DNA of 64,000 nucleotides, taken from Candidatus Omnitrophota bacterium. GTDB taxonomy: Bacteria; Omnitrophota; Gorgyraeia; 2-01-FULL-45-10. The notes under the pieces are model-generated. The model saw only the letters and a program-made list of their open reading frames with translations. It did not search any database and had not been told where the DNA came from. The stretch lies in NCBI GenBank assembly GCA_043798375.1, contig JAZDOS010000042.1, positions 5,037 to 69,036 on the forward strand, read 5' to 3'. Shown piece after piece: positions 1 to 64,000 of this stretch. Position 1 is the stretch's first letter; the number at the start of each line of letters is the position of its first letter. Both the position numbers and the translations under genes were made by a program.

Positions 1-98
1 GCCGGCATACATACGAGCTGCCTGTACCCGAAGCCAGATATAAATATACCGTAACAAGAGATTTTGACCGGGAGAAACGCGCGATTATTACCACCGGC

Positions 99-3000
99 GT
101 GGAACGCACGGTGATGTACGAGAAGGACAGGCTTCTTTTTAAAGTCTCGACGGACCTGATAAAGGGCGAGACCGAGGTCATAAGGCTCTATAAGTCAAAA
201 GAAGTGAACGGCGTTACATATAACAATGTCTATGAGACATTGTTATATGACAAATCCGGCAAAGAGATATTCCGCAAATACCATAAGATAACTTTCGACA
301 GGCGTTATAGAGACAGGGATATATGGACGTTCTTGTGGTCGAAGGGGGAGGTGCGGGATAAGGTCCATAATTATAAAGATAATACCGACAGGCTGGTAGT
401 ATACCTCCAGACAAAGGAGATAAAGCTGACGCCGGAATCGACAAGGATCGTCACGGAAACGAAGGAATGGACGGATAATGAAACCGGCTTAAGCCATTTC
501 GTAAAGATAATCACGACAAAAGACATGTTCGGCAATGTCATCAAGATAGATTCCGAATGGCGCGCGAAAGATCCCAAAAAAGGCGATATATGGAGCGACA
601 TGGGAAAACCCATGGAATATTATTATGAGATCATAACCGCCGAAACGAAAGAGCTTAAAAGAAACGGGAGCGCGGCGGCCGTCGTATACAGCGACGCAGA
701 AGGAAATCTCTTTGCCAATTTCGCCAAAGGGCCCCACGGCAGGCCGCGGAACGGCGTAGCGATACCAAAAGGCGCCAGATGGATAGTCCAGACGAAGCGC
801 GACACCGTCCGGCGCGAAGAGTCGTTCGGCATATATGACGCTTACGCCAAGCCCGTGTATCAGGATATCGATACCGGTTACTTCGGGAATGGTTTTGTTA
901 ACCAGGTATTGATCTATGATCCCGAAAATTCCACGATGGAGGAACACGCGCTTTTCAGGGAGAAGGACGAAGATAGGGGCACGGATAGAGAAATAGACAT
1001 ATTAGATAAACATTCCACGAAAGTCACCTATCACAATTCAGAAATAGCGGACACATGGCTTCTTTTAAGTGAAATATCGAAGAAGAGGATGTACTGGACC
1101 GAATACGAATATGATATCGATAGGGCGCTCAGCCGCTCATACGCCGGCGATAAGCCGGTCAGGAGCAGGACTTATGACTTACTGCTGCCGGAAGGCCGGA
1201 AAAGCAATAAGATGGAAAAGGGCGCCTTGATCGAAAATATGGCCTATATTTATGACGGCAGGAGCCAGAGCCGTCTTATCATAGATTTGAGCGATCGGCG
1301 CGGCCCTGACGGAGCGAAGATCGCGCCGGAAGAGCCTTTCAGGGAAGGCGAGGTTGTGACAGGCCTTATTACCCCTCTCGACATAGAGACTCTATGGAGA
1401 GAGGCGGAAGAGTTCGAAACACAAAAATGGAGGGCGCCTATTATAATAGGTAAGGACGGCGCTGTATGGATAGATACGGTCAAAGGCTCGCTTGTTGTCT
1501 ACAGGGTGCGGCTCGACCCCAATTTGTATGTAACGGTCCATCTTGAAAAGGGCCCTGCCGGAAAATATTCCGTGAAGAAGGCGTATATAGGCAGGGGCGT
1601 ATATGAATTCTATGGAGTGCACGGCAAAAGAAGGGTAAGAGAGCTGTTCAGTATCGACGAAAAGTTCATAAATATAAATCCCGGTACCGGCTCATGCGAA
1701 GTTGACCGGGATACGGGGTATGCGGTCATAATAAATCCCGAAACCAAAAAATCGGTAAAGGTTGATATCACGAAAGACCTCGGCGATATGGCGCCAGCCA
1801 TGTATCTCTATGATGCCGCCGATCCGAGCCTCGCATACTGCATACCGCTTACGGGCAGCGACTTTGAAAACGGCTATTTTTATCTTAACAGGATGCTTCT
1901 GGCAGGCGGTAATAAGCCGATGGCGAGGCTGAAGCTCGTTCCCGGTTCCGGTAATACGCGTCAGGACTTCGCGAAAATACAGGAGAAAGTCCGTTCCGAC
2001 AAACCGAGCGCCGAAGTGACCGGTCTTCCCGGAGGATTTGCCCGCGTGGATTGGATATACGCCACGCCCGAGCCGCCGGCAAGTTACAGGGATACCGGCT
2101 TACCAACGGTCGTCGCTATTACGGGAATCGAACAAGGCATAAAGGCCGGCAGGACAAAATTATACGCAAGCCCGATTGATGAAAATACGCAGGAAATCAG
2201 TAAATCGCTCGGCACAAGATATTTAGTCAGGAACAAATCCGCTCGCCGCATGTCGCTAAATACGCAGGGAATTGAAAAGATCGGTTCGCTTAAGAATGCG
2301 CGGACCGCCGGCGGCGTGCCCATCTCAGCATTCAGCGGAGTTCAGACGATGCCGGTTGAGGAAGATGTGCATTGGGAGAAGACGGATGTAACGGAAGAAA
2401 ATATATTGCCCTTATCGCAGGAGACAGGCGAACACCTGACGCTGAACGACAAGGGGAGCAAGGTTGTCCAATACTACACTCCGGATGACAGGCGGCTTAA
2501 GACCGAATATGAAATAGGCACGAGTAAAAACGCGATGAACCTTGTTTTGGGCGCCTTGAGCGGTTTAAAGGATCCTATTTTTAAAAGTAAGGCGGATATA
2601 GAAATTCTGGATTGTATTTATACAACCGCCAGGACGAATAGCCTGAACAGCATAAAGAAGCTGAGAGAATTTATCATCAATGCCATTGCCGTAAAGGACG
2701 CTTTTGAAAAGGTAACCGGAAAGGTACCCGTGACAGCTGAGAGCGCGGGTAATATCCTATATTATACAAGAGCGCTGATGATAGGAGATCCGCTTACAGG
2801 CGAGATCGCGGTAAGGACGGCCGATGATATGAAGAGTTTTGAATCCAATCTGGCTGCGTTAAGCGACGCCGTGCTGAAAGCTTTCAAGAACTTCGACAAG
2901 GAGGCCAAGACGCAAAAAATGAGAGATTTCATCGGCTTTGACACGGACGAAGGCAAATTTGTTTTAGGTAAACTTGTCCATTGGGCGAAGAACAAAAAAG

Positions 3001-6000
3001 ATTTTGTTTTTGAGGATTTCCTGGCCTCGTTTAACGGTATAATACGATATGAAAAAGAAGTGAATGATTACTTTAAAGCCAGGTATGCCACGGCGGCTCA
3101 AGAAGGAAAAGCTGCGAAACTGCCCGCGCAGTCGCGATTCGAGATCTTCGCCGACAAGATAACCAGCTTTGCCAGCCAGACCGCAGGCCTCTCAAGCGGC
3201 GATAAAAAAACATTTCTCGAAGTTCAGACGGAACGGCTTGATAAAAAAGATTATAAGAAGACGCAGGAAAAGATAAAAGCAAAGACACGATTTGCGCCTG
3301 CCTTAAAATGGCTCGGCCTTCCGGCTGTCATATTCGCGCTGATGGGAAATGCCGGTTACGCGGCGGATATCGCCGCGAAGCCGATAGCGAATGTTATAGA
3401 TATTCCGGGCGATATCATCGGCATATTTACCCATGCCCCGTATTTTTCACTTGCAGTAGCGGGCATATTGATAGCGGCCTTGATTTGGAGGATTTATAAA
3501 ACCGGGATTGATGAAAACAGGTATTGGAGCACAAGGCAGCAGCTTTACGCCTGGAAAACTCCGCCCCGGCAGGGACAGCCTCTATGCAATCCAAATCCCG
3601 CGTATGCGCGGATGTGGGATGAGATGGGCGCGGGTATTGCGGAGATGCGCCGGGCCATGTGGGATATATACAGGACGCTTGAGCCTTTCAGAGTTATGTT
3701 CTATGAGCCGAATTCGCCGTTATACGGGCGGGACACCGGGCCTCATATACCGGCATATAGATATGGTCCTTGGACATTCCTTACTTTTGCGGCCGGCGCC
3801 GGGTTAACAGTTGTCAATATCTGGAAGGCGGCCCAGACAGGATTATCGATAGGATACGGGCCATGGATATGGATTTTGGGGGCGGGCCTGATGCTGCTCT
3901 CCTTGATTAACGGTTATAAATTTATAGCCGATATGGCGCTGATTATCAGCCCGTCGTTGAGGCAAAGACGCCGCATGTTGGCTCTTCAGATAATGGAAAG
4001 CGAGATTGCGGTGCAAAGGCGGTATTTTACCAGCCTGATCAATAGCGGCGGATACGGATTCACAGCCGATCAGTGGCGCGAACTGTTGAAATTTCCGGCC
4101 CACGTTCCTTTTGGCGAACCGGATGATCAGAAGGAAATCAGGACTCAATACATATCGTTTATGGAATACCTTGATTACTGTGACGAATGGGTTAAATTCC
4201 TGAAGGAACGCAAAGATTACAGAGTATTCGCCAGGCTTCAATATCCGCCCGACCAACAGCGCCACGACGTAATGCCTACATTCTACACACAGGGACCGGA
4301 ATATTATATGGCGCATACCCCGGGTATAGCGCCGATAACAACAATCATGCCTGGGAATGAACAGGACCATCCGGGCTATCCTATAATAGGCGAAGCAGAC
4401 GCCCGGAACGGGTTCAGGCGGTATGCAAATACAACGAGACTGCCTATTCCGCAGCTTGGGCGCGTAAGAAACCCATATGCCGACCCCGTAGAGCCGCTTG
4501 TGCCGCTTAACAATATTTACGTCTATCTGGCGCATATAAGGGAAAGGGCCAGGCAGGCGAATGCGCTAGGCAATATAGGGCTTGTAACAGAACGCGAAGA
4601 GGTGGTCGCGGAGCTTTCAATCGGAGCGGTAAGCGGGCGTTACGGCCCCGGCCCGGAATCTACAAGTTACCCGAAACTTTTCTGGAAAAGGCATTTATGG
4701 CATAGCATGATATTCTTGGGCGTGGCGGCCGCGATAACGAAAGCCGCTTACGGATTCAGGCTTCATCTTGCCGCGCTGAAGATAGCCGAGGACATGCCTA
4801 TCATGACTCCGATGGCATTTACATCCGCGGAGATAATCGCCGCCGTTATAGGATTCCTGACGATTGTGGGAATATTCAAATATTTATTGTTCGGCGCCGC
4901 TTCCGCAGAGAGGCCGAGGCGGATAATGGCCCTGGGCGCTCTGGGCGGCATCGGCTATTTCCTCTATTCATACTGCAGTGAACCGATTATTAAAATCGCC
5001 AGGCTCTTTGACCGGATTTTACCTGATTCCGCGCATAATATATTTGACTATCTTGCCCAGCCTCAGGTCTTACCTTATACGATAATTGTTCTGGGCGCGG
5101 CAGCCGCAATCATCGGGATTTATTATCTTGTCGTGTCTTCCGGCGAACAGAGTAATGAGGTACGGGATCAGGATATTCTTGACCATACGCCGGACCATCT
5201 ACTTAGAGGAATATTGAACCGGGCTATCCAGGACGCTATAAACGAAGGCAAAGACAGGAACCTGCCCGGTATAGTACGAAATAGGCCGGCCGGCCGACGC
5301 CTGATCGGAGACAATGAGGATGTCAGGGCTATCTTCAGGGAAATCTCCGGTTCGTATAAAGGTTTGAGCAAAGCCTCAAGGCTGGTGAGGAATGAACCGC
5401 TGTCCGATTGGATTACTTACAGAATAAGAATGTCTTCCAGGACCGGCGAGGGGCATGCCCTTGCTTCTGTCATGGAAGTGGCAGATATTGTCAATAACGT
5501 CCGCGAAAGAGGACGCATAATACAGGTTCTCGCCGCGCACGGCTTCAATGTACAAGGCCTGCCGGCCGATCCTCCGGTGGACCGGCGAAGCGGCCGCGCG
5601 ACGAACATGGATATAGCAGAGAGGCTGACACTTGCCGACATGGATAGGATAGTAAACGACCCTGCCATAGCGCACGAGATATTTGAAGCGGTCGTTCTGA
5701 TGGATACGGTTTTCGGAAATGCGGCGGCGCAGGTCCGCGCGACACTCGAAAGCGCAACGAACAGCTATCATGGCCGTGTTGACATAGCATTGTCGATGGA
5801 CGACGATGATCCCGGGGTTGACGCAATCCGCCAGGCCATGCAGCCGGGCGGTATACTTGCCCCTTACGCGGATAATATCATAATCTATACGGGTTCAAAC
5901 TGGGGGTCTAACCTTGGCAAGAACCAGAGGAAGGCGCGCATGAAACCTGTCCTCGACGTCGAAACTGTCAAGTACCTCAAGAAGATTTACGGCGAAAGAC

Positions 6001-9000
6001 GCGCCGCATGCCCCGACTATAAACTGCCAGGATTTGTTGAGCTTGTCGACCAGGAAGACAGGCTAGGCGCGCTTCTCTTAAAGTCGAAGACGCTTCTGTG
6101 GAAGATGTATGACCGGACGGTCAGCGATGAGATTGCCGGCCGAAGGAACAGCGGTGATCGAAGAAGATGGGGGATAAAATTTAACGGCCTTGGCGGAGCG
6201 CAGTGGAAACTGCGCCTTACATATTATCTGACAACGGCCAGGCTTAGAATAGCTGCGTGGGGCGCCGCCCCCGACGCGGACGGAGACGCCCGTGAACGCG
6301 CGGCATTTATGCTCAATGCCTTCAGGCAGGTTTACGCGAACGCGGACTATTTTGCCGAGTCGGAATTCAGGACAAGGAGCGTTCCCGCCATTATTCAATC
6401 GGAACTAAGGCTTGTTTCCGACAAGAGCCCGGCGCATGCCTACATGTCCCATTCGGATTATCTCTTATGGCATACGAAGATACAGGTCGGCCAGACTAAC
6501 AATGGATTTCTGTTCCTCGGAGGTACCGGAAACGGTTTCCTGTGGGATATGATAGCCGGAGAGGAGCTTGATGGAAGCGGCAGAGCGCTCTGTTATTTGA
6601 ACGACAGGGCCAGGCTGCAGGACATGTTATTTCCGTTGAGGCAGAATATCGAAAGGGAAGAGACGAGGATGGCGGAATTTTACGCGGGCTTTCCGCTGCC
6701 GATAAGGCTCATGTTTCACATTATAGTGCATCCGATAAGATCAATATTCGATCCTTCCGTAAAAAGAACGCGTGTTCCATCAGGACTTTTAAGAAATTAT
6801 CTGAATACCTATAACATAAGCGGAGCGTGGGATCTTTACAACATAATCGAAGACTCGGAACTCGGAAGACGGCTCCCTCTGTATCAACTGAAAGCTACCA
6901 GGCTTGTGGGGCCTTTTACGCAGATACTCGAAGACCTGTTGCCGGTCATGGGCGCTCCATGGTGGCGTCAGCGCTCAAGGTGGATAATAATGCAGACCTT
7001 TGCCGTTACTATAGCGCACCCGGCGGCTTTCTTCATGTTCTTTGGCCAGTATATCGGTTTGGCTCTCGGCTGGATGATGTTTGGAAGCGCCAACGGTTTT
7101 ATTTTGCAGGGGCTTGGCGCGGGTCTCGCCGGCTTCGTTATAGGAGGTTTCGCCTTCTACTATATAGGGCATATCGTAAACGGGCTTCTTATATTGGCCG
7201 GCTGGAAAAGGAATGCCCAATGGCAGGTAGACCCTGTCAAGGCCATGGGTTACTGGAGGTTTCAACATGTCGCGCATCTCGCGGCCGCAACGCCGGCCGT
7301 TGTAGCCACAACTTTAACGCTTATACTTACCATTCTTTACGGTATAGCCACGGTAGGAAATGTTCCAGGGCTGGAATTTATGGGCGGCGGGCTGGGCGCC
7401 TTTATAGTGGATGCCGTCAGGTTCCTGCAGGTCTATGTTCCTTTTGTGAACGGCTGGCTTCCCACAGTATTTATAGGAGCTATCGTATTCTTTATCCCTC
7501 CGTTTATGCAGGTTATCCAAGGCATGATCGCTACTCTGCAATATGATATACAGGATGAAGAATCGACGACCGAATCTATCAGGGTTTATCTGACAGAGGC
7601 CGGCGATACGCCCATGATAGGGATCGCGGACATGCATGCCGATACGATAAATACGAACATAGTTGTTCCCGGCCGCGTCATAGCGGGGCATTATTCCAGA
7701 TTCTCGGACGACGAATTCGTAATAAATTTCCTTAATATGTATATTCGAGAGGCCGCGGCAGCGTGTAACCATGCCGTTGTGGGTATGCCCAATAACGCTT
7801 TCGGCTGGGCCGACCTGAACAGAAACTGGAGAAATGGTTTAGATCCAGCCAATCCTGACCATATACAGATTTACAGGCGCGCGCTTACTGAAGCGATAGA
7901 TTTCGCGCACGGGCTAATAACAAAAATCCGCGGCGATGTCAGATTCTCCTGGAAATTTTTTGCGTTCGGCGCCGCGCTCTTTATCGTCAGCAATTACCTG
8001 ATGAGCACAGGCTGGTTCTACGCGGCTCTTGGAAACTACGCGCTGTGGACGGGTCTTGCGATAATGATAGCTGCAATCCTGACACAGGTCGTAAGCCGTG
8101 TTCCAAGGGCGCGCAAGAGCATCTATCGTTTGAGTTCCATCGGAAGAAGGCCCTACCATGCCTACCATTACTTCATAAGACAAATTTTAATGCTGCCGTA
8201 TTACATGAATCTCATAATTGCCGGCATCCTCAGCCTGTTCATGACCGTAGACAGGTATCAGGGGGAGAATTTCTGGACCAGAGGAAGGCAGGGCCTTCAA
8301 CCGCCAAGGTATGGCGAAAGAGGAAGCCTGCGGCAATACAGAAATATACTCTCAAATTGGTTAAGCACAAACTGGCTTATATTGGCGCTTCTATTTGTGC
8401 CCATCTATATTATAGTCGGTGACCCGATGGTCAAAGTTCATCTCAAACCTAAAATGATCGGCAGGCAGATTACGCTTGAAATAGAGAGGGAGTATCAGAA
8501 CCATATATCAGGCGACTATAATCTCGATTCGTCCGAGATATACGGCATTCTGCGCTCCGATCCTTATATATATGTCCAGAACGGATGGGTTGAAGGCAAG
8601 ATAAAAGTTTTTGACGAATACCTCGCCAACCACATCCGGAGCGGCAACGCCGAATCTCTCAAGTCAGCCGAGACGACACTCGCGTGGATCGTCGAGGGTA
8701 TAAGAGCCGGGCAAGATTATATAAAATCTGAAGGCGGCGATGACGCCGAGGCCATAAAAGGATTCGAAGAGCTTGCAGAAATTTTCTTCGCGCTTTGCGC
8801 CAAATACAATATTCTCGACCTGTACTATCAGGTGCTTCCAGCCAAACCTGAAGTTATCGACGCCGCAAAATTCAAGATAGAGACGGACAACGCGGAAGCC
8901 AGGATAACAAAGACAGGTAAAGACGGTTCTTTTGAGCTTAAATGCTCGATCGATGGAAATGTATCCGGGAACGCCGGCTATGTTATAGTGAAGGCGGATC

Positions 9001-12000
9001 TGCCGGACTCGGTGGATATGGCCGGTAAGGAATTTATCGTGGATTATGGTATTTCCGGCGGCCAGATCGGAAATAGAACCATCCAATCGATGGTAATTGA
9101 CGGAAATGGAAACACGTATTTCAACCCTCTCTCGAATAAACTTCTGAAGGATAGCGCGAGTGTCAGGCCGGAAAAACAGCCGGCCGAACAATGGCTGAGC
9201 GAAAAAGACAGAAGCAGGGTTTTTAACAGGCAAAACATAAGAACTGTTCTTATAAAGATCGGCGGAAATGCGGCTGGAGATTGTCCAAATCTGGTAATTA
9301 GATTTGGAGCTCCGAGAATCCAGATAAGGCCTTCCTTCGTAACCGGTATAGGCAGCCCTGATATAAAATCATCGATGAACAGGGCTGTTGAGCAAAGAGC
9401 GGGCAAAGCGAAAAAAGCCCGTAACCTCGAACCCGTAAGGCCGCTCGGAATATTGACCGGAGGCCTGGCTGTCGGAAGCTTGATAGGGTTGGGCATTATA
9501 ACGTTGTTAAACACTCATGCCGGGGCGAATATCAATCCCTGGCTGTCTTTGGGTATAGGGCTGGGGTTGTCAATCGCGGGATTTATCATAGAAGCGTCGC
9601 GGCATTCAAGGGCGCGCATGAACAAACATAACGTTGATAGTATCCGAAAATCACAGGCCGGTTTTATGTATCCGAACGGTTGGGCTAAGTTCGGCGATTT
9701 TGACGAATTTGCGGCGTTGAAGCCCGTGTTGGAGTACCTCGGCATACCCGAAGATATGGTAAGGCCGTATACGTGGACAGCCGCCGAGATGCCGACAAAC
9801 TGGTTGACGGCATTCATGGAACTGTTCAAGACCTCGCCGCCCAGGATCGCGACGGTTAAAACCGAAATAGACGATGAAGGTAATGTCAGAAAATATATAG
9901 AAATAACCCCGTCTTTACTCCTTCCCGGAAATGAATTATATCTCGAACAGATCCTGCGTCACGAATTCGCGCACCTCGGCGGCGCCGGCGAGATCGGCGC
10001 GACATGGGCCGAGCGCGGCCTGTTGAGGACGATTTACAATATCCCGCCGCTCGTTATGGACGCGTTACTGCCCGGGGAAGAGGCGGGTGTATTCAATATC
10101 CCCGCGCCCGAACTTTTAGAAAAATTCAACCACGGATTTTTACTGAAACATGTGGGCAGGGCAACCGTTATCAGTATGAGGATAGGCCGCGAACTCGGCC
10201 TTTCGGAAGAGGAGATGAAGCTTCTGGAATACGCTTCCGCGCTTCACGATGTCGGCGGAGATCCGAGAGCCCTCAACGAAAAGAAATTCTCGGAATATTC
10301 GGAGCGCATCAAACAGGCAGCCGACGAAAAATCTATAAAGAAGGCGGCGGATAAATTGGTCGAACGCGCCGCGTCCAGTATGGGTATCGCGGTCCCCGAA
10401 GACATAGGAGCCAGATACGAATTATTCAAAACAGGGCTCGCGGCTATAGCGAGACTGAGCCGGCATGAGATCGCGCAAAACGAGGAGCTTCTTAATTCCA
10501 TATTCGATGTTCCGTCCAACACCCTGAAGATATTAAGGAAGAATAATATCGTTATATCCCCCGATCTCGAGGTTCTCTTGAAATATCACGCGGATTACGC
10601 GGGCTTTGTGAAAGATAAACCGGCCTTCTCGATTCCCGCCGACAGGATGAGGATGCTCCTGTCGATATTATATCTGACGGACATGTTCGAGCACGGCAAT
10701 AACAGGTTTACCCAGCTTGTCCAGAGAGGTAAGGATCGCGTGGAAAACTTCCCCGAGACATTTACCTTTATAGAGGGTATGTTCGCCGCGGCCGGGATGC
10801 TTGAACGGTGCAATCGCGAACCGGTGGACGCTCTCGTGAAACTGGTCCGTGCTGAGGACCCTGCGATCATGAAGGCAGTTACCGCCGCCCGCGAAACGGT
10901 CGAAGCCGGCGAGGCCGCTAAAATTTGCGAAACATTTAACCGCGCCAATATCATTCCAAGCTTCACATTGAACGCATCCAGGGATTTTAAAGACCAGGAA
11001 TCCGATTTCAGGAAGGGGCTTGAGGTTTTAAGGGCCATATTTACCGGCTCATCGGTAACCACCCAATATTCGTTCGAGGACCAGTGCAGGGACGAGCGGG
11101 AGCTGGCGAGAATAAAAAGCACGCCGGAATATCGCGCGGATAAAAGGACCTTCCACTTAAAGATATTAAATGATAAGAGAAGAATTGTCGATGGAAAGCC
11201 GAAAAGGTATGAGCTTAATCTTTCTTCACCGGATACGAAAGAACTTATAGAGAACAAGGGAAGCGTCCTGTATCAAATCGTTGAGGAACTTCAGCCCGAA
11301 TATGTGAGCGTCCATATTAGCGCTCCGATGGAAGAAAGGGAATTTGGCACTGATGACAGGCCATACGAAGTCGGAATAAGCCCTCTTCTTTCACGCGAGG
11401 AGGTGTTGAATCGGTTCGTTGACAGGATCAATACTCTTCAGGACAATTTAAAAACGATAGGCCATAATAATCCGGTTCTCGTCGAGTCCCTTGATTATCA
11501 CGACGCGGCCCTGACGAAAGGCGCGTACGAATATATCACCGAACCCGCGTTTATCAGGGAAGTGCTTGCGCGGACAGGCGCGCATTTCCTTGCCGACTGC
11601 GCCCACATGTATGTCTCGGCAAAGAACACACATTTAGGCCGGCCGGATTACGACTACATGGAATACGTGAAACAGATCATCGATGAAGATACCATAGCCC
11701 TTGTAGACGAAGCGCATCTGACCGTGCCCGCCTATGACGCGAAGACCGGCCAGTGGCAGGATGTCCATCTTCCTTTTTATACGGATAGCGTTGAGGCCGG
11801 GGACGTAAAGAACATTCTGCGTTACATATTCGAGCTTCGCGCGAAAAAAGGCATAACCAAACCCATAATCGTCAATTTTGAATCCGACTCAAACGAGACA
11901 GACATGAAGAATTCGCAGAAAGATATCACGGCGCTGGCCGATTTCTTCCGGCCTCATCAGAACGCACGGATGGCGATGGAATATGAAAGCATGAAGGATC

Positions 12001-15000
12001 TTTCTAATCCTTTTGACGCGGTAAAAATGCAAAAATCAAGGGGATTGTTTGAATGGGATGATGCGGCTGGTGCTTGGGATTGGAAACAGGGCGATGGCAT
12101 AACGCTCTTACTCGGCCTGCCGTTCGAAGGGCCGATCCAGCAAAATATGGGTGAGATTGAGAACGCCTTGAGCAGTTTAGAGCCGGACGCGAAAAAGCTT
12201 TACCTGATGAAGATAGAAAATTTCCACCTTACCGCCGCCGCCCTTACAGAGAATACTCTTGAGGTTTCACAGGATCCCGCGGTGGAAAAAGAAATATTGC
12301 GCAGATTGTCCGCGGTCCGCAGCCTCATTCAGGGCCAGGGAGCGGTAAAACTTAAATTCCATTACAAAGATCTCACTATTACGCCGGGCGGCGAAATAGT
12401 GGCCCTCGGATTTGTGGAGAACGACAATTTATTCGCGATAAGAGACAAACTGCATTTCCGCGGCATATCCTCACATTATACCGACATCGTTCATATGACG
12501 ATAGGCAGGATATTCGATGAAAATATTTCGCCGGAAAGGCTTGCGGAATACAAAAGATTGATTGAAGCTCTGCGAGAGAAAAAAGACGAGCGCGGCAATC
12601 CCGCCGTTTTAGCCGATTTAACTATCGACAACGCTAATCTTTGGGATCAGCGCGGTGCAACGAGCGAACTCAGGTACGGCAGAAGCCATTCTCCGATCCC
12701 GCTCGAAGCAAGGCCCGAGATTCAGCCCAACGCGCCGCCGATAGTCGTTAAAACTGCTCCACAAGTTACCATAGAATCATTCACGAGCGAGCGCGGCCCG
12801 TCTACGGCAATGGCTGTGGCCAGATTAAAAGCCAGCGAAGTGACGGTCTATCCAGTATTTCAACGGAATATAAAATCAAGCCGCGGAATGCAGCGCGATA
12901 GGGCTACGATGCATTTCGGCTATCAATTGGAAGGCGGCAAATTTCAGGATGTGGATGACGAAGCGCCGGATTATGAGCACGTAAGGAAAGATATATGGAC
13001 AATAGAGGAGCATCTTGCTGAATTCAGGAAAAAGCATCCGGATGTTGAGATAATAGGTTTTGTAGGAAACGGTAATATACTCGCGAATACGGGCCTTTCT
13101 GCAAGTGTAATGTGGGTTGAGAGAAAGCTATGGGCAACAGAACAGGAAAAAGAGCTTATATATAACGGCAATAGCAGAAACTACCCATCGCTGATATTAT
13201 GGAAGGAGAACGGCCGTTACAGCGCGGAGGAAGTTAAATTTACGCGCGAGGGAAGGATTATTCAGGCGTCCACCGATAAAGATATAACCGAGGACGTTAT
13301 CTTTACGAATTCGGGCGTAGGATTATTGAAACAAGGTCCCGGCCGGGAAACCGCACCATATGATCTTGCCGCGCACTGCTGGCACGACTCTGATGTCAGG
13401 CATTATCTGGATTTCCCTTTCAGAAAAACGAATACCGGTAAATATATTCATTTTGGAGTAGATCAATTCTACGATAGCAAAGGAAATGTTGTGACGGCGC
13501 TTCTATCTCCCGCAATAGACGAAGAGCCGATTACTTTAAAATTAGAAGAGAATAAAATACCGCTGGACAATTACGATATAGTGGCGCTGGAAGCGGGCCT
13601 TAAAGAGAAAGGGTATGAGCCGGCCGCCTCAAGAGACGAGGTAGCATACGGAAGTTATTTTATCGCTCAGGATCTCGGCGAAATCAAAATAGGGTTTTTT
13701 AGAGGCATAAATCCTCATAATATCTGCGGCGTCGATTCCAAGGGAAATCTTATATGGGTTATCGTATCCGGTAAATCGAACAGGATAGGTATTACATTCA
13801 AGGAGGCCCAGAAGAAACTGAAAGAGATGGGGGCCGCGAGCGCCGTCATATTCGATAACGGTGCCGACGCGATGATGAACATAGATAATTCCTATGTCAT
13901 TCCGTCTTTCCAGGGCAGGGATAGGATTCTGTCGATATTGGTCTTCGGCAAGCGCGCCCCGCCTGACACCCGGCCGCAGGCGCCGGCGGAGGCGGACTTT
14001 GCGGCCGCGAAATTCGAAGACGTGACTTTAAAAGACGGCTCGAAGTTCAGTTTGGCGTACCTTCCATGGAGAGGCAAATACAAGGCCGCGGCCGCGCAGG
14101 TGCTTGAAAAAAGACCGGATAAGACGCGGCCGATTTCACCGTATGATCATGACAAGGCTATTTGTCCGCTTTGCAGTCCGATCATTGCCGATGAAAAGGC
14201 GTATAACGGCGAAGGCCGTCAATATATTATCGTCGTCAACACTTCGCCGTTTGCCGAAGATCATGCGCTTTTTGCGTCCAGAGAACCGCTGCCTCAAATT
14301 ATCACTACCCCAAAACAGATAGAAGACATAGCGGGATACATGTCTGAAAAGGGTGAAGGGCGCGAAGCGATATTCAACGGATTTGATCCGAACAGGACGA
14401 GCCTGGCGCATCGCCATTATCACTGGCAGGTATTTAAAAGATCGAGCACGATATGGGAGAATTACGCGAAAGGCGTGTTAAACACCCGATATTCCGAAGA
14501 GGAAAGCACGAAAACAGTTCGGGTTGAATATAGCGCTAATAAGGCGTTTTCGGTCAAGATTGTCATCGGCACAGACATAAAAAAGATCAGCGAGATTTTG
14601 CTTAAAGATATCCGCGTCATCGAATCGAAGTCTCTCATACCGATGATAAATTTTAGGATAATCGACGGGAAGTACGCGTTCGCGTTACAGGCCGGAACAG
14701 AAGAAAGGCCCGCCTCTCTTGTACGGCTGGATGAAGAAAGCCATGCCGGCATAGGGGCCGCGGAACACTCAGGCTATATCATAACGGACACGGAAAAACT
14801 GTTCGATACGTTAAAAGATAGCCCCGAGCTGATAAAAAATATTCTGATTGACAGCCAAGCGCCGATCGAAGAAGTTCTCGGCTCCGCCGACACAAACCCA
14901 CCGGCCTTGCCCGGGACAAGGGGCCTCGAGCCTGTCGAAGGGCCGGCGCAAGCCATAAAGCAATTCAATGACATGGCGTCGGGCATAATGGATCGCGGTT

Positions 15001-17108
15001 ACGCGCCGATAATCGTTGCCGACCTGGACGGAACGATAACGGAACCTAATGAGCCGATATCCGAGGAGAACGCCAGGGCGATCATCAGGCTCGTTAAAAG
15101 CGGCGCCATTTTTGCGGTGTTATCCGGGATAAGTTTTAACAGGGTCAAATATCAATTCCTCGAACCTATGGTTAGTTACCTGACAACTCCCGAAGAAAGA
15201 GATATTTTAAAAGGCATCCCTATCGCAAGCGATAATGGAACTCAGGTTTATCAGTATGATACCGAGGCCGGCGGATTCGAATGCGTCTGGGCCAAAGACA
15301 TGGCTGAAGTTTTAGGAAAAGACAGGTATAGCCGGGCAGTGCAGGTTCTTAATAGATGCGCCGATGAGCTCAATATCAGGCAGATGCTGGGCAAGGTGAT
15401 GAACCGGGAATTTGATGATGAAGACTGGCAGGAGTTTCGAAGGGATCATATCATAGATAAAAGAAAGGTAAAGATCGGAAAAGATCACGATTATAAAAAT
15501 ATTGTTACGCAGATATCATTTATGGTTGTCGGCAATGAGGCTTCGCCGGAGGAAAAGGACCTGTTTTCCGAAGCGGACAAAGGCGTAGAGGCTGTCATCA
15601 GGAATCCTTATGCCGAATATATAAAGGAAGAGCTGCGTAAGGAAGGCATAGAGCTTGAAGTGACCGTTTCCGGCAAGAGCTCGATAGATATTACACTGCC
15701 GGGAGCGGATAAAGGTTCCGGTATCATGACGATAGCGGGGCGTTTAAGAGCATCCAGAGATATCATGATATTCTTCGGAGACGCCTTCAGGGCCAATGAC
15801 GGGCCGGCCCTCAAATCTGTCAAAAGAGCGGTGAACTTTGGACAGGCCGTGGATTTTAAAAGATTGCCTTACGATACGGAAGGATTAGAATCGGCGCAGT
15901 TTCCCGGCACAGGGCCCCGCGGCTTTAGGCTGTTGGCCGACAAACTGGCGCGCCGACTCGAGGAGCATAAGAGAGAGCCTGTAACCGGGAAGAAATTAAT
16001 CAACGGGCCTGCCGAAATCGCCGTATTGGTACCGGCCAAACTCGAAAAAGCCGCTATTAATGCCCTGGAACCGGGCGCGATAGTAACCAAAGACCGGGAA
16101 ATTTTCGACGAGCTTACCGGTACCGGCACCCCGGGCATCATCCTGACGGAAGGCATGACCGAATCCTATTTAGGCAGTGATAACTTCAGGCTGTCGGTCC
16201 AGGCGATTCAGGCGATCGCTGCCGACAAGAACGGCGAGAAGCTTCGCAGGTTCGTCAACTTCCTCAAGAAGAAGTTACAGCTCATGGATAGATTCGATAT
16301 CGATACAGCCAGGCAGAAACTCTTATCCGCCGGCGAGGGGGTGTCTATGTATACAAAGAGAATAAACGCGATACTTCCCGCTCTCTTACGCGAACAGCAG
16401 GCCAGGTTGGCTATGGCGTACAGCACGATGTCTCTACCCGAGGCTCAATTCAATAACCAGGTTGTTGTAGCTACCACAGACACAATAGCCGAAAACGACA
16501 TCTACTTTTTCGACAGGATCATAAAGGCCTCCGAAAAAGGCATTGTCAGCCCGATCATCTACGGGGATAGACTGAAGACTCCGGAGGAGGCCGCGGCATT
16601 TGCCAGGGCAGGCCTGCGCGTCCAGGGCATCAGCGAAGGAAGGATCGATGAGGCCATGAAATCTATAATATTCGTCGATAAATATCTCCGCAAGGACGAC
16701 GGCTCTAATGCGCCGAAATCGCGCAACGACATCGTCATGGAGATACAGCGCGAGGTGTTCAAGAGCTTCGGGACAACCCCCGACCTGTATAACGATATCG
16801 GTATCAGGGCGATCGAGGGTGAACTGCAGGAAGGCAGAGAGACTCCGCTGCTCGGAAAACTTGTAGAGATAAAACCCGTAACCATAAATGGTGAGAAAGT
16901 CTACGTTTCGATCAACACCTATGAGATCACATTGGAAGTCGTGACTAAACTGAAAGGGACTATGACGCTCGAAGGCCTGGCTATACCCGGCCTTAAGATA
17001 GATGAACGCGGCAGGATCATATTCACGTCTCCGATCGTGCCCTACGATTACAATAAGGAGATCGGCGCGTATAGAGACGCGATAGCGCTACTCGCGAGCG
17101 CGGCATAA
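99..17108 (+). CDS. Giant multidomain membrane protein (>=5669 aa). The reading frame is open from nt 3 to the GTG at 99, so the gene probably continues upstream of the window. Roughly 1000 aa of novel soluble N-terminal region, then about 20 predicted TM helices in three clusters (nt ~3290-9600), then a soluble C-terminal half with HEXXH, HD, DUF692-like, HIT-like and HAD-like segments
   Basis: Uninterrupted 17 kb ORF with only short spurious ORFs on the other five frames. Hydrophobic helices such as GLPAVIFALMGNAGYAADIAA and GPWIWILGAGLMLLSL. Motifs RHEFAH, HVGR..(32 aa)..ALHDVGG, CPLC...HRHYHWQV, DLDGTI...GDAFRANDG. Confidence 0.8.
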   Translation: MERTVMYEKDRLLFKVSTDLIKGETEVIRLYKSKEVNGVTYNNVYETLLYDKSGKEIFRKYHKITFDRRYRDRDIWTFLWSKGEVRDKVHNYKDNTDRLVVYLQTKEIKLTPESTRIVTETKEWTDNETGLSHFVKIITTKDMFGNVIKIDSEWRAKDPKKGDIWSDMGKPMEYYYEIITAETKELKRNGSAAAVVYSDAEGNLFANFAKGPHGRPRNGVAIPKGARWIVQTKRDTVRREESFGIYDAYAKPVYQDIDTGYFGNGFVNQVLIYDPENSTMEEHALFREKDEDRGTDREIDILDKHSTKVTYHNSEIADTWLLLSEISKKRMYWTEYEYDIDRALSRSYAGDKPVRSRTYDLLLPEGRKSNKMEKGALIENMAYIYDGRSQSRLIIDLSDRRGPDGAKIAPEEPFREGEVVTGLITPLDIETLWREAEEFETQKWRAPIIIGKDGAVWIDTVKGSLVVYRVRLDPNLYVTVHLEKGPAGKYSVKKAYIGRGVYEFYGVHGKRRVRELFSIDEKFININPGTGSCEVDRDTGYAVIINPETKKSVKVDITKDLGDMAPAMYLYDAADPSLAYCIPLTGSDFENGYFYLNRMLLAGGNKPMARLKLVPGSGNTRQDFAKIQEKVRSDKPSAEVTGLPGGFARVDWIYATPEPPASYRDTGLPTVVAITGIEQGIKAGRTKLYASPIDENTQEISKSLGTRYLVRNKSARRMSLNTQGIEKIGSLKNARTAGGVPISAFSGVQTMPVEEDVHWEKTDVTEENILPLSQETGEHLTLNDKGSKVVQYYTPDDRRLKTEYEIGTSKNAMNLVLGALSGLKDPIFKSKADIEILDCIYTTARTNSLNSIKKLREFIINAIAVKDAFEKVTGKVPVTAESAGNILYYTRALMIGDPLTGEIAVRTADDMKSFESNLAALSDAVLKAFKNFDKEAKTQKMRDFIGFDTDEGKFVLGKLVHWAKNKKDFVFEDFLASFNGIIRYEKEVNDYFKARYATAAQEGKAAKLPAQSRFEIFADKITSFASQTAGLSSGDKKTFLEVQTERLDKKDYKKTQEKIKAKTRFAPALKWLGLPAVIFALMGNAGYAADIAAKPIANVIDIPGDIIGIFTHAPYFSLAVAGILIAALIWRIYKTGIDENRYWSTRQQLYAWKTPPRQGQPLCNPNPAYARMWDEMGAGIAEMRRAMWDIYRTLEPFRVMFYEPNSPLYGRDTGPHIPAYRYGPWTFLTFAAGAGLTVVNIWKAAQTGLSIGYGPWIWILGAGLMLLSLINGYKFIADMALIISPSLRQRRRMLALQIMESEIAVQRRYFTSLINSGGYGFTADQWRELLKFPAHVPFGEPDDQKEIRTQYISFMEYLDYCDEWVKFLKERKDYRVFARLQYPPDQQRHDVMPTFYTQGPEYYMAHTPGIAPITTIMPGNEQDHPGYPIIGEADARNGFRRYANTTRLPIPQLGRVRNPYADPVEPLVPLNNIYVYLAHIRERARQANALGNIGLVTEREEVVAELSIGAVSGRYGPGPESTSYPKLFWKRHLWHSMIFLGVAAAITKAAYGFRLHLAALKIAEDMPIMTPMAFTSAEIIAAVIGFLTIVGIFKYLLFGAASAERPRRIMALGALGGIGYFLYSYCSEPIIKIARLFDRILPDSAHNIFDYLAQPQVLPYTIIVLGAAAAIIGIYYLVVSSGEQSNEVRDQDILDHTPDHLLRGILNRAIQDAINEGKDRNLPGIVRNRPAGRRLIGDNEDVRAIFREISGSYKGLSKASRLVRNEPLSDWITYRIRMSSRTGEGHALASVMEVADIVNNVRERGRIIQVLAAHGFNVQGLPADPPVDRRSGRATNMDIAERLTLADMDRIVNDPAIAHEIFEAVVLMDTVFGNAAAQVRATLESATNSYHGRVDIALSMDDDDPGVDAIRQAMQPGGILAPYADNIIIYTGSNWGSNLGKNQRKARMKPVLDVETVKYLKKIYGERRAACPDYKLPGFVELVDQEDRLGALLLKSKTLLWKMYDRTVSDEIAGRRNSGDRRRWGIKFNGLGGAQWKLRLTYYLTTARLRIAAWGAAPDADGDARERAAFMLNAFRQVYANADYFAESEFRTRSVPAIIQSELRLVSDKSPAHAYMSHSDYLLWHTKIQVGQTNNGFLFLGGTGNGFLWDMIAGEELDGSGRALCYLNDRARLQDMLFPLRQNIEREETRMAEFYAGFPLPIRLMFHIIVHPIRSIFDPSVKRTRVPSGLLRNYLNTYNISGAWDLYNIIEDSELGRRLPLYQLKATRLVGPFTQILEDLLPVMGAPWWRQRSRWIIMQTFAVTIAHPAAFFMFFGQYIGLALGWMMFGSANGFILQGLGAGLAGFVIGGFAFYYIGHIVNGLLILAGWKRNAQWQVDPVKAMGYWRFQHVAHLAAATPAVVATTLTLILTILYGIATVGNVPGLEFMGGGLGAFIVDAVRFLQVYVPFVNGWLPTVFIGAIVFFIPPFMQVIQGMIATLQYDIQDEESTTESIRVYLTEAGDTPMIGIADMHADTINTNIVVPGRVIAGHYSRFSDDEFVINFLNMYIREAAAACNHAVVGMPNNAFGWADLNRNWRNGLDPANPDHIQIYRRALTEAIDFAHGLITKIRGDVRFSWKFFAFGAALFIVSNYLMSTGWFYAALGNYALWTGLAIMIAAILTQVVSRVPRARKSIYRLSSIGRRPYHAYHYFIRQILMLPYYMNLIIAGILSLFMTVDRYQGENFWTRGRQGLQPPRYGERGSLRQYRNILSNWLSTNWLILALLFVPIYIIVGDPMVKVHLKPKMIGRQITLEIEREYQNHISGDYNLDSSEIYGILRSDPYIYVQNGWVEGKIKVFDEYLANHIRSGNAESLKSAETTLAWIVEGIRAGQDYIKSEGGDDAEAIKGFEELAEIFFALCAKYNILDLYYQVLPAKPEVIDAAKFKIETDNAEARITKTGKDGSFELKCSIDGNVSGNAGYVIVKADLPDSVDMAGKEFIVDYGISGGQIGNRTIQSMVIDGNGNTYFNPLSNKLLKDSASVRPEKQPAEQWLSEKDRSRVFNRQNIRTVLIKIGGNAAGDCPNLVIRFGAPRIQIRPSFVTGIGSPDIKSSMNRAVEQRAGKAKKARNLEPVRPLGILTGGLAVGSLIGLGIITLLNTHAGANINPWLSLGIGLGLSIAGFIIEASRHSRARMNKHNVDSIRKSQAGFMYPNGWAKFGDFDEFAALKPVLEYLGIPEDMVRPYTWTAAEMPTNWLTAFMELFKTSPPRIATVKTEIDDEGNVRKYIEITPSLLLPGNELYLEQILRHEFAHLGGAGEIGATWAERGLLRTIYNIPPLVMDALLPGEEAGVFNIPAPELLEKFNHGFLLKHVGRATVISMRIGRELGLSEEEMKLLEYASALHDVGGDPRALNEKKFSEYSERIKQAADEKSIKKAADKLVERAASSMGIAVPEDIGARYELFKTGLAAIARLSRHEIAQNEELLNSIFDVPSNTLKILRKNNIVISPDLEVLLKYHADYAGFVKDKPAFSIPADRMRMLLSILYLTDMFEHGNNRFTQLVQRGKDRVENFPETFTFIEGMFAAAGMLERCNREPVDALVKLVRAEDPAIMKAVTAARETVEAGEAAKICETFNRANIIPSFTLNASRDFKDQESDFRKGLEVLRAIFTGSSVTTQYSFEDQCRDERELARIKSTPEYRADKRTFHLKILNDKRRIVDGKPKRYELNLSSPDTKELIENKGSVLYQIVEELQPEYVSVHISAPMEEREFGTDDRPYEVGISPLLSREEVLNRFVDRINTLQDNLKTIGHNNPVLVESLDYHDAALTKGAYEYITEPAFIREVLARTGAHFLADCAHMYVSAKNTHLGRPDYDYMEYVKQIIDEDTIALVDEAHLTVPAYDAKTGQWQDVHLPFYTDSVEAGDVKNILRYIFELRAKKGITKPIIVNFESDSNETDMKNSQKDITALADFFRPHQNARMAMEYESMKDLSNPFDAVKMQKSRGLFEWDDAAGAWDWKQGDGITLLLGLPFEGPIQQNMGEIENALSSLEPDAKKLYLMKIENFHLTAAALTENTLEVSQDPAVEKEILRRLSAVRSLIQGQGAVKLKFHYKDLTITPGGEIVALGFVENDNLFAIRDKLHFRGISSHYTDIVHMTIGRIFDENISPERLAEYKRLIEALREKKDERGNPAVLADLTIDNANLWDQRGATSELRYGRSHSPIPLEARPEIQPNAPPIVVKTAPQVTIESFTSERGPSTAMAVARLKASEVTVYPVFQRNIKSSRGMQRDRATMHFGYQLEGGKFQDVDDEAPDYEHVRKDIWTIEEHLAEFRKKHPDVEIIGFVGNGNILANTGLSASVMWVERKLWATEQEKELIYNGNSRNYPSLILWKENGRYSAEEVKFTREGRIIQASTDKDITEDVIFTNSGVGLLKQGPGRETAPYDLAAHCWHDSDVRHYLDFPFRKTNTGKYIHFGVDQFYDSKGNVVTALLSPAIDEEPITLKLEENKIPLDNYDIVALEAGLKEKGYEPAASRDEVAYGSYFIAQDLGEIKIGFFRGINPHNICGVDSKGNLIWVIVSGKSNRIGITFKEAQKKLKEMGAASAVIFDNGADAMMNIDNSYVIPSFQGRDRILSILVFGKRAPPDTRPQAPAEADFAAAKFEDVTLKDGSKFSLAYLPWRGKYKAAAAQVLEKRPDKTRPISPYDHDKAICPLCSPIIADEKAYNGEGRQYIIVVNTSPFAEDHALFASREPLPQIITTPKQIEDIAGYMSEKGEGREAIFNGFDPNRTSLAHRHYHWQVFKRSSTIWENYAKGVLNTRYSEEESTKTVRVEYSANKAFSVKIVIGTDIKKISEILLKDIRVIESKSLIPMINFRIIDGKYAFALQAGTEERPASLVRLDEESHAGIGAAEHSGYIITDTEKLFDTLKDSPELIKNILIDSQAPIEEVLGSADTNPPALPGTRGLEPVEGPAQAIKQFNDMASGIMDRGYAPIIVADLDGTITEPNEPISEENARAIIRLVKSGAIFAVLSGISFNRVKYQFLEPMVSYLTTPEERDILKGIPIASDNGTQVYQYDTEAGGFECVWAKDMAEVLGKDRYSRAVQVLNRCADELNIRQMLGKVMNREFDDEDWQEFRRDHIIDKRKVKIGKDHDYKNIVTQISFMVVGNEASPEEKDLFSEADKGVEAVIRNPYAEYIKEELRKEGIELEVTVSGKSSIDITLPGADKGSGIMTIAGRLRASRDIMIFFGDAFRANDGPALKSVKRAVNFGQAVDFKRLPYDTEGLESAQFPGTGPRGFRLLADKLARRLEEHKREPVTGKKLINGPAEIAVLVPAKLEKAAINALEPGAIVTKDREIFDELTGTGTPGIILTEGMTESYLGSDNFRLSVQAIQAIAADKNGEKLRRFVNFLKKKLQLMDRFDIDTARQKLLSAGEGVSMYTKRINAILPALLREQQARLAMAYSTMSLPEAQFNNQVVVATTDTIAENDIYFFDRIIKASEKGIVSPIIYGDRLKTPEEAAAFARAGLRVQGISEGRIDEAMKSIIFVDKYLRKDDGSNAPKSRNDIVMEIQREVFKSFGTTPDLYNDIGIRAIEGELQEGRETPLLGKLVEIKPVTINGEKVYVSINTYEITLEVVTKLKGTMTLEGLAIPGLKIDERGRIIFTSPIVPYDYNKEIGAYRDAIALLASAA
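10130..10620 (+). other. HD-domain-like segment (metal-dependent phosphohydrolase fold) inside giant protein 1, preceded by a HEXXH (HEFAH) motif at nt 9958-9981
   Basis: FLLKHVGRATVISMRIGRELGLSEEEMKLLEYASALHDVGG has the H...HD spacing typical of HD domains. Confidence 0.5.
11300..11800 (+). other. Possible DUF692 (MbnB/TglH-like TIM-barrel) segment inside giant protein 1
   Basis: AHFLADCAHMYVSAKNTHLGRPDYDYMEYV...DEAHLTVP resembles the DUF692 motif LLLDxxNLYvsAxNhgfDp..yl..lp...V.eiHlAG. Judged by eye only. Confidence 0.3.
14130..14450 (+). other. HIT/GalT-like nucleotide-binding segment inside giant protein 1
   Basis: CPLC near the N-terminus and the HRHYHWQV histidine-triad-like motif (HxHxHxx), with hydrophobic beta strands in between. 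Confidence 0.4.
15000..15830 (+). other. HAD-superfamily (Cof/IIB-type sugar-phosphatase-like) domain inside giant protein 1
   Basis: Motif I IIVADLDGTITEP, motif II SGISFN, Lys motif KGSGIM, motif IV FFGDAFRANDG. Confidence 0.6.
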
Positions 17109-17118
17109 CGTTCTTAAT

Positions 17119-17265
17119 CTAACCTGGTTAATCTAACCAGGTTAGATTGCTTATCCTCGCCCTATATAAGGTAAGGCCAAGCTGCCTTATAATTGGCGAG
17201 GATAGGCTGCTTAACCATGTTCAACCTCGTAGGTTGAACCTACGAGGTTGAACATGGTTAGGTTA
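17119..17265 (+). terminator. Three consecutive strong hairpins after giant gene 1. The stems are 14 bp, about 9 bp nested, and a perfect 21 bp with a 5-nt loop
   Basis: aatctaacctggtt/aaccaggttagatt; atcctcgcc...ggcgaggat; aaccatgttcaacctcgtagg ttgaa cctacgaggttgaacatggtt. Confidence 0.5.
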
Positions 17266-17287
17266 TAAAAAAGTAAGAATTAATGGC

Positions 17288-17316
17288 TTGACAGTTTAAA
17301 TAAACAGAGCTATACT
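17288..17316 (+). promoter_or_regulatory. Consensus sigma70-type promoter for giant gene 2: TTGACA, 17-nt spacer, TATACT
   Basis: ttgaca at 17288-17293 and tatact at 17311-17316, which is 96 nt upstream of the ATG and aaggag RBS. Confidence 0.5.
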
Positions 17317-17354
17317 TTTATTACTTTAACAGCTCTTATTTGTTACATATATAA

Positions 17355-17386
17355 CCTCAAAGGTTGCCTTTAGGCAACCTTTGAGG
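17355..17386 (+). repeat. 5'-leader hairpin of the AGGTTGCC/GGCAACCT palindrome family, between the promoter and RBS of giant gene 2
   Basis: cctcaaaggttgcc ttta ggcaacctttgagg. The same core recurs at 48304-48341 and 57415-57542. Confidence 0.7.
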
Positions 17387-17411
17387 TTGGCAAATTGTAA
17401 GGAGATAAAAT

Positions 17412-20400
17412 ATGATATTCAGGAAAACAATTTCGGTTTTTGTAATCTTCACATTTCTGTTCTCGAACGTCGCTTTTGCCGTACCGGCTAAATCCAACAT
17501 TGAACTCGCAGGGAATAATGAGACGGTCACGACCCCCGAGAGCATAGTTGTACCGCGTGATTTCGGGCTTGTTAAGAGTAAATTTAACGGCAACTCCGGC
17601 AAACTTATAGTCCACATCCAGGACGCGCACTGTAATTATGAAGCCCAGTCTAATATCGTTAAAATATTGGAGGGATTGGTAAAGAATTACTCTTTTGGCC
17701 TGGTGGCGGTGGAAGGCGCCGACGGTTTCATCGACACTTCGTGGTTCAAGGCGTTCCCGGACGATGAGGTGAGAAAAGAGGTCGCCGATTATTTCATGAA
17801 GAAGGGCGAGATCACCGGCCCCGAATTTCTCTCCATCACCACAAACCTGCCGTTTAAACTATTCGGCGCCGAAACCCGCTCCTATTACATCCAGAACCTG
17901 AACGCGTTTACCTCAAGTTACCCATTAAAAGACGAAACCGAAAAATATTTCAACTCTATCAAAGCCGTTTTAAACCGTTTAAAAGGCTTTATATACAGCG
18001 AAGAGCTTAAGGTTCTCGATACAAAGATTCAGGATTACGAATCGAAGAAACTTCAGTTCAATGATTATATCAGATTCCTGCAGGCGATAGCCGAAAAACA
18101 TAAGATAAATTTAAGAAGCTACGATAATTTCTTCAGGCTCGTGAGCGTCCTCATATATGAAAAGAAGATAGATTTTAATATCACCGACAAGGAGAGAAGC
18201 GCGCTGATTGATGAATTAAGCAAGGCCGTCGCCAAAGACCAGCTTCAGCAGCTCGTAACGCAGTCCATATCATTCAAATCAGGTAAAATTTCATCCGCCG
18301 AATATTACGCGTATCTGAAGAACCTCGCCGCCGCGAACGGCATTGATCTTTCGAAGAAATACCCCAATCTTTATAACTATATAATATATAACGCCGTCTA
18401 CTCCAAAATAGAGAATGAAAAATTATTCCAGGATTTAAAGAAGATAGAGATCGCGGTCAAAGAGAAGCTCTTTGCCAACGATGACCAGAGAGCGCTCGAA
18501 AAACTCTCCCGCCACATCGACATACTTCTCGGCCTCATCAATATAAAGCTCATGAACGGCGATTTCGATTACTACCAGGCCGATAAGAGCGAGTTTACAT
18601 CGGAATATTTCGAGGATTTCATAAAGAAGAAGGTTATCCAGTTCGGCCTTGCCTATGATGTAATGGCGCCAACCGAGGCAGTCGCGCAAAGCATACCGAA
18701 ATTAGAGGATTTCTACTCAATAGCCATAAAGCGCGACAAGGCGCTCGTCGATAACACGCTCGACGCGATGAAGAAAGAGAAACAGAACATCGCGGTCCTT
18801 GTGACAGGCGGCTTCCACTCAGAAGGCATAGCCAAACTCCTCGAAAAGCAGGGCGTCTCCTACATGGTCGTCTGCCCGTCTATCACAAAAGACGTCCCCT
18901 CACCGTACATACAGATACTGACGAATCAACGCACCCCCCTTGAGGACATTCTTATCGGCACCGCCCACGCGAAGGAAGGGATGGTCGCCGCGCCTTCAAG
19001 AGCACAACTTATTACCATGCCGGACAGCGCATTCAAAGACTATGTCGGAAGACTTGAGGCCGGCGAAAAGCTTGCCCTGGCAATAAAGGCTGCAGAAGAA
19101 GAATGGGTGGACGTAACCGTGAGCGGCGCTGAAGGAGCCGCTACACCTGTCGGCAGAGTTAATATCGAAGGGCTCGTCGACCGCTTAAAGGAAGATACGG
19201 GGGCAAGCATTGCCGGTATAGTGAATGAGTTAAGGCACGACCTCCATCAGAGATGCGACAGATTACATTTATCGAAGATCTCAATCGAGCATCTTCTTGC
19301 TCTTCTCGAGGAAAAGCTGACATCGCCAGAGTTTAAAGCCATTACTGACAAATTCGAGGCCGAATACAACGAGCGCGTTGCAAACCGTGCGGCGCTGGAA
19401 GCGCGCCGTAAAGGCGCCGCGGAATCCGGCCGGAAAAGCCCGGGCAGGGACGCAGTAGCGGGAATCGGCGAGCGCGCTTTAAGGGCAGATGAGTTCGGCC
19501 GTTACGACAGCAATCTCGGAGCAAATTTTGAGGCAAGCAGGGTTGAGACAAGAGACGAGGAATTACCGGGCCTCAGGGTCCATGTCCACGGCGATATCAA
19601 CGGCAGTTTCGAGGAAGGAATAGCCGCGCAGAATGACGATGCCCTTCTGAACGGCGGGGCTACGATTCCATTTCCAAGAGTGCATCCCGGGACATACAGA
19701 GGCTCTGCTCTTTCGCGGGAAATCGATGGGCAGATCGAAGAGATCGCTGGGCAGATACATGTAAGCAGGTACATATGGGACAGCGAAAAGATCGCGGATG
19801 TTTCTGACAGTATCAAAATAACCAAAATGGATAAAGAGGTGGTAGGAAACCACGAAAAGGCCCATCTCGATATATTCGCAGGCAAGGGCGATATATTCAG
19901 GCTTTGGCTTCTCTATCTGGAGTACTGCGCGATATATAAGAAATTCGTAGACCAGGAAGACTTTGTAGATAATATTCAGAGCTGGGTAAGCCTTTTGACA
20001 AAATGGGCCAATAAAGGGACAAATGATAAAGGAGATATTGTTAAGGACGCCGAAAACAAGATGCCTATAAAGGAATGGGCGGTGATGAACGGTGTGCCGC
20101 TTGATGCTCGTCCCGGGGATTTCCCGAACTGCAATACCATCGAGATCCGGAAGAAGATAGCGGCATTACAGGCCTTGAGGATATACAAAAGGGCCAGATG
20201 GGCGCTGACCAATATAGACGAGAAAAAAATGAGGATAGCGCTTACCGAGGCCTATGTGCTGGCTGCGAATTACGGCGATGACGAACTGCTCAGTAATATC
20301 ATAAACCTGATCCCCGCACAACCTGGTATGAGGAAAGAGATATGCGGCAGGGCTATACTTCAGATAGCCAAGTGGTATCCGCTATGGATAAGGAAGGACC

Positions 20401-23400
20401 TTTTTAGGACAGCATCCCCGGGAACCATGGAACTTCTGGACCAGTGGCGTACGGAATCAGGCGCGGACCACGAGATAACGCCTAAAGATGTTGTCGCGGT
20501 CATCATGGCCGGCGGCGGCGGAGAAAGGATGTGGCCGCTCAGCGTTACGGAAGACCCCAAACAGATAACCGATATCATTGACGAGAAACTCCTTGTCATG
20601 GCCGTCCGCAGGGTGATAGAGCATCTGGGAAGGAAGAATGTCTACATCCAGACCATCCCAAAGCTTAAAGATAAGATCGTAAAATTGTTAAAGGATGCCG
20701 GTCTGAATATCCCGAAAGAAAATATATTCGCCGAGCCGGAATCTGCGGACACATCAGGCGCGATAGGCTATGCAGCCGCAAAGTTAAAGAGGTTGGGCAG
20801 AGGCAATGACGTGATGTTCGCATGTACCGCCGACCATTATATAGATGTAACCTCACCCGATTTCAGGAGCGCCTATATGCACGCGGCTAAGATAGCCAAG
20901 CACAATCAGGCGATAGGTACGTTGGGCATCGATCCCGAGCCAATAGGCGTATCGGAAGAATACGGCTGTATAAGGAAAGGCGGAGAGACCTTTTATGAAG
21001 GAGGCCATGTAGCCGCTAAGTTCATCGAAAAACCGAAAGGGAAAGACGCGAAAGATATATTCAAGGAAAGACTCCCTGATAATAGCCACGTATGGCTTTA
21101 TAATAGCGGGATGTTCATAGGAAGACCCGATATATTTTTAGAGGCGTTCAGGCAAGTCGCTCCTGTCTACGGCGAGGCGTTCGATGCCATAGCGGACCCG
21201 GAGGCTACGCTGGAGACGGAGGCGAAGGCCTTCAAGCAGTTAGGTGAGAATAAAAAGAAGGGTGGGTTTATTCATTCCGGAGAACCGACAGGATTCCGCA
21301 AGGGCGTATCGGTGGATTATGTATTAGCCCAGCCCGTCTCGAAGATGGAAACCGACAGGATCGCGCTATTTATGGTTGCGGGCACATTCAAATGGAAAGA
21401 TATAGGCAGTTATGCGATGGCCTATGCATATTATAAAGATGATTATCTCGGAACGCCTGACAAAGGAGACGCATCCGCAAAAACAGGTGTCTATAAAGAC
21501 GCAGATAATAATATCGTTGTGAACAAATCCTCCGACATAACACCGGCGCCCTATGTTAATTTTGAAAGCTGCTCAGAATGTTTTGTCATTGCCAATGATC
21601 CTGATGCGAGGATAACGCTTAAGAATCTCACAAGAACGATAGTAATCTATAACCCGACTACAAAATCGGTTATGGTGGCGCCTATTAGCGTAGAAGGCGA
21701 TTCTATAAAGAAGCTTCAGGGCAGGATAGGGGCGAGGGCCGCCTTAAAAGGTTATGTATTGGGCAATTTATCAGGGATTGAGCCGTCAAAAAAGAGAGCG
21801 GTGATTAGGGGCAGGTATGATGATAAGACAAGCTCAATTGTCATGGAAGAAGCTGACCAGAAGAATAATGTTGTCGAAGAGTATCTGCAGGGCAACGGCA
21901 TAATCATCGGATCCGAAGGATGCAGTATATCTGTAGGTGTTGGGCTCGCCACAATTGTTGATATGAAAGACGTCTCTCTGGACGTGCGACAGTCAACCGC
22001 TGACGGCATAAATATATCAGTGGAGAAGAAAGGCCCTGCCGCGGCATCGGCAGGTACGGCAGTTTCCGCGGGGATCACACTCGCGCATCTAGAGACACCT
22101 GCGGAGCGGATAGGGAACACAAGGATGATGCTTGAGCGGCTGGATATAAATCACATTACGCCCGCCGCATATGCCGGCGTTTACGGCGTGAGCGAGGATA
22201 TCGCGAAAACGGAGATAGGTAAGATATACGAAGAAGATATCGATAGAATAATAAAGATCGCGGCAGGCATCTCCAGGCTTAAAATCGATAGGAGCGACCC
22301 CGCTAAAATAGCCCATTTGGACGGCGAGATCGAAAAGCTGCAGAAGACGGTAAAAGATATCGTGCTCGAGAGAAAGAGCCGCGGCACGCTCGTTCCAGGA
22401 TGGATAAGGCTTGTCGTAGAAGGCATAAAAGACAGGGCGGAGTACAAGGAATCTTCACGGGTCAGGAGCGAAACGGTCCGGCTGTGCAATACCGTCTTTG
22501 CCGAATCAAAGGAAAACGAAATATTACAAGATGCCGCCAGGACAGAGAAGGAGCGCATCTTAAAAGATAAAGAGCTTATTACCTTGAGTCCGGCCATATG
22601 CAGGCGCGATTCAGTCAGGGCAGAAGACGCCGAACTTGAATTATCGGATACCATAGCCAATATATTGGGCAAGTCTATGGTGATGCTTATGCTGAAACAG
22701 ACAAAATTGACCGATCCGTCTAAACTAAAAATGGTCGTGGGCAGAGAATCGCGGATCACTGGTCGGCGCATATTATCCGCTTATAAGAGAGGCCTCCTTG
22801 ATATGGGCGCCAATGTTTTGGACATCTCCAAGACGGAGATCGATACCCTTGAAGGAAGGCAGGTAAGCGAGGTGGTAAGTACGCCTCTCATCTATTTTGC
22901 CAATCAGCTTCTCAACCCGTCCTCTGCTACCGAGATAACCGCAAGCCACCTACCTAAAGCCGCAAACGGTATTAAACCGACCATCATGAAAAGGAACGTT
23001 ACAGCGGATGAGATGAAGGTGTGGGAAGAACTGACCCATGATATTATTGACGGGAAGATCAAACCGTCCGGAAACAAGGGAGCCGAGACGAGCGATGCAT
23101 CGGTCTTGGGTTATTACCATTTGATGCTCAGCGCTACCCTGGCCGAAATAATAAATGATGAATCAAATGCCGCAGGACAGGCCCTCGTGAATAAGTGGCG
23201 CCTGGGGAGAAACGATGTCCTTAATAATGGGAAGACTTTAAAACAAGCGCTTGATGATATAAAGAACGAGGTCGCGGCATATATGGGAAGTAATCCTCTG
23301 TGCGGCATGAAGATGGAAATAGACCCCGGCAACGGCTCCATGGGGCCGATAGCGATTCCCTTACTGATAGGCCTTGGAGCAGAAATCCCGGCCGCGCCGA

Positions 23401-26400
23401 CGCACATACCGGACGGAATATTTGAAGGACTGGGAAGGCATGACTCAAACCCAAATATCCCGGATAACCTGCGTATCCTCATACGGAGAGTCTTCGATAA
23501 CAAGGCAAGTATGGGGGAGGCCTTTGACGCCGACGGCGACAGGCTCGGCGTTATTTCAAGCGAAGGCGACTATCTGCAGGGCGACGATATAGCGTGCCTT
23601 ATAGCTCCCGTACTTATAAAGATGAGAAAGGAATTGACCGGCAAAGAACCGGTCGTTATCGTCAATAATCTCTGCAGTGATCAGCTGAAACAAGTTATCA
23701 GGGAGGCGGGCGGTAGGGCGGTTGAATGCAATGTAGGTTTCACTAATGTAAAAGCGAAGATGACCGAGTTAAGAGATCAGGGTAATGAAGCGATCATGGG
23801 CGTGGAGCTTTCCTCACACATTATGATGGATATGAATTTCGACTCGGATGACGCGTTTTTCGCATCGATTGTGCTTATAGGCATATTGAAACAGAAGGCC
23901 CGCGAGCTTAGCGTGACACCGCAGGAGGTAATGGGGCTCATGCGGAAGGAATTAAATGCCAGATATTTTAAGGTAAATCCCATAGGAGAGGGCCGCGTAT
24001 TGATGTTAACAGACGATACGCGCAAAGAGGCGGCCGCGAAAGCAGTGGAAGAATGCAAGAGGAGGATCGGCGATCCAGAGTATCAGTATATATACGAGAA
24101 GAATCCTGATAGGGAGACGGAAGACCTGGAACGGGAAGGCGGGATCAAGATAGATGTAAAAGAGAGAGAGACCGGCGAGCTTATGGGTTGGTTTGTTATA
24201 AGGCCGTCCGGTACCTCGGCGGAGATAGTCGTCACCGCGGAGTCGGTAGTCGGCGTCCATGCCGAATCGGAGGCAAATGCCATTATGAACGCCCATAAGA
24301 TCAAACAGGAGGTGATAGACCTTCTCCGTCCTTATGAGAGATGGGTTAAGGTTGACGAGATACAGCCCTCGGACTTTGGCGCTGTCTTCAAAGCAAGGCT
24401 CGAAGGCAAGGATGTCTCTGAAGTTAGAGCTGTCGAGAGAGCTGATATCTTCAGAAAATCAGTCGGCATGCTGGCTGTGGGGCAGGCAGATGAAACGCCG
24501 CTTACGCCCGGCGCGGATGAAATAATCGCGTCGATTATGGAAGAGGTTGTGGTGCCCGAAGGCATAAGCGAAGCGAGGAACGCGGCGGCGGGAGAGCGAT
24601 TGATGCAGGAAATAAAGGGTAGCCTTCCCGGCGAGCATACGGATAGGATCGCCTCCATATATAATGAAGTGGTAGCGAGGGTTAAAGCGGCGCGTCTCGG
24701 GACCCGCATAGCCGCTCAGGAAACGACCGCGCAGTTTCTCGCAACTCAGGAAGTGAGGGACGTTACGGTTAATGGGGAAACAGGCGCCCTTATTGTGCCG
24801 TCATCCAGCGATTACAAGGACAGGGGCCAGCACGATTCTACTTACATGAAACTAAGGGGCCTGGCCGCGAATGCCTTGGTTAGCGCGCGGAAATTGTTCG
24901 CGCGGCACCAGTATGAGACGGTTTATTCCATGAACCACGGCGCTCTTCCGATCCCGGAGACGTTGAGGCAATTGGCGTCTTATAACAACGTAAGCCCGGA
25001 AAATTACAGGATTCACGATACATTCTTCCCGCAGGTGAATCCGCTGTTCCCGGGAAGCATACAGTACCAGGTTACGGGCGCCCATTACCAGGCGAATGTC
25101 TTTGACATAAAGTATGTTACCGAGGGTAAAGGCCTGCAGTATCTTGTAAAGGTTGACAGGAAGGCGTTTGAGGAGACCGGCAAGGTCGTCGTGGTCGATA
25201 CGATCGTGCAGGAGATGGCGCCCGGCAAATGGGTATACGCCCTGCCCGGCTATATAGATATAGTGGTGAATAAAGGGGCATTGAGATTTAATGATGTTTC
25301 CTATGAATTGAGCCCGCAGGAACTGGAAAAACTCGAAAACGAGACCGGCTTTAAAATAGATATGGATACGAATTTCTATGAGAAACTGCCGGCGAAAGGG
25401 ATGGCGCATCTATTCTACATGTATAACGGCGAGACGCGTGTTGCGCTCAACCCCGAAGTTATGCCCGAAGGTAACCTCAATATAAGGGTAATGTCAGCTG
25501 GCCTTCCGACGATGGCCGAAAAAGAACTTAAAGTAGGCCTCATGGAGATTTACGCGGCCAATCCAGGCATAGTTCAGTCCATGATGTCGCTTCGATATCT
25601 TGAGACAGTTAATGAGAAGATGCCGTTTGCGCCTGCCATGATACAGGCAATTCATCCGAAAGAAACCATCGTGCCGGAATCGATCGATGTCTTGAATAGC
25701 AGCGCTCAAGAAGCGGCCTTATTCTTTGAGGCATTAGAACAAGAGATCGGGCAAGGGAATCCTATAGAATTCTTACCCAATGTGAGATGCGGCAGGAAGA
25801 ACAATCAGACTTGGGGCGTGCCTGTCAGCGTGTCGATGATACTCGAAGGGCTGGGGGCTCGAACTCGGCAGGAAAAAGAGGCGCTTGTCGATAGGCTTAA
25901 GATTGATATCGATGATGTGGTGAGCGAGCTCTGGATAGGCGCGGACATGGAGCATCCGTCAATGGTAAATGTAAAGACAAAGTATTCAGCGCCTGTATAT
26001 GTGCTATTCGGTAATTATCCCGAAGAAACTTTCGGCAAGGATCATTTAGACGCATTCGGCCGGGATTTCGGCTTGTTGATAAAACACCTCAATTCGGCCA
26101 GATACTTATCCGCCCAGAACCATGTATTTACCGAAGGGGTAATACCTTTAAATAAAGAATCGGTTGCGGTGATGGGATTCGCGAGAGATATAGGGCCCCA
26201 GGAATTGGAAGAAGAATTGATCCGGGGAAAAGAAGAATCGCTTAATAGGGTTGTTCTTATGGAGGGAAAACCCTATCTTGTTCCCAAAGGCATGATGCAT
26301 GCCTATGGGCCTGTCAATGTCCTTGAGATAAAGGAACAGAGCCTTGGAAAACCTGATACGGGTATGACCAATTCCATATATGATAGGTTAAGCGTGCCGG

Positions 26401-27605
26401 CAGGACAGAAGACGCCTCCGGCCGAATGGCCAACGATGAGACAGAATAATCCGGCGGAACTTGCAAAGGCTGTTGGCATCGATTCCAGGAGGACCGGAAA
26501 AGACGTATTGACCATGGCCCGCGAGGCATGGCAGAGGGCATTAAACGTTATGGCCGAGAACAATATGCTGAAGGAGGCAAAACCTCAAGATTATGAATCG
26601 CCGGTTATAAACTTACGTCCCCAAGCGATAGGCGGTAAACTGGAAGGCATGATGTTAGAGCCGGGCTTTGTCGTTGAGAGGTTTGAGATCCATGCAGGCC
26701 AGACGATGTTAGCTGAGGAGCTCACGTTCGGCAGGGCGAGCATAATCATGGTGCAGGAAGGCGCGGTGGATTTGACAACAGAAAAAGATGTGCCGATAAC
26801 GACATTGAAAGCCAAAACAGAAGATAGGTACAGGCTTAATCTATCTGCATATCCGTCTTATAAGATTACAGCCGCTCAGGGCCGGAAGGCTATCGTTGAT
26901 GTGATGTATAAACCTCTTCCGGCCGAGGCGCTCGTCAACACGGGCTTTGAGGCAATTCGCGCCAATCTTCCCGCTGTGCGAAGCCAGAAAGTTCATTTGC
27001 TCACGACTTCAAAAGCGTTCCGAAGGGGTGACGTGCGTGACCGCGAACCCGGCTCGTTCAGATATGAAAAGGAGATTTTAAACCGCGTATCCGACGGCAG
27101 GGTGGAATTATCGGAAGTCATAAGCTGTGACGCGGGCGAATTGAAAGAGGCCCTGCAGGGTTTGATGAAGGGCGAAGAAGGCGTCAATTACGTCGTCCAA
27201 CTTACCGAGGGCGAATTTAATTCGATCAAAGACGATAAGGACATAGCGAGGCTTTTGAAAGATACGAGGCTCATGGTTCTTCCCAATGTCAAGCTTGGCG
27301 AAAACCGCGGCATACCGTTCATCAGAGAGATTGAATCGGCCGGTGTAATACTCGGTAATACAAAACCGGAGGATATCCGGGATAAGACGGCTATAGCCGG
27401 ATGGTTGAAGACCGTAATGTCGAAGTTGACCGGCAACAAAGCGATCGACTGGGAGATGCTCGCGACGCTATTGAAGTCGCCGGACCCGGCGATGTCATTC
27501 GCCGACAGGATAAGTATTCTGCTCAAGAACCTGCAGGTCAGGATCCAGCCGCACAAGGCCGATGAAGGCGTGCGTGAAAGGCGGCAGCTCTTGTGGAGCG
27601 TGTAA
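17412..27605 (+). CDS. Giant secreted multidomain protein (3397 aa) with an N-terminal signal peptide, an embedded ManC-like mannose-1-phosphate guanylyltransferase domain, an embedded ManB/PGM-like phosphohexomutase domain, and large novel regions
   Basis: aaggag RBS 8 nt upstream of the ATG. Signal peptide MIFRKTISVFVIFTFLFSNVAFA. Uninterrupted 10.2 kb ORF. Confidence 0.85.
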   Translation: MIFRKTISVFVIFTFLFSNVAFAVPAKSNIELAGNNETVTTPESIVVPRDFGLVKSKFNGNSGKLIVHIQDAHCNYEAQSNIVKILEGLVKNYSFGLVAVEGADGFIDTSWFKAFPDDEVRKEVADYFMKKGEITGPEFLSITTNLPFKLFGAETRSYYIQNLNAFTSSYPLKDETEKYFNSIKAVLNRLKGFIYSEELKVLDTKIQDYESKKLQFNDYIRFLQAIAEKHKINLRSYDNFFRLVSVLIYEKKIDFNITDKERSALIDELSKAVAKDQLQQLVTQSISFKSGKISSAEYYAYLKNLAAANGIDLSKKYPNLYNYIIYNAVYSKIENEKLFQDLKKIEIAVKEKLFANDDQRALEKLSRHIDILLGLINIKLMNGDFDYYQADKSEFTSEYFEDFIKKKVIQFGLAYDVMAPTEAVAQSIPKLEDFYSIAIKRDKALVDNTLDAMKKEKQNIAVLVTGGFHSEGIAKLLEKQGVSYMVVCPSITKDVPSPYIQILTNQRTPLEDILIGTAHAKEGMVAAPSRAQLITMPDSAFKDYVGRLEAGEKLALAIKAAEEEWVDVTVSGAEGAATPVGRVNIEGLVDRLKEDTGASIAGIVNELRHDLHQRCDRLHLSKISIEHLLALLEEKLTSPEFKAITDKFEAEYNERVANRAALEARRKGAAESGRKSPGRDAVAGIGERALRADEFGRYDSNLGANFEASRVETRDEELPGLRVHVHGDINGSFEEGIAAQNDDALLNGGATIPFPRVHPGTYRGSALSREIDGQIEEIAGQIHVSRYIWDSEKIADVSDSIKITKMDKEVVGNHEKAHLDIFAGKGDIFRLWLLYLEYCAIYKKFVDQEDFVDNIQSWVSLLTKWANKGTNDKGDIVKDAENKMPIKEWAVMNGVPLDARPGDFPNCNTIEIRKKIAALQALRIYKRARWALTNIDEKKMRIALTEAYVLAANYGDDELLSNIINLIPAQPGMRKEICGRAILQIAKWYPLWIRKDLFRTASPGTMELLDQWRTESGADHEITPKDVVAVIMAGGGGERMWPLSVTEDPKQITDIIDEKLLVMAVRRVIEHLGRKNVYIQTIPKLKDKIVKLLKDAGLNIPKENIFAEPESADTSGAIGYAAAKLKRLGRGNDVMFACTADHYIDVTSPDFRSAYMHAAKIAKHNQAIGTLGIDPEPIGVSEEYGCIRKGGETFYEGGHVAAKFIEKPKGKDAKDIFKERLPDNSHVWLYNSGMFIGRPDIFLEAFRQVAPVYGEAFDAIADPEATLETEAKAFKQLGENKKKGGFIHSGEPTGFRKGVSVDYVLAQPVSKMETDRIALFMVAGTFKWKDIGSYAMAYAYYKDDYLGTPDKGDASAKTGVYKDADNNIVVNKSSDITPAPYVNFESCSECFVIANDPDARITLKNLTRTIVIYNPTTKSVMVAPISVEGDSIKKLQGRIGARAALKGYVLGNLSGIEPSKKRAVIRGRYDDKTSSIVMEEADQKNNVVEEYLQGNGIIIGSEGCSISVGVGLATIVDMKDVSLDVRQSTADGINISVEKKGPAAASAGTAVSAGITLAHLETPAERIGNTRMMLERLDINHITPAAYAGVYGVSEDIAKTEIGKIYEEDIDRIIKIAAGISRLKIDRSDPAKIAHLDGEIEKLQKTVKDIVLERKSRGTLVPGWIRLVVEGIKDRAEYKESSRVRSETVRLCNTVFAESKENEILQDAARTEKERILKDKELITLSPAICRRDSVRAEDAELELSDTIANILGKSMVMLMLKQTKLTDPSKLKMVVGRESRITGRRILSAYKRGLLDMGANVLDISKTEIDTLEGRQVSEVVSTPLIYFANQLLNPSSATEITASHLPKAANGIKPTIMKRNVTADEMKVWEELTHDIIDGKIKPSGNKGAETSDASVLGYYHLMLSATLAEIINDESNAAGQALVNKWRLGRNDVLNNGKTLKQALDDIKNEVAAYMGSNPLCGMKMEIDPGNGSMGPIAIPLLIGLGAEIPAAPTHIPDGIFEGLGRHDSNPNIPDNLRILIRRVFDNKASMGEAFDADGDRLGVISSEGDYLQGDDIACLIAPVLIKMRKELTGKEPVVIVNNLCSDQLKQVIREAGGRAVECNVGFTNVKAKMTELRDQGNEAIMGVELSSHIMMDMNFDSDDAFFASIVLIGILKQKARELSVTPQEVMGLMRKELNARYFKVNPIGEGRVLMLTDDTRKEAAAKAVEECKRRIGDPEYQYIYEKNPDRETEDLEREGGIKIDVKERETGELMGWFVIRPSGTSAEIVVTAESVVGVHAESEANAIMNAHKIKQEVIDLLRPYERWVKVDEIQPSDFGAVFKARLEGKDVSEVRAVERADIFRKSVGMLAVGQADETPLTPGADEIIASIMEEVVVPEGISEARNAAAGERLMQEIKGSLPGEHTDRIASIYNEVVARVKAARLGTRIAAQETTAQFLATQEVRDVTVNGETGALIVPSSSDYKDRGQHDSTYMKLRGLAANALVSARKLFARHQYETVYSMNHGALPIPETLRQLASYNNVSPENYRIHDTFFPQVNPLFPGSIQYQVTGAHYQANVFDIKYVTEGKGLQYLVKVDRKAFEETGKVVVVDTIVQEMAPGKWVYALPGYIDIVVNKGALRFNDVSYELSPQELEKLENETGFKIDMDTNFYEKLPAKGMAHLFYMYNGETRVALNPEVMPEGNLNIRVMSAGLPTMAEKELKVGLMEIYAANPGIVQSMMSLRYLETVNEKMPFAPAMIQAIHPKETIVPESIDVLNSSAQEAALFFEALEQEIGQGNPIEFLPNVRCGRKNNQTWGVPVSVSMILEGLGARTRQEKEALVDRLKIDIDDVVSELWIGADMEHPSMVNVKTKYSAPVYVLFGNYPEETFGKDHLDAFGRDFGLLIKHLNSARYLSAQNHVFTEGVIPLNKESVAVMGFARDIGPQELEEELIRGKEESLNRVVLMEGKPYLVPKGMMHAYGPVNVLEIKEQSLGKPDTGMTNSIYDRLSVPAGQKTPPAEWPTMRQNNPAELAKAVGIDSRRTGKDVLTMAREAWQRALNVMAENNMLKEAKPQDYESPVINLRPQAIGGKLEGMMLEPGFVVERFEIHAGQTMLAEELTFGRASIIMVQEGAVDLTTEKDVPITTLKAKTEDRYRLNLSAYPSYKITAAQGRKAIVDVMYKPLPAEALVNTGFEAIRANLPAVRSQKVHLLTTSKAFRRGDVRDREPGSFRYEKEILNRVSDGRVELSEVISCDAGELKEALQGLMKGEEGVNYVVQLTEGEFNSIKDDKDIARLLKDTRLMVLPNVKLGENRGIPFIREIESAGVILGNTKPEDIRDKTAIAGWLKTVMSKLTGNKAIDWEMLATLLKSPDPAMSFADRISILLKNLQVRIQPHKADEGVRERRQLLWSV
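20480..21440 (+). other. Mannose-1-phosphate guanylyltransferase (ManC/GMP-like NTP-transferase) domain inside giant protein 2
   Basis: AVIMAGGGGERMWPLS (GGxGxRLWPLS), EPESADTSGAIGYAAA, TADHYIDV, TLGIDPEPIGVSEEYGCIRKG, KFIEKPKGKDAKDIF...WLYNSGMFI, WKDIGSYAMAY. Confidence 0.7.
22630..24300 (+). other. alpha-D-phosphohexomutase (phosphomannomutase/phosphoglucomutase-like) domain inside giant protein 2
   Basis: Active-site serine loop ITASHLPKAANGIK (TASHNP-like), Mg loop FDADGDRLGV, sugar loop GVELSSH, phosphate loop IRPSGTSAEIVV (RPSGTEP-like). Confidence 0.65.
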
Positions 27606-27611
27606 TTATCG

Positions 27612-28135
27612 TTAAACGGTTGCGGTTGCGCGGCTCGCCACGGTTTTCGTTTATCGTAAAACGTTATGGAAGAAAAGAAAACCATCAGAAGTTTTCATGA
27701 TTTGGAAGTTTATCAAATTGCATATCAAGCGATGCTTGACGCATTTAAACATATTTTGCCCAAACTGCCTTCAGAGGAGAAATACGACTTGGTTGATCAG
27801 CTCAGACGTTCGACCAAAGCCATTCCTCGCTTGATAGCAGAAGGGCATTCTAAAAGACATCAGAAAAAAGGCTTTCAAAAATACCTAGATGATGCAATGG
27901 CAGAATCTAACGAAACAATTGTTTCATTGACCCAGGCGAAAGATTTATATTCTTCAGTGATTGATATAAAGATATGCGAAAGTCTAATAGATAATTACGA
28001 TAAGATAAGCAGGCAGTGTTATAAGTTGGGAATTGCTTGGGATAGATTCGGCGATCGTAAATTAATCGACGCAACCGATAGACGATAGACGAAACGAGCA
28101 GCGCAACCGATAGACGAAAGACGTAACCCGATAGG
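27612..28135. mobile_element. Full-length copy of an inverted-repeat element that carries a four-helix-bundle ORF. It is the parent-like member of a 6-copy family; five ORF-less ~100-bp copies lie elsewhere in the window
   Basis: Left arm cggttgcggttgcgcggctcg (27616-27636) is the reverse complement of right arm acgagcagcgcaaccgatag (28094-28113). The AT-rich cargo ORF lies between GC-richer flanks. The short copies keep both arms and the 'gttatg' start context but lack the ORF. Confidence 0.6.
27666..28088 (+). CDS. Four-helix-bundle protein (TIGR02436 / 23S rRNA intervening-sequence protein family, PF05635-like)
   Basis: FHDLEVYQIAYQAMLDAFKHILPKLPSEEKYDLVDQLRRSTKAIPRLIAEGHSKR matches the family hallmark ..FeDLevWqkA..l...iY.lt..fPkeEkygLtsQlrRAavSIpsNIAEG..R. 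Confidence 0.75.
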   Translation: MEEKKTIRSFHDLEVYQIAYQAMLDAFKHILPKLPSEEKYDLVDQLRRSTKAIPRLIAEGHSKRHQKKGFQKYLDDAMAESNETIVSLTQAKDLYSSVIDIKICESLIDNYDKISRQCYKLGIAWDRFGDRKLIDATDRR

Positions 28136-28144
28136 AATTCGACA

Positions 28145-31100
28145 TTGAATAATATTATGCGGAAATACAGAATTATCATCAACACCCTGGCCTGGCTTGT
28201 CATAATAAGCCAGGCCTTTACGCTAAGCCCCGTGTATGCCGACTCGCTCGCCACTCCCAAATTAACCCATCCCGACGCCAATCAGGCCAGAGCCATATCC
28301 AACCTTGCTGAGTTCGAGGTATGCTACGGTGAAAGGCTTTTATATAAGGGTGAAAAGCTTTCGTCCGTTAATTCCGTTTTAAAAAATAGATTTCTGGACA
28401 GGAAAAAAGTTTATTTGAATGAACCGTCTATCCTGGTGCGGGAGAATCTAAAACTCGGTCAAGTTGAATTTATAAGCTACGACAGAGAGAAACAGGCGGG
28501 CGTCTTTAGGTTTAAAGGCAAACCGGACAATTTATATACGGTAGCGCTTATTCCCAGGCAGGGCAAGTACTCGATAACCCTTCATAAGAATTCCTCCGGC
28601 TCGGCATCTCAAAGCCTTGCAAAAACAACTGATAGTCAGGATGAACCCCTCACCGGACACGGGTTCAGCGTGGAGGATGTCAACAAAGTCAAGCTTACGG
28701 CATGGAGCGAATCCGGCGCTTTCAGGAAGGTCATGGATGAGCTCGAAGATATTTTAAAAGCCCGCGCGCCGGATAATCTGAAAGAACTGCTTTTTTATAC
28801 CCTGTCGGCATTTAAAGAAGGCCGTGACGGCCGGCAGCTCGGTTACACGCCCGCCCGCTACAAAGACCCGGCTCATTATTATCTCGGTTTCGGGACATCG
28901 AGATCGATATGCCTCGCCTCCGAATTCCTGGATGAAGAAAGCCCGTTATCGAAATTTGCCGCCGAAGAGCTGTTTCACGAGTTACTGCACGCGGCAATGG
29001 ATATTTCCAAAGACGATTCTTACATCGAGAGCGAGACGGCCAATCATATAACGTCGCTCAGATTGGCCGCGCAATTTTTCTGGGGATTGCCGGAAGAAGA
29101 AGCGCTCTCCCTCTCCCCGAATATGCTCGAGCACCATTCCAGGAACAGCCTCGGCGACGCGATAAGGCTGTGGAAGACGGAACAGCAGGATATACGCGAC
29201 GCCGTCCTCAACAATAAACCGCTTGAATTGAAAAAGATGTTAGTCGACGCGTTAAAGAGAATCGGCAATAATCCGTCGAAACTCTTCGATATTCTCGCCG
29301 TCTGCGATGCCGCGTCGGACGAGATGAAAAGGCATCCGATACAGAGCCGCTATCCTCTGCTTATGGCGGTAACCTTACTGAATAGGAAGCAGAAACTGCA
29401 GCTTGTTAAAGCGGTTAAACAGGGCGGCGATGCTATCGCGGATCTTAAAATAGCGGATTCCGTTCTCCTTATGCTGGAGAAGAAGGTGCGGCCCGATTGG
29501 TTGGGGCACCAGGCGCCCAATCTAAAAGGAAGAACCGTATGGCAGGTTGCCTCGGAGATATGGAATCCCGGCGGAGGGTTAGGGCGCGTAATGCAGTTTG
29601 AGGCCTTTTCTTTCCGCGACATGTTAGGCCAATGCGCGGGCGATGTCCGTCTGAGAACCATAGAACCCCATTACGCGTACGGAAAAGACGGAGTGCCCCT
29701 GGATTACGATAAGATACTCGGCGCTTACGAGGGCAAAGAAGAAAATAGGCTGAAAGAAGTGGATACTTTCGAAGTAACGGTTGGTGACGAGACAGCAATC
29801 GCGGTATGTTCACGCGCCCTCAATCAGCATGGGATCGAAAGTTATATAATTAAGCTCCTCAAGAGGGGCGCAGACGGCAGCCTCTCCCCATATTATACGG
29901 AGGGCATGTATCTTTATCGCGGCGCTGAAGCGCCCGCCGCTGTTCCGATAGAAGATTTTTCCGCGTTCTTCTCTGCCGCCTCGCTTGAGCTTGTCGCGAG
30001 AATTGAGGCAGGGGAAAAAAAGGCTTCCGAGGAAGCCTCATCCTTCTGGAACTATCCGGTCGTATATTTTAATGACGGCCAGCTCGGGCTCGCTCCGTTA
30101 TTCCGCCGGGCGTTCGAACATTTTTCCAATAACCCGATTCTCAAGGAAGCATTAGTCGCTTACAAGACTCACACCTATCCGAACCGGGTCTTTTTCGATG
30201 TGCGCGAGAAGAACGGGGATGAGGGGTATGGCATAAAAGTCCTGAAGCGCTTCGGGATACCGGAAAAATACTGGGAGTATTTTACCCATGTTATCGGTGA
30301 AGAACTGAGCCAGGAGACGAGAGAAGTAGCCGATTTTACATCGGCGGGCCTGCGCTCGGCGGACTGGCAGGCAGGCGTAAGCGCCAAGCAGGCCGACGAC
30401 GTATCGATGTATGACGACTGGGGAAAGTGGAAAGATTTCTTCGAGCTTGTAGCCATAACAAACGGAGATTACCTGCCGATCACCGAATCCCGTTTTGCCG
30501 AGGCCGCCAGGGAAGCGCTCGCGGCCGCCGACATCGAAAGCCTGACCCCCATGCAGGTCTTTGTGGCGAACAGGCGCGCGAAAGAAAACCTGAACGCCTT
30601 TTTGATCAAGCGGCTCGGCGATAAGTATATTTTCGGGATAAGCCCGGACAAACCCGTTCTTTCATATTCCGGAAGGGGTGTTGACGAAAAAGCCGGAAGG
30701 AACAGGGCCCTGTCAAACAGCAACATCATAACTCTGGTGAAGATGGGCGTCCAGGTGGTGATAGGTTTTAATGTCCAGAGCGAGAAACATAACAGGGACG
30801 AGCTGGATAAACTTGCCGAAGAATTGCGCGAGGCAAAAAGCAAAGATCCGGACGGTTACCCCGGCAATTTTATATTTGTCCCCGACAGCGACATAGAAAT
30901 TCAGAGGCTTATCCTTGCCGCTTCAGACGCTCAGGTCCAGGATTCGGATCCGAGGACGGAGGCCGCCGGTTATACGGAATCGAATATAAAAAGGTGCGCC
31001 GGGTTGCAGATAGCGCCGCCCTGGCCCGAGGGAATACTGCAGGCAGGCATCCCCTTTAATTTTAATAAACTCGGAGAAGGGGCTACCATTATTCCGGAAA

Positions 31101-34066
31101 TTACCCTGTCGGAAAGCGATTTGAAAAAATTGCGGCGCGGCGCCTATGATCCCGAGCTGAATAAAAGAGTGAGCCATGCTTACCTTGAATCGTATAAGAA
31201 ACTATTTTCGCTGGGTTATAAGGACGAGGCGGGCCTTGATGAAAATATTCTGGCTAACCTGCGTCAATTGTCGCACCATCAGGCTAACGCGATAAAATTG
31301 AGCCGCGTCTTCGACGCGTGGCTCACTGTGGCTGAAGAGATGCGGCAGTGGTCGGGCGCGATAGAGAAAAGGTTCCCGCGGCCCATAGAAACTCCGCCTG
31401 AAAAACGCGTGGTAATGCTCATATCGGGCGGCGAATCGCCGGGGGTGAACGATTACTTCTCGCTTATGGCAAAGTCGCTCGCGAAGCAGGGCTGCTCCGT
31501 GGAGGCCGTGAGATTCGGGTTGGACGGGCTTGTCCGGGCCAGTGTAGAATTCGACGGAAATCGCGTATGGATCGACTGGGGTAAATCCGAGAATATACTG
31601 CACGCGCCGGGCGCTTTTGAAGGGACCGCGAGGGTAAGGCTCGATGACGCGGGCATGCAGGCCCTGTTGGATAATCTGAAAAGTTATTGTAAAACGCTCG
31701 TCGTCATCGGCGGAAATGACCATCTGGGCGAAGCGGAAAAGATAGCGAAACGGTTAAAATCCGAAGATTCCGATATGGCCGTAGTGGCGCTTCCTAAGAC
31801 GATAGACCGCGATACGAAAATTTATCCGATCGGCGCCGATACCGCCGCCCGGAACGCCAACAAACTGGTTTTGCGCGCGGCGGCCCTGCCGGGATCCGGC
31901 AAGTGCGTTGTCGTCCAGATGATGGGCCGCGACATGGGCTATTTCGCGGTAAGGGCGGGAGATATGAAGCCGAAGGTTCGGGACGGTTATACCGACGCCG
32001 AGATAAATAAGATGGATATTGTCCGGCCCACCGTCGCAACGCTCGTGCCAAATAAGCCGGTACCGCTTTCGGATGTAATTGACGCGGTCAGGGTAAGGAT
32101 GAAGAAATACGGCGCCGCGACGCTCGTCATATCGGAAGGATTCAGGCTTTCCAGGATCACAAGGGACTCGTCCGGAGTTTTTAAATGCGATAGCGATAAA
32201 TTGCTGGAGGGCGCCCTCGAGGATAAATTATTATCGGCAAAACTCGCGAACCTCTCTACCGATGAGCAGGGGAACCCTAATCTCAGCGGACTGGTTGTGG
32301 CGGACTTTCTCGCGGAAGTCCTCGCCCGGGACGAAGAATTAAAATTGATAAGGGAAGAGAACCTGTTGCTTGAAAACCCGAATTACAGCTTCAGGGCTTC
32401 CGCGCCAAACAGCCTTGACCGCGCCGTCGCGGATAAAGCGATCGACTTAGCGAGCCGCGTAATATCAGATCCGGACGAACGCGCGAAGGCAATAAATGCG
32501 GGCGGTGTATGTATCGCCGCAAAGAGGACCGTTTCCAAAGCGGAAGACGTCGAAGTGTCTGTCATACCTTTATCCGAGGCGACAGGAAAGGTAGGCCTTG
32601 ATGACAGCGGCCTCTATACGGATGAGGAATTGTCCGAAAGAAACGTTATCGGATATGCCTCGCCGACAGATAACCTTCCCGATATGCCCGAAACCGAAAG
32701 CCCCGCGCATCCAGCCGGTTATAATAGAGAACATGCCATCATGTGGTTAAATTCCCAGGCGGAATCCGCGAGCGAGATGCAGGCAAAAAGGGGTGATGGC
32801 TGGAGAAGGCCGAATATATGCGTTATCGCCAGGCCGGACGCCGACGATATCATATCGGACCTGAAATACAGAAAGGCCGTATCCAGGGCCGATGAGTACA
32901 TAATGGAGAGGATAGGGAAAGCGACCGTATATATCCCCGCGCTCGAGCCCGTATCTCTATTGGCCATAATAAGGAAGTCGTATGAAGCCTACAATAACTA
33001 TCATATGCTCAATTTGGTGCTGGCGGGGAATATCGAGATCGATAAAAACGACGCTCTGCTGGCAAGATTAATGGAGAACCCTTCCACTAAAGACGCGTGC
33101 GGGGCTATTGTCGGCGGCGCCAGGCATTCCGGAGGAGACAGGTTGATATTCGGAAGAAGGCTCGCGGATCTTATTTCGATGGTTCTTTCTTCGTCCGAAT
33201 CCGTCGCGGCGCTCGCGGCGTTCGGCGAAAAGGCGGGATCGCCCATGACCGATATAAGGACCAATATTCTCGGGGAATCGCTGAACTTATTGCCCGGCGA
33301 GAACGGCCAGCGCATTAAGGCGATCGCCGCTTCTGTTACCGGGGCTATGCCTCAAGCCGAACCGGCGGTTGTAATGAGCGATGACGATATTAACGCTGTG
33401 GTAGAAGCATCCTCCGACGCGGGCGAAGACGCCAGGAAGGCCGCGGAGGCCGAATTCCCCGGCGAAATGCACCTTGTATTCGTCAGGAAGGCGATCCCCG
33501 ATATTCAGCAATCGACTACAATCGCGATGAACGTCTTAAATCTCTGCAGGGAATATTACGCGGATAAACTCGAAGGTTATACCGTTGATATCGTCGACGA
33601 TCACAAGGCCGCCATGGAGCTTCTCGCGAGAAATCCCAACTGGTCCAGGAATGATACAATAATAGGGCTTGTCGATAAGGAAAGCCTTGAAGAGCTGGCA
33701 GGTGAGCTTGAAGCCGGCAATATGACGGATAAGGCAAAGATATTATCGATGCAGAAGGCGGATGACGGCCAGTTTGTTCCCATCAAGCCGTTTTTTGACC
33801 TCATGGCAGCTATCGTGAGGATCAATAGGCCTCTCGACAGGGTGGAAGACAGGGATCTCATCGATTATATCAAAGAGCTGTTAATAAAGATCGGAACCAG
33901 GGATATAGACAGGCTTACCGAAGTCCTTGCCTCTGCCGACTTCCACGATCCTATCCGATTTGCCAGGGACTTTATTATAAGGCTGCTGCCTCCGGCAAGA
34001 AAATTCGACACGACAACGCTGAAAAAACTCTACCAGGCCTCCAAGCTCGTCGTCGAGTCGCTGTAA
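28145..34066 (+). CDS. Giant secreted multidomain protein (1973 aa from the TTG at 28145; the alternative ATG at 28157 gives MRKYRIIINTLAWLVIISQAFTLSPVYADS) with an embedded GT-B glucan phosphorylase/synthase-like segment and a phosphofructokinase-like domain
   Basis: Signal peptide; uninterrupted 5.9 kb ORF; motifs listed under the sub-features. Confidence 0.8.
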   Translation: MNNIMRKYRIIINTLAWLVIISQAFTLSPVYADSLATPKLTHPDANQARAISNLAEFEVCYGERLLYKGEKLSSVNSVLKNRFLDRKKVYLNEPSILVRENLKLGQVEFISYDREKQAGVFRFKGKPDNLYTVALIPRQGKYSITLHKNSSGSASQSLAKTTDSQDEPLTGHGFSVEDVNKVKLTAWSESGAFRKVMDELEDILKARAPDNLKELLFYTLSAFKEGRDGRQLGYTPARYKDPAHYYLGFGTSRSICLASEFLDEESPLSKFAAEELFHELLHAAMDISKDDSYIESETANHITSLRLAAQFFWGLPEEEALSLSPNMLEHHSRNSLGDAIRLWKTEQQDIRDAVLNNKPLELKKMLVDALKRIGNNPSKLFDILAVCDAASDEMKRHPIQSRYPLLMAVTLLNRKQKLQLVKAVKQGGDAIADLKIADSVLLMLEKKVRPDWLGHQAPNLKGRTVWQVASEIWNPGGGLGRVMQFEAFSFRDMLGQCAGDVRLRTIEPHYAYGKDGVPLDYDKILGAYEGKEENRLKEVDTFEVTVGDETAIAVCSRALNQHGIESYIIKLLKRGADGSLSPYYTEGMYLYRGAEAPAAVPIEDFSAFFSAASLELVARIEAGEKKASEEASSFWNYPVVYFNDGQLGLAPLFRRAFEHFSNNPILKEALVAYKTHTYPNRVFFDVREKNGDEGYGIKVLKRFGIPEKYWEYFTHVIGEELSQETREVADFTSAGLRSADWQAGVSAKQADDVSMYDDWGKWKDFFELVAITNGDYLPITESRFAEAAREALAAADIESLTPMQVFVANRRAKENLNAFLIKRLGDKYIFGISPDKPVLSYSGRGVDEKAGRNRALSNSNIITLVKMGVQVVIGFNVQSEKHNRDELDKLAEELREAKSKDPDGYPGNFIFVPDSDIEIQRLILAASDAQVQDSDPRTEAAGYTESNIKRCAGLQIAPPWPEGILQAGIPFNFNKLGEGATIIPEITLSESDLKKLRRGAYDPELNKRVSHAYLESYKKLFSLGYKDEAGLDENILANLRQLSHHQANAIKLSRVFDAWLTVAEEMRQWSGAIEKRFPRPIETPPEKRVVMLISGGESPGVNDYFSLMAKSLAKQGCSVEAVRFGLDGLVRASVEFDGNRVWIDWGKSENILHAPGAFEGTARVRLDDAGMQALLDNLKSYCKTLVVIGGNDHLGEAEKIAKRLKSEDSDMAVVALPKTIDRDTKIYPIGADTAARNANKLVLRAAALPGSGKCVVVQMMGRDMGYFAVRAGDMKPKVRDGYTDAEINKMDIVRPTVATLVPNKPVPLSDVIDAVRVRMKKYGAATLVISEGFRLSRITRDSSGVFKCDSDKLLEGALEDKLLSAKLANLSTDEQGNPNLSGLVVADFLAEVLARDEELKLIREENLLLENPNYSFRASAPNSLDRAVADKAIDLASRVISDPDERAKAINAGGVCIAAKRTVSKAEDVEVSVIPLSEATGKVGLDDSGLYTDEELSERNVIGYASPTDNLPDMPETESPAHPAGYNREHAIMWLNSQAESASEMQAKRGDGWRRPNICVIARPDADDIISDLKYRKAVSRADEYIMERIGKATVYIPALEPVSLLAIIRKSYEAYNNYHMLNLVLAGNIEIDKNDALLARLMENPSTKDACGAIVGGARHSGGDRLIFGRRLADLISMVLSSSESVAALAAFGEKAGSPMTDIRTNILGESLNLLPGENGQRIKAIAASVTGAMPQAEPAVVMSDDDINAVVEASSDAGEDARKAAEAEFPGEMHLVFVRKAIPDIQQSTTIAMNVLNLCREYYADKLEGYTVDIVDDHKAAMELLARNPNWSRNDTIIGLVDKESLEELAGELEAGNMTDKAKILSMQKADDGQFVPIKPFFDLMAAIVRINRPLDRVEDRDLIDYIKELLIKIGTRDIDRLTEVLASADFHDPIRFARDFIIRLLPPARKFDTTTLKKLYQASKLVVESL
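29500..30900 (+). other. GT-B fold alpha-glucan phosphorylase / glycogen-synthase-like segment (GT35/GT5-like) in giant protein 3
   Basis: VASEIWNPGGGLGRVMQF resembles the KTGGLGDV / SGGLGVLAGD glycine loop of glycogen synthase and alpha-glucan phosphorylase. Confidence 0.3.
31390..32130 (+). other. 6-phosphofructokinase-like (PFK family) domain in giant protein 3
   Basis: VVMLISGGESPGVND (GGDAPGMN-like), LVVIGGNDHLGEA (GGDGS-like but altered), ALPKTIDRDT (PKTIDND), QMMGRDMGYFA (MGR motif). Confidence 0.65.
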
Positions 34067-34133
34067 TCCCAAGAAAACAGGCACCTTTTGTTCTTGACGG
34101 AAAATAAGCGTTATGATAATCTAAATCTTCATT

Positions 34134-35162
34134 ATGAAAACGCTAAGAGTCGGCATAATCGGCTGCGGGACGATATTCCCGATGCACGCCCGGTCGCTTA
34201 ACAATATAAAGAATGTGAAGCTTACCGCAGTCTGTGATATTAAGGAGCCGAGGGCGAAGGCCGCGGCCCGCGCTTATAGATGTAATTATTATACAAATTA
34301 TAAGAAAATGCTGGATGAGGCTGATCTTGATGCCGTCCACATCTGTACCCCGCACTACCTCCACATGCCGATGGTCCTCGAAGCCGCCAAGCGAAAGATC
34401 GACATTCTTACCGAGAAACCGATGGGGCTTAACCCGGCCGAAGGCCAGAAGGAGATAGGCGCCGCCAAAAGGACAGGCGTAACCTTCAGCGTGATCTCGC
34501 AAAATAGGTTCAATCCCGGCTCCCAACTTGTGAAAAACAGAATTAAAGACGGCTCGCTCGGGAAATTGAAAGCCGCAAAACTCGTCCTCACCTACCATAA
34601 GCCCGACAGTTATTATAAAAAGAGCGACTGGAAGGGGCGCAAAGATTTAGAAGGCGGCGGCGTAGTCATTGATCAGGCAATCCACTATCTTGATATAGTC
34701 AGATGGCTAATTCCGAGCCCCATCGATTACGTCGAGGCGAAGGTTTCAAGCCGCATGCATTCATTCGTAAACGTCGAAGATACGGCCGAAGGCGTGATGA
34801 AATTTAAAAACGGGTTTTATCTTTGTTTTTATCTCATCAATTGTTACTCGTTCGACGACGATCCTTTTATCGACATGGACTGCGAAAAGGCGAGGGTGCG
34901 CATAGTGAAGGACTCGGCATACATAGGATATTACAGCGGTAAGAATGAGAGTGCACGGCCGCGAGACGACGAATATATAGATTACGGCGACGGTGTCCGC
35001 GACTATTGGGGATATTGCCATTATAATCAGATCAGGGATTTCTATGATGCTATCCGCAAGCGCCGAAAGCCCGCGATAACGGGTGAAGACGCTCTGAAGA
35101 CGCAGAAACTCGTGTGGGCGATCTACGAATCCTCGAAGCGCAATAAGCGCGTGTATTTCTAA
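34134..35162 (+). CDS. Gfo/Idh/MocA-family NAD(P)-dependent oxidoreductase
   Basis: N-terminal Rossmann MKTLRVGIIGCGTIFPMHARSL, EKP motif LTEKPMG, and a C-terminal alpha/beta domain. Confidence 0.8.
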   Translation: MKTLRVGIIGCGTIFPMHARSLNNIKNVKLTAVCDIKEPRAKAAARAYRCNYYTNYKKMLDEADLDAVHICTPHYLHMPMVLEAAKRKIDILTEKPMGLNPAEGQKEIGAAKRTGVTFSVISQNRFNPGSQLVKNRIKDGSLGKLKAAKLVLTYHKPDSYYKKSDWKGRKDLEGGGVVIDQAIHYLDIVRWLIPSPIDYVEAKVSSRMHSFVNVEDTAEGVMKFKNGFYLCFYLINCYSFDDDPFIDMDCEKARVRIVKDSAYIGYYSGKNESARPRDDEYIDYGDGVRDYWGYCHYNQIRDFYDAIRKRRKPAITGEDALKTQKLVWAIYESSKRNKRVYF

Positions 35163-35170
35163 CCTGCCAA

Positions 35171-35187
35171 TTCTAACCAGGTTAGAA
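35171..35187. repeat. CTAACCAGGTTAG-family palindrome overlapping the stop codon of the oxidoreductase, followed by a ggttagaatatg direct repeat (x2)
   Basis: ttctaacc a ggttagaa. The same core is at 17125-17152 and 55095-55197. Confidence 0.7.
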
Positions 35188-35359
35188 TATGGGGGGTTAG
35201 AATATGATGAAGAACTGTTAAGCAATGCCGAAGAAATAGCGAAAATGTTATCGGGTCTGATTAATTCTTTACAAAGATAACTTTGTTTGGTATTATTTTT
35301 TCTTTAACCTATAAGCTTTGAACTATTAGCTATAAACTAAACGCGTAACGGAGAATAGT

Positions 35360-36409
35360 ATGGCGGTTGTTAGAGTAGCAGTAATCGGCTGCGGTAAGAT
35401 AGCGGAGCGCGCAAGCTTACCGAATCTGGTGAATTACAAGGAAAAGGTTGAGGTAAAGGCCCTCTGCGATATAGAGGAAGCGAAAGCAAAAAATTTAAAA
35501 GAACGGTTCGAAATTTCGGGCGCCGATATAGTCAAAGACTGGAAGAAGGTCGTGACAAGGCATGATATCGACGCTATTTTTGTCGATACGCCGAACTATC
35601 TTCATGAAGAGATGGCGATAGGAGCGGCGAATAACAAGAAACATGTCCTTGTCGAGAAACCCATTTCGATTACAGCTAAGGCCGCGGACAACATGGTCAA
35701 GGCCGCGAAGAAGACGGGCGTATATCTTATGGTAGAGCAGACCCAGAGGTTCGACCCGGTCCACCAGGCGGCGAAGAAGATCCTCGATTCCGGAATGCTG
35801 GGCAAGATCCACAATATCAGGGGGCGTATCGGCCACGCCGGGCCGGAATACTGGTCCGAAGGCAAAGCCCACTGGTTCTACGACAAGAAAAAGTCGGGCG
35901 GCGGCGCGATGATCGATATAGGCGTGCACATAACCGACCTTATAAGATGGTTCGCGAATAAGAAGATCGCCGAAGTATTCGCGACCATAAGAACGATAGA
36001 GAAGAAAGTGCCCGTAGACGATAACGCGACCGTCCTATTCAAATTTGAAGACGGCTCCAAGGGCGAGATCGAATGCAGTTGGACGACGAGGCCGTATGAA
36101 GTGTTGACCTTCGTCTACGGCAGTAAGGGCAAGATGATGACGGCGATCGGCACGGAGAAACCCGTTAAAGTTGTGATCGCCAGGACCGGCAAGGGCGAAG
36201 ATCCGAACTGCGCGCTGGAGGATATCTATCCGGAAATCGGATCGGGAAGCGGCTGGGAGAACGCCGTCCATTATTTTATCGATTGCGTTATTAACAAAGA
36301 GAAGCCTTTCGTCTCAGGCGTTGAGGGAAGAGAGACGATGCGCGTGATTAACGCGGCGTATGAGTCAAATGATAAAGGAAAGTGGATTAAAGTAATTAGT
36401 AAAGAGTAA
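35360..36409 (+). CDS. Gfo/Idh/MocA-family oxidoreductase (second paralog)
   Basis: VRVAVIGCGKIAERASLPNL, VEKPIS, and shared fold motifs. Confidence 0.8.
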   Translation: MAVVRVAVIGCGKIAERASLPNLVNYKEKVEVKALCDIEEAKAKNLKERFEISGADIVKDWKKVVTRHDIDAIFVDTPNYLHEEMAIGAANNKKHVLVEKPISITAKAADNMVKAAKKTGVYLMVEQTQRFDPVHQAAKKILDSGMLGKIHNIRGRIGHAGPEYWSEGKAHWFYDKKKSGGGAMIDIGVHITDLIRWFANKKIAEVFATIRTIEKKVPVDDNATVLFKFEDGSKGEIECSWTTRPYEVLTFVYGSKGKMMTAIGTEKPVKVVIARTGKGEDPNCALEDIYPEIGSGSGWENAVHYFIDCVINKEKPFVSGVEGRETMRVINAAYESNDKGKWIKVISKE

Positions 36410-36431
36410 TGAGTAAAGAGTAAGTTGTGCC

Positions 36432-36494
36432 GCCTTTTAATTACTCATTACTCATTACTCATTACTCATTACTCATTACGCATTACTCATTACT
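36432..36494. repeat. Tandem heptanucleotide microsatellite (ATTACTC)n of about 9 units (5 perfect plus degenerate units). It forms the 3' arm of a long hairpin with the gene's last codons (gagtaatgagtaaagagtaa)
   Basis: attactcattactcattactcattactcattactcattacgcattactcattactaattacga, read directly from the sequence. Confidence 0.9.
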
Positions 36495-36526
36495 AATTAC
36501 GAATCGCGTATTTTTAAGAGGACTTA

Positions 36527-37345
36527 ATGAAACTCGGACTATGCACGTGGTCATACAACAGGACATTTAAAGCGGGCAGGATGGATCTTGAGAAGCTTCT
36601 CCATATGTGCGCCGATGACTTGAAAGCCGGCGGCGTCGACATCATAGATATCCATTTCAGGAACGGAGATAATGTCGACAAACTTCTTGAGGACATGGAT
36701 TACCTCCTTAAGATAAAAAAGCTTGCCGCTGACCTCGCGATTACGATATCCGCGGTATCGCCGGGCAACAGCTTCGGGAAAGATAACCTCAAGGATGAGA
36801 AGGCAGAGGTAGACAAGATAAACAGATGGACCGACGTTGCCTATATCCTCGGCGCGCCGAATTTAAGGATATTTGCCGGATGGGCGCCGAAAGAGAAACA
36901 CGCCGAACTCTGGCCAAAAGTCGTAAATAGCGTCAAAGCTTGCGCCGCCTATGGCGCTAAAAAAGGCGTTGTGATGGCGGTAGAATCTCATAACGGCGGC
37001 GGATACCTCCCGACGTCGGTCGAAACGCACAAGCTTCTCGAAGACGTCGGCTCGCCGTGGGTCAGGCTGAATCTCGACACCGGCAACTACCGGGACCCGG
37101 ATATGTACGCGGCATTGAAAAAGTCTATCGCCTGCGCCACGCACATGCACTGCAAGATCCATAAGCTGTCGAAGGACGGAAAAGAGCTCGAATTCGATTT
37201 CGATAAAATCTTCAAGATTCTTAAAGACGCGAACTGGCGCGGTTTTTTCAACATCGAATACGAAGGAAAAGAGGATGAACTCGAATACGTCCCGAAATCC
37301 TTCGCGATGGTGCGGCAGTTTATGAAGAAGTACGAAATGTTCTAG
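36527..37345 (+). CDS. Sugar phosphate isomerase/epimerase (xylose-isomerase-like TIM barrel, AP endonuclease 2 family)
   Basis: MKLGLCTWSY... start typical of the family; conserved E/D/H metal ligands (AVESHNGG, NLDTGNY). Confidence 0.7.
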   Translation: MKLGLCTWSYNRTFKAGRMDLEKLLHMCADDLKAGGVDIIDIHFRNGDNVDKLLEDMDYLLKIKKLAADLAITISAVSPGNSFGKDNLKDEKAEVDKINRWTDVAYILGAPNLRIFAGWAPKEKHAELWPKVVNSVKACAAYGAKKGVVMAVESHNGGGYLPTSVETHKLLEDVGSPWVRLNLDTGNYRDPDMYAALKKSIACATHMHCKIHKLSKDGKELEFDFDKIFKILKDANWRGFFNIEYEGKEDELEYVPKSFAMVRQFMKKYEMF

Positions 37346-37359
37346 CGTATAACCATATT

Positions 37360-37395
37360 TGACCGACGCGGTCGGCGTACGCCGACCGCGTCGGT
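37360..37395 (+). terminator. Perfect 17-bp stem hairpin after the isomerase gene, with no clear U-tract
   Basis: gaccgacgcggtcggcg ta cgccgaccgcgtcggtc. Confidence 0.4.
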
Positions 37396-37409
37396 CGGCT
37401 AATGTCCAT

Positions 37410-38324
37410 ATGAAGAAAAAAAGGCCGGGATTTTTCGCGAAACTCAACGAACAGAAGATGTCCTATGTCTTCGTCGCCCCAGCGGTGCTTCTTTTCCTCA
37501 TCTTTGTTTTAGGCCCCCTGATAGCTTCATTCTACTGGTCGTTCACCGAATACGACGGCATACACGCGCCGGTTTGGGTGGGCCTGGCCAATTACAAGGC
37601 GATATTTTTTAACGACCCGCGTTTCTGGAAGGCGGTACGCAATACAGTTTTCTACACTGTGGGCGTGATACCGCCCGGCGTGGCGCTATCGCTTCTCCTT
37701 GCGATAGCCGTCGATCAGCAGATAAAAGGCAAGAATTTATTCCGTATGATATATTTTATACCTTCTGTCACGTCGGTCATCGCGATTTCGGTAATATGGA
37801 AATGGCTCTTCGCCGGGGAGAAGTACGGCCTCATCAATTATTTTCTGATATTGATCGGCCTGAAACCGGTGGACTGGTTGATGAGCCCCACCTTTACGCT
37901 TCCCGCCATCATGATAATGTCGATATGGGCCGGATTGGGCTACAATATGATACTCTTTTTGGCGGGCCTGCAGACTATACCCGCGACGGTTTACGAGGCG
38001 GCCGATATAGACGGCGCGAACGTCTGGGATAAATTCTGGAATATAACCCTTCCGCTTTTAAAACCTACGATGGTATTCGTCGTCATAATGGGGTTCATCG
38101 TTTCATTCCAGGTATTCGAACAGATTTACATAATGACGGAATCGGAATTCGGCATAGGCGGCGTCCTCGATTCGGCGCTGACCGTAGTGGCCTACCTTTA
38201 CGACATGGGATTCAGGAAGTTCCAGATGGGGTACGCCTCCGCGTTGGGTTATATCGTGTTCATAGTGGTATTCATAATAACGATAATCAACATAAGGTTT
38301 GTAAAAACGAAGGTTGATTATTAG
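37410..38324 (+). CDS. ABC sugar transporter permease (MalF/UgpA-type, CUT1 family)
   Basis: Six TM helices and the EAA-like loop EAADIDGANVWDKFWNITLP. Start moved to the ATG at 37410 because the ORF-track extension covers the hairpin. Confidence 0.8.
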   Translation: MKKKRPGFFAKLNEQKMSYVFVAPAVLLFLIFVLGPLIASFYWSFTEYDGIHAPVWVGLANYKAIFFNDPRFWKAVRNTVFYTVGVIPPGVALSLLLAIAVDQQIKGKNLFRMIYFIPSVTSVIAISVIWKWLFAGEKYGLINYFLILIGLKPVDWLMSPTFTLPAIMIMSIWAGLGYNMILFLAGLQTIPATVYEAADIDGANVWDKFWNITLPLLKPTMVFVVIMGFIVSFQVFEQIYIMTESEFGIGGVLDSALTVVAYLYDMGFRKFQMGYASALGYIVFIVVFIITIINIRFVKTKVDY

Positions 38325-38374
38325 TTCTGAAAATGCTATACTTTCAAAACATTTATAAAGAAAGGAAGGAAGAC

Positions 38375-39316
38375 ATGAAAACGGATAAGTATCCTATATG
38401 TAAACGGTTTGAGGGCAATCCCATCCTGACAGGCAGGGATTTTCCGCCTGAGGCCGATATTAAAAATGTTTTTAATTCCGGCATCGTGAAATACAATGAT
38501 ATTTATCTCATGGTTTGCCGGGTGGAAAACTCCGCTTTGCTTGACCGTTTTTGGATCGCGGAAAGCTCCGACGGCTATCATTTTAAACCGCGGCCGAAGC
38601 CGGTGGATATGCCCCACGACGATCCGATGTTTAAGAAATATGCCGACTGCATGTATTATGATCCGCGCGTGACAAGGATCGGGGATGTATATTATATGGT
38701 CCATGCCGCGCACTCAGGCCACACCTGCCGGCTAAGCCTGGTGAAAACGGAGGACTTTAAGAAATTTCAATGGATGGGCTTTATTTCCGAAACGGATAAC
38801 CGCAATGGGGTGCTTTTCCCGGAGAAGATCAACGGGTTGTACGCGCGCCTTGACCGGCCCAATACCGGGGCCGATACGGGAGATATCTGGGTGTCTTATT
38901 CTCCGGATCTGATCTTTTGGGGAAAGAGTGAATGCGTGTTCAGGAACTGGGAGGGGATCCGCTGGGCCTGGACAAAAATCGGGCCGGGAGCCGCTCCTAT
39001 CAAAACACCCGAGGGATGGTTGAATATTTTTCACGGAGTGCGCACTCAATGCAAATCGCATTTTGTTTATCAATTGGGTGTTTGCCTTCTGGATTTGAAG
39101 GATCCGTCAAAAGTCAAGGCTATGTCTGAAGACGCGATCCTGATTCCCGAAGAGCTTTACGAACTTGTGGGGCAGACTCCCAGCGTGGTCTTTACCTGCG
39201 GCGCTGTGCTGGAGGATAACGGCGAGGTCAAGCTTTATTACGGCGGCGCCGATACGGTTCAATGCGTGGCCATCACAAGCCTGGAGCGGCTTATCGACGC
39301 GTGTTATAATCGTTAA
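38375..39316 (+). CDS. GH130 family beta-mannoside phosphorylase-like protein (five-bladed propeller)
   Basis: FEGNPILTGRDFP...NSGIVKYNDIYLMVCRVE...DPRVTRIGDVYYMVHAA...LYYGGADT are typical GH130 blades. RBS gaaggaag lies before the ATG at 38375. Confidence 0.75.
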   Translation: MKTDKYPICKRFEGNPILTGRDFPPEADIKNVFNSGIVKYNDIYLMVCRVENSALLDRFWIAESSDGYHFKPRPKPVDMPHDDPMFKKYADCMYYDPRVTRIGDVYYMVHAAHSGHTCRLSLVKTEDFKKFQWMGFISETDNRNGVLFPEKINGLYARLDRPNTGADTGDIWVSYSPDLIFWGKSECVFRNWEGIRWAWTKIGPGAAPIKTPEGWLNIFHGVRTQCKSHFVYQLGVCLLDLKDPSKVKAMSEDAILIPEELYELVGQTPSVVFTCGAVLEDNGEVKLYYGGADTVQCVAITSLERLIDACYNR

Positions 39317-39352
39317 GATTAATCTGTAAAAAAGGGAAATGGAGGCAATAGA

Positions 39353-40810
39353 ATGAAAGAAGCTAATGTAGCCGATGGGAAGAAACAGTTCTCGCGTGAT
39401 CGTCTCCCGATTCCGACCAAGCTGGCCTATAGCCTTGGCACGGCAGTTGATATGTGGGGCCTCTGGCTGTACCCGGCCGTCGCTTTTGCGGTTTTTAATA
39501 TGTATTTGGGCATTGAGCCGTGGCTGGTGGGTTTGGGGATTACGCTGATCCGGGTCTGGGACGCGTTTATTGATCCTGTGGTGGGGTGGCTGTCCGATAA
39601 TTTGCGTTCCAGATGGGGCCGCCGCCGTCCTTTTATTCTGATCGCCGGTATTATATGCGGACTGTGCCTGCCGGTCCTGTTTTTGGTTTCACCATCATGG
39701 GTTGATATAAAATTCCTCGGCGTCTCCATGGTCTTCTGGTACATGGTGGTGTCCACCATGATCTATATGCCCATAGTCAGCGCTTTTACCGTACCTTACT
39801 ACAGCCTGGGAGCGGAAATGTCGCCTGATTATGAAGAACGCACCTCCATCATGTCCTATCGCAGTATTGCCCAAAAGATATCGGAATTGGGCAATTTTTA
39901 TGCCCTTCGGTTTACCAACCTGGCCTGGTTTCTTGTTCCGGGAACGGCGCAAAAGAATACCCTCATGGGAATGCGGGTCTACACATCGATACTGGGTGTG
40001 GTAATGGCCATTTTTGCCATAATCATTTTCTTCAGGGTTAAAGAACGCTACTATGAGAAAGTGGTGGTGAAGGTTACCAAGAAAATTTCAATCTTAAGCG
40101 GCTTTGGCGAGACTCTCAGGTGTAAGCCGTTCCGCCAGATGATGGTTATGGGCGGCGCTTTTACCCTGGGCACGAGCATGGTGGGCTCGCTCGGTTACTA
40201 TGCCACGGTTTTTTATGTATCCGGCGGCGACAAGATTATCGGGGATAACTGGCAATTCTGGATGGGTGTGGCTTTTATGCTGGGCGGCATTATAGGAGTT
40301 CCTCTGCATGCGAATCTTTCGCATCGTATCGGCAAACGCGAGGCGGCGGTGGTAGCCTGTCTCATAGGCATATGCGGTTACGCCGGTTCCTGGTTCCTGT
40401 ATACGCCGGCGATCCAGTGGCTGCAAACGATCTCGTCGTGTTTGATGGGAATGGCCGCGGCTTCTCTATGGATGCTGCATAGTTCCATCGGCGCCGACAT
40501 TATCGACTATGATGAGCTCAATACGAAAGAAAGAAGAGAAGGTTCTTTTACGGCCTGCGCTTCCTATATTCTAAAACTGGGAAATTCATTCGGGTATTAT
40601 TTTTCCGGCCTTATCCTGACATGGGCGGGTTTTACCTGGAAGCTTAAGGCGCAGGCGCCCCAGACCATATTCTGGATCCGCTCAAGCCTCGCTTTTTTGC
40701 CGGTCGTGGGCCTCATCATCGCTATTATTTTTGTTATGCGCGTGCCGTTGGCAAAACAAAAATCCGAAGAAATCCGAAAACAGCTCGAAGCGCGCAGGGG
40801 CACGGTATAA
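39353..40810 (+). CDS. MFS transporter, glycoside-pentoside-hexuronide (GPH):cation symporter family
   Basis: 12 TM helices and the N-terminal PTKLAYSLGTAVDMWG characteristic of MelB/GPH-like symporters. Confidence 0.7.
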   Translation: MKEANVADGKKQFSRDRLPIPTKLAYSLGTAVDMWGLWLYPAVAFAVFNMYLGIEPWLVGLGITLIRVWDAFIDPVVGWLSDNLRSRWGRRRPFILIAGIICGLCLPVLFLVSPSWVDIKFLGVSMVFWYMVVSTMIYMPIVSAFTVPYYSLGAEMSPDYEERTSIMSYRSIAQKISELGNFYALRFTNLAWFLVPGTAQKNTLMGMRVYTSILGVVMAIFAIIIFFRVKERYYEKVVVKVTKKISILSGFGETLRCKPFRQMMVMGGAFTLGTSMVGSLGYYATVFYVSGGDKIIGDNWQFWMGVAFMLGGIIGVPLHANLSHRIGKREAAVVACLIGICGYAGSWFLYTPAIQWLQTISSCLMGMAAASLWMLHSSIGADIIDYDELNTKERREGSFTACASYILKLGNSFGYYFSGLILTWAGFTWKLKAQAPQTIFWIRSSLAFLPVVGLIIAIIFVMRVPLAKQKSEEIRKQLEARRGTV

Positions 40811-40821
40811 GTAATCGTCTT

Positions 40822-40860
40822 ATTCAGCCTTGGCCGTAGGGGAGGTTTAAACCTCCCCTA
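40822..40860 (+). terminator. Rho-independent terminator: 14-bp GC-rich stem, 6-nt loop, T-tract
   Basis: ggccgtaggggagg tttaaa cctcccctacggcc tttt. Confidence 0.7.
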
Positions 40861-40902
40861 CGGCCTTTTGAGTAACGTTTAAAAATTACCGGCGGGAAGC
40901 TT

Positions 40903-42579
40903 ATGAATGAATTAAAGTTCGGCACAAGCGGATTAAGGGATACGGTCGAAAATATGACCGACATGGAATGTTATGTTAACGCAAGGGGCTTCATCGCGTA
41001 TCTTAAGAAGACAGGAGAGTTTGAAAAAGGCGATTGTATCGCGATAGGCGGAGATAGAAGGCCCAGTACGTATAAGATAAAAAGGGCTGTCGCGGCCGCT
41101 ATTTACGATATGGGCGGTATGGTAGACGACCAGGGGCGCATTCCCAGCCCCGCCCTGGCTTATTACGCAATGCGCAATAATATGGCCAGTATCATGGTTA
41201 CGGGCAGCCATATACCGGCGGATAGGAATGGTATAAAGTTTACGAAACGAACAGGCGAGATATTAAAATCGGATGAGCCGGATATTTTGGAAAATGTAAA
41301 GAAAGAGAGGGTAAAAGTTTATTCTACCCGCGGCGAAGGCTCAATTTTTGATAAAGATGGGGCTTTTAAGGCAGCGCTCGGGCCTGAGTTTAACGGGTTA
41401 TTAAGGGCCGAATATTATACGGGTGAGGCTCGTAAATTATATATAGACAGGTATAGAAGCGTGTTCGGCAATAATTTTTTTCCTGAAGGGACAAAAATAT
41501 TTCTGTATCAACATTCCGCTGTTGGTAGAGATATCGTAAAGGAGATCTTTGAAAATTTAGGCGCTAAAGTCTTTGCCCCCGATATCAAGATAGGCGATGA
41601 ACCCTTAAGAAGCGATGAGTTTGTCCCGGTCGATACCGAAAGCGTTTCCGACAAGACTTTATCGCTATTTAAGAAGGTTCTCGCGGATAATGATCTTGAT
41701 ATCGGAATAACGCTGGACGGCGATTCGGATAGGCCGCTTCTGGTTTACAGGGTTTATGAAGAAGGCAAACCGACTGACGAAGTTTACCCCGTTAGAGAAC
41801 CGCGGTTCTCTAACGGGGTAAAATATATAACCGGCGATATTTTAGGGTTACTTGCCGTATTGGGTTTGGAAAAATTAAATATAAAAATAGACGCCGTGTG
41901 CGTTCCCGTAAGCGCGAATGATTCTATCGAAAAGATCTGTAAAGACAAAGGCATAGAATTGACCCAGACCAGGATAGGGTCCCCTTTCGTTATTGCCGCG
42001 ATGAATGATTCTATCGGCCGCCATTCGGCCGGATGGAATGTGGTTTCATGGGAATCGAACGGCGGTTTTTTAACAGGAACCGATCTCAAGATAGGAGATA
42101 AAACCCTCAAGGCCTTACCTACCAGAGACGCGGTGCTTCCGCTCGTAAGCGCCATACATTTGATCGTAAAAAGCGGATCGAGCGTTTCGCGATTTTTAAA
42201 GGCGCTTCCCTCAAGGTTTACGCATGCGGACAGAATTAAAGAATTTCCCATTGCTTTGAGTAACGCCATAATCAGTTATTTAACCCCCGAAGATTTGAAT
42301 GACCGAAAAGAGTCCGAAATCATTAAAAAGAGGATAGAAGAAGTATTTCTTAAGTGTGATGGTTTTGGAAAAGTTAAAAACGTGAATTATACGGATGGCA
42401 TAAGGATACGATTTACCAACGGCGAGATATCGCACTTAAGGCCGTCCGGCAACGCGCCGGAGTTCAGGAATTACGCTATCGCGGACTCACAGGAGAGGGC
42501 GGAGGAAATGGCGCGGATAGGGATTGAGAAGATAATACCGATGTTGGCCGAGAGGATTGCTTCTTCAGGCCTATTTTGA
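40903..42579 (+). CDS. Phosphomannomutase/phosphoglucomutase (alpha-D-phosphohexomutase superfamily)
   Basis: FGTSGLRD at the N-terminus, active-site loop TGSHIPADRNGIKF, Mg loop LDGDSDRPLLV. Confidence 0.75.
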   Translation: MNELKFGTSGLRDTVENMTDMECYVNARGFIAYLKKTGEFEKGDCIAIGGDRRPSTYKIKRAVAAAIYDMGGMVDDQGRIPSPALAYYAMRNNMASIMVTGSHIPADRNGIKFTKRTGEILKSDEPDILENVKKERVKVYSTRGEGSIFDKDGAFKAALGPEFNGLLRAEYYTGEARKLYIDRYRSVFGNNFFPEGTKIFLYQHSAVGRDIVKEIFENLGAKVFAPDIKIGDEPLRSDEFVPVDTESVSDKTLSLFKKVLADNDLDIGITLDGDSDRPLLVYRVYEEGKPTDEVYPVREPRFSNGVKYITGDILGLLAVLGLEKLNIKIDAVCVPVSANDSIEKICKDKGIELTQTRIGSPFVIAAMNDSIGRHSAGWNVVSWESNGGFLTGTDLKIGDKTLKALPTRDAVLPLVSAIHLIVKSGSSVSRFLKALPSRFTHADRIKEFPIALSNAIISYLTPEDLNDRKESEIIKKRIEEVFLKCDGFGKVKNVNYTDGIRIRFTNGEISHLRPSGNAPEFRNYAIADSQERAEEMARIGIEKIIPMLAERIASSGLF

Positions 42580-42593
42580 TATAATGGAATGAT

Positions 42594-43451
42594 ATGGAAT
42601 TCAAGAAGAGCAGATGGTTCCGGAATACCGCGATGAAGGGCGTGATATACGCGTTCCTCATCCTCGGCGCCGTCTCCATAGCGATCCCGTATGTCTGGAT
42701 GTTCGTCACAAGCCTTAAGCCCGTCGAAGAGGTGCAGTCGTACCCGCCTTCTTTTATTGTGAGGCATCCTACGCTCCTGCCTTATCATGACCTCTTTCGG
42801 CTCATGCCGATACTGAGGTACATCTGGAACTCCATATACGTCGCGGCTGCCGTCACTATCGCCAATATATTCCTCTGCTCGCTGGCGGGCTACGCGTTCG
42901 CCAAACACAGGTTCTGGGGTAGAGATAAGATATTCTTTGTCCTCCTGGGTTCGCTCATGATACCGTGGCAGGTTAACATCATTTCAGGGTTCATCCTGAT
43001 GAGGAAATTAGGCTGGCTCAATTCGTATAACGCATTGATCGTTCCGGCCATGGCGGGAGTCTTCGGCATTTTCCTGTGCAGGCAGTTCATAATGTCAATA
43101 CCGGATGACCTGGTGGATGCGGCGAAGATCGACGGGTGCAGTGAGTTCACCATCTACCGCCTCGTCATACTGCCGCTGATAAAGCCGGTCATTGCGACGC
43201 TGGCGATTCTTACGTTCCTCCAGCAATGGAACAACTTCATATGGCCCCTCATAGTGATAAGCTCGAGCGAGATGCGCACGCTGCCTCTGGCCCTCTCCGT
43301 GCTCAACAGCCAGTTCGGCACGAGATTCGCGATGGTCATGGCCGGCGCAGTGGTGGCGACGACGCCGATGCTCATCGTCTTCCTGTTGTTCCAGAAGTAT
43401 TTCATGAAGGGGATAGCGATGACGGGGCTTAAGGGGTATGAAAAGATGTAG
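42594..43451 (+). CDS. ABC sugar transporter permease (MalG/UgpE-type)
   Basis: Six TM helices; EAA loop DAAKIDGCSEFTIYRLVILPLIKP. Confidence 0.8.
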   Translation: MEFKKSRWFRNTAMKGVIYAFLILGAVSIAIPYVWMFVTSLKPVEEVQSYPPSFIVRHPTLLPYHDLFRLMPILRYIWNSIYVAAAVTIANIFLCSLAGYAFAKHRFWGRDKIFFVLLGSLMIPWQVNIISGFILMRKLGWLNSYNALIVPAMAGVFGIFLCRQFIMSIPDDLVDAAKIDGCSEFTIYRLVILPLIKPVIATLAILTFLQQWNNFIWPLIVISSSEMRTLPLALSVLNSQFGTRFAMVMAGAVVATTPMLIVFLLFQKYFMKGIAMTGLKGYEKM

Positions 43452-43499
43452 GCCGGTAAAATAGGAAATAGTGAAGAGCATTGCGCTGAAAGGATAATC

Positions 43500-45158
43500 A
43501 TGAAAAGTAAAAAGGTAAAAGTAAAAAGGCAAAAGTTCAATTCAAAATTTAAAATTAAAAAAGTTGTTTTTTTAGCGTTATCATGCCTGTTTATGCTCAC
43601 AAGCGTCTCCTGCGCGCAGACGACGAACGAGCCGCAAACGAAGACGAACAACGAACAACGAGCAACGAACAACGAGCTTGTATATCTTAAGGCCGAGAAC
43701 GCGGTCGCCTCCGGGTTCGACGAAAGCCCGGATTGGGCGCCGAAGCCGGATGCCATGGCGGTGATCGACGGTGATATGGAGACGAGGTGGTCTTCCGGGT
43801 ATACGGACGGCGAATGGATATACCTTGACTTCGGCAAACCGAAAACGATATCGAGAGTGGTTATAATTTGGGAGCAGGCTTACGCGGCGGATTTTGATAT
43901 ATTGACTTCGGACGACGCCGTTGCATGGAAGGACCTTTTCTCTTTGAAGAGCCAGAAAGGGGATGCCAGCGATATAAAATTCGCCCCTGTCACCGCAAGA
44001 TATATAAAGGTAGTCGGTGTAAAACGCGCGAACCCTGAATGGGGCATTTCGATGTGGGAGATAGAGCCCTATGGGCCAAAGGCATTGAATCCCGGAGAGC
44101 TGCCCAAGGAAGAGATCTTTAAGTCGAGCGAAGAGAAGATCGAGCTTGAGAATAAGAGAAAAGTTCTTTTAAAGAAGATAGAAGGCCGTATAGTCGCCTC
44201 GCCCGGCCCGATAACTTCGGGAGAGTTCCAGAAAGGCATCAACTACACTTCATGGAAACCGGATGAGCTTGCCGGAGATACGTCGGATTGCAGCCTGATA
44301 TACCTGTCGCAATTGGGCGTCAAGCATATAGCGCTGATGGCCGTCTGGTACCAGGCGGATGCCGCCTCAAAGAAGATCTATACCGATCCCGAGAAGACCC
44401 CGAGCGATGAGTCTTTGAGCCACGCGATAAACACGATGCATGCCCTTGGCATGAAAGTGATGCTGAAACCCCATGTGGACCTCGCGGACGGGGAAGTGCG
44501 GACCAACATTATCTCGAGCGAGGAATGGTTCGCGAGCTATAAAGAGTTCATCCTGCATTACGCGCGGCTTGCGGCAAAGTACAACGTGGAACTCCTCTGC
44601 ATCGGCACGGAGCTGTCGAACACATCGTTTTCGAAATGGAAGGCCCAGTGGCTGGACGTCATAGCCGCGATCAGGGCCGTTTATAAAGGGCCGATAACAT
44701 ACGCGGCGAATTGGGATGAGTATGAGAGCGTTTCGTTCTGGACAGGCGTCGATTATATAGGAATGGACGCGTATTTTCCGCTTACCGACAAAACAAATCC
44801 TACCGGAGAAGAGCTTGTAAAGGGGTGGGAGAAGAACGCCGACGTTATAGAAACATGGCTCAAGGATAATAAATTGAATAAGCCGGTAATATTCACCGAG
44901 GTCGGATACGATACTATAGAAGGGTCTAACAAACAGCCATGGCGGGTTCTGCCGACAATGGCGAAATATAAAGAGAGCCAGGACGAACAGGCGGACTGCC
45001 TTGAAGCGCTCTTCCTGGCGCTTTCGAAGAGGCCGTGGTTCAAGGGCTTCTACTGGTGGAACTATTTTCCGAGGCCCGACATAGGCCCCCTTGGCTACAC
45101 TCTCCGCGGGAAGAAAGGCGAGAAGGTGCTTGTGGAGTGGTTCGGTAAACTAAAATGA
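43500..45158 (+). CDS. Secreted glycoside hydrolase with an N-terminal F5/8 type C (discoidin/CBM32-like) domain and a clan GH-A (GH113/GH5-like, mannanase-like) catalytic domain
   Basis: Discoidin motifs AVIDGDMETRWSS...WIYLDFG...ARYIKV; GH-A motifs CIGTELS (acid/base NE-like) and IFTEVGY (nucleophile). The lysine-rich N-terminus overlaps a GTAAAAAG repeat, so the true start may lie downstream. Confidence 0.65.
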   Translation: MKSKKVKVKRQKFNSKFKIKKVVFLALSCLFMLTSVSCAQTTNEPQTKTNNEQRATNNELVYLKAENAVASGFDESPDWAPKPDAMAVIDGDMETRWSSGYTDGEWIYLDFGKPKTISRVVIIWEQAYAADFDILTSDDAVAWKDLFSLKSQKGDASDIKFAPVTARYIKVVGVKRANPEWGISMWEIEPYGPKALNPGELPKEEIFKSSEEKIELENKRKVLLKKIEGRIVASPGPITSGEFQKGINYTSWKPDELAGDTSDCSLIYLSQLGVKHIALMAVWYQADAASKKIYTDPEKTPSDESLSHAINTMHALGMKVMLKPHVDLADGEVRTNIISSEEWFASYKEFILHYARLAAKYNVELLCIGTELSNTSFSKWKAQWLDVIAAIRAVYKGPITYAANWDEYESVSFWTGVDYIGMDAYFPLTDKTNPTGEELVKGWEKNADVIETWLKDNKLNKPVIFTEVGYDTIEGSNKQPWRVLPTMAKYKESQDEQADCLEALFLALSKRPWFKGFYWWNYFPRPDIGPLGYTLRGKKGEKVLVEWFGKLK

Positions 45159-45163
45159 TCATG

Positions 45164-45288
45164 GATTGCGTTAATCGGTTGCGGTTGCGCGGCTCGTCAC
45201 GTCAAATGTTATGTGTCTATCGTTAAAAAAGACGCAACCGATGTACGATAAACGAAACGAGCAGCGCAACCGATGGACGACAGACGAT
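45164..45288. repeat. Short (~125 bp) ORF-less copy of the inverted-repeat element family, immediately upstream of the response-regulator gene
   Basis: cggttgcggttgcgcggctcgtcacg ... aacgagcagcgcaaccgatgg, plus the internal gttatg..gacgcaaccgat segment shared with the long copy. Confidence 0.8.
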
Positions 45289-45291
45289 CCT

Positions 45292-45960
45292 ATGCGTATC
45301 CTAGTCATCGAAGACGAGAAGAAGATAGCGGATTTCATCAAGCGCGGCCTGAAGGAAGAAGGTTACGCCGTCGACGCGGCATACGACGGCGCCGAAGGGC
45401 AGTTCCTGGCGAAGACCAACAGCTATGACCTCATTCTTCTCGACCTCATGCTGCCGAAAATCGACGGCCTTACCCTCTGCGGCAATCTGAAGAAAGAAGG
45501 GATCGCGATTCCCGTAATCATGCTGACGGCGAAAGACACCGTTGAAGACAAGGTCACCGGCCTCGACGCGGGCGCCGACGATTATATTACGAAACCCTTC
45601 GTCTTCGAAGAACTGCTTGCGAGAGTCCGCGCCGTATTAAGGAAGAAAGGTTCGAAAGAAGCGGCGAAGCTCGAGGTCGAGGACCTTAAACTTGACATCA
45701 TTACCCATAAAGTTACCCGCCGGGACAAAGAGATAATTTTAACGGCCAAAGAGTACGCGCTGTTGGAATACCTTATGCGTAATGCCGGCTCCATCGTCAC
45801 CAGGACGATGATATCGGAGCACGTATGGGACATAGACTTTGACACATTCACGAACGTGATAGATGTCTATATCAATTATTTGAGAAACAAGATCGACGCG
45901 GGGCACGCGAAGAAGCTGATCCATACGGTTCGGGGGAGAGGGTACACCCTGAAAGCATAA
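45292..45960 (+). CDS. OmpR-family DNA-binding response regulator
   Basis: MRILVIEDE..D..LLDLMLPKIDG receiver domain; winged-helix TVRGRGYTL. Start set at the ATG at 45292 because the ORF-track start at 45211 lies inside the repeat. Confidence 0.85.
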   Translation: MRILVIEDEKKIADFIKRGLKEEGYAVDAAYDGAEGQFLAKTNSYDLILLDLMLPKIDGLTLCGNLKKEGIAIPVIMLTAKDTVEDKVTGLDAGADDYITKPFVFEELLARVRAVLRKKGSKEAAKLEVEDLKLDIITHKVTRRDKEIILTAKEYALLEYLMRNAGSIVTRTMISEHVWDIDFDTFTNVIDVYINYLRNKIDAGHAKKLIHTVRGRGYTLKA

Positions 45961-45969
45961 ATCCGGTTA

Positions 45970-46098
45970 CATAAAACGGTTGCGGTTGCGCGGCTCGTCA
46001 CGTCAAACGTTATGCGTCTATCGTTAAAAAAGACGCAACCGATGTACGATAAACGAAACGAGCAGCGCAACCGATAGACGAATAACGCAACCCGCTAG
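45970..46098. repeat. Second near-identical short copy of the inverted-repeat element, immediately upstream of the histidine-kinase gene
   Basis: Over 90% identical to 45164-45288 by eye. Confidence 0.8.
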
Positions 46099-46110
46099 GG
46101 AAAATAACGC

Positions 46111-47574
46111 ATGTTTTATAAGTCCATCCGCTTCAAAATAACGATCCTCTACATGGCGATTCTCGCCCTGACCATCTCATCCTTCAGCGCCGTCCTATAC
46201 CATAATGTATCCCAGGGTCTGTACAACAATATGGACATCCTCTTAAAGTCAAAGGCCGGCGGTATATCAAAGGCGATCAATACCTACTGGGAGACATCGA
46301 CCCTGGAAGAGCTGGCAAGCGGTGTCCAGCCCGACGAGGTTTTAAGAAAAAGGCGCAATTTCAACTTCACGAAAGTCGCCCAGAACTGGGTAAGGGAAGA
46401 GTCGAAGGACCCGGAACTTCTGAGCATCATAGTCACAGTTTTCGATACCGACGGCGCGACGATCGCCTCATCCAAAAATGCCCGGGGGCTTACCCAGATC
46501 CCGAGAAGAGACTTTATATCCGTTCTGCAGGGCAAGGCCAGGTTCGACACCGTAGGATCGATGAGAATATACACGACGCCCGTATTTGAGAATGAAAAGG
46601 TCGCGTATATCGTGCAGGTCGCAAGCTCCCTTCAGCCGTTACAGGCCGCGCTCAACAATATAAGAGTGGCGCTCTTCGTGTTATTCCCCATCACCGTGCT
46701 TGCGACCGGAATAATGGGCGCGCTTCTTGCCAAGGTCACTCTTCGCCCGGTCGACAGGATGATACATACGATACATCAGATCACGGCGGAAAATATGAGG
46801 CTGAGGCTCGAGAATCCCAATACGAAAGACGAGATCCAGAAACTTGCCGCGACGTTCAACAGCATGCTCGAGCGCCTCGAACATGCCTTCGCGTCACAGA
46901 AAAAACTTTTCGAGAACCTGTCGCATGAACTGAAGACGCCGCTGACCATATTGAAAGGTGAATTCGAAGTGGTTCTGAAGAAGACCCGCTCCCAGGCGGA
47001 GTATGAGGCGATACTGAAGAGCGCCCTTGAAGAGGTTGACAGGATGACGAGGCTTGCCGGGAACCTGCTTGAGCTTGCAAGGCTTGAGTCGAAAGAGGTA
47101 TTTCCCGAGAAGAAGAGGCTTAACCTTAATCTTATAGTGCGCGGCATAGTCAATAATATAAGGAAAGTCGCGGAATCCAAGAATATCAGCGTTTCATGCA
47201 GGGCCGAAGACGAACTGTTCGTAGAAGGGGACGAGGACAGGCTGAAGACCATGTTCCTTAATATACTGGACAACGCGGTCAAGTATACAAAACCCGGAGG
47301 CGGCATATCCGTGACATCGGAAAGACACGGCTCGTTTGTAAATGTAAAGATAGACGATACGGGAATAGGCGTTTCTAAGGAGGAAATAGACCACATCTTT
47401 GACCGGTTCTACCGCACCGAGAACGCGAGGGCAAATATGGGGTTCGGCCTGGGGCTAAGCATAGCCAAATCTATAGTAGAGGCGCACAAGGGCGATATCA
47501 AGGTAGAGAGCCGGTCTTCCAAAGGCACAGCATTTACCGTTTCCCTGCCCCTCTCCGCCTACGCAATCAACTAG
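46111..47574 (+). CDS. Sensor histidine kinase (2 TM helices, periplasmic sensor, HAMP, HisKA, HATPase_c)
   Basis: H-box [10 protein letters not shown]; G-boxes DDTGIGV and [18 protein letters not shown]. Confidence 0.85.
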
Positions 47575-47696
47575 TGATAGAGCAGGTGCTTCGGCGGACA
47601 AGCATTAGAATATTTTAATATTCTTCTAACCTTCTTTTAACCGCAGGTAATGTATAATTAAGGTAGAGGATAAAAAATAGAAAGGGGGGCAGTTGT

Positions 47697-48287
47697 ATGA
47701 AAAAGTTAATGGTCATAGCTCTGGCGATAGCCTTTGCATTCGGCTTCTCGAGCTTAGCCCGGGCCGAAGAGAAGGTCATATTCGGTTTTGAAAAGGATAC
47801 CCAGGGCTGGGAGATACCGGAATGGGCGCTTGAGCAGGAGGATCACGTAGCGAAGACGGCGGAGTCTTCCAAAGATTTCGCTAAAGAAGGCAAGGGGTCG
47901 CTTAAAGTAATGGCGGACTTCCCGGGCAAGATATGGGCGGCCGGGCTGGTGGAGGATTTTGAGTATTTTGACTGGACGCCTTACAAGGCCATATCCGTCG
48001 ATGTCTACATACCCAAAGACGCGCCGGTCGGATTAAAGGCAAAGATAGTATTGACGGTAGGCGAAGGCTGGAAGTTCATCGAAATGGCGCGCTCGATCGC
48101 GCTCGTCCCGGGAGAGTGGGTTACGATCACCGCGGATCTTATGCCCGGAAGCGAAGATTGGAAGAGGACGGTAGTTGACGATAATTTCAGGAAAGACGTC
48201 CGTAAGATAGCCGTCAGAGTCGAGTCGAACAGGAAACCGGAATATAAGGGCCCATTCTACGTCGATAATATAAGGCTTACAAAGTAA
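47697..48287 (+). CDS. Secreted ~22 kDa beta-sandwich/CBM-like protein (paralog A), with signal peptide
   Basis: MKKLMVIALAIAFAFGFSSLARA signal peptide. Shares VIFGFEKDTQGWEIPEWA, LTVGEGWK and YVDNIRL motifs with 49461-50063. Confidence 0.6.
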   Translation: MKKLMVIALAIAFAFGFSSLARAEEKVIFGFEKDTQGWEIPEWALEQEDHVAKTAESSKDFAKEGKGSLKVMADFPGKIWAAGLVEDFEYFDWTPYKAISVDVYIPKDAPVGLKAKIVLTVGEGWKFIEMARSIALVPGEWVTITADLMPGSEDWKRTVVDDNFRKDVRKIAVRVESNRKPEYKGPFYVDNIRLTK

Positions 48288-48303
48288 TTTGAATAACCGT
48301 ATT

Positions 48304-48341
48304 AACCTTTAAGGTTGCCTACGGCAACCTTAAAGGTTAAT
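48304..48341 (+). repeat. AGGTTGCC/GGCAACCT-family hairpin in the leader of the second GH-A hydrolase gene
   Basis: ttaacctttaaggttgcc tac ggcaaccttaaaggttaa. Confidence 0.7.
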
Positions 48342-48414
48342 ATGGGTTAGGGTAGCAGGGTCTTGACCATGCCCGCGAAAAGTAGTATAATATATATTCT
48401 CATAAGAGGTTAAA

Positions 48415-49452
48415 ATGATTAAAAGACTTATATTGATAATCGTTATAATGGTTCTCTTTTGCGGGCCCGCCTTCTCTTATGAATGGCAAAAGGGTATTTG
48501 CTATACTGCCTGGGCGAAAGATAAATACTCGTCCACTGCTTCCGACGAATCCCTCCGGGCCCTCTCTGAAACCGGGGCTAATTGGGTAAGCATCCTGACC
48601 ACATGGTATCAGGATACGTGTCACGATACGGATATACACCCCACCGAGAAGACCCCAAGCGACGAAAGCATCATTCACGCCATCAAAGAAGCGCATTCTC
48701 TCGGGATGAAGGTCATGATAAAGCCTCATCTCGATATCATAGACACTTCCGACGGGAGCTGGCGCGGAGATATAGGATGCAAGATAGATACCGACTGGGA
48801 CGCATGGTTTGAGAGTTACAAAGATTTCATTGTCCATTATGCCGTATTGGCGGAGGAGAACAAGGCCGAGATGTTGTGCATCGGTACCGAGCTTACATCC
48901 ATTTCCGCGATAAAAGAGGATAAGTGGAGAAACGTAGTAATTAAATCGGTCAGAGAGGCATATAAGGGGCCGTTGACATACGCGTCAAACTGGAATGATG
49001 AATACGGGCACATCAAATTCTGGGATGCCCTTGACTACGTAGGCATCGATGCCTATTACCCGCTTGTGGAAGACAAGGCTGTGCCGACGTTAGAAGAGAT
49101 AAAGAAAGGGTGGGAGCCGTGGGTGAAAGACCTCGAGGCGTTTCAGGAGAGGGTCGATAAACCGATAATATTCCCGGAGGTAGGATATTGCAGCGCGGAC
49201 TGGACGGCGAAAACCCCATGGGAAGAGCTTACCGGACATACGAATGTGAAGCTTCAGGCGGACTGTTACGAAGCTCTTTTGCAAACTTTCTGGCAGAAGG
49301 ATTGGTTTTACGGGGTCTATTGGTGGAGATGGGGGACAAATAAGGACTTCGGCGGCCCCAACAACAGGGGTTATATTTTCCGCAATAAACCCGCCGAGAA
49401 GATCGTGGAAAAGTGGTATGAGAAGCATGTGCCGACAAAGTTGAAGTACTAA
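48415..49452 (+). CDS. Secreted clan GH-A (GH113/GH5-like) glycoside hydrolase, a paralog of the catalytic domain of 43500-45158
   Basis: Signal peptide; CIGTELTS and IFPEVGY motifs; collinear with the 43500 catalytic domain (WYQD..., SDESI.HAI..AH.LGMKVM.KPH.D). Confidence 0.65.
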   Translation: MIKRLILIIVIMVLFCGPAFSYEWQKGICYTAWAKDKYSSTASDESLRALSETGANWVSILTTWYQDTCHDTDIHPTEKTPSDESIIHAIKEAHSLGMKVMIKPHLDIIDTSDGSWRGDIGCKIDTDWDAWFESYKDFIVHYAVLAEENKAEMLCIGTELTSISAIKEDKWRNVVIKSVREAYKGPLTYASNWNDEYGHIKFWDALDYVGIDAYYPLVEDKAVPTLEEIKKGWEPWVKDLEAFQERVDKPIIFPEVGYCSADWTAKTPWEELTGHTNVKLQADCYEALLQTFWQKDWFYGVYWWRWGTNKDFGGPNNRGYIFRNKPAEKIVEKWYEKHVPTKLKY

Positions 49453-49460
49453 AATTTTTT

Positions 49461-50063
49461 ATGCCGAAATTAAAAATATTTTTAATTCTTTTAATAACAG
49501 TTGCCTTTTTTACCGTCCTGCCGGGATTGGCATATTCAAAAGAGATCGTTCTATACGGTTTTGAGAAAGACCCTCAAGGGTGGGAGATACCCGATTGGAC
49601 GATGGGTAAAGCCGACCATGTCGGCCGCCAGATAAGCGTCTCCGAATTTAACGCGAGCGAAGGCGGATATTCGCTGGAATTCGATGTTGAATTTTCCGGC
49701 AGTCCGCGATGGGAGGGCGCATACGTCGAGCGCGTTATAGACGTTACCGACTGGAGCCCGTTCAGCTGCCTGTCCGTCGACATCTTCCTTCCGAAGAACG
49801 CGCCGCAGGGCTTGAGGGCGCGGGTTATATTGACCGTAGGCGAAGGCTGGAAATGGACTGAAGGCAACAAGGCGTTCCCGCTTACCCCGGGCGAGTGGAC
49901 TGTCATAAAGCTGGACCTCACCCCGGATAGCATGTCCTGGCGGAAGTTCATAGACGACAACTTCAGGAGCGATATAAAGAAGCTGGGCATCAGGATCGAG
50001 TCTAACGGCAAGATCGCGTACAAGGGGCCGGTCTACATCGACAATGTGAAGCTGTCAGATTAA
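49461..50063 (+). CDS. Secreted beta-sandwich/CBM-like protein (paralog B)
   Basis: Signal peptide; VLYGFEKDPQGWEIPDWT, LTVGEGWKW, YIDNVKL. Confidence 0.6.
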   Translation: MPKLKIFLILLITVAFFTVLPGLAYSKEIVLYGFEKDPQGWEIPDWTMGKADHVGRQISVSEFNASEGGYSLEFDVEFSGSPRWEGAYVERVIDVTDWSPFSCLSVDIFLPKNAPQGLRARVILTVGEGWKWTEGNKAFPLTPGEWTVIKLDLTPDSMSWRKFIDDNFRSDIKKLGIRIESNGKIAYKGPVYIDNVKLSD

Positions 50064-50158
50064 AGTAAAAAGTAAAAAGTAAAAAGGTAAAAGTGCAAGT
50101 AAAAATTAAAAATTTTGACTTTTAAATTGTAATTTTTCCTTTTTCCTTTTTACTTTTA
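50064..50158. repeat. AT-rich ~95-bp imperfect palindrome built from GTAAAAAG / CTTTTTAC repeats
   Basis: aagtaaaaagtaaaaagtaaaaaggtaaaagt ... acttttaccttt reverse-complement arms. The same motif forms the first 30 nt of ORF 43500. Confidence 0.7.
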
Positions 50159-50182
50159 CCTTTAACTTGGGTAGCAAGTGTA

Positions 50183-52552
50183 ATGAAGTACGGCTATTTT
50201 GACGACAAGAACCGCGAGTTCGTAATTACACGCCCCGACACGCCTACTCCGTGGATAAATTATTTAGGGTGCGATGAATATTGCGCCCTCATATCCAATA
50301 CCGCCGGCGGATACAGTTTCCACCGCGACCCCAAAGAGAGAAGAATCACAAGATACAGGTATAATAACATTCCCGCCGACAGGCCGGGCCGTTATATATA
50401 TTTGCGCGACCGGGATTCGGGCGATTACTGGCCGGCCACCTGGCAGCCGGTGTTAGAACCGAAAACCGCAAACCGAAAACCGCAAAATTATAAATACGAA
50501 TGCCGGCACGGGATGAGCTATACCAGGATCAAAAGCGGGTATAATGGCATAGCGGCAGAGACTACTTATTTTGTGCCCCTGAAGGAAAACCTGGAATTAT
50601 GGGTACTGAATATAAAAAATACCTCTAAGAGGAAGCGGAGGCTCTCCATATTTACCTACCTCGAATTCTGCCTGTGGCATGCCGTCATGGATATGACCGA
50701 CCTCCAGTATACCCTGAATATTTCAAAAGCGGTGTGCAGGAAGGATGTGATATACCACCTCACCGGTTATTTTCCTTCCGAAGGCAGGAACGATTTCGCG
50801 TTCTTTTCGTCCAGCGAAAAGGTCAGGGGTTTCGATTGCGACAGGGAAACATTTATCGGCCCCTATAATTCGGAAGCGAACCCGCTTGTTGTATCGCTCG
50901 GAAAGTCATTCAATTCCGTAAATTCAGGCGGTAACCCGATAGCCTCGCTCTGTAATACGATCACGCTGAAACCGTCGGAGGAGAAGACGGTCGTATTCTC
51001 ACTCGGCGTCAGCGATTCGATGAAAGAGGCGGATAATCTTATATCGAAATATAAAAGCCTCAAAAACGCCAGGGATGAATTTGAGAAACTCAAAGCCTGC
51101 TGGGCGCTGTATTTCGAGAATTACATTTGCGATACGCCGGACGATAAGGTCGATCTTATGGTAAATACGTGGAACCAGTATCAGTGCAGGACGACGTTTA
51201 ACTGGTCGCGTTCGGCCTCTTACTACGAATCCGGCATCGGCAGGGGAATGGGCTTCAGGGATTCGAATCAGGACACGCTCGGCGTCGTCCATGCCATTCC
51301 TGACAGGGTCAAGGCGAGGATCAAAGAGCTTCTGGAGTGCCAGTTCGAAAACGGCTCAACCTATCACCAATTCTTCCCGCTCACCAAAAAAGGCGAAAAG
51401 GGCGGCTACTCGGACGATCCGCTGTGGCTGGTCGTTTCGTGCTCCGGCTATATTAAAGAGACCGGGGACGCGGGATTCCTTAATGAAACGGTCCCGTTCA
51501 CCGATTCCGGGAAGGCGACCGTCTATGAACACCTGAAAAGGGCCATCGATTTCGTCTCTTCCAAAGTCGGCCCGCGCGGATTTCCTTTGATAGGATTTGC
51601 CGACTGGAACGACTGCCTGAACCTCACGGGGAAGAATAACGCCGCCCAGAGCGTATGGGTGGCGCAGTTCCTGGTATGGGCCGCGAATGAATTCTCGAGG
51701 CTCGCCGGGCTTTTAGGCAGGGCCGGCGATGTCAGGGAATACACCCGCGCCGCGAACGCGATGAAGGATAGGATAAATAAAATAGCCTGGGACGGAGATT
51801 GGTATATTCGCGCTTATGACGACGATGGTAATCCTGTCGGCTCATCCAAAAACAAAGAAGGCAGGATTGATCTATTGACGCAAGTCTGGGCCGTAATCGG
51901 CGGAATCGCCGGAGATAAGAGGGCGGTTCGATGCATGGATATGGTGAAAAAATATCTCGATTCGAAACACGGTATAATGCTCATCGCCCCGCCATACACG
52001 GGCTACGATGCAAAGATCGGCGCGGTCGGGACATTCGCGCCGGGCCTGAAAGAGAACGGCGGTATATTCTGCCACGCGAATCCCTGGGGGATGATAGCCG
52101 AGACCATGATCGGCCGCGGCAATGCCGCGTTCGATTATTATGCCAAGATCGCCCCTGCGTTCAGAAACGACATATCGGATACTCATTCGACGGAACCTTA
52201 TGTTTACGCGCAGTATATAGCCGGAAGCGGCCATCCGGCATTCGGCCGCGGGAGGAATTCGTGGCTTACCGGAAGCGCCGCATGGAATTTTTACGCGGTA
52301 ACAGCGTATATTCTGGGCGTGAGGCCCGATTATAAAGGCCTCATAGTCGATCCGTGCATACCGGCGAAATGGAAATCATTCAAGGTAAAGAGGGCCTTCA
52401 GGGGCGCGACATACGAGATAAAGGTCAAAAACCCGAAAGGCGCGCAGAAGGGCGTCAAATCGATGACGGTCGATGGCGTAAAAGTGCCGGGCAAGATCAT
52501 CCCGGCGCGGAAGGATAAGAATGTCCATAAAGTTGAAGTGGTGATGGGGTGA
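50183..52552 (+). CDS. GH94 family disaccharide phosphorylase (cellobiose/cellodextrin-phosphorylase-like)
   Basis: MKYGYFDDKNREFVITRPDTPTPWINYLG...LISNTAGGYSFHRDPKERRITRYRYNNIP closely follows the GH94 N-terminal hallmark. Also GMGFRDSNQD, and the length of 789 aa fits. Confidence 0.85.
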   Translation: MKYGYFDDKNREFVITRPDTPTPWINYLGCDEYCALISNTAGGYSFHRDPKERRITRYRYNNIPADRPGRYIYLRDRDSGDYWPATWQPVLEPKTANRKPQNYKYECRHGMSYTRIKSGYNGIAAETTYFVPLKENLELWVLNIKNTSKRKRRLSIFTYLEFCLWHAVMDMTDLQYTLNISKAVCRKDVIYHLTGYFPSEGRNDFAFFSSSEKVRGFDCDRETFIGPYNSEANPLVVSLGKSFNSVNSGGNPIASLCNTITLKPSEEKTVVFSLGVSDSMKEADNLISKYKSLKNARDEFEKLKACWALYFENYICDTPDDKVDLMVNTWNQYQCRTTFNWSRSASYYESGIGRGMGFRDSNQDTLGVVHAIPDRVKARIKELLECQFENGSTYHQFFPLTKKGEKGGYSDDPLWLVVSCSGYIKETGDAGFLNETVPFTDSGKATVYEHLKRAIDFVSSKVGPRGFPLIGFADWNDCLNLTGKNNAAQSVWVAQFLVWAANEFSRLAGLLGRAGDVREYTRAANAMKDRINKIAWDGDWYIRAYDDDGNPVGSSKNKEGRIDLLTQVWAVIGGIAGDKRAVRCMDMVKKYLDSKHGIMLIAPPYTGYDAKIGAVGTFAPGLKENGGIFCHANPWGMIAETMIGRGNAAFDYYAKIAPAFRNDISDTHSTEPYVYAQYIAGSGHPAFGRGRNSWLTGSAAWNFYAVTAYILGVRPDYKGLIVDPCIPAKWKSFKVKRAFRGATYEIKVKNPKGAQKGVKSMTVDGVKVPGKIIPARKDKNVHKVEVVMG

Positions 52553-52563
52553 AAGGTAAAAGG

Positions 52564-52662
52564 TTGCGTTTTACGGTTGCGGTTGCGCAACTCGTAACGT
52601 ATGACGTTAAACGTAAAACGTAACGAGCAGCGCAACCGATAAACGAAAGACGAATTAATTAG
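52564..52662. repeat. Short variant copy of the inverted-repeat element family, ending 18 nt before the GT2 start codon
   Basis: ttgcgttttacggttgcggttgcgcaactcgtaacg...aacgagcagcgcaaccgataaacgaaagacgaattaatta. Confidence 0.8.
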
Positions 52663-52680
52663 AAAGGAGTAGCGCTAAGA

Positions 52681-53820
52681 ATGAGTGAGTTGCCGTTTAT
52701 ATCAATAATCAATCCTATAAGGAACGTTGAGAGGACTATAGAGACAAACCTGCAATATTTGATCGGCATAGATTATCCGAAAGAGAGATGCGAGATAGTA
52801 TTCGGCGACGGCGGCTCCACCGACAGGACCGTCGATATAATAAGGGACTGGCAGAAAAGATACGAGCTCATAAAGCTCGTAATAGTCCCGAATTCCAAGT
52901 CACCCGGCGAGGCGAGAAACGCGGCGCTCAAAATGGCCAAGGGCGATTATATCCTATTCACCGACGGCGACTGCGCCCCGAGAAAAGACTGGGCGAAAAA
53001 ACTTCTGGAACCGTTCCTGAAAGACCCGTCTATCGGCATGGTCGGCGGCGAGATACATACATTGAGGACCGACCCCGATAACGACGTCGAGTCCTATTGC
53101 GAACAGACGAAGTTCCTGACGGTGGCCGGCAGGTGCCTCGCGACGGAAGAAGGTTACTATCCCGGCATCACACAGGACCTTCCTTCGGAAGTGAACGGCA
53201 ATATCCACAGCCCGTTCTTCGCGACGGCGAACGCAGCTGTCAGTAAAAAGGCGGCGGACGCCATAGGGCGGGAATTCTGGCACGAGATAACGAGCGAGGA
53301 CGTCGACTTTAGTTTGAGGATCCTGAAGAAAGGTTTCAGGCTTTATTACAAACCATCCGCCATAGTCGACCATATGCACAGGGTGACGCTTCAAGCGTAC
53401 TGCAAACAGCTGTACGGATACGGGTTCGGCCATCCGCTCGCGGTCCTGAAACACGCCAAAAAAGTCATCGAGATACAGTTCCAGTGGACGCCGCGCTACA
53501 TAACGTTCGTAATGCCCTCATCCGTTAGGGGTATTATCTACTTGGGCGATTATCATTTTATGCATTTATTTGGGATGGCTTTTGTGGTAAACTTATTACA
53601 GACATTATTCACGCAGAACCTGACAATCTGGCTTTGGATATGGCTTGCGCTTACCATGTTCTTCAAATATAGGTATTTCAGGCCGATGTTGAAACTTACG
53701 CCCCGCGGCAAGTTTTTGAAATGGTGCTGGATCAGATATGTCTCGAACTGGGCGCTTATGAAGGGCGGATTCAAAGGCGGCAGGACATTCGGAGTGATTT
53801 ATCTCGAGTCAAGCTGGTAG
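52681..53820 (+). CDS. Family 2 glycosyltransferase (GT-A fold) with a C-terminal membrane extension
   Basis: DGGSTDRT, FTDGDC (DXD), then hydrophobic helices after residue ~290. Confidence 0.75.
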   Translation: MSELPFISIINPIRNVERTIETNLQYLIGIDYPKERCEIVFGDGGSTDRTVDIIRDWQKRYELIKLVIVPNSKSPGEARNAALKMAKGDYILFTDGDCAPRKDWAKKLLEPFLKDPSIGMVGGEIHTLRTDPDNDVESYCEQTKFLTVAGRCLATEEGYYPGITQDLPSEVNGNIHSPFFATANAAVSKKAADAIGREFWHEITSEDVDFSLRILKKGFRLYYKPSAIVDHMHRVTLQAYCKQLYGYGFGHPLAVLKHAKKVIEIQFQWTPRYITFVMPSSVRGIIYLGDYHFMHLFGMAFVVNLLQTLFTQNLTIWLWIWLALTMFFKYRYFRPMLKLTPRGKFLKWCWIRYVSNWALMKGGFKGGRTFGVIYLESSW

Positions 53821-53838
53821 ATTTAAACGAGGTGAGAA

Positions 53839-55098
53839 ATGGCGTTACGGGAAGGGACATTAAAAAGCGAGCGCTTCACTGAAAAGGAACGGCGCAATCT
53901 TGCCATACTCGATATCATCAGAAGGACCAGAGAAGTCTCAAGGGCCGAGATTTCTAAGATCACCCACCTTAATATAGTAACAATATCCAACTACATAGAT
54001 GATTACATTGCCAAAGGCCTCGTCCTCGAGAAGGGATACGATGTATCCAGCGGCGGAAGAAGGCCGGAACTCCTGGAGATCAATTCTAAATTCGGATACA
54101 CTATCGGCATAGACCTCGGTTCGCCCCATATCATGGAGAATTCCATGATTGTGGGCACGCTGGTGGATACCGCAGGGAAGATCATCTGCAAGGTGAAGAC
54201 CAAAAAAGAGGAAGAGTCCCAGGAAAATTTTATAAACAGGGTAACAGGCATTGTCAGGGACCTTTACGGCAGGTCTAAAGTGGAAAAGGCGAGGGTGAAA
54301 GGCGTCGGGATAGCGATATGGGGTGTCCTGGACAGATATAAAGGCACTGTGAGGTATGCGGTCGAGAAAGGCAGCGTCTTCAGCTACAACGCGCTTCAAT
54401 CTTCAATCGAAAAGGAGTTTAGCGTCCCCACGCTCGTAGAGCATGACGCTACAGCCGGCGCCCTGGGAGAGAAGTGGATGGGGCTGGGCTTGAGCCAGGA
54501 GGCCGAGAACATACTTTATATGTGCTCCGATTCCAGCTGCGGCCTTATCCTGAACGGCGAATTGTATTACGGCGTCTCAAAAAGCGCCGGAGAATTGAAT
54601 ATAAACCCTCCATCGCCCGATTATAAGGACGATAACTGCTGGGCAAAATATGATTACGGATGCGGCTTCAGGTCGAGGGGCATAGATCTCGGGATTTCTT
54701 CGCGCGCGAAATCCCGTTTAAGCCAGAATAAAAACGGCAATTCCAAAATCCTCGAGCTTGTGAACGGCAAGCTTGACAGCGTTTCACTTAATACGATAAT
54801 AGAAGCGGCCAGGCTTCAGGATAAACTTGCGATAGAGCTTCTGTCCGAAGCGGGAGATTATCTCGGCGCGAAGATATCGTTTCTTATAAACCTGTTCAAC
54901 CCGGATTCCATCGTGATCGGAAGAGGCATGGAAAAGGGCGGCGACATATTCATGGACGCCGTGAGGAAGAGCGTTAAAAAGTGGGCTTACGAAGAATCGC
55001 TCAAGGTCGTCAGGATCGTGCCGGCGTCCCTCGGCGAGGATTCTATAGCCTGCGGCGCGTCGGCGCTTGTAATGCAGCAGATATTTGCGAAGATCTAA
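53839..55098 (+). CDS. ROK-family transcriptional regulator (N-terminal wHTH plus sugar-kinase-like domain)
   Basis: LAILDIIRRTREVSRAEISKITHLNIVTISNYI HTH; ROK fold GIDLGSP...GIAIWGVLD...CGCG-like Cys cluster CSDSSCG. Confidence 0.75.
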   Translation: MALREGTLKSERFTEKERRNLAILDIIRRTREVSRAEISKITHLNIVTISNYIDDYIAKGLVLEKGYDVSSGGRRPELLEINSKFGYTIGIDLGSPHIMENSMIVGTLVDTAGKIICKVKTKKEEESQENFINRVTGIVRDLYGRSKVEKARVKGVGIAIWGVLDRYKGTVRYAVEKGSVFSYNALQSSIEKEFSVPTLVEHDATAGALGEKWMGLGLSQEAENILYMCSDSSCGLILNGELYYGVSKSAGELNINPPSPDYKDDNCWAKYDYGCGFRSRGIDLGISSRAKSRLSQNKNGNSKILELVNGKLDSVSLNTIIEAARLQDKLAIELLSEAGDYLGAKISFLINLFNPDSIVIGRGMEKGGDIFMDAVRKSVKKWAYEESLKVVRIVPASLGEDSIACGASALVMQQIFAKI

Positions 55099-55197
55099 CC
55101 AGGTTAAACCTTGTGGTAACCTGACAGATTTAACCTGGTTAGTAACGCTCTAACCAGGTTAAACCTTGTGGTAACCTGACAGATTTAACCTGGTTAG
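55095..55197. repeat. Two tandem 48-bp units, each a 14-bp-stem hairpin of the CTAACCAGGTTAG family, between the ROK gene stop and the binding-protein gene
   Basis: ctaaccaggttaaaccttgtggtaacctgacagatttaacctggttag repeated twice with a 7-nt spacer. Confidence 0.85.
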
Positions 55198-55209
55198 AAA
55201 AAGGGAAAG

Positions 55210-56439
55210 ATGAGAAAAATATTCGCCATATTTCTTATAAGCTGTCTCCTGGTATCCGGCTGCGGTAAATCCGAGGGCAGGAAGGCGCCGGGCGAGACCC
55301 GGATAACGATGTGGCTCATCGGCTCCGAGGCCCAGGCGCTCACGATAAAAAAATTAGCCGAAGAATTTTACAGCCAGACCGGGATAAAGGTGAAATGCGA
55401 CGCGATATCGTGGGGCGACGCGCATTCGAAGTACCTTACCTCTATCGCGGGAGGCGTTGCGCCGGACATAGGCACGATGGGGCTTACGTGGGGGGCCGAG
55501 TTTGGCAAACTCGATTCCATGGTAGATTTGAAGAAAGAGTATCCGCAAGAGGTAAATTCGATAAAGGAAACGGTCTTCGCCGGCCTTTGGAATTCGATAG
55601 AGCATAAAGGCAAGGTCTACGGCATACCTTTCGACATGACCGAATACATTCTTTATTACAGAAATGATATTATAGCGAATCCTCCGCGCGACTGGGAAGA
55701 GCTGGTCAGCCTGTTGACGGATTTAAATAAAAAAGGACAGGGGATGATCTTCGACTGGGGATCTTTAAGCTGGATAGGATATTCCCCCTTCCTATGGCAG
55801 GCAGGCGGTGATTATTATAATGAGGATTATTCGGCCATCACGATAGATTCGGAAGCCGCTGTCAAAGGGATGAATTTCTTCGCCGGCCTGTACCTGAAAT
55901 ATAATGTTCCGAAGACAAAGATCCCGATAGAGCAGGGGATGAGAACGGGAGATTTTCCTATAGCGATCTCAGGAAACTGGAAGATAGACGACCTCAGGCT
56001 GCTGGCGCCGGAGATAGCGGGAAAATGGTCCATCGCTACATTGCCCAAAGGCCCGACGGGAAAGAAGACAGCGTTTATCGGAGGCAGGATAATGGGCATA
56101 TTCAGCCAGTCGAAACATAAGGTTGCGGCGTGGAAGTTCATAAAGTTTCTATTCAGGCCCGAAACTCAAGCTAAACTCTATGAAGCGGCGCTTGCGGAAC
56201 AGGATACGTACCTGCCTCCGAGCATGAAGGCATGGCCCATGCTTAGTATGGACCCGAAGTTTAAAGAGGTCCTGGTTTCTCAAGCCAATGACTCCAAGGG
56301 GCCTCCGGTAGTCGCGAGCTGGGATTCATGCGCCAGATATATGGACGAGGCTATTCAGAAGGTGATTTTGCAGAAGGCCGACGCGAAGAAGGAATTGGAG
56401 ATCGCGAAAACACAGCTGGAAAGATTGCTTAAGAAGTAG
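55210..56439 (+). CDS. ABC transporter extracellular sugar-binding lipoprotein (family 1 SBP, CUT1)
   Basis: Lipoprotein signal LISCLLVSGCG; typical SBP_bac_1 length and motifs. Confidence 0.75.
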   Translation: MRKIFAIFLISCLLVSGCGKSEGRKAPGETRITMWLIGSEAQALTIKKLAEEFYSQTGIKVKCDAISWGDAHSKYLTSIAGGVAPDIGTMGLTWGAEFGKLDSMVDLKKEYPQEVNSIKETVFAGLWNSIEHKGKVYGIPFDMTEYILYYRNDIIANPPRDWEELVSLLTDLNKKGQGMIFDWGSLSWIGYSPFLWQAGGDYYNEDYSAITIDSEAAVKGMNFFAGLYLKYNVPKTKIPIEQGMRTGDFPIAISGNWKIDDLRLLAPEIAGKWSIATLPKGPTGKKTAFIGGRIMGIFSQSKHKVAAWKFIKFLFRPETQAKLYEAALAEQDTYLPPSMKAWPMLSMDPKFKEVLVSQANDSKGPPVVASWDSCARYMDEAIQKVILQKADAKKELEIAKTQLERLLKK

Positions 56440-56477
56440 TATAATGATTTTGCTTCACAAAATTCGGGGGTGACATT

Positions 56478-57392
56478 ATGAAGAAACAGGCGGTGTTTGT
56501 CGTTGCGGTGTTTATGCTTGCCTCTTTGATATGCGTTGAAAAGGCGCATGCCGGCGCCTGGACAGTCCCGAAATACAAAGTCTGGGCGGAGTATTACATG
56601 AAATGGAATTACGCGAAGGATACCTATAACGAGAGCGAGAATTTTACGTCGAGCGGCAACCATTCGAAGAACTTCAGGTCATGGGAATTCGTGCAGGAAC
56701 CGAAGCTGGAGTATGGTATTACAGACTATCTTAACTTCCTCTACAGTATGGAATTTAAAGAGGGCCACTACAAGGAATACGACAGGCCTCCAAGCTGGGG
56801 CCCTTTTACCAAGAAGAACCACGGCCTCACAAATGTCAAAATAGGAGGCAAGTGGCGTTTTCTCGAAAAACCGGTCGTGCAGAGCCTGCAGGGCAAGTTT
56901 TTTATATATCCCGGCTATGGGAATTACGTAAGCGAAGCAAATGGCGGAGCCGACGGATATCCGTATCAGCCTTCGATAGGCTACGGCGATGACGCGTTCG
57001 AATTGAGATGGCTCATGGGACAATCGTTCAAATTTCCCATCAGGGATGATTGGAGGCTGCCGGTCTACTGGGGCACCGAGATAGGCTACAGGTGGAGGAG
57101 TAAAGCCGTCTGCAACGATATCCCGTACTTCTTCGAATGCGGCTTCTGGCCATCCTCCTGGTTTTTGGTCAAGACGGAACTGGACGGATACAGGTTCCAT
57201 GGCGGCACGGGCAGTATCAAGGAGAGCTACGGCATATGGCGTATCGGCGGCGTATGGCAGGTCTTCGGCGACAGCACTCTCAGGGCCGGCAATAAGCTCT
57301 TCAATATAGAATTTCAATACGGCATGGTGGTCTGGGGAAGGAATACGAACGCGGCGCAGGAATGGGTGCTGAAGGTCCAGACACAGTTCTAG
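56478..57392 (+). CDS. Putative outer-membrane beta-barrel protein
   Basis: Signal peptide, alternating amphipathic aromatic-rich strands, C-terminal ...VQTQF ending in Phe. Confidence 0.35.
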   Translation: MKKQAVFVVAVFMLASLICVEKAHAGAWTVPKYKVWAEYYMKWNYAKDTYNESENFTSSGNHSKNFRSWEFVQEPKLEYGITDYLNFLYSMEFKEGHYKEYDRPPSWGPFTKKNHGLTNVKIGGKWRFLEKPVVQSLQGKFFIYPGYGNYVSEANGGADGYPYQPSIGYGDDAFELRWLMGQSFKFPIRDDWRLPVYWGTEIGYRWRSKAVCNDIPYFFECGFWPSSWFLVKTELDGYRFHGGTGSIKESYGIWRIGGVWQVFGDSTLRAGNKLFNIEFQYGMVVWGRNTNAAQEWVLKVQTQF

Positions 57393-57414
57393 CTGATATA
57401 ACCTCGCTAATATA

Positions 57415-57542
57415 ACCTCCGAGGTTGCCAAAGGCAACCTCGGAGGTTGACAGGTAAACAGAGGTTGCCAAAGGCAACCTCTGAGGTTGACAGGTAAGCA
57501 AAGGCAACCTCAGAGGTTGACAGGTAAGAGGTTGACAGGTAA
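57415..57542. repeat. Degenerating tandem array (about 4 units) of an AGGTTGCC-aaa-GGCAACCT palindrome followed by GAGGTTGACAGGTAAG, ending 3 nt before the next gene's ATG
   Basis: cctccgaggttgccaaaggcaacctcggaggttgacaggtaaaca / gaggttgccaaaggcaacctctgaggttgacaggtaagc / aaaggcaacctcagaggttgacaggtaag / aggttgacaggtaag. Confidence 0.85.
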
Positions 57543-57544
57543 GA

Positions 57545-57817
57545 ATGGGATTATTCAAAAAGAATAGGCCGAAATTCGGCGAGCTCCTGGTCGAAAAAGG
57601 CCTTGCCACGCAAAAAGATGTGGAAGAGGCCCTGAAGACACAGAGGGAAATATGGGATACGAAACAGATCCAGAAGAACCTCGGGAGTATACTTAACGAA
57701 AAAGGTATTATTGACGTGGAAGATATAGAGGATGTCCTTCAGGAACAGAAGAGGCGGGAAGGATTTCTTTTGAAGGGTTTTGTATATTCCGTCTTCCATT
57801 CGGGCCAGCCTAAATAA
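57545..57817 (+). CDS. Small stand-alone protein with two T2SSE_N/MshEN-like repeats (the N-terminal domain of GspE/MshE; possible c-di-GMP-binding fold)
   Basis: FGELLVEKGLATQKDVEEALKTQREI and LGSILNEKGIIDVEDIEDVLQEQ both match the consensus LGelLve.GlIt.eql.eAL..Q. Confidence 0.5.
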   Translation: MGLFKKNRPKFGELLVEKGLATQKDVEEALKTQREIWDTKQIQKNLGSILNEKGIIDVEDIEDVLQEQKRREGFLLKGFVYSVFHSGQPK

Positions 57818-57829
57818 AAGATTGCGTTT

Positions 57830-57930
57830 TACGGTTGCGGTTGCGCAACTCGTAACGTTTAACGTTAACCGTATAACGTAACGAGCAGCGCAACCGATAA
57901 ACGAAAGACGAATTAATTAAAAGAAGGAGT
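57830..57930. repeat. Short variant copy of the inverted-repeat element family, ending ~10 nt before the htpX start; near-identical to 52564-52662
   Basis: ttgcgttttacggttgcggttgcgcaactcgtaacg...aacgagcagcgcaaccgataaacgaaagacgaattaattaa. Confidence 0.8.
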
Positions 57931-57939
57931 ATTATTACC

Positions 57940-58902
57940 ATGTGGAGCTTGAAGATAAGGATGTGGCTTTTAACAGCGGTCCTGTTCGCGATAATCTACG
58001 CCGTAATATCGGCGATAAGTTATTTCCTCGGGATAAGAAATTTTTATTTTTATCTTATACTGTCATTTGCCATAATCTTTGTACAATACATGATCGGGCC
58101 GAAGATCGTCGAGTGGTCGATGCGCGTAAAGTATATAAAAGACGGCGAAAACCCCGGGCTGGAGTCTATGGTGAAGTCGCTTGCCGGGGCCGCAGGCATA
58201 CCCAGTCCGAGGATAGGGATTGCGCAGATCCCGATCCCGAACGCGTTTGCGTTCGGACGTACTATAAGAGATGGAAGAATCTGCGTTACCGAGGGGATCA
58301 TGAATCTGCTGGACAAAAATGAGTTGAAGGCGGTCCTCGGCCATGAGATGAGCCATATTAAAAACAGGGACGTTCTTACGATTACGCTCCTGTCGGTGAT
58401 ACCCATGATCCTATACCGTATCGCGTGGCAGTCCTTATTTTTCGGCCGCTCCAGGGACAGGTCCGGCGGCAACGCCGCGCTGGTCGGCCTTACGGCGTTT
58501 ATATTCTATTTTGTGACGAACCTTCTTGTCCTTTACGCCTCCAGGGTGCGGGAATATTTTGCCGACAAAGGCTCTGTGGACCTGGGAAACGATCCTTCGG
58601 CATTGGCGTCCGCGCTGTATAAGCTTGTCTATGGTTCGGCGAGGATGCCAAAAGAGGCATTGAAGGACGTCGAGGGCATGAAGGCGTTTTTCGCGAACGA
58701 CCCCTCGAAAGCCATTTCGGATTTAAAGGAACTTAAAGCGCTCGATCTGGACAAGTCAGGCACTATATCCGCCGATGAATTAAGCGCCCTGCAATCCCGG
58801 AACATCCGCCTGGGTTTCGGCGATAAACTGATGGAGCTTTTGAGCACCCACCCGAATATGCTGAAACGCATCGAACGCCTGAGTTATTGGGGAAAAGCTT
58901 GA
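57940..58902 (+). CDS. htpX: M48-family zinc metalloprotease, HtpX-like membrane protease
   Basis: TM helices, HEMSHIKNRD (HEXXH), the downstream Glu helix, and a C-terminal extension. Confidence 0.65.
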   Translation: MWSLKIRMWLLTAVLFAIIYAVISAISYFLGIRNFYFYLILSFAIIFVQYMIGPKIVEWSMRVKYIKDGENPGLESMVKSLAGAAGIPSPRIGIAQIPIPNAFAFGRTIRDGRICVTEGIMNLLDKNELKAVLGHEMSHIKNRDVLTITLLSVIPMILYRIAWQSLFFGRSRDRSGGNAALVGLTAFIFYFVTNLLVLYASRVREYFADKGSVDLGNDPSALASALYKLVYGSARMPKEALKDVEGMKAFFANDPSKAISDLKELKALDLDKSGTISADELSALQSRNIRLGFGDKLMELLSTHPNMLKRIERLSYWGKA

Positions 58903-59924
58903 AGTTCAATTTCGAAGCAACAGGCCTCGGAAGCGTTCCGTTCAAAGATCCCAAAGTTGCCTTGCGCGTAATATTCGAAAATTGTAAAGAAATCCCGTTC
59001 TGGCCGCAGCTTCCGAAAAGATCATTCCTCGAAAATATGTATGCCCAATACTCCGAACACCTGCCCGGGCTCGTCCTGGACGAGGCGAATAAGAGCCTGT
59101 ATATCGATACGACCGGGGTGGCGGAGACCGTGGAGGAGGTCTACGGGAAATATCTCGAAGGCGATACCGAATTTTTCAGGATGTCCGAGGATCGGGCGCC
59201 CGGTTTCTATCATTTTCTGGAAAGCCTCAAGAATCCCCCGAAAGAGATTAAATTCGTCAAAGGCCAGATAACGGGCCCGGTCAGCTTCGCCCTTTCCGTG
59301 ACCGACCAGAACAAGCGCGCCATAATCTACGATAAAGACCTCCTTGAAATTGTTACAAAGACGATGGTGATGAAGGCCAGATGGCAGGTGAGGAAACTTA
59401 AGAAGGCCTGGGCCTCGGTGATTATCTTTATAGACGAACCGTATCTGGTATCGATAGGCTCGAGCTACGTCAATATAAATGCTTCAACCGCTTTTGAAAA
59501 ACTCGACGAGGTTATAAAGGCCGTCAAGAGCGAGGGCGCCCTGGCGGGCCTCCACTGCTGCGGCAACACGGACTGGGGGCTTGTCCTGAAGAGCGATATT
59601 GACATATTGAGCTTCGACGCCTATAATTTTACGAAAGAGCTTGTCCTGTACGGGAACGAACTGAAGGATTTTTTTAATAGAGGCGGGACGGTCGCGTGGG
59701 GTATCGTCCCAAGCTCGGAGGCGATCGACAGCCAGACAAGAAAAAGCCTGAATCAGAAGATGGATTCGGTTTTATCGAGCCTGTCTGAAAAGGGGATATC
59801 GAAAGACAGCATATCGTCGATTATCACCCCGAGCTGCGGGGTGGGAACGCTTGATGAGGAGAGGGCTTTTAAAATTTTTGAGATGACAAAAACAATTTCA
59901 GAAAGTTTTCAAGAAAAACAATAA
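58887..59924 (+). CDS. TIM-barrel protein of the cobalamin-independent methionine synthase (MetE C-terminal) / URO-D-like family. Uses a TTG start that overlaps the htpX stop
   Basis: IFIDEPYL (IQIDEP-like) and GLHCCGNTDW (His/Cys metal-ligand-like motif). Confidence 0.4.
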   Translation: MGKSLKFNFEATGLGSVPFKDPKVALRVIFENCKEIPFWPQLPKRSFLENMYAQYSEHLPGLVLDEANKSLYIDTTGVAETVEEVYGKYLEGDTEFFRMSEDRAPGFYHFLESLKNPPKEIKFVKGQITGPVSFALSVTDQNKRAIIYDKDLLEIVTKTMVMKARWQVRKLKKAWASVIIFIDEPYLVSIGSSYVNINASTAFEKLDEVIKAVKSEGALAGLHCCGNTDWGLVLKSDIDILSFDAYNFTKELVLYGNELKDFFNRGGTVAWGIVPSSEAIDSQTRKSLNQKMDSVLSSLSEKGISKDSISSIITPSCGVGTLDEERAFKIFEMTKTISESFQEKQ

Positions 59925-59944
59925 GTCAATCGCGGTTATTAGGA

Positions 59945-60042
59945 AATCAGGATATTGGGATTTGGAAATTGGGATATTTGGATATTGGGTTTTTGTACCA
60001 ATATCCTAATCCACAAATACCCAAATCCTGATATCCCAATCA
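59945..60042. promoter_or_regulatory. Cluster of at least 6 copies, in both orientations, of a ~10-bp TTGGGATATT / AATATCCCAA motif upstream of the agmatinase-pdaD pair; candidate operator array
   Basis: aggatattgggatttgg aaattgggatatttggatattggg ... ccaatatcctaatcc ... cccaaatcctgatatcccaat. Confidence 0.4.
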
Positions 60043-60059
60043 CCCATCACCCTTTGCTT

Positions 60060-60974
60060 ATGGACGAAAAATATATAATAACACCCGTGTCTGGCACGAC
60101 AACCGTCAAGAACTACATGGGGCTTGACGAAGAATATTCGAGTTTCAAGAAATCGAAAGTCGCTATAATGCAGGTTCCGTATGACAGGACAACGACCTAT
60201 ATTCATGGCACCGCCAAAGGCCCCATGGCGATAATCGACGCGTCCAGATACATGGAGCTCTTCGACGATGAGCTGAACCAGGAGACGTACAAAATAGGCA
60301 TACATACGATGCCCCCGCTCGAAGTCGAAAAATTATCGCCGGAAGAAATGGTAGAAAAGGTCCGTGCCTCTTCGGCCGAACTCTTAAAATCGAATAAATT
60401 CCCGGTCCTTCTCGGCGGAGAACATTCCGTCTCGATAGGCGCGGTCAAGGCCTTCAAGGATGCATATCCCAATATCTCCGTCCTTCACCTGGACGCCCAT
60501 TGCGACATGAGGGACGAGTATTTCGGTTCGAAGCTAAACCACGGCTGTGTCGCGCGAAGGATGTCCGAGATCTGCCCTGTTGTGCAGGTCGGGACGCGGA
60601 GCATGTCAAAAGAAGAGAAGGATTTTCTCGGCAGTCAGGCCAACGGCAAGATTAAGACGATAAACGTATATGATATACTGGATAATCCTATGTGGAAGGA
60701 TGCCGCGACTAATAGCTTGAGCGAAAACGTTTATATCTCCATAGACCTTGACGTTTTTGACATATCTCTCGTTCCCGCGGTCGGAACTCCCGAACCCGGC
60801 GGGATCGGATGGTATGAGACGCTCGATCTTTTAATGGATGTGTCGAAGGATAAAAAAATAGTCGGATTTGACGTCGTCGAACTTTGCCCCATACAGGGAT
60901 CTCCTGCGTCCGACTTTCTGGCAGCCAAGCTCATTTACAGGCTTTTGGGGTATGTATTCGGCAGTAAGAGATAG
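60060..60974 (+). CDS. speB: Agmatinase (arginase/ureohydrolase family)
   Basis: GGEHSVSIGAVKAF, LHLDAHCDMRDEY, SIDLDVFD Mn-binding motifs. Start set at the ATG at 60060; the ORF-track extension covers the motif array. Confidence 0.7.
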   Translation: MDEKYIITPVSGTTTVKNYMGLDEEYSSFKKSKVAIMQVPYDRTTTYIHGTAKGPMAIIDASRYMELFDDELNQETYKIGIHTMPPLEVEKLSPEEMVEKVRASSAELLKSNKFPVLLGGEHSVSIGAVKAFKDAYPNISVLHLDAHCDMRDEYFGSKLNHGCVARRMSEICPVVQVGTRSMSKEEKDFLGSQANGKIKTINVYDILDNPMWKDAATNSLSENVYISIDLDVFDISLVPAVGTPEPGGIGWYETLDLLMDVSKDKKIVGFDVVELCPIQGSPASDFLAAKLIYRLLGYVFGSKR

Positions 60975-60982
60975 GATTCAAG

Positions 60983-61552
60983 ATGCTCCTCGTTCCGCGT
61001 AAAAATTTATTGGTCCCGAAGAAGATATTCTTCACGAAAGGTGTCGGCACCCACAAGGCGGAGCTCCGGAGTTTCGAGCTTGCGCTTCGCGACGCGGGGA
61101 TAGAAAAATGCAATCTCGTCAAGGTATCGAGCATACTTCCGCCGGAATGCAAAGTGGTCTCCCGCAATGAGGGCCTGAGAGAGTTTTATGCCGGCATGAT
61201 AACATTCGCGGTAATATCCAGGTGCTCCGCCAACGAGCCGCACCGCCTTATCGCCGCCTCCATCGGCTGCGCGGTCCCGGCCGATCCCCACGCGCACGGA
61301 TACCTGAGCGAACACCACGCGTTCGGCCAGAATGAAAAAATAGCCGGCGACCTCGCCGAAGACCTCGCGGTAGAAATGTTGGCCTCTACGCTCGGGCTCG
61401 AATTCGACGAAGATAAGTCCTGGGACGAGAATAAGGAGATATACCACTTAAGCGATAAGATTGTCCGCACCTCCAACATCACGCAATCCGCGGTAATAGG
61501 CCCCGAAGGCAGTTTCTCCACGGTAGTCGCCGCAGCCGTATTCCTATTCTAG
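60983..61552 (+). CDS. pdaD: Pyruvoyl-dependent arginine decarboxylase
   Basis: FFTKGVGTHKAELRSFELALRDAGIEKCNLVKVSSILPP with the Ser-Ser self-cleavage site; the length of 189 aa fits. Confidence 0.8.
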   Translation: MLLVPRKNLLVPKKIFFTKGVGTHKAELRSFELALRDAGIEKCNLVKVSSILPPECKVVSRNEGLREFYAGMITFAVISRCSANEPHRLIAASIGCAVPADPHAHGYLSEHHAFGQNEKIAGDLAEDLAVEMLASTLGLEFDEDKSWDENKEIYHLSDKIVRTSNITQSAVIGPEGSFSTVVAAAVFLF

Positions 61553-61617
61553 AATTTTTCGGGGGCAGGACCCGAAAAATTTTCCTATATCAAATACGTA
61601 TTTGCTATAATACTACT

Positions 61618-62796
61618 ATGACCCGACGGATAGAGCTGCCATTTAAGGTAAGAAGGCCTATACTCGCCCTGGGAGCGGATTTGAAGGGGGCGTTTGCTGT
61701 TGCCTACGGCAGGGAAGCGATCCTCGTTGACGGATTCGGCGATCTTAGCGACCCCGACAATTTTACAATATACGAAAAGGCCGTTAAGTCCGAGTTGAAA
61801 AAGCTGAAGATAAAGCCTGGAATCGCAGCCTGCGATCTTCACCCCGGCTATTTTTCTACGCATTTTGCGGAGGAAATAAATGAGTCACACCCATTTATTT
61901 TCCCTTTTATCCCTAATTTAATCAGGGTACAACACCACGAAGCGCATATAGCAAGCGCTATCGTAGATCACGCCATCAAAGGTAAGGTTATAGGCGTCGC
62001 GTTAGACGGCACCGGCTACGGCTCTGACGGCTTTATCTGGGGCGGCGAATTCTTTGTCGGGGACCTGAAGAACTTTCACCGCGCCGCGCATTTCGAATAT
62101 GTCGCGATGCCCGGAGGCGATAAAGCTATACGTGAGCCATGGCGCATGGCCGTAAGCTATCTTTATCAAGCGTTCGGCAAGCGCGCGTTCAACAAGCGCG
62201 CGTTCGGCAAAAAATTTCTGAAGTTAAAGCCGAACTTTTTAAAAAATCTTCAAAAGAGGTGCCAGGCACCTTTATTAAAGATGATAGATAAGAATATCAA
62301 TTCGCCGCTCACGTCGAGCGTCGGAAGGTTATTCGATGCCGTCGGGAGCATCGTTTTGTCGAAACCCAATGCCAGATACGAGGCGGAACTTCCCATCGCC
62401 CTGGAAAAGCTCGCGGATCGCTTATGCGGCGATAGATACGATTTCGGTATTTGCAAAGAGGGTGGTTTAATGAAGATCGACAGCCGTAAAATCATAGAAG
62501 GGATTATGGGGGACATGAGAAGGGGGGTCAATAAGGGGTTAATATCGGGCAAGTTTCATAATACTATAAGCGTTATCATAGTCAGGATGGCGCTTACCCT
62601 GAGCAATAAATATAAGTCGCGGAATATTGTATTGAGCGGAGGGGTCTTCCAGAATCGTTTCTTGACGAAGAGAATAACCGAAATGCTTGCGGGGCCGGGA
62701 CCGAAGGCCTGGCTGCATTCGAAAGTTCCGACTAATGATTCAGGGATACCGATCGGTCAGATCGCGATCGCCAATGCGAGGGTAAAATGTGCTTAG
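61618..62796 (+). CDS. hypF: HypF-like carbamoyltransferase, C-terminal Kae1/YgjD-like domain only (392 aa). The acylphosphatase, Zn-finger and YrdC-like domains of canonical HypF are absent
   Basis: LALGADLKGAFAV, ALDGTGYGSDGFIWGGE and LSGGVFQN match the HypF C-terminal domain. The upstream intergenic region is only 65 nt and the neighbour is pdaD. Confidence 0.55.
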   Translation: MTRRIELPFKVRRPILALGADLKGAFAVAYGREAILVDGFGDLSDPDNFTIYEKAVKSELKKLKIKPGIAACDLHPGYFSTHFAEEINESHPFIFPFIPNLIRVQHHEAHIASAIVDHAIKGKVIGVALDGTGYGSDGFIWGGEFFVGDLKNFHRAAHFEYVAMPGGDKAIREPWRMAVSYLYQAFGKRAFNKRAFGKKFLKLKPNFLKNLQKRCQAPLLKMIDKNINSPLTSSVGRLFDAVGSIVLSKPNARYEAELPIALEKLADRLCGDRYDFGICKEGGLMKIDSRKIIEGIMGDMRRGVNKGLISGKFHNTISVIIVRMALTLSNKYKSRNIVLSGGVFQNRFLTKRITEMLAGPGPKAWLHSKVPTNDSGIPIGQIAIANARVKCA

Positions 62797-62993
62797 GGAT
62801 ACCGATGAAGGTCATGAAAATAAGCGGGGATGAAGGGCTCGTCGAATCAGGCGGACTCAGGAAGCCGGCGAATTTTTCACTATTGAAGAACGTCAGGGCC
62901 GGCGATTACATCCTCATGCACGCGGGCTTTGCGATAGAAAAGATTAAGGAGTCCGAAGCGAAAAAAACACTTAAGGTTCTTAGAGAGTTATGA
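62787..62993 (+). CDS. hypC: Hydrogenase maturation factor HypC
   Basis: N-terminal MCLGIPMKV (the MC[LI][AG][IV]P signature); 68 aa. Confidence 0.85.
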   Translation: MCLGIPMKVMKISGDEGLVESGGLRKPANFSLLKNVRAGDYILMHAGFAIEKIKESEAKKTLKVLREL

Positions 62994-64000
62994 AATACGT
63001 CGACGAGTTCAGGGACGGGTATCTTATAGATAAGCTCGCGGCGGAGATCCGCAAAACCGTAGAGTCCGACCGCGCATATAAATTCATGGAAGTGTGCGGG
63101 ACGCACACGATGAACATATTCAGGTTCGGGCTAAAGGATATTCTGCCGGAAAATATACGCCTCATATCCGGCCCGGGGTGCCCCGTATGCGTTACGCCGA
63201 ATGAATTTATAGACAAAGCGATATGGCTCGCGAATCAGGATGGTGTTATAATAGCCACATTTGGAGATATGTTCAAGGTCCCGGGCTCACGCTCGAGCCT
63301 GGAAAAAGAGAAGGCCCGCGGCGCACAGATTAAGATGGTGTATTCGAGCATCGATGCGCTGTCCCTGGCAAAAAATAACCGAGACAAGGAAGTCGTTTTT
63401 CTAGGAATAGGTTTTGAGACGACGGCTCCGACGGTAGCGCAATCAGTTCTGGCGGCGAAAAAGGAAAAAATTAAAAATTATTCCGTATTATGCGGCCACA
63501 AGACGATGCCGGAGGCCATGAAGCTGCTGGCAGAGGACAAACTTGTTAACATTGGCGGGTTTTTATTACCCGGGCATGTAAGCGCTATAATAGGATCGAA
63601 GCCGTATGAATTTCTGGCAAAAAGATTCGGGAAGAGGTGCGTGATAGCGGGTTTTGAACCGGTAGATATTCTCCAGGCATTGCTTATGCTGATTAAGCAG
63701 AAAAAGCCGCAGGTTGATATTCAATACACAAGGGTCATCGATAGATCGGGTAACAGGTTAGCCCGAAAGACGATAGAAAAGGTTTTTGAAAAAACCGGGT
63801 CTATATGGCGCGGCATAGGCGCGATCGAAGATAGCGGACTAATATTTAAAAGTGAATTTTCGGAGTTTGATGCGGAGTCGAAATTCAATCCAAGGATAGA
63901 ATTGCCCAGGAAAGATAATGGCTGTTTCTGCGGCCAAATTCTCAAGGGCCTGAAGACACCGCTTGACTGCCGGCTCTTCGGCAGGGCCTGCAAACCGGAA
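62990..64000 (+). CDS. hypD: Hydrogenase maturation factor HypD (3' partial, runs off the window end). Its start overlaps the hypC stop (ATGA)
   Basis: MKYVDEFRD..., CGTHT, GPGCPVC and FET motifs. Confidence 0.85.
   Translation, partial: MKYVDEFRDGYLIDKLAAEIRKTVESDRAYKFMEVCGTHTMNIFRFGLKDILPENIRLISGPGCPVCVTPNEFIDKAIWLANQDGVIIATFGDMFKVPGSRSSLEKEKARGAQIKMVYSSIDALSLAKNNRDKEVVFLGIGFETTAPTVAQSVLAAKKEKIKNYSVLCGHKTMPEAMKLLAEDKLVNIGGFLLPGHVSAIIGSKPYEFLAKRFGKRCVIAGFEPVDILQALLMLIKQKKPQVDIQYTRVIDRSGNRLARKTIEKVFEKTGSIWRGIGAIEDSGLIFKSEFSEFDAESKFNPRIELPRKDNGCFCGQILKGLKTPLDCRLFGRACKPE

Follow-up and report, generated by a model that had tools for sequence, protein, structure and literature searches.

A four-helix-bundle gene in the loop of a repeat-built hairpin between two giant Omnitrophota genes, a probable mobile element resembling rRNA intervening sequences

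Introduction

Why does a small gene of the family named after 23S rRNA intervening sequences (IVSs) sit between two giant protein-coding genes, enclosed by inverted repeats? IVSs that contain an ORF (the S23p ORF) interrupt the 23S rRNA of Coxiella burnetii, Leptospira, Xanthomonas and Brucella. To our knowledge, this ORF has gone without an assigned function for some thirty years, and we know of its homologue Avd being understood only inside diversity-generating retroelements (DGRs). An earlier reading, made from the sequence alone, described the present locus as an IVS-like, possibly mobile unit lying outside rRNA, in a 64-kb stretch of Omnitrophota DNA (the window). The protein family and the rRNA IVSs are already known, and four-helix-bundle genes outside rRNA are routinely annotated. 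Our literature search found no account of such elements outside rRNA, with stems of heptad repeats, mobile hairpins that lack the gene, compensatory changes, co-orientation within operons and a spread across phyla. If the gene-in-hairpin module is a free-living mobile element of ordinary operons, with gene-less derivatives and stem-specific co-evolution across many phyla, then rRNA IVSs would be one habitat of a broader class, and the protein and its stem would form a directly testable system (binding, RNase III cleavage, mobilisation).

Layout of the element

The whole unit measures about 524 bp (27606..28129, + strand), with its limits placed where similarity to four other copies in the window and to copies in other genomes starts and ends. 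It lies between a giant upstream ORF of 3397 aa (17412..27605; NTP_transferase and PGM/PMM domains) and a giant downstream ORF of 1973 aa (28145..34066; PFK domain). The C-terminal 349 aa of the upstream protein have no homologue in the protein database, and the downstream protein has no relative in the JGI metagenomes. Rfam found no rRNA in the 64-kb window at its gathering threshold, and nothing at 27500-28250 even at E<=1.

The left arm (27606..27665, + strand) consists of CG-periodic units of 6-7 nt of the GGTTGCG type (nhmmer L-arm match at 27609-27657, 42 bits); its outer module is degenerate and adjoins the TAA stop codon (27603-27605) of the upstream giant gene. The right arm (28068..28129, + strand), built from CGCAACC-type units (nhmmer R-arm match at 28070-28125, 53 bits), overlaps the last 21 nt of the 140-aa ORF. 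The spacing from one CG to the next gives the arms a quasi-heptad period: 42% of the intervals measure 7 nt, and 75% fall within 5-7 nt (ORF 9%). Three inverted pairings link the arms, namely 27623-27656 with 28076-28109 (34 nt, 76% complementary), 27607-27624 with 28070-28087 (18 nt, 83% complementary) and 27609-27624 with 28102-28117.

When folded as a 550-nt RNA, the element is closed by a long terminal stem that has interruptions and totals about 35-40 bp (MFE -144.5 kcal/mol, z = -3.2), and none of 100 shuffled sequences folded as stably. As RNAduplex on flanks of 120 or 170 nt spread over everything and discriminated poorly, we used alignment-based pair counts and a background of fixed geometry instead. 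Against 508 random positions of the same geometry, the flank-flank duplex energy of the window copy was lower than 99.6% (empirical p 0.004). The arms of this single copy are imperfect, as a chance palindrome beside an ordinary small gene might be; that p-value, the presence of the arms five times in the window and their compensatory conservation across 41 elements (see below) exclude coincidence, whose probability we regard as negligible.

These results bear on much of what the sequence-only reading had claimed. The stable stem that it expected is present, and so is the IVS-like arrangement, in which a long stem carries a PF05635 gene in its loop and protein-coding genes rather than rRNA lie on either side. 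The proposed drop in GC at the ORF was also found (0.37-0.40, vs about 0.50-0.57 in the flanks). The inverted repeats of about 20 nt do exist as inverted arms that form a stem, but the arms are really some 55-60 nt long and less perfect than had been described.

The four-helix-bundle protein

The gene at 27666..28088 (+ strand) encodes a four-helix-bundle protein of 140 aa, an assignment that HMM scores, an AlphaFold model and fold matches all support. Its scores of 67.8 bits for PF05635 ('23S rRNA-intervening sequence protein'; E 1e-18, cut-off 33.8) and of 55.5 bits for TIGR02436 ('four helix bundle protein'; cut-off 24) confirm the family named in the earlier reading; for NF008911 and NF008912 it scores under both cut-offs. 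The model, built on 27 relatives, has a pLDDT of 85 and four helices (residues 14-33, 39-62, 67-94 and 101-136). Its top Foldseek matches are XCC0516 (2GSC, TM 0.74/0.87) and then BT_0352 (2RLD), and a search of the PDB by sequence returned 2GSC as the sole match. All family-invariant residues are present, and a conserved segment at residues 45-73 is strongly basic (9 K/R vs 1 D/E).

The element encodes no nuclease, transposase or reverse transcriptase, and the protein has no recognisable catalytic domain. We considered an HEPN-type RNase on the strength of an R-x5-H pattern (in PRLIAEGH), and dropped it on finding that H61 is replaced by Y in several relatives. PADLOC gave no link to a defence system, phages gave no match to the protein, and plasmids gave distant matches only. 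No Shine-Dalgarno-like sequence precedes the ATG of the ORF, and neither a sigma-70-like promoter nor an intrinsic terminator was found within the element.

With Avd of DGRs, which works within a ribonucleoprotein with structured RNA, the protein shares its fold family and its character as a basic helical bundle. Could the gene then be an orphan DGR accessory gene, with arms that are remnants of a template/variable repeat system? PF05635 has been reported as Avd-like (PMC10053308), the PHROG family 'Avd protein of DGR' matches the protein weakly (E 0.0023), and a DGR Avd chain (8ub7_C) stands far down the list of fold matches, at rank 40. However, the sequence similarity is marginal, the 64-kb window holds no repeat pair of the template/variable type, and no reverse transcriptase was found among the domains of the two scanned flanking giant ORFs or in the gene tables of relatives. 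The arms are moreover inverted, not direct, and recur as stand-alone hairpins. An orphan Avd gene thus seems very improbable to us.

Gene-less hairpins in the window

The sequence-only reading had placed the unit in a multi-copy family. This holds for the arms, which BLASTN of the element found four more times in the window, but not for the ORF, of which tblastn found no second copy there; the other copies are all gene-less hairpins. Two have a long form and flank a response-regulator gene: one (45163..45287, + strand, z -4.2) separates it from a GH113 gene, and the other (45965..46093, + strand, z -3.8), which shares 90% identity with the focal element's right arm, separates it from a histidine-kinase gene. 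Two have a short form and are nearly identical, one between GH94 and GT2 genes (52562..52656, + strand, z -5.9) and one at 57820..57914 (+ strand, z -7.1). All four are short, non-coding, stand-alone intergenic hairpins of 95-130 nt with terminal inverted repeats, and gene-less hairpins have in common a conserved loop of their own.

The long forms align with the focal element as far as the base preceding the ATG, and then again from 28068 on. Between the arms there are about 7-10 nt in the gene-less hairpins (about 10 nt in the long forms), compared with 402 nt in the focal element. The gene thus fills precisely the apical loop of a hairpin that is found on its own as well. We at first took the hairpins at 45.2k and 46.0k for internal-deletion derivatives that had kept the start codon, and revised this view as their 'ATG' falls in the CG-periodic register of the arm and gene-less hairpins have a conserved loop of their own; either insertion or deletion of the ORF could link the two forms.

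Comparison with related genomes shows how these hairpins came to be there. The GH94 gene (50183-52552) has Omnitrophota relatives at 89%, 77% and 74% identity, and the relatives' contigs retain the gene order GH113 - response regulator - histidine kinase ... GH94 - GT2 - ROK - SBP. At the three syntenic sites, the spacers of the window measure 134, 150 and 128 nt and are filled by the hairpins. In the relatives, the spacer between the GH113 and response-regulator genes is 22 nt (L086) or 33 nt (L089), and that between the response-regulator and histidine-kinase genes 14 nt (L086) or 35 nt (L089), in each case with no hairpin. Between GH94 and GT2, L089 has a 65-nt spacer with an unrelated small hairpin, and in L087 the two genes overlap. 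This presence/absence polymorphism at three sites of the window is direct evidence that the gene-less hairpins were gained as units; since the syntenic relatives L086, L087 and L089 do not have them, they represent inserted mobile DNA. The empty-site evidence covers the gene-less hairpins at these three sites. The junctions, where a target-site duplication would lie, are too diverged between the relatives to be aligned, and 'TAAAAG' is found at both ends of the 57820 copy only.

Distribution across phyla

Database searches with the focal protein returned 3162 relatives, and the family as a whole comprises 1,848 clusters. The best 120 of these 3162 are 73-100% identical to it and are named from Omnitrophota, Sedimentisphaerales, Phycisphaerae, Desulfobacteraceae and Armatimonadetes. 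Scanning one genome per species gave 277 confirmed gene-bearing loci, the best 80 of which add Pirellulales, Cloacimonadota, Chloroflexota, Bacteroidales, Saccharibacteria/Patescibacteria, Zixibacteria, Ignavibacteria, WOR-3 and others. Relatives of 60-90% identity with the same arms occur in more than 10 phyla (including Planctomycetota, Omnitrophota, Desulfobacterota, Chloroflexota, Bacteroidales, Cloacimonadota and Patescibacteria), and none of 85 related loci contained 23S motifs. The distribution is patchy, extending over unrelated phyla and unrelated gene neighbourhoods, with no consistent gene partner.

Across the relatives, the arms keep fixed offsets, lying some 47 nt upstream of the ATG and some 427 nt downstream of it. 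The proteins end in variable C-terminal tails (such as ...RNEQRNR and ...ETSSATGKR), which are the right arm read in different reading frames, and the right arm is hence conserved as DNA, not as protein. In Cloacimonadota, the four-helix-bundle gene lies between two complete hairpins.

Paralogous gene-bearing copies within one genome are only 55-76% identical to one another. The identical protein P0064 appeared on 36 contigs; it proved to be one locus (fhs-4HB-folD) recovered from many samples, not many insertions. Since the paralogues are this divergent and P0064 is always the same locus, we see no sign of recent transposition or of a burst of the gene-bearing form.

The gene-less form is far more abundant than the gene-bearing one. 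We scanned metagenomes with a 17-mer of the right arm, and among the matches listed, 44 of 81 had support from the arm HMMs; these 44 comprise 24 gene-less hairpins, 19 right-arm-only or contig-edge matches and a single copy with the gene. We read the unit at 27606-28129, which lives outside rRNA, as intact and as belonging to a widespread family of small 'gene-in-hairpin' elements with arms of 6-7-nt repeats (here GGTTGCG / CGCAACC).

Selection on the protein and the stem

Between the window copy and its relatives, dN/dS is about 0.05-0.1, with synonymous sites near saturation (pS 0.53-0.80), and the arms of the same elements are still 0.80-0.92 identical to those of the window copy. With dN/dS this low, and arms this similar despite saturated synonymous sites, both the protein and the arms must be under constraint.

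To see what is conserved in the arms, we aligned 41 elements with MAFFT, joining the left 62 nt of each to its right 91 nt (alignment A3). A three-helix stem is paired in 77-79% of cells, and shifting the partner by 1-3 columns lowers this to 28-39%. In the central helix, the 5' strand (CGGTTGCGC-G-GCTCG..ACG; 27623..27642, + strand; columns 26-45) faces the 3' strand (CGAAACGAGC-A-GCGCAACCG; 28090..28109, + strand; columns 128-147). Here pairing holds in about 90% of cells, and both sides have changed in 9-11 pairs. Column pair 34:139 is CG in 24 elements, AU in 6 and UA in 5; pair 41:132 is UA in 29 and AU in 7; and pair 32:141 is CG in 33 and GC in 4. Bacteroidales copies read GGTTGGGC...CTGG / CCAG...GCCTAACC, whereas most others read GGTTGCGC...CTCG / CGAG...GCGCAACC. 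These alignments show the stem to be conserved as nucleic acid, with its central helix kept by compensatory changes. The covariation may partly reflect a single DNA-binding protein recognising both ends rather than base pairing.

Does the stem act as RNA? Within the stem cells, G-U pairs outnumber A-C 111:61 overall but only 39:27 in the central helix, so that pairing on the sense strand is weakly supported. Consensus folding of the gene-less hairpins showed no covariation; these loci had been chosen by the exact 17-mer of the right arm, which explains its absence from that fold.

Composition sets the elements apart from their hosts. The GC content of the ORF ranges over 0.30-0.44 (mean 0.364), that of the host flanks over 0.31-0.53 (slope 0.38), and in nearly all cases the element is richer in AT than its host.

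Orientation and expression

Gene-bearing copies point the same way as both neighbours in 58 of 69 cases and are opposed to both in two. The annotated gene tables of relatives agree with this co-orientation, and the ratio of 58:2 is far steeper than replication-strand bias would give. The elements sit close to their neighbours, with gaps of about 50-120 nt on the upstream side and 10-70 nt on the downstream side, and the host operons include core ones such as fhs-folD. Given this co-orientation, and with no sigma-70-like promoter, terminator or Shine-Dalgarno sequence of its own, the gene is presumably expressed by read-through.

The gene-less hairpins show no orientation bias and are found in either direction, which indicates that the hairpin as such does not need sense transcription. 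Together with the slight G-U excess of the central helix, this leaves room for the structure to act as DNA, not RNA.

Co-orientation inside operons, core ones included, would also be expected of a domesticated module that benefits its host, the stem serving as a processing or stability signal within the operon and the four-helix-bundle protein as a regulator. Strong purifying selection on the protein and conservation of the stem fit such a role. Its patchy occurrence in unrelated phyla and neighbourhoods does not, nor do the lack of a consistent gene partner, the composition foreign to the host and the syntenic relatives without hairpins, and we consider domestication unlikely. The empty orthologous sites of the gene-less hairpins, the spread across phyla and the foreign composition argue instead for mobility, as had been suggested from the sequence, and 27606-28129 is in our view probably an IVS-type selfish mobile element.

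Distant relatives and 23S rRNA intervening sequences

We also sampled eight distant relatives (32-35% identity) from a plasmid collection. Six of the eight share the layout, with arm sequences that are unrelated. In Nostoc flagelliforme, three GGGAGCA units face three TGCTCCC units (27 nt, 96% complementarity), with an additional outer pair of 24 nt. Flanking arms also surround the genes of Nostoc sp. MS1, Brasilonema, Leptolyngbya and Picosynechococcus, and are absent in the remaining two of the eight (Oscillatoria and Pseudanabaena). Duplex energy fell beyond the 1% tail of the 508 random positions in five of nine elements (the eight sampled and the window copy). Insertions inside cyanobacterial cas operons occur among these distant members; in Picosynechococcus, the four-helix-bundle gene lies between cas10 and cmr3, and the arm unit is GGAGATA.

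In Azospirillum lipoferum, the sixth relative with arms, a 23S rRNA gene (Rfam LSU, 1725 bits) harbours the four-helix-bundle gene, which is thus part of a true 23S IVS. Its arms (954-989 / 1387-1422) are made of GAGGACG / GATGACA units, and by its coordinates the insertion would fall near model position 1160, in the helix-45 region. The Coxiella IVS is built in the same manner: it is 428 nt long with a 28-bp stem and the ORF in its loop, GACAGAT heptamers precede the ATG, the Shine-Dalgarno sequence is poor, and RNase III excises it (PMC4990558). Its ORF appears to be unexpressed (PMC4990558).

The window element has every architectural feature of an ORF-containing IVS except the location. 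It shares the size of about 0.45-0.5 kb, the complementary termini that form a long enclosing stem with a PF05635 ORF in the loop, and the short (hepta)nucleotide repeats before an ATG with a poor or absent ribosome-binding site (PMC4990558). Unlike the IVSs, it sits between protein-coding genes and not in helix 25 or 45 of 23S rRNA, its protein is only about 32% identical to that of the Azospirillum IVS, and gene-less hairpin derivatives accompany it. Its ORF is also under strong purifying selection, unlike the decaying ORF of Coxiella.

The distant members bear on a further alternative, in which the hairpins are ordinary repeats of the MITE or REP type, moved by a transposase or RAYT encoded elsewhere, and the four-helix-bundle gene is a functionally unlinked passenger in one loop. 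Such a passenger would fit a protein with no recognisable catalytic domain, and gene-less copies that greatly outnumber the gene-bearing ones, occur in either orientation and are polymorphic for insertion. Yet heptad arms recur in distant branches with unrelated sequences (GGGAGCA in Nostoc, GAGGACG in the 23S rRNA of Azospirillum, GGAGATA in Picosynechococcus, and also in Leptolyngbya), the Coxiella IVS has the heptad-repeat layout too (PMC4990558), and arms and ORF keep their fixed offsets across phyla. A chance passenger would not rebuild this layout repeatedly with unrelated arms. This weakens the passenger explanation, to which we give little weight.

Comparison with other repeat systems

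The gene-less copies resemble the Correia/NEMIS elements of Neisseria and other hairpin MITEs: they too are intergenic inverted-repeat elements of about 100-130 bp, present in multiple copies and polymorphic for insertion, and they often share a transcript with the adjacent genes. RNase III cleaves Correia/NEMIS hairpins that have been transcribed. The present family differs from these elements in that no cognate transposase was seen in the element (and we know of none for the gene-less hairpins), in that its full form carries a non-enzymatic four-helix-bundle gene, and in spanning many phyla.

A parallel in organisation is REPIN-RAYT, where a single-copy protein gene is likewise flanked by palindromic repeats that are dispersed as many gene-less copies. 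However, RAYT is an enzyme of the HUH/Y1 transposase family and the four-helix-bundle protein has no such domain; REPIN-RAYT systems are also vertically inherited, whereas the present family is spread across phyla. An optional ORF in a peripheral loop, with an ORF-less form alongside, is also known from the homing-endonuclease ORFs of group I introns, but here there is no ribozyme core (Rfam negative) and no endonuclease domain.

Possible mode of action

How might a mobile element of this kind work? The four-helix-bundle gene, having no promoter of its own, would depend on transcription that reads through from the upstream giant gene. In the transcript, the interrupted stem of about 35-40 bp would then be cut by RNase III, as happens in rRNA IVSs and Correia/NEMIS hairpins, which would free the four-helix-bundle mRNA and split the messages of the two giant genes. 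Judging from the analogy with rRNA IVSs and from the length of the stem, such processing is quite possible, if somewhat short of likely. The basic protein may in turn bind its own element's repeat-built stem, in RNA or in DNA form; its homologue XCC0516 we take to be a pentameric toroid, and its homologue Avd a component of a ribonucleoprotein. Bound to the stem, it might promote the maintenance or spread of the element, and of the gene-less derivatives in trans. That the protein acts on the stem at all is a tentative proposal, drawn by analogy with these homologues.

A broader reading is equally speculative. Perhaps PF05635 genes and heptad-repeat stems together make up a previously unrecognised and very widespread class of mobile elements without an enzyme, with gene-bearing 'masters' and gene-less hairpins as in REPIN-RAYT. 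The stem would be recognised by a pentamer of the Avd type, which would bring in host machinery (RNase III, recombination, or a reverse transcriptase in trans), and 23S IVSs, four-helix-bundle insertions in cas operons and perhaps the Avd of DGRs would be offshoots of this class.

For the host genome, the element in the window could uncouple the expression of the two giant genes. The hairpins also matter to annotation more generally: they give rise to false start codons and divide the transcripts of operons, and they may cause breaks in metagenome assemblies.

Genomic surroundings of the element in the window

The four-helix-bundle (4HB) gene in its hairpin (27606-28129) lies among giant ORFs, the first of three in a row being giant ORF 1 (99-17108; 5669 aa). 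In the domain scan, giant ORF 2 (17412-27605; 3397 aa) carries NTP_transferase and PGM/PMM domains and giant ORF 3 (28145-34066; 1973 aa) a PFK domain; in both, sugar-metabolism domains are fused into very long sequence that is otherwise without matches. The C-terminal 349 aa of giant ORF 2 had no homologues in a collection of 5.8 billion proteins, and no relative of giant ORF 3 was found in JGI metagenomes.

Gene-less hairpins, which have the same arms and no 4HB gene, can mislead start-codon calling: the mechanical ORF of the response regulator (45211-45960) begins at an ATG within such a hairpin, while comparison with the proteins of two syntenic Omnitrophota relatives, L086 and L089 (MRILVIEDEKK...), places the true start at 45293.

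Arrangements and arms in other genomes

Relatives of the 4HB gene occur in other arrangements. At four Cloacimonadota loci (L023, at 4866-5520, L027, L032 and L050), two complete hairpins flank the gene, in the order left and right arm, gene, left and right arm, so that it is not within one hairpin. At locus L028, two or three hairpins stand in tandem immediately upstream of the gene. At locus L001 (3620-3680 and about 3757-3830), a lone right-arm copy precedes a tRNA-like sequence by approximately 80 nt and a complete gene-bearing element by approximately 300 nt.

Among distant cyanobacterial and Azospirillum members, five loci (L211, L213, L214, L217 and L218) have a purine-rich left arm with GGAG/GAGG repeats immediately 5' of the ATG, as well as CCTCC-like motifs on the right arm; the stem of these elements could hence sequester Shine-Dalgarno-like sequences. 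Arms of the window's GGTTGCG subfamily contain neither GGAG/GAGG nor CCTCC-like motifs.

Two distant 4HB genes interrupt CRISPR-cas operons, both co-directionally: one (1007-1366 of L216, a Pseudanabaena plasmid) between cas6 and cas4, the other (992-1348 of L217, a Picosynechococcus plasmid) between cas10/cmr2 and cmr3. Such insertions probably explain reports of the 4HB family as 'cas-associated'.

Other repeat families in the window

Two sites, intergenic or at the start of a gene (43490-43570 and 50048-50128), carry A-rich repeats with a 14-nt period (D3; AAAGTAAAAAG...). Between the ROK and SBP genes, D7 (55094-55200) consists of two tandem 55-nt units, 98% identical and each palindromic within itself (TCTAACCAGGTTAAACC...GGTTAGA). 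A second hairpin family (D5), with the unit GAGGTTGCC-AAA-GGCAACCTC followed by GGTTGACAGGTAAG, is repeated in tandem in intergenic sequence (57400-57540 and 48311-48350) and has a GGTTGC core in common with the 4HB-element arms.

Follow-up and report, generated by a model that had tools for sequence, protein, structure and literature searches.

The DNA at 31390 to 32130 of the window (the whole 64,000-nucleotide stretch of Candidatus Omnitrophota sequence analyzed here) was found to encode a genuine but unusual domain of the phosphofructokinase (PFK) family. Judged by residue comparison, its active-site signature is that of pyrophosphate (PPi)-dependent PFKs (Asp104, Lys124, Glu108, Tyr249, and an insertion), and the catalytic core is joined to a second, degenerate version of its own small domain, the two together making up a compact module of ∼640 amino acids. 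The best explanation of the whole, considered moderately likely, is an active PPi-dependent PFK module with a pseudo-subunit, linked to a phosphorolytic locus.

Layout of the gene and its product

The domain lies within an open reading frame whose probable start is the ATG at 28157, and the product has 100% identity to the NCBI entry [quoted passage not shown]. An assembly or frameshift artifact was ruled out because the reading frame is uninterrupted and the deposited protein is identical. From the N to the C terminus, the architecture consists of a signal-like N terminus, an HExxH domain, a GT5-like glycosyltransferase, the PFK module, and a C-terminal domain, as follows.

28145..34066, + strand: open reading frame
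28157..34066, + strand: whole gene, multi-domain protein of 1,969 amino acids
28157..28240, + strand: Sec-signal-peptide-like N terminus (MRKYR, 18 hydrophobic residues, VYA|DS)
28244..29506, + strand: conserved N-terminal domain without a Pfam match
29507..31384, + strand: GT5-like (starch/glycogen-synthase-like) glycosyltransferase region, recognized via homologues P0002, P0003, and P0006
31376..33301, + strand: PFK module, ∼640 amino acids (residues 1074 to 1715), PFK core plus degenerate PFK small-domain copy
31406..32431, + strand: Pfam PF00365 PFK match (residues 1084 to 1425)
32696..33301, + strand: extension, duplicated PFK small domain in degenerate form
33347..34063, + strand: C-terminal domain, ∼235 amino acids, at the extreme C terminus in all homologues having one

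The N-terminal hydrophobic segment is the only one in the protein and is followed by a conserved LATP motif (nt 28247 to 28264). In the N-terminal domain, an HExxH motif, LFHELLH, is conserved (nt 28973 to 28990), and the GT5-like region carries a GGGLGRV motif at nt 29570 to 29590. For the latter region, the Pfam PF08323 cutoff was passed by the three homologues, with no match for the window sequence itself, and a search against PDB sequences gave no matches. When scanned with Pfam, four parts of the window protein had no match: N-terminal domain, glycosyltransferase region, extension, and C-terminal domain. The predicted structure of the C-terminal domain was confident, with an alpha/beta arrangement plus helices; its Foldseek search against the PDB returned nothing significant, the only matches being flavodoxin-like with a best E value of 0.016. 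An antisense reading frame at 31202..31723 was discarded as a mechanical call with nothing in its support.

Assignment to the PFK family

The initial annotation had inferred a PFK-like domain at 31390 to 32130 from family motifs and had made the assignment depend on a significant PFK match in Pfam. All four motifs were found there, once each and in frame, and their agreement with the PFK family far exceeds chance. The Pfam PF00365 match reached 92.5 bits (cutoff, 30.9; E value, 3.8e-26) and covered profile positions 1 to 266 of 277, while PFK sequences in the PDB were matched with E values down to 3e-11. The AlphaFold (AF2) model of the module had a pLDDT of 87.7 and a pTM of 0.90. Searched with Foldseek, this model gave 110 PDB matches at an E value of ≤0.001, and the matches listed (50/50) were all PFK or PPi-PFK chains. 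The best were the PFK of T. brucei (E value, 7e-18), the PPi-PFK of T. vaginalis, and PFKs of bacteria, for which the target-normalized TM score was ∼0.8 with a maximum of 0.82. Model and search together thus gave the two-domain PFK fold.

The location was therefore sound in that a PFK domain is present, but its 3′ limit was set too short. Beyond 32130 lie SEGF (nt 32132 to 32143), NYSFR with the equivalents of Tyr249 and Arg252 (nt 32381 to 32395), the end of the Pfam match (nt 32431), and the end of the module (nt 33301), and in the structure model the PFK core reaches residue ∼1500, past the Pfam match. The region first flagged covers the N-terminal two-thirds of the PFK catalytic domain.

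At the level of curated subfamilies, the domain scored far under the cutoff of every NCBIfam ATP- and PPi-PFK model. None of the PPi-PFK models NF010675, NF005121, NF041103, NF005482, and TIGR02477 was passed, the best score being 50.8 bits against 273 for NF010675. The lowest NCBIfam E values were those to ATP-PFK models, though far under their cutoffs.

Active-site residues and phosphoryl donor

Residue positions below 1000 follow the numbering of E. coli PfkA, the sequence of which was checked against 1PFK. The motifs were located as follows.

nt 31424-31450, + strand: SGGESPGVN (residues 1090 to 1098)
31709..31723, + strand: GGNDH loop (residues 1185 to 1189), equivalent to E. coli Gly101-Gly102-Asp103-Gly104-Ser105
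31793..31813, + strand: PKTIDRD (residues 1213 to 1219) with Lys124 (Lys1214, PPi-type), Thr125, Asp127 (catalytic base), and Asp129
31922..31939, + strand: MGRDMG (residues 1256 to 1261), substrate-binding motif Met169-Gly170-Arg171
32132..32419, + strand: SEGF (Glu222), PPi-PFK-type insertion, then NYSFRASAPNSLD (Tyr249, Arg252)

The proposed alteration of the GGDGS loop to GGNDH was borne out. Relative to E. coli, Asp103 is replaced by Asn (Asn1187), Gly104 by Asp (Asp1188, a PPi determinant), and Ser105 by His. Position 108 is Glu1192 and is Glu or Gln throughout the clade. Arg72, Thr125, Asp127, Asp129, the MGR motif, Glu222, and Arg252 are all present in the window sequence. The spacing from Glu222 to Tyr249 is 83 residues compared with 27 in E. 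coli, which corresponds to an insertion of 56 residues containing a DEQGNPNLSGL stretch and a predicted beta-hairpin, with strands at module residues 261 to 263 and 269 to 271 where the pLDDT is just 62 to 78.

Among the three residues singled out for inspection by the initial annotation, Asp127 is present and Arg162 is not; the window has Lys at 162, and the clade varies there. The third, Arg243, is alignment dependent: the position is Leu in the MAFFT alignment, with a mostly conserved Arg 1 to 4 residues upstream. As Arg162 is Lys and Arg243 is ambiguous, 6-phosphate binding is uncertain and, with it, which acceptor is used. An early idea that the core had clearly lost Arg243 and that the extension had kept it was downgraded after closer inspection of the alignment, because of this Arg just upstream in the core.

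Two readings of the altered loop had been offered, a PPi-type donor or loss of catalysis. In published comparisons, all ATP-PFKs have Gly at 104, where PPi-PFKs have Asp; at 108, PPi-PFKs have a bulkier side chain than Gly, and they also carry an insertion at 220 to 230 (PMC10339645). The Asp104, Lys124, bulky residue at 108, and large insertion after Glu222 seen here support the first reading, and the domain is probably driven by PPi and not by ATP. The T. vaginalis PPi-PFK (TvPPi-PFK) preprint describes GGDD, KTID, MGR, and GXXXR motifs and a catalytic Glu, and the Mg2+ ligand Asp103 corresponds to its D114. In the module this ligand is absent, with Asn taking its place in ≥90% of the clade. 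P0009, a full NF010675 member (501 bits; cutoff, 273), likewise reads GGNDS, and the crystallized enzymes 3K2Q and 3HNO read GGGDS; by this comparison, Asp103 appears dispensable in the PPi-PFK family context. With Asn or Gly occurring at 103 in curated and crystallized PPi-PFKs as well, and with the GGNDH loop itself and the residues for catalysis and substrate binding conserved, the evidence supports the PPi-type reading and does not support loss of catalysis.

Recurrence of the module and comparison with known PFKs

Two features went beyond the initial annotation, the recurrence of the module and its duplicated small domain. The module recurs in ∼25 other large proteins at 30 to 50% identity, and proteins sharing modules with the window protein reach 5,448 amino acids. 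GGNDH is conserved in ∼21 homologous modules, also at 30 to 50% identity, of which those with names are from Omnitrophota; among the retrieved proteins, GGNDH together with PK was seen 21 times, and the active-site residue pattern was the same in ∼20 relatives. Full-length relatives of the module were confined to Omnitrophota MAGs, plus one MAG labeled Planctomycetia. In an alignment of 14 modules, the mean column identity was 42%, and 16/36 invariant columns were canonical PFK motif positions. Arg72, Thr125, Asp127, Asp129, Met169, Gly170, Glu222, and Arg252 were invariant, and Arg171 and the Asn-Asp pair of the loop were conserved at ≥90%. Motif decay abolishing catalysis was rejected in view of this conservation throughout the clade.

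The closest non-modular relatives are stand-alone Omnitrophota PFK-like proteins of ∼480 amino acids (P0056; L008 ORF 9947..11410), at ∼30% identity. They have in common with the module His105, Asp104, Lys124, MGR, EG, and Y/F-x-x-R, but keep Asp103 (GGDDH) and Arg or Lys at 162 and 243, and they are without the duplicated small domain.

The short-type PPi-PFKs (EC 2.7.1.90; T. vaginalis 9DQM/9MDT; NF010675/PRK14072, 3K2Q, 3HNO) share the fold of the module together with Asp104, Lys124-Thr-Ile-Asp, MGR, the catalytic Glu, G/N-Y-x-x-R, an aromatic residue in place of His249, a bulky side chain at 108, and the post-Glu222 insertion; NF010675 members, too, have Asn or Gly at 103 and not Asp. Identity to the module is ∼16 to 28%. 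In contrast to these enzymes, the module has the clade-specific His105 and an extra degenerate small domain and sits in a protein of 1,969 amino acids; known PPi-PFKs are cytosolic homo-oligomers, whereas this protein has a signal-peptide-like N terminus. The ATP-dependent PFKs of E. coli (PfkA, 1PFK) and B. stearothermophilus share the two-domain fold (target-normalized TM, ∼0.8) and Arg72, Thr125, Asp127, Asp129, Met169-Gly-Arg171, Glu222, and Arg252. From these the module differs by GGDGS to GGNDH, Gly124 to Lys, Gly108 to Glu, His249 to Tyr, Arg162 to Lys, and the 56-residue insertion.

Duplicated small domain

Compared with its own core by hhalign, the extension at 32696..33301 gave a probability of 96.6% and an E value of 6e-10, so that its homology to the core appears solid at the level of sequence profiles. 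Its SEGF motif has become AGNI, and it ends with a conserved NLLPGE. Two invariant arginines are kept, Arg1551 (RRPNICVIA) and Arg1701 (DIRTNILGE), at places analogous to Arg162 and Arg243, which in the ATP-PFK tetramer come in trans from the adjoining subunit to bind the 6-phosphate of F6P. Against canonical PFKs of ∼320 amino acids, the hhalign match of the extension was weak (probability, 12 to 20%), and the equivalence of Arg1551 to Arg162 is therefore only suggestive. Eukaryotic PFK-1 (e.g., yeast, 3O8O) is likewise internally duplicated, as a tandem copy of which the second lacks the catalytic motifs, whereas the module duplicates only the small (substrate-binding) domain of ∼200 amino acids. 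The Foldseek superposition on yeast PFK was poor (rmsd, ∼21 Å), so that the arrangement in the module is a different one, of independent origin.

Genomic neighborhood and proposed function

The gene adjoins a mannan/beta-glucan phosphorolysis locus, with GH130, two GH113 genes, GH94, PGM, and ROK downstream in the window; no second PFK was found within the window. A related, syntenic Omnitrophota contig has the order giant (GT5)-PFK protein-PGI-GFOx2-AP_endonuc_2-permease-GH130-MFS-PGM, as in the window. Two neighboring genes encode large proteins of 3,397 amino acids, with NTP_transferase and PGM/PMM domains, and of 5,669 amino acids, with HAD, NAGPA, and HD domains.

On the preferred reading, the module would be an active, reversible fructose-6-phosphate 1-phosphotransferase using PPi rather than ATP as the donor, and it would connect sugar phosphates from the adjacent GH130, GH94, and PMM/PGM locus with fructose-1,6-bisphosphate. 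The second copy of the small domain is a putative built-in pseudo-subunit that would replace the neighboring subunit completing the PFK active site, which may allow the module to work as a single-chain unit within a large polypeptide. Counting against this explanation are the Asn at the Mg2+ ligand position, the failure of all NCBIfam PFK models to reach cutoff, and the Lys at 162 together with the ambiguous placement of Arg243. Furthermore, the cleavable-Sec-like N terminus, with no other hydrophobic segment, predicts export to a compartment in which neither PPi nor F6P would be expected; the two preprints on Omnitrophota giant proteins note the same topology paradox (10.1101/2023.11.21.568195; 10.64898/2026.06.07.730766).

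Alternative explanations

The same observations, namely Asp103 to Asn with Ser105 to His, the curated models all under cutoff, and a predicted location without PPi or ATP, would suit a pseudoenzyme, in which the module has ceased to catalyze phosphoryl transfer and, within an exported multi-domain protein, binds sugar phosphates or PPi, regulates, or has a purely structural role. One clearly degenerate PFK half is already present in the module, and the lineage therefore tolerates inactive copies. This alternative is nonetheless fairly unlikely: the invariance of Arg72, Thr125, Asp127, Asp129, Glu222, and Arg252, with Arg171 and the loop Asn-Asp pair conserved at ≥90%, at a mean column identity of 42% is a pattern typical of active enzymes, the truly degenerate extension lost such motifs and the core did not, and Asn or Gly at 103 also occurs in full-length and crystallized PPi-PFKs.

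A PFK-fold phosphotransferase with another acceptor (sedoheptulose-7-P, tagatose-6-P, or a mannan-derived sugar phosphate) or another donor (polyphosphate) was judged unlikely. It would account for the unclear conservation of the F6P 6-phosphate binders (Lys/variable at 162, ambiguous at 243), for a donor site altered by the clade-specific His105 and Asn103, and for neighboring genes that process mannose and glucose phosphates, and changes at 162 and 243 in characterized PPi-PFKs have been discussed alongside dual use of F6P and S7P (PMC10339645). Against it, the fructose-contacting Glu222, Met169, Arg171, Arg252, and Tyr249 are all conserved, and in the syntenic locus a PGI gene adjoins the ortholog of the PFK protein, which points to F6P.

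An ordinary ATP-dependent 6-phosphofructokinase, as implied by the NCBI product name, by the lowest NCBIfam E values (to ATP-PFK models, far under cutoff), and by the ATP-using T. brucei PFK as top Foldseek match, is very unlikely. Asp104 blocks the ATP alpha-phosphate sterically and electrostatically and Glu108 the ribose pocket, Lys124 and the insertion after 222 are of the PPi type, and the entire clade conserves these features.

Relation to Omnitrophota giant proteins

The "Archaeovorins" (West-Roberts et al. 2023, 10.1101/2023.11.21.568195) and the "multi-enzyme metabolic clusters / sugar-metabolism Module 2" (10.64898/2026.06.07.730766) share with the window protein an origin in Omnitrophota, a mosaic of sugar-metabolism domains on one polypeptide, and an N-terminal signal or transmembrane segment. 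The likeness extends to the GT5 starch-synthase-like region here and to PGM/PMM and nucleotidyltransferase domains in the neighboring giant genes. The window protein is encoded in Omnitrophota and combines several unrelated enzyme domains with an N-terminal hydrophobic segment, as members of this class do, but at 1,969 amino acids, with neighbors of 3,397 and 5,669, it falls short of the tens of thousands of residues of the giant proteins. Enzyme domains in Omnitrophota giant proteins have thus been described, but the PFK module has not, the word "phosphofructokinase" having zero occurrences in both preprints.

Few enzyme families have been studied as thoroughly as PFK family A. The clade would extend its known structural repertoire by Asn in place of the Mg-binding Asp, an internally duplicated small domain, and use as a portable module of signal-bearing giant proteins, and central-metabolism domains in these proteins may be working enzymes, perhaps acting somewhere unexpected. 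In a bolder form, regarded as quite improbable, the preferred reading becomes a self-sufficient, single-chain "pseudo-dimeric" PPi-PFK in which the duplicated domain supplies the arginines that usually come from a neighboring subunit and which is Sec-exported. If true, a glycolytic phosphotransferase would be working in the periplasm, on the cell surface, or within prey cells and not in the cytoplasm, as one of a secreted toolkit of modular metabolic enzymes flanked by shared N- and C-terminal domains. A 2026 genome survey recovered pfkA in all 176 complete genomes only at relaxed thresholds, and divergent PFKs like that of the window may therefore matter for the annotation of glycolysis in the phylum.

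Assignment to the phosphofructokinase family

The open reading frame at 28145..34066 on the + strand, with ATG at 28157 as the likely start, encodes a 1,969-aa product that is 100% identical to the NCBI entry [quoted passage not shown]. The phosphofructokinase (PFK) family motifs reported in the initial annotation were borne out, each being found once and in frame. The extent given there for the domain, 31390-32130, contains the motifs it quoted but is too short, as the domain continues 3′. The motifs were as follows (Glu222, Tyr249 and Arg252 in E. coli PfkA numbering, in which Asn103 is Asn1187 of the protein).

Motifs of the PFK domain
aa 1090-1098, + strand: SGGESPGVN, single in-frame occurrence
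aa 1185-1189, + strand: GGNDH, single in-frame occurrence
aa 1213-1219, + strand: PKTIDRD, single in-frame occurrence
aa 1256-1261, + strand: MGRDMG, single in-frame occurrence
within nt 32132-32395, + strand: SEGF (Glu222) and NYSFR (Tyr249/Arg252), 3′ of the annotated limit

The Pfam family PF00365 (Phosphofructokinase) matched aa 1084-1425 at 92.5 bits (gathering score, 30.9; E 3.8e-26) and was the sole family found in a Pfam scan of the 1,969-aa protein. PDB PFK sequences also matched the domain (best E 3e-11), mostly over its first ~195 residues. Because PF00365 and the PDB sequences both match, the lack of a significant Pfam PFK match, named at the outset as the outcome that would overturn the assignment, does not apply. 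Its score above the Pfam threshold, its fold and its catalytic motifs place the domain in PFK family A; of the defining features, Asp103 is missing.

Active site and phosphoryl donor

To assign active-site positions, 31 PFK segments of retrieved proteins (28 of the clade and distant relatives and 3 canonical PFKs) were aligned with E. coli PfkA. The reference was identical to 1PFK chain A, and its conventional numbering equals the sequential numbering minus 1.

Residues of the window protein aligned with E. coli PfkA
E. coli 9-12: Ser-Gly-Gly-Glu
E. coli 72: Arg
E. coli 101-105: Gly-Gly-Asn-Asp-His
E. coli 108: Glu
E. coli 123-129: Pro-Lys-Thr-Ile-Asp-Arg-Asp
E. coli 162: Lys
E. coli 169-171: Met-Gly-Arg
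E. coli 222-223: Glu-Gly
E. coli 249: Tyr
E. coli 252: Arg

Of the three residues singled out earlier for checking, Asp127 was present, Arg162 was replaced by Lys and Arg243 had no unambiguous counterpart. The same active-site pattern held across the clade. In an alignment of 14 modules with a mean column identity of 42%, canonical PFK motif positions made up 16 of the 36 invariant columns, and positions 11, 103, 104 and 171 were conserved at 90% or more. A loop census of 161 retrieved proteins found GGNDH together with PK 21 times; Asn103 was also found in ordinary-length PFKs, within the loops GGNGS, GGNGT, GGNDT and GGNDS.

All ATP-PFKs have Gly at position 104, where PPi-PFKs have an Asp that keeps out the ATP alpha-phosphate by both steric and electrostatic means; PPi-PFKs also carry a bulkier residue in place of Gly108 and a beta-hairpin-containing insertion near residues 220-230 (PMC10339645). 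In the T. vaginalis PPi-PFK, Mg2+ is bound by the first Asp of the GGDD loop and PPi specificity comes from the second; further features are MGR, GXXXR, a catalytic Glu and KTID, of which the Lys is catalytic (bioRxiv 10.64898/2026.03.28.715000). All of these determinants were present in the window domain except the first Asp of GGDD. The spacing from Glu222 to Tyr249 was 83 residues, compared with 27 in E. coli, and a hairpin was predicted by the structural model within this stretch. The lost Asp103 is not disqualifying, since the retrieved protein P0009 has GGNDS and the crystallised PPi-PFKs 3K2Q and 3HNO have GGGDS. P0009 scores as a full member of NCBIfam NF010675, "diphosphate--fructose-6-phosphate 1-phosphotransferase" (501 bits; cutoff, 273).

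Because every determinant but Asp103 is present and the loss of Asp103 is not disqualifying, the sequence favours a PPi-type, catalytically competent enzyme. Of the two readings first proposed for the altered loop, the PPi type gains support from Asp104, Glu108, Lys124 and the insertion. The other, loss of catalysis, is unsupported, given the conserved catalytic motifs and the GGNDS and GGGDS loops of PPi-PFKs. An ATP-PFK is argued against by Asp104, Glu108, Lys124 and the insertion after Glu222. The domain probably functions in the manner of a short-type PPi-PFK. Against every curated PFK subfamily model, it scored far below the cutoff, with membership of no ATP- or PPi-PFK model, and its clade is, as judged from sequence, separate from the curated subfamilies.

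A duplicated small domain

From the 14-sequence alignment, AlphaFold2 built a compact model of the module (657 residues; mean pLDDT, 87.7; pTM, 0.90). A Foldseek search of the PDB with this model returned PFKs exclusively, among them T. brucei PFK (E 7e-18), T. vaginalis PPi-PFK, bacterial PFKs (target-normalised TM, ~0.8) and the yeast tandem PFK, the last with a poor rmsd. The PFK core accounts for ~430 residues and the remainder, aa 1514-1715, for ~200. A Pfam scan of this extension gave no match. Profile-profile comparison found it homologous to the C-terminal small, substrate-binding domain of the core (probability, 96.6%; E 6e-10). The extension is a catalytically degenerate copy, as it reads AGNI where the core has SEGF.

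Two invariant arginines are kept in the extension. Arg1551 directly precedes the counterpart of the MGR strand and is paired with Arg162 in a weak alignment to canonical PFKs; Arg1701 lies within DIR-TNILGE, resembling the E. coli Arg243-ATVLGH strand. The Arg162 and Arg243 of canonical PFKs cross the subunit interface and bind the 6-phosphate of F6P. The extra domain may serve as a built-in pseudo-subunit of the module, a tentative proposal that we rate at somewhat below even chances. The core may retain an Arg243-like residue of its own.

The stand-alone Omnitrophota relatives of ~480 aa (P0056 and a protein of the Omnitrophota locus L008) differ from the module in having GGDDH rather than GGNDH, in keeping Arg/Lys at 162 and 243, and in being without the duplicated small domain. 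The L008 protein (9947-11410; 487 aa; from an Omnitrophota MAG) is PFK-like, with GGDDH, LKTVDND, MGRDRG and the C-terminus ...MGVWWGV, and may represent a housekeeping PPi-PFK lineage ancestral to the giant-protein module.

Recurrence of the module in large proteins

With the first set of homologues, the protein shared only aa 1-1076, in which a signal-like N-terminus precedes a domain bearing the conserved LFHExxH motif and then a GT5 starch-synthase-like domain; beyond this part, these homologues have other sugar-enzyme domains (PGI-like, ROK, SIS and Fe-ADH). When aa 1074-1969 were searched exhaustively with HMMER against 1.84 billion cluster representatives, the matches resolved two independent units in this C-terminal half, of ~640-650 and ~235 aa. 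The first of them is the PFK module, aa 1074-1715, the borders of which are conserved (WPxP...PEKRVV and NLLPGE). The larger, PFK-containing unit was found at 40 to 50% identity in ~17 large proteins (689-5,448 aa) and at ~30% in several more. Among species-representative genomes, the full module was limited to Omnitrophota MAGs and one MAG labelled Planctomycetia.

The 1,969-aa protein belongs to an already described phenomenon, the multi-enzyme proteins of Omnitrophota. The conserved GG-N-D-H clade appears to be new, as do the "one-and-a-half PFK" module and its recurrence between common N- and C-terminal domains.

Two retrieved proteins, P0043 (5,105 aa) and P0050 (4,065 aa), carry two PFK-like modules in one chain, the second copy of P0050 having a degraded loop (GDKDH, PNSVD). 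Another, P0055 (2,620 aa; outside the window), contains PFK domains in tandem, five or more and apparently intact (GGDGT / PKTIDND), and is unrelated to the Omnitrophota module.

Genomic neighbourhood

Genes flanking the 1,969-aa protein
99-17108, upstream: 5,669-aa protein; Pfam matches to HAD Hydrolase_3, NAGPA phosphodiester glycosidase, MbnB/TglH-like TIM barrel and, weakly, HD
17412-27605, upstream: 3,397-aa protein; mannose-1-phosphate guanylyltransferase-like NTP_transferase (aa ~1029-1334) and PGM/PMM with all four domains (aa ~1739-2292)
34134-57392, downstream: mannan/beta-glucan utilisation locus centred on the phosphorylases GH130 and GH94

Both upstream genes encode mosaics larger than the 1,969-aa protein. 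In the 5,669-aa product, the Pfam scan found no family in the first 2,900 aa, its matches being confined to the second half. The PFK-bearing giants P0050 and P0058 have N-termini similar to the N-terminal "...IQDAHC..." region of the 3,397-aa protein. The downstream locus encodes two GFO/IDH/MocA oxidoreductases, a xylose-isomerase-like TIM barrel, ABC permeases, a GH130 mannoside phosphorylase, an MFS sugar transporter, PGM/PMM, two GH113 mannanases, CBM27, a GH94 phosphorylase, ROK, a solute-binding protein, a two-component system, GT2 and mannanase GBD proteins. No second PFK was found within the 64-kb window.

The related Omnitrophota contig L001 (1-23453) was syntenic with window positions 17412-42579, in the order 3,846-aa protein (APH, GT5, ELFV_dehydrog), 1,150-aa PFK-module protein (leader, PFK module, C-terminal region), PGI and GFO-GFO-TIM-permease-GH130-MFS-PGM. 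GT5 lies in the upstream 3,846-aa protein of L001, separate from PFK, whereas the two are fused in the window; a PGI gene stands beside the PFK protein in L001 and is absent from the window. The comparison shows that modules were shuffled between adjacent genes, and the PFK module is therefore a stable member of the locus with shuffled fusion partners.

Phosphorolysis gives sugar-1-phosphates, and F6P is the PFK substrate. Conversion of the sugar-1-phosphates to F6P via PMM/PGM and PGI or PMI could feed the PFK module, from which we infer a coherent cytoplasmic role in a phosphorolytic sugar-phosphate route.

Signal-like N-terminus and other domains

The N-terminus consists of MRKYR, 18 hydrophobic residues (the only hydrophobic stretch of the protein) and VYA|DS; by inspection, it has the anatomy of a putative cleavable Sec signal, and most relatives have a similar one. 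With export, a PPi- or F6P-dependent enzyme would end up away from the compartment in which its substrates are expected. The same paradox was described for the GT5, PGM, PGI, TIM, FBPase, aldolase and PPDK domains of Omnitrophota giant proteins (West-Roberts et al. 2023), and such metabolic content was predicted on the extracytoplasmic face (bioRxiv 10.64898/2026.06.07.730766); neither report mentions a PFK domain. A conserved (T/S)LA(T/I)(P/S) motif follows the signal-like segment (the two together spanning aa 1-36; 28157-28264), occurs within the first 70 residues in 8/54 retrieved proteins of at least 1,000 aa, and could be a processing or sorting signal.

In 15 of the 16 large proteins that matched it, the end of the ~235-aa unit (aa 1731-1969; 33347-34063) coincided with the C-terminus. 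Its confident AlphaFold2 model (pLDDT, 91) is an alpha/beta sandwich with helices, with no significant fold match in the PDB; the unit has no Pfam family and may act in sorting, anchoring or assembly. By eye, divergent versions seem to close most PFK-module proteins (tails ...VVESL, ...VAAAA and ...WTSA).

An HExxH motif, LFHELLH (aa 273-278; 28973-28990), lies in the N-terminal domain, for which Pfam gave no match. The pattern LFHE[LI][LFY]H is conserved in five retrieved homologues (P0002, P0003, P0007, P0016 and P0027). The site may be zinc-metalloprotease-like and bears on the published idea of self-cleavage by Omnitrophota giant proteins.

Follow-up and report, generated by a model that had tools for sequence, protein, structure and literature searches.

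The mannan pathways of Bacteroides fragilis and Ruminococcus albus combine a GH130 enzyme and a GPH symporter with cellobiose 2-epimerase, and share the motif of adjacent GH130 and GPH genes with the locus described here. Like the present locus, the TM1225 cluster of Thermotoga maritima includes a ROK-family regulator, together with ABC binding proteins of the Opp type and a secreted mannanase of family GH5, in a diderm-like cell. Also among the closest known systems are the mannan-utilization loci of Roseburia intestinalis (MULL/MULS; La Rosa et al. 2019, PMC6385246) and a related system of Faecalibacterium prausnitzii (PMC8262883); in R. intestinalis, the logic of ABC uptake, GH130_2, phosphomutase, and GH113 has been established experimentally (PMC6385246). 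The present locus resembles both in several predicted features: a binding protein for CUT1-type uptake of manno-oligosaccharides, GH130_2-type phosphorolysis in the cytoplasm that yields mannose-1-phosphate, and a phosphomutase leading into glycolysis. It also shares with them GH113 in the locus and dedicated transcriptional regulation.

The locus occupies positions 34134–57392 of a 64-kb stretch of DNA (the window) from an Omnitrophota MAG. All 19 of the 19 long open reading frames (ORFs) listed for it in a preliminary description were found at their coordinates, on the + strand. Families were assigned with Pfam against curated cut-offs, and NCBIfam and PDB comparisons were made in addition. 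Pfam confirmed the named families far over the cut-offs: GH130, GH94, PGM/PMM, GH113 (two), Gfo/Idh/MocA (two), AP_endonuc_2, MFS_2/GPH, two BPD_transp_1 proteins, SBP_bac_1/8, ROK, and the response regulator and histidine kinase. The two proteins described as GH-A hydrolases are GH113 enzymes by Pfam and PDB, and the gene at 38333 (given as 38375) encodes a GH130. Nearly all of the earlier gene calls were thus right, but a GT2 glycosyltransferase (52681–53820) and an outer-membrane barrel (56478–57392) had been overlooked. Pfam families and PDB relatives support the original view of a β-mannoside/β-glycan utilization locus with a phosphorolytic core. From its gene content, it is probably a catabolic β-1,4-mannan/glucomannan utilization locus of a diderm member of the Omnitrophota, served by an ABC importer rather than SusC/SusD.

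GH130 Cassette and Transport Genes

37359–38324, + strand: CUT1 ABC permease 1, MalF-like, 6 TM (Pfam BPD_transp_1, hydropathy)
38333–39316, + strand: GH130 β-mannoside phosphorylase, β-1,4-mannooligosaccharide type (Pfam PF04041, PDB; no signal peptide)
39353–40810, + strand: GPH-family glycoside:cation symporter (Pfam MFS_2, 226 bits)
40832–40865, + strand: strong intrinsic-terminator-like hairpin in the GPH/PMM gap (15-bp stem, 11 GC, then TTTT)
40903–42579, + strand: phosphomannomutase (PMM; α-D-phosphohexomutase), four PGM_PMM domains (Pfam), no signal peptide
42594–43451, + strand: CUT1 ABC permease 2, MalG-like, 6 TM (Pfam BPD_transp_1, 75 bits; hydropathy)
55210–56439, + strand: CUT1 solute-binding lipoprotein, lipobox LVSGC (Pfam SBP_bac_8, SBP_bac_1)
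56478–57392, + strand: predicted 12-stranded outer-membrane β-barrel, Omnitrophota-specific (AF2, Foldseek; signal peptide, C-terminal Phe)

The GH130 protein scores 178 bits against PF04041 (cut-off 26), and its DPR, NRNG, RP, and HGV motifs (catalytic and phosphate motifs) align with those of solved relatives. The nearest of these in the PDB are TM1225 (1e-57), UhgbMP (2e-53), and RaMP2 (6e-47), whereas the 4-O-β-D-mannosyl-D-glucose phosphorylases reach only 2e-32 to 8e-29 and hydrolase-type GH130 chains only 1e-9. TM1225 is a β-1,4-mannooligosaccharide phosphorylase (PMC8950772). The phosphomannomutase matches the phosphomannomutase 4hjh in the PDB at 1e-64 and carries TGSHIP, DGDSDR, and RPSGN motifs. 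The symporter scores 190.6 bits against TIGR00792 (gph), under the 231-bit curated cut-off; its gene adjoins that of GH130 in every one of the relatives L001–L008, L013, and L031, and a hairpin with a T-run, identical or different in sequence, occupies the equivalent GPH/PMM position in L001, L003, and L005–L008.

Permease 1 probably starts at the ATG at 37410; its alignments with relatives open near residue 18–21. The ABC parts had been called unusually dispersed. The permease genes are truly apart, but for a simple reason: the GH130–GPH–PMM cassette sits between two genes that lie side by side in L030, L012, L014, L015, L017, L020, and L021; the permease genes adjoin each other in all distant relatives. 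The binding protein has its best PDB match, at just 153 bits, in Lin1841, which we take to be a β-1,2-glucooligosaccharide binder. The reported lack of an ATPase holds: a scan of all frames of the 64-kb window found neither LSGG[QEM] nor Walker A (GxxGxGK[ST]) motifs of ABC ATPases, and 441 kb of related loci contain none either. CUT1 systems normally have no local ATPase and share one encoded elsewhere. Mannose-6-phosphate isomerase and hexokinase, like the ATPase, are absent from the window by Pfam and the motif scan, and the pathway is therefore locally incomplete.

The barrel has no Pfam or NCBIfam match. Its AF2 model (pLDDT 83.5) has 12 strands and matches the COG4313 channel 4rl8 and FapF in Foldseek (TM about 0.6), and its gene and that of the binding protein are neighbors in L024, L026/L027, and L028, even where inverted. 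Fold and adjacency make it a candidate oligosaccharide channel.

Exported Mannanases and CBM27-like Proteins

43500–45158, + strand: exported F5/8-type-C (CBM32-like) + GH113 β-mannanase (Pfam)
47697–48287, + strand: secreted stand-alone CBM27-like mannan-binding protein, CBMa, as predicted from Pfam, AF2, and Foldseek
48415–49452, + strand: exported GH113 β-mannanase, GH113b (Pfam GH113, 223 bits; signal peptide)
49461–50063, + strand: secreted stand-alone CBM27-like protein, CBMb, an old CBMa paralogue (Pfam)

Both GH113s, both CBMs, and the barrel bear leaders, as does the binding protein with its lipobox, whereas GH130, GH94, and PMM bear none. The first GH113 protein (202 bits for GH113, 74 bits for F5_F8_type_C) begins with a hydrophobic leader whose last residue is Cys; a low-complexity linker comes next. 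GH113b aligns with the solved β-mannanases 5ylh, 4cd6, and 7dv7 in the PDB (1e-35 to 4e-40), including both catalytic Glu residues (IGTEL and FPEVG), and the GH113 domains of the two proteins share 43% identity. Since solved GH113 enzymes include exo-acting and intracellular types (PMC6385246), endo-mannanase action of the exported enzymes is an assumption.

CBMa matches the Pfam models Mann_GBD_bact and CBM27 barely over the cut-off, and CBMb scores 40 and 29 bits against them, respectively. The CBMa model (AF2, pLDDT 84) has its best Foldseek matches in 1wky, a mannanase CBM, and 1pmh, CsCBM27-1 with mannohexaose (E about 1e-9). Both CBMa and CBMb are predicted to bind mannan. Among the matches listed for CBMa, which has 315 homologues, every named source is Omnitrophota/Omnitrophica. 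The preliminary description saw here a CBM–GH-A unit occurring twice through local duplication. The CBMs are indeed paralogues (44% identity, E=4e-64), but a second unit does not exist, CBMb being followed by GH94, as the description itself partly conceded. Because CBMa and CBMb have separate orthologues in L001, L002, L013, and L030 (CBMb also in L031), the paralogy is older than these lineages and does not reflect a tandem CBM–GH event. Two or three CBM paralogues, from three CBM lineages, occur per related genome, in the order GH113–CBM–CBM–GH113(–CBM–GH94).

GH94–GT2 Module, Oxidoreductases, and TIM-Barrel Protein

34134–35162, + strand: Gfo/Idh/MocA oxidoreductase 1 (Pfam GFO_IDH_MocA + C-terminal domains)
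35360–36409, + strand: Gfo/Idh/MocA oxidoreductase 2 (Pfam)
36527–37345, + strand: xylose-isomerase-like TIM-barrel protein of the sugar isomerase/epimerase/lyase family (Pfam AP_endonuc_2, 99.9 bits)
50183–52552, + strand: GH94 cellobiose-phosphorylase-like enzyme (Pfam, both GH94 domains; no signal peptide)
52681–53820, + strand: GT2 glycosyltransferase with hydrophobic C-terminus (Pfam Glycos_transf_2)

GH94 (Pfam domain scores of 516 and 286 bits) aligns over its full length with the cellobiose phosphorylase 3qde (PDB, E=6.6e-250), and scores 835 bits with cellobiose phosphorylase versus 639 bits with chitobiose phosphorylase. GT2, whose NCBIfam and PDB matches are merely generic, is encoded after GH94 in all of L024, L026, L030, and L031. 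In L028, the gene next to GH94 is instead a member of the GH116 β-glucosidase family; in L003, where GH94 is missing, a 726-aa ORF of matching size and position is probably GH116 in the place of GT2. This replacement is consistent with a glucose-containing substrate.

The NCBIfam matches of oxidoreductase 1 (IolG, UDP-GlcNAc 3-dehydrogenase) are all under the cut-off; L001, L002, L004, and L013 all keep its gene 5′ of their first permease. Oxidoreductase 2 has its best solved relatives in the C-glycoside 3-oxidase DgpA (E=4e-32) and 1,5-anhydro-D-fructose reductase, which serve as a lead only. The TIM-barrel protein, with weak PDB and NCBIfam matches, is encoded 14–62 nt 5′ of the permease.

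Regulatory Genes

45211–45960, + strand: OmpR-type response regulator (Pfam Response_reg + Trans_reg_C)
46111–47574, + strand: membrane sensor histidine kinase with 2 TM, HAMP, HisKA, and HATPase_c (domain search, hydropathy)
53839–55098, + strand: ROK-family regulator, NagC/Mlc-like, with N-terminal DNA-binding region (Pfam ROK)
55094–55197, no strand assigned: exact tandem duplication, 55 nt x 1.9, 5′ of the binding-protein gene

Alignments of the response regulator with relatives begin at residue 28, and its start is probably at about 45292. The kinase has TM segments at residues 10–28 and 179–197, and the NagC model covers residues 22–414 of the ROK regulator. The tandem duplication holds the palindrome TAACCWGGTTA four times and is absent from the relatives compared; it is therefore a candidate operator or REP-like element.

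Conservation and Modular History

Gene order is identical in L001, L002, and L013, and conserved locus genes show 38–90% protein identity across relatives including these three. A core of permease, permease, GH113, CBM, CBM, GH113, ROK, and binding protein recurs in distant Omnitrophota (L003, L012, L015, L020, L021, L028, L030, and L031), and GT2 and GH94 are absent from L003, L012, L015, and L021. This old core, including the barrel, probably gained the GH130–GPH–PMM cassette between its permease genes, and further a response-regulator/kinase pair, a CBM–GH94–GT2 module, and a Gfo–Gfo–TIM module. Such modular gain would explain why the transporter parts look "scattered", and would account for the "duplication" as well.

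Alternatively, the Gfo/TIM, GH130–GPH–PMM, GH113/CBM/ABC, and GH94–GT2 groups could form no single unit, being neighbors by inherited synteny that act on different glycans such as cellodextrins and mannans. Modules were gained and lost independently among relatives, the terminator-like hairpin divides the locus, and the history of the window's GH94 differs from that of its flanking genes; moreover, the unrelated downstream M48, agmatinase-like, and PvlArgDC housekeeping genes are just as syntenic, so regional gene order is partly kept by descent alone. However, the accessory modules all insert within or right beside the same core, both permeases must stay expressed around the cassette for a working transporter, and every identifiable enzyme targets mannose or glucose in β-1,4 linkage, the sugars that make up glucomannan. 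Separate functions are thus very unlikely.

Giant Upstream Proteins

Upstream of the locus lie giant ORFs of 5669, 3397, and 1973 aa, which look exported and contain PGM/PMM, nucleotidyltransferase, PFK, and HAD domains. The latter two are linked to the locus by synteny only:

17412–27605, + strand: giant protein 2, 3397 aa, with signal peptide, ManC-like nucleotidyltransferase, and PMM-like domain
28145–34066, + strand: giant protein 3, 1973 aa, with signal peptide or anchor and PFK-like domain

Giant protein 2 also has a weak cupin/PMI-like match, and homologues of its N-terminal and PMM regions lie 5′ of the locus in L015, L020, and L021. Giant protein 3 scores 92 bits for Pfam PFK, shows the motifs SGGESPGVN, PKTIDRD, and MGR, and has a 35% identical homologue upstream in L001. 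The ManB/ManC/PFK-like domains had been thought to fit the phosphorolytic route. The domains are real, syntenic, and intact in their ManC-like, PMM-like, and PFK-like motifs, but giant proteins 2 and 3 carry Sec-type signal peptides and GH130, GH94, and PMM do not, so that a simple shared cytoplasmic pathway does not follow. A series of PMM/PMI fusions is seen here as well. In domain types and exported look, the upstream giants agree with published giant proteins of Omnitrophota that carry domains of sugar metabolism (West-Roberts et al. 2023 preprint, 10.1101/2023.11.21.568195; 2026 preprint, 10.64898/2026.06.07.730766). A term search of the text of both preprints found no mention of mannan, GH113, or GH130, and the giant-gene/mannan-locus linkage and fusion series therefore appear undescribed in them.

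Omnitrophota have been proposed to live by predation or parasitism and to break down the surfaces of target cells with their giant proteins (PMC10066038; 10.1101/2023.11.21.568195), and the locus might accordingly forage on mannose surface glycans or N-glycan cores (Man-β-1,4-GlcNAc) of prey or hosts, with the syntenic giants in the same attack apparatus. The GH130 matches the N-glycan-active UhgbMP nearly as well as TM1225, and an F5/8-type-C domain is present in 43500–45158. Against this, GH113 and the CBM27-like modules indicate linear β-1,4-mannan, Pfam finds no GH18, GH20, GH2, GH92, or sialidase-type N-glycan enzymes in the locus, and GH94 is closer to cellobiose than to chitobiose phosphorylase. 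We also know of no prey group with β-1,4-mannan walls in these habitats, although this point is weak. Foraging is considered unlikely.

The ManC-like and PMM-like domains of giant protein 2 could instead serve, with GT2 and reversed phosphorylases, to build the cell's own mannan- or glucomannan-like envelope polymer, which the GH113s and CBMs would trim and the barrel export. Phosphorylases are reversible, TM1225 makes mannan in vitro (PMC8950772), GT2 is strictly tied to GH94, and the barrel adjoins the locus. Yet the conserved core comprises importer, ROK regulator, and hydrolases, with GT2 and GH94 only accessory; the GPH symporter is an uptake device; cytoplasmic GH130, GH94, and PMM versus exported GH113s and CBMs is the standard catabolic layout; and the Pfam results for the window include no flippase, Wzx/Wzy, or synthase-type export genes. 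Such biosynthesis is highly improbable.

Proposed Pathway

A route for catabolic use of mannan or glucomannan was proposed from family assignments and localization signals. The two exported GH113 mannanases, one with a CBM32-like F5/8-type-C domain, may cut the polymer, to which the two secreted stand-alone CBM27-like proteins may bind. The oligosaccharides could then cross the outer membrane via the lineage-specific 12-stranded barrel, be captured by the lipoprotein, and be imported by the two CUT1 permeases with an ATPase from elsewhere; the GPH symporter may provide a second entry route. In the cytoplasm, GH130 would convert β-1,4-mannosyl units to mannose-1-phosphate, which phosphomannomutase would convert to mannose-6-phosphate, and GH94 could release glucose-1-phosphate by phosphorolysis from β-1,4-glucosyl disaccharides derived from glucomannan or cellodextrin. 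The ROK regulator and the OmpR/histidine-kinase pair may control expression.

Comparison with Known Systems

The locus is real but ordinary, probably a gene cluster for the harvest of plant-type β-mannan or glucomannan, notable for being kept in the little-known phylum Omnitrophota, always beside giant genes with mannose-phosphate enzyme domains. To our knowledge, GH113, GH94, stand-alone CBMs, a GPH symporter, and giant genes nearby are all missing from the Thermotoga cluster, whose TM1225 (PDB 1VKD) is the closest solved relative of the window's GH130. Unlike the Bacteroides fragilis and Ruminococcus albus pathways, the present locus has neither epimerase nor SusC/SusD, and its GH130 belongs to the short oligosaccharide type rather than to the Man-Glc-specific GH130_1. 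In Roseburia, depolymerization involves an extracellular GH26, and GH113 is an intracellular reducing-end exo-mannosidase, whereas the only depolymerase candidates here are the exported GH113s. The window also lacks the GH130_1 and epimerase pair, CE2/CE17 esterases, GH36, GH1, and GH3 of Roseburia, glucose units apparently being handled by the GH94 phosphorylase, and ROK and two-component regulators stand in place of LacI. Further differences from Roseburia are the diderm host, the dedicated outer-membrane barrel, and the free-standing secreted CBM27-like proteins.

Gene content of the locus

The 34134-57392 interval contains 19 long ORFs, every one of which lies on the + strand, as does almost all of the rest of the 64-kb window.

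Long ORFs of the locus: position, strand and Pfam assignment
34134 and 35360, +, two Gfo/Idh/MocA oxidoreductases (GFO1, GFO2)
36527, +, xylose-isomerase-like TIM barrel (TIM)
37359 and 42594, +, two BPD_transp_1 permeases
38333-39316, +, GH130
39353, +, MFS_2/GPH symporter
40903, +, four-domain PGM/PMM (PMM)
43500-45158, +, F5/8-type-C domain plus GH113
45211, +, OmpR-type response regulator
46111, +, HAMP/HisKA kinase
47697 and 49461, +, two small Mann_GBD/CBM27-like proteins (CBMa, CBMb)
48415-49452, +, second GH113
50183-52552, +, GH94
52681-53820, +, GT2 glycosyltransferase
53839, +, ROK
55210, +, family-1 solute-binding protein
56478-57392, +, 304-aa ORF with no Pfam or NCBIfam match

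The preliminary description of this interval was confirmed overall. Nearly all the families that it had named were borne out by Pfam, with scores far over the curated cut-offs, and only the GT2 gene and the 304-aa ORF had been absent from it. Its interpretation proved mostly right, in that the interval is read here as a phosphorolytic mannan/glucomannan locus, but the dispersal and duplication that it had pointed out have ordinary evolutionary explanations.

Leader sequences were found on both GH113s, both CBM proteins, the binding protein (lipobox LVSGC) and the 304-aa ORF, and GH130, GH94 and PMM were all without a leader. Judging from these N-termini, capture would take place outside the cell or in the periplasm and phosphorolysis in the cytoplasm, which is the usual division. 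An Rfam scan of the window returned no RNA family, and matches in a sigma-70 promoter scan were not above the shuffled expectation, for which reason no promoter claims are made.

Predicted mannanases and CBM27-like proteins

The two GH113 proteins scored 202 and 223 bits against PF22612 (cut-off 27) and matched solved beta-mannanases at 1e-35 to 4e-40, and their acid/base (IGTEL) and nucleophile (FPEVG or FTEVG) motifs align with 5ylh and with each other. Endo- and exo-acting modes both occur in GH113 (PMC6385246). The small proteins CBMa (47697-48287) and CBMb (49461-50063) passed two profiles by small margins, at 27.8 and 40.1 bits for PF21253 (cut-off 27) and 22.4 and 29.2 bits for PF09212 (cut-off 20). 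The top Foldseek matches of the AlphaFold (AF2) model of CBMa (pLDDT 84) were 1wky, 1pmh and 1of4 (E 1e-9 to 5e-9, TM about 0.5-0.63), among which are a CBM from a mannanase and a CBM27 in complex with mannohexaose. The CBM proteins are thus predicted from the model to have a beta-sandwich fold like that of mannan-binding CBM27, with binding likewise a prediction. Six Trp residues (W43, W80, W93, W125, W141 and W155) are invariant in the family alignment.

A [CBM][GH113] unit, the second occurrence of which is partial, had been taken as a sign of local duplication. Identity is 44% between CBMa and CBMb and 43% between the two GH113 domains, and each CBM has its own orthologue (68-87% identity) in four of the related loci compared with the window (L001, L002, L013 and L030; handles run from L001 to L031). 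Furthermore, the order GH113-CBM-CBM-GH113(-CBM-GH94) occurs in other genomes, and L031 has three CBMs, arranged GH113-CBM-CBM(lipoprotein)-GH113-CBM-GH94. The equivalent of CBMa is the copy directly upstream of the second GH113 and is a lipoprotein in L003, L012, L015, L021 and L031; CBMb travels with GH94-GT2. A recent tandem duplication was rejected on the basis of the identities, the separate orthologues and the arrangement in other genomes, and the copies are instead read as old paralogues in a modular locus. The deep branches of a neighbour-joining tree had no bootstrap support, and the tree carries no weight in this argument.

Predicted phosphorylases, phosphomannomutase and accessory enzymes

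GH130 scored 178.5 bits against PF04041 (cut-off 26) over profile positions 18-319 of 320, and its closest solved relatives are TM1225 (1e-57), UhgbMP (2e-53) and RaMP2 (6e-47). The motifs YDPRV, NRNGVLFP, L(D/N)RP and (F/Y)HGV are kept in the alignment with TM1225; we take the DPR motif to be catalytic and the basic motifs to form the phosphate site. Phosphorylase chains scored 1e-57 to 1e-29 against this protein, compared with about 1e-9 for hydrolase-type GH130 chains. By sequence comparison the enzyme is thus a putative phosphorylase rather than a hydrolase. Its candidate specificity is that of a beta-1,4-mannooligosaccharide (GH130_2) enzyme, and the scores against two NCBIfam beta-1,2 equivalogs fell below the cut-offs (209 vs 550 bits and 165 vs 450 bits). 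A conserved catalytic Asp and basic phosphate-binding residues mark the phosphorylases of GH130 as opposed to its hydrolases (PMC4599007), and TM1225 and RaMP2 are beta-1,4-mannooligosaccharide phosphorylases (PMC8950772).

The PMM gene product matches PF02878, PF02879, PF02880 and PF00408, carries the loops TGSHIP (phosphoserine), DGDSDR (metal) and RPSGN (phosphate), and is matched by the solved phosphomannomutase 4hjh at 1e-64. These features point to a member of the alpha-D-phosphohexomutases (PMM/PGM), with a preference for mannose over glucose being putative.

GH94 has the supersandwich and catalytic domains of its family, scoring 286 bits against PF06165 and 516 bits against PF17167, and aligned end to end with cellobiose phosphorylase 3qde (E=6.6e-250, residues 1-789); chitobiose, cellodextrin, laminaribiose and cellobionic-acid phosphorylases all scored lower. 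It appears to be cellobiose-phosphorylase-like, and this substrate is a prediction. The GH94 proteins encoded by L001, L002 and L013 share 81-82% identity with one another but just 63-64% with the window GH94; the genes flanking the window GH94, CBMb and GT2, are 86-89% identical to those of L001, and nearer GH94 relatives are found in other Omnitrophota (89%, 77% and, in L030, 74%). The lower identity of GH94 than of its flanks, together with the closer matches elsewhere in the phylum, suggests that GH94 alone was replaced in place or recombined.

A specificity search for GT2 gave generic matches only (MftF-like, 121 bits against a 280-bit cut-off), and matches in the PDB (E about 1e-12) covered only the N-terminal 100 residues. 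At the GT2 position, L028 has a gene of the GH116 beta-glucosidase family and L003 probably does likewise (a 726-aa ORF identified solely from its size and place), which fits a glucose-containing substrate. A glycoside 3-dehydrogenase plus lyase pathway of the DgpA/DgpBC, BT2157-2159 or levoglucosan type was considered for the Gfo/Gfo/TIM trio and set aside, as the matches were all sub-threshold; such a role may serve as a lead only.

Transporter and predicted outer-membrane barrel

The CUT1 importer parts are two BPD_transp_1 permeases with six TM segments each and a family-1 binding protein. No ABC ATPase signature (LSGGQ, Walker A) was found in any frame of the 64-kb window or in 31 related loci (441 kb). 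CUT1 systems commonly share one ATPase encoded elsewhere, so that its absence from the locus, as claimed in the preliminary description and borne out here, fits the norm and does not exclude CUT1 membership.

The same description had called the transporter dispersed, and the permeases do lie apart, with GH130-GPH-PMM between them in the window's group. The permease genes adjoin in every distant relative and also in L030, the order of which is otherwise window-like (62-89% protein identity). This adjacency identifies the split as a derived insertion of the GH130-GPH-PMM cassette, an ordinary origin; the alternative, a precise loss in L030, would account for the same arrangement less parsimoniously. 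A strong terminator-like hairpin (40832-40865) follows GPH on its 3' side, and L001, L003 and L005-L008 also have a hairpin with a T-run here; in all of these but L001 its sequence is different. Given this hairpin, the two permeases are probably on different transcripts.

The product of the 304-aa ORF (56478-57392) starts with a signal peptide, ends in Phe and models as a 12-stranded barrel (pLDDT 83.5) resembling COG4313 and FapF outer-membrane channels. Its family has 112 matches, for which all the source names given are Omnitrophota or Omnitrophica. In L024, L026/L027 and L028 the barrel gene adjoins that of the binding protein, also where its orientation is inverted. It is the sole outer-membrane protein in 34134-57392, among the ORFs of which there was no match to a SusD or TonB-dependent receptor family. 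A 90-aa ORF with no known domain lies 3' of the barrel gene (57545-57817), and ORFs of 87-91 aa lie at this point in L024, L025 and L026/L027.

Conservation across genomes

Conservation was assessed by tblastn of all window proteins against the related loci together with called-gene tables. CBMa has a 100% identical match in a MAG labelled "Candidatus Omnitrophota bacterium" at NCBI. A search with the PMM gene returned 23 loci, most of them labelled Omnitrophota and the others Planctomycetia, Auribacterota, Anammoxibacter or otherwise. The window gene order is exact in L001, L002 and L013. The core shared with distant relatives is PMM(-PMI), permease, permease, F5/8C-GH113, CBM, CBM, GH113, ROK and binding protein, and it is carried by L012 (Ca. 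Omnitrophus magneticus), L015 (Ca. Tantalella), L020 and L021, and partly by L014 and L017. PMM homologues (38-79% identity) were also seen on L016 (JAUWVD010000026.1) and on L004, L017, L020 and L021, contigs binned as a Methanophagales archaeon or as "uncultured Planctomycetia"; the full core locus of Omnitrophota type is present on the latter, and an error of labelling or binning is therefore probable for them.

Downstream, the conserved block 57940-62796 encodes an M48 peptidase that contains an EF-hand insert, a protein of 345 aa without a Pfam match, an arginase/agmatinase-family protein and a pyruvoyl-dependent arginine decarboxylase, together with an ORF of 392 aa whose sole match is to the Kae1-like C-terminal part of HypF. 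Synteny of the first four genes extends to L024 and L026/L027, L028 keeps just the M48, arginase-family and PvlArgDC genes, and the HypF-like ORF is displaced but present in L024 and L027.

Intergenic repeats

The palindrome TAACCWGGTTA has seven exact copies, all intergenic, against about 0.5 expected by chance, at 17120-17144 (giant1-giant2), 35174-35184 (GFO1-GFO2) and 55094-55197 (ROK-binding-protein); the last of these spacers contains an exact tandem duplication of a 55-nt unit. A conserved ROK operator uniting giant2, GFO2 and the binding protein was considered and rejected, because the corresponding spacers of relatives lack the palindrome (the ROK-to-binding-protein spacer of L024 is about 15 nt), which may instead be a REP-like element.

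Other repeats were noted in spacers. Between the barrel gene and the small ORF (57414-57544), arrays of a GAGGTTGCC-AAA-GGCAACCTC hairpin are followed by GAGGTTGACAGGTAA units, with periods of 40, 30 and 15 nt, and a similar hairpin lies just upstream of giant2 (17354-17390). The GFO2-TIM spacer (36391-36500) has 8.7 copies of the heptamer ATTACTC facing AGTAATG/AGTAAAG, and the CBMb-GH94 spacer (50062-50163) has 7.4 copies of AAAGTAA and 4.4 of TTTTTCC.

Relation to the upstream giant proteins

Three consecutive giant ORFs lie upstream: giant1 (99-17108, 5669 aa), giant2 (17412-27605, 3397 aa) and giant3 (28145-34066, 1973 aa). Giant2 has a ManC-like nucleotidyltransferase domain (GGGGERMWPLS, FIEKPKG), a PMM-like domain (TASHLP, DADGDR, RPSGTS) and a sub-threshold PMI-like match (16.8 bits), and giant3 has a PFK-like domain; motifs are intact in the domains of both. 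Giant1 has HAD (Hydrolase_3), MbnB-like and NAGPA matches and about 12 hydrophobic segments. Sec-type leaders start giant2 and giant3, and nucleotide- or ATP-dependent enzymes in apparently exported proteins are a paradox. Giants with PGM/PMM and other sugar-metabolism domains have already been described in Omnitrophota (10.1101/2023.11.21.568195; 10.64898/2026.06.07.730766), and the compartment conflict has been raised for other giant proteins of the phylum (10.1101/2023.11.21.568195).

The stand-alone PMM of the window was considered as a copy of the giant2 PMM domain and this was rejected, the similarity extending over just 84 residues (30% identical, E=1e-4). Orthologues of this leaderless PMM form a fusion series of four states, all directly upstream of the permease pair.

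States of the PMM orthologue in four related loci
L012, 9968-12921, separate gene with a PMI-like gene after it
L020, 9977-12775, 932-aa PMM-PMI fusion
L015, 8276-12856, inside a 1527-aa ORF
L021, 5657-14110, inside a 2818-aa ORF with a leader and a giant2-like N-terminus

The phosphorolytic route had been said to fit the domains of the giants. Domain content and synteny agree with this, but the compartments conflict, with Sec-type leaders on giant2 and giant3 against the leaderless GH130, GH94 and PMM. Synteny also extends to unrelated genes downstream, and by itself it is therefore weak evidence for the link. It seems rather improbable that the mannan locus and the upstream giants are one conserved functional unit in which, across Omnitrophota, the mannose-phosphate enzymes needed to complete the pathway (PMM, PMI-like cupin, ManC and PFK) were progressively fused into leader-bearing giants. 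If this were true and the giants acted outside the cytoplasm or in another cell, sugar-phosphate and nucleotide-sugar chemistry would take place in an unexpected compartment, coupled to glycan harvest. If they remained in the cytoplasm in spite of their leaders, they would be "metabolon" megaproteins built by fusion, and the surface-coat view would be overturned for at least this class of giants.

Proposed pathway and comparison with known systems

In the pathway that we infer, the exported GH113s and CBMs would bind and cut beta-mannan or glucomannan, and the barrel would pass the oligosaccharides. Uptake could then proceed via the binding protein and permeases and also via the GPH symporter. 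GH130 would release mannose-1-phosphate, which PMM could convert to mannose-6-phosphate, and GH94 may handle beta-1,4-glucosyl disaccharides. The window lacks the isomerase and kinase steps.

Taken purely as a CAZyme locus, the region is ordinary, and what modest interest it has comes from its phylum, its uncharacterised accessory parts and its conserved proximity to giant genes. Omnitrophota are uncultured and are for the most part portrayed as ultra-small cells that are predatory or depend on a host. A full-text literature search returned no paper on the phylum that deals with mannan, GH113 or GH130, and all three go unmentioned in the key Omnitrophota papers. A conserved modular beta-mannan/glucomannan locus would imply conventional saccharolytic capacity in at least several Omnitrophota lineages and offers mannan or glucomannan as a concrete substrate for enrichment or stable-isotope probing. 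The uncharacterised parts include exported GH113s as sole depolymerases, three free-standing CBM27-like lineages and a new outer-membrane barrel family. Furthermore, the fixed place beside giants with ManC, PMM, PMI-like and PFK domains is a tractable entry to the role of these giants.

Lacking a pair of SusC-like TonB-dependent transporter and SusD-like lipoprotein, the locus is not a canonical Bacteroidota-type PUL; by analogy, it would work in the way of ABC-based loci in other phyla. Among experimentally established systems, the nearest analogue is the mannan system of Roseburia intestinalis (PMC6385246), which shares with the window ABC uptake, GH130_2 (a putative type in the window), a phosphomutase and GH113. 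Unlike the window, the Roseburia system has an extracellular GH26, an epimerase/GH130_1 pair, esterases and a LacI regulator (PMC6385246); Pfam searches of the locus found no GH26 mannanase, GH130_1 with epimerase, acetyl esterase or alpha-galactosidase. The locus thus appears to have its logic in common with a Roseburia-type locus and to differ from it in composition.
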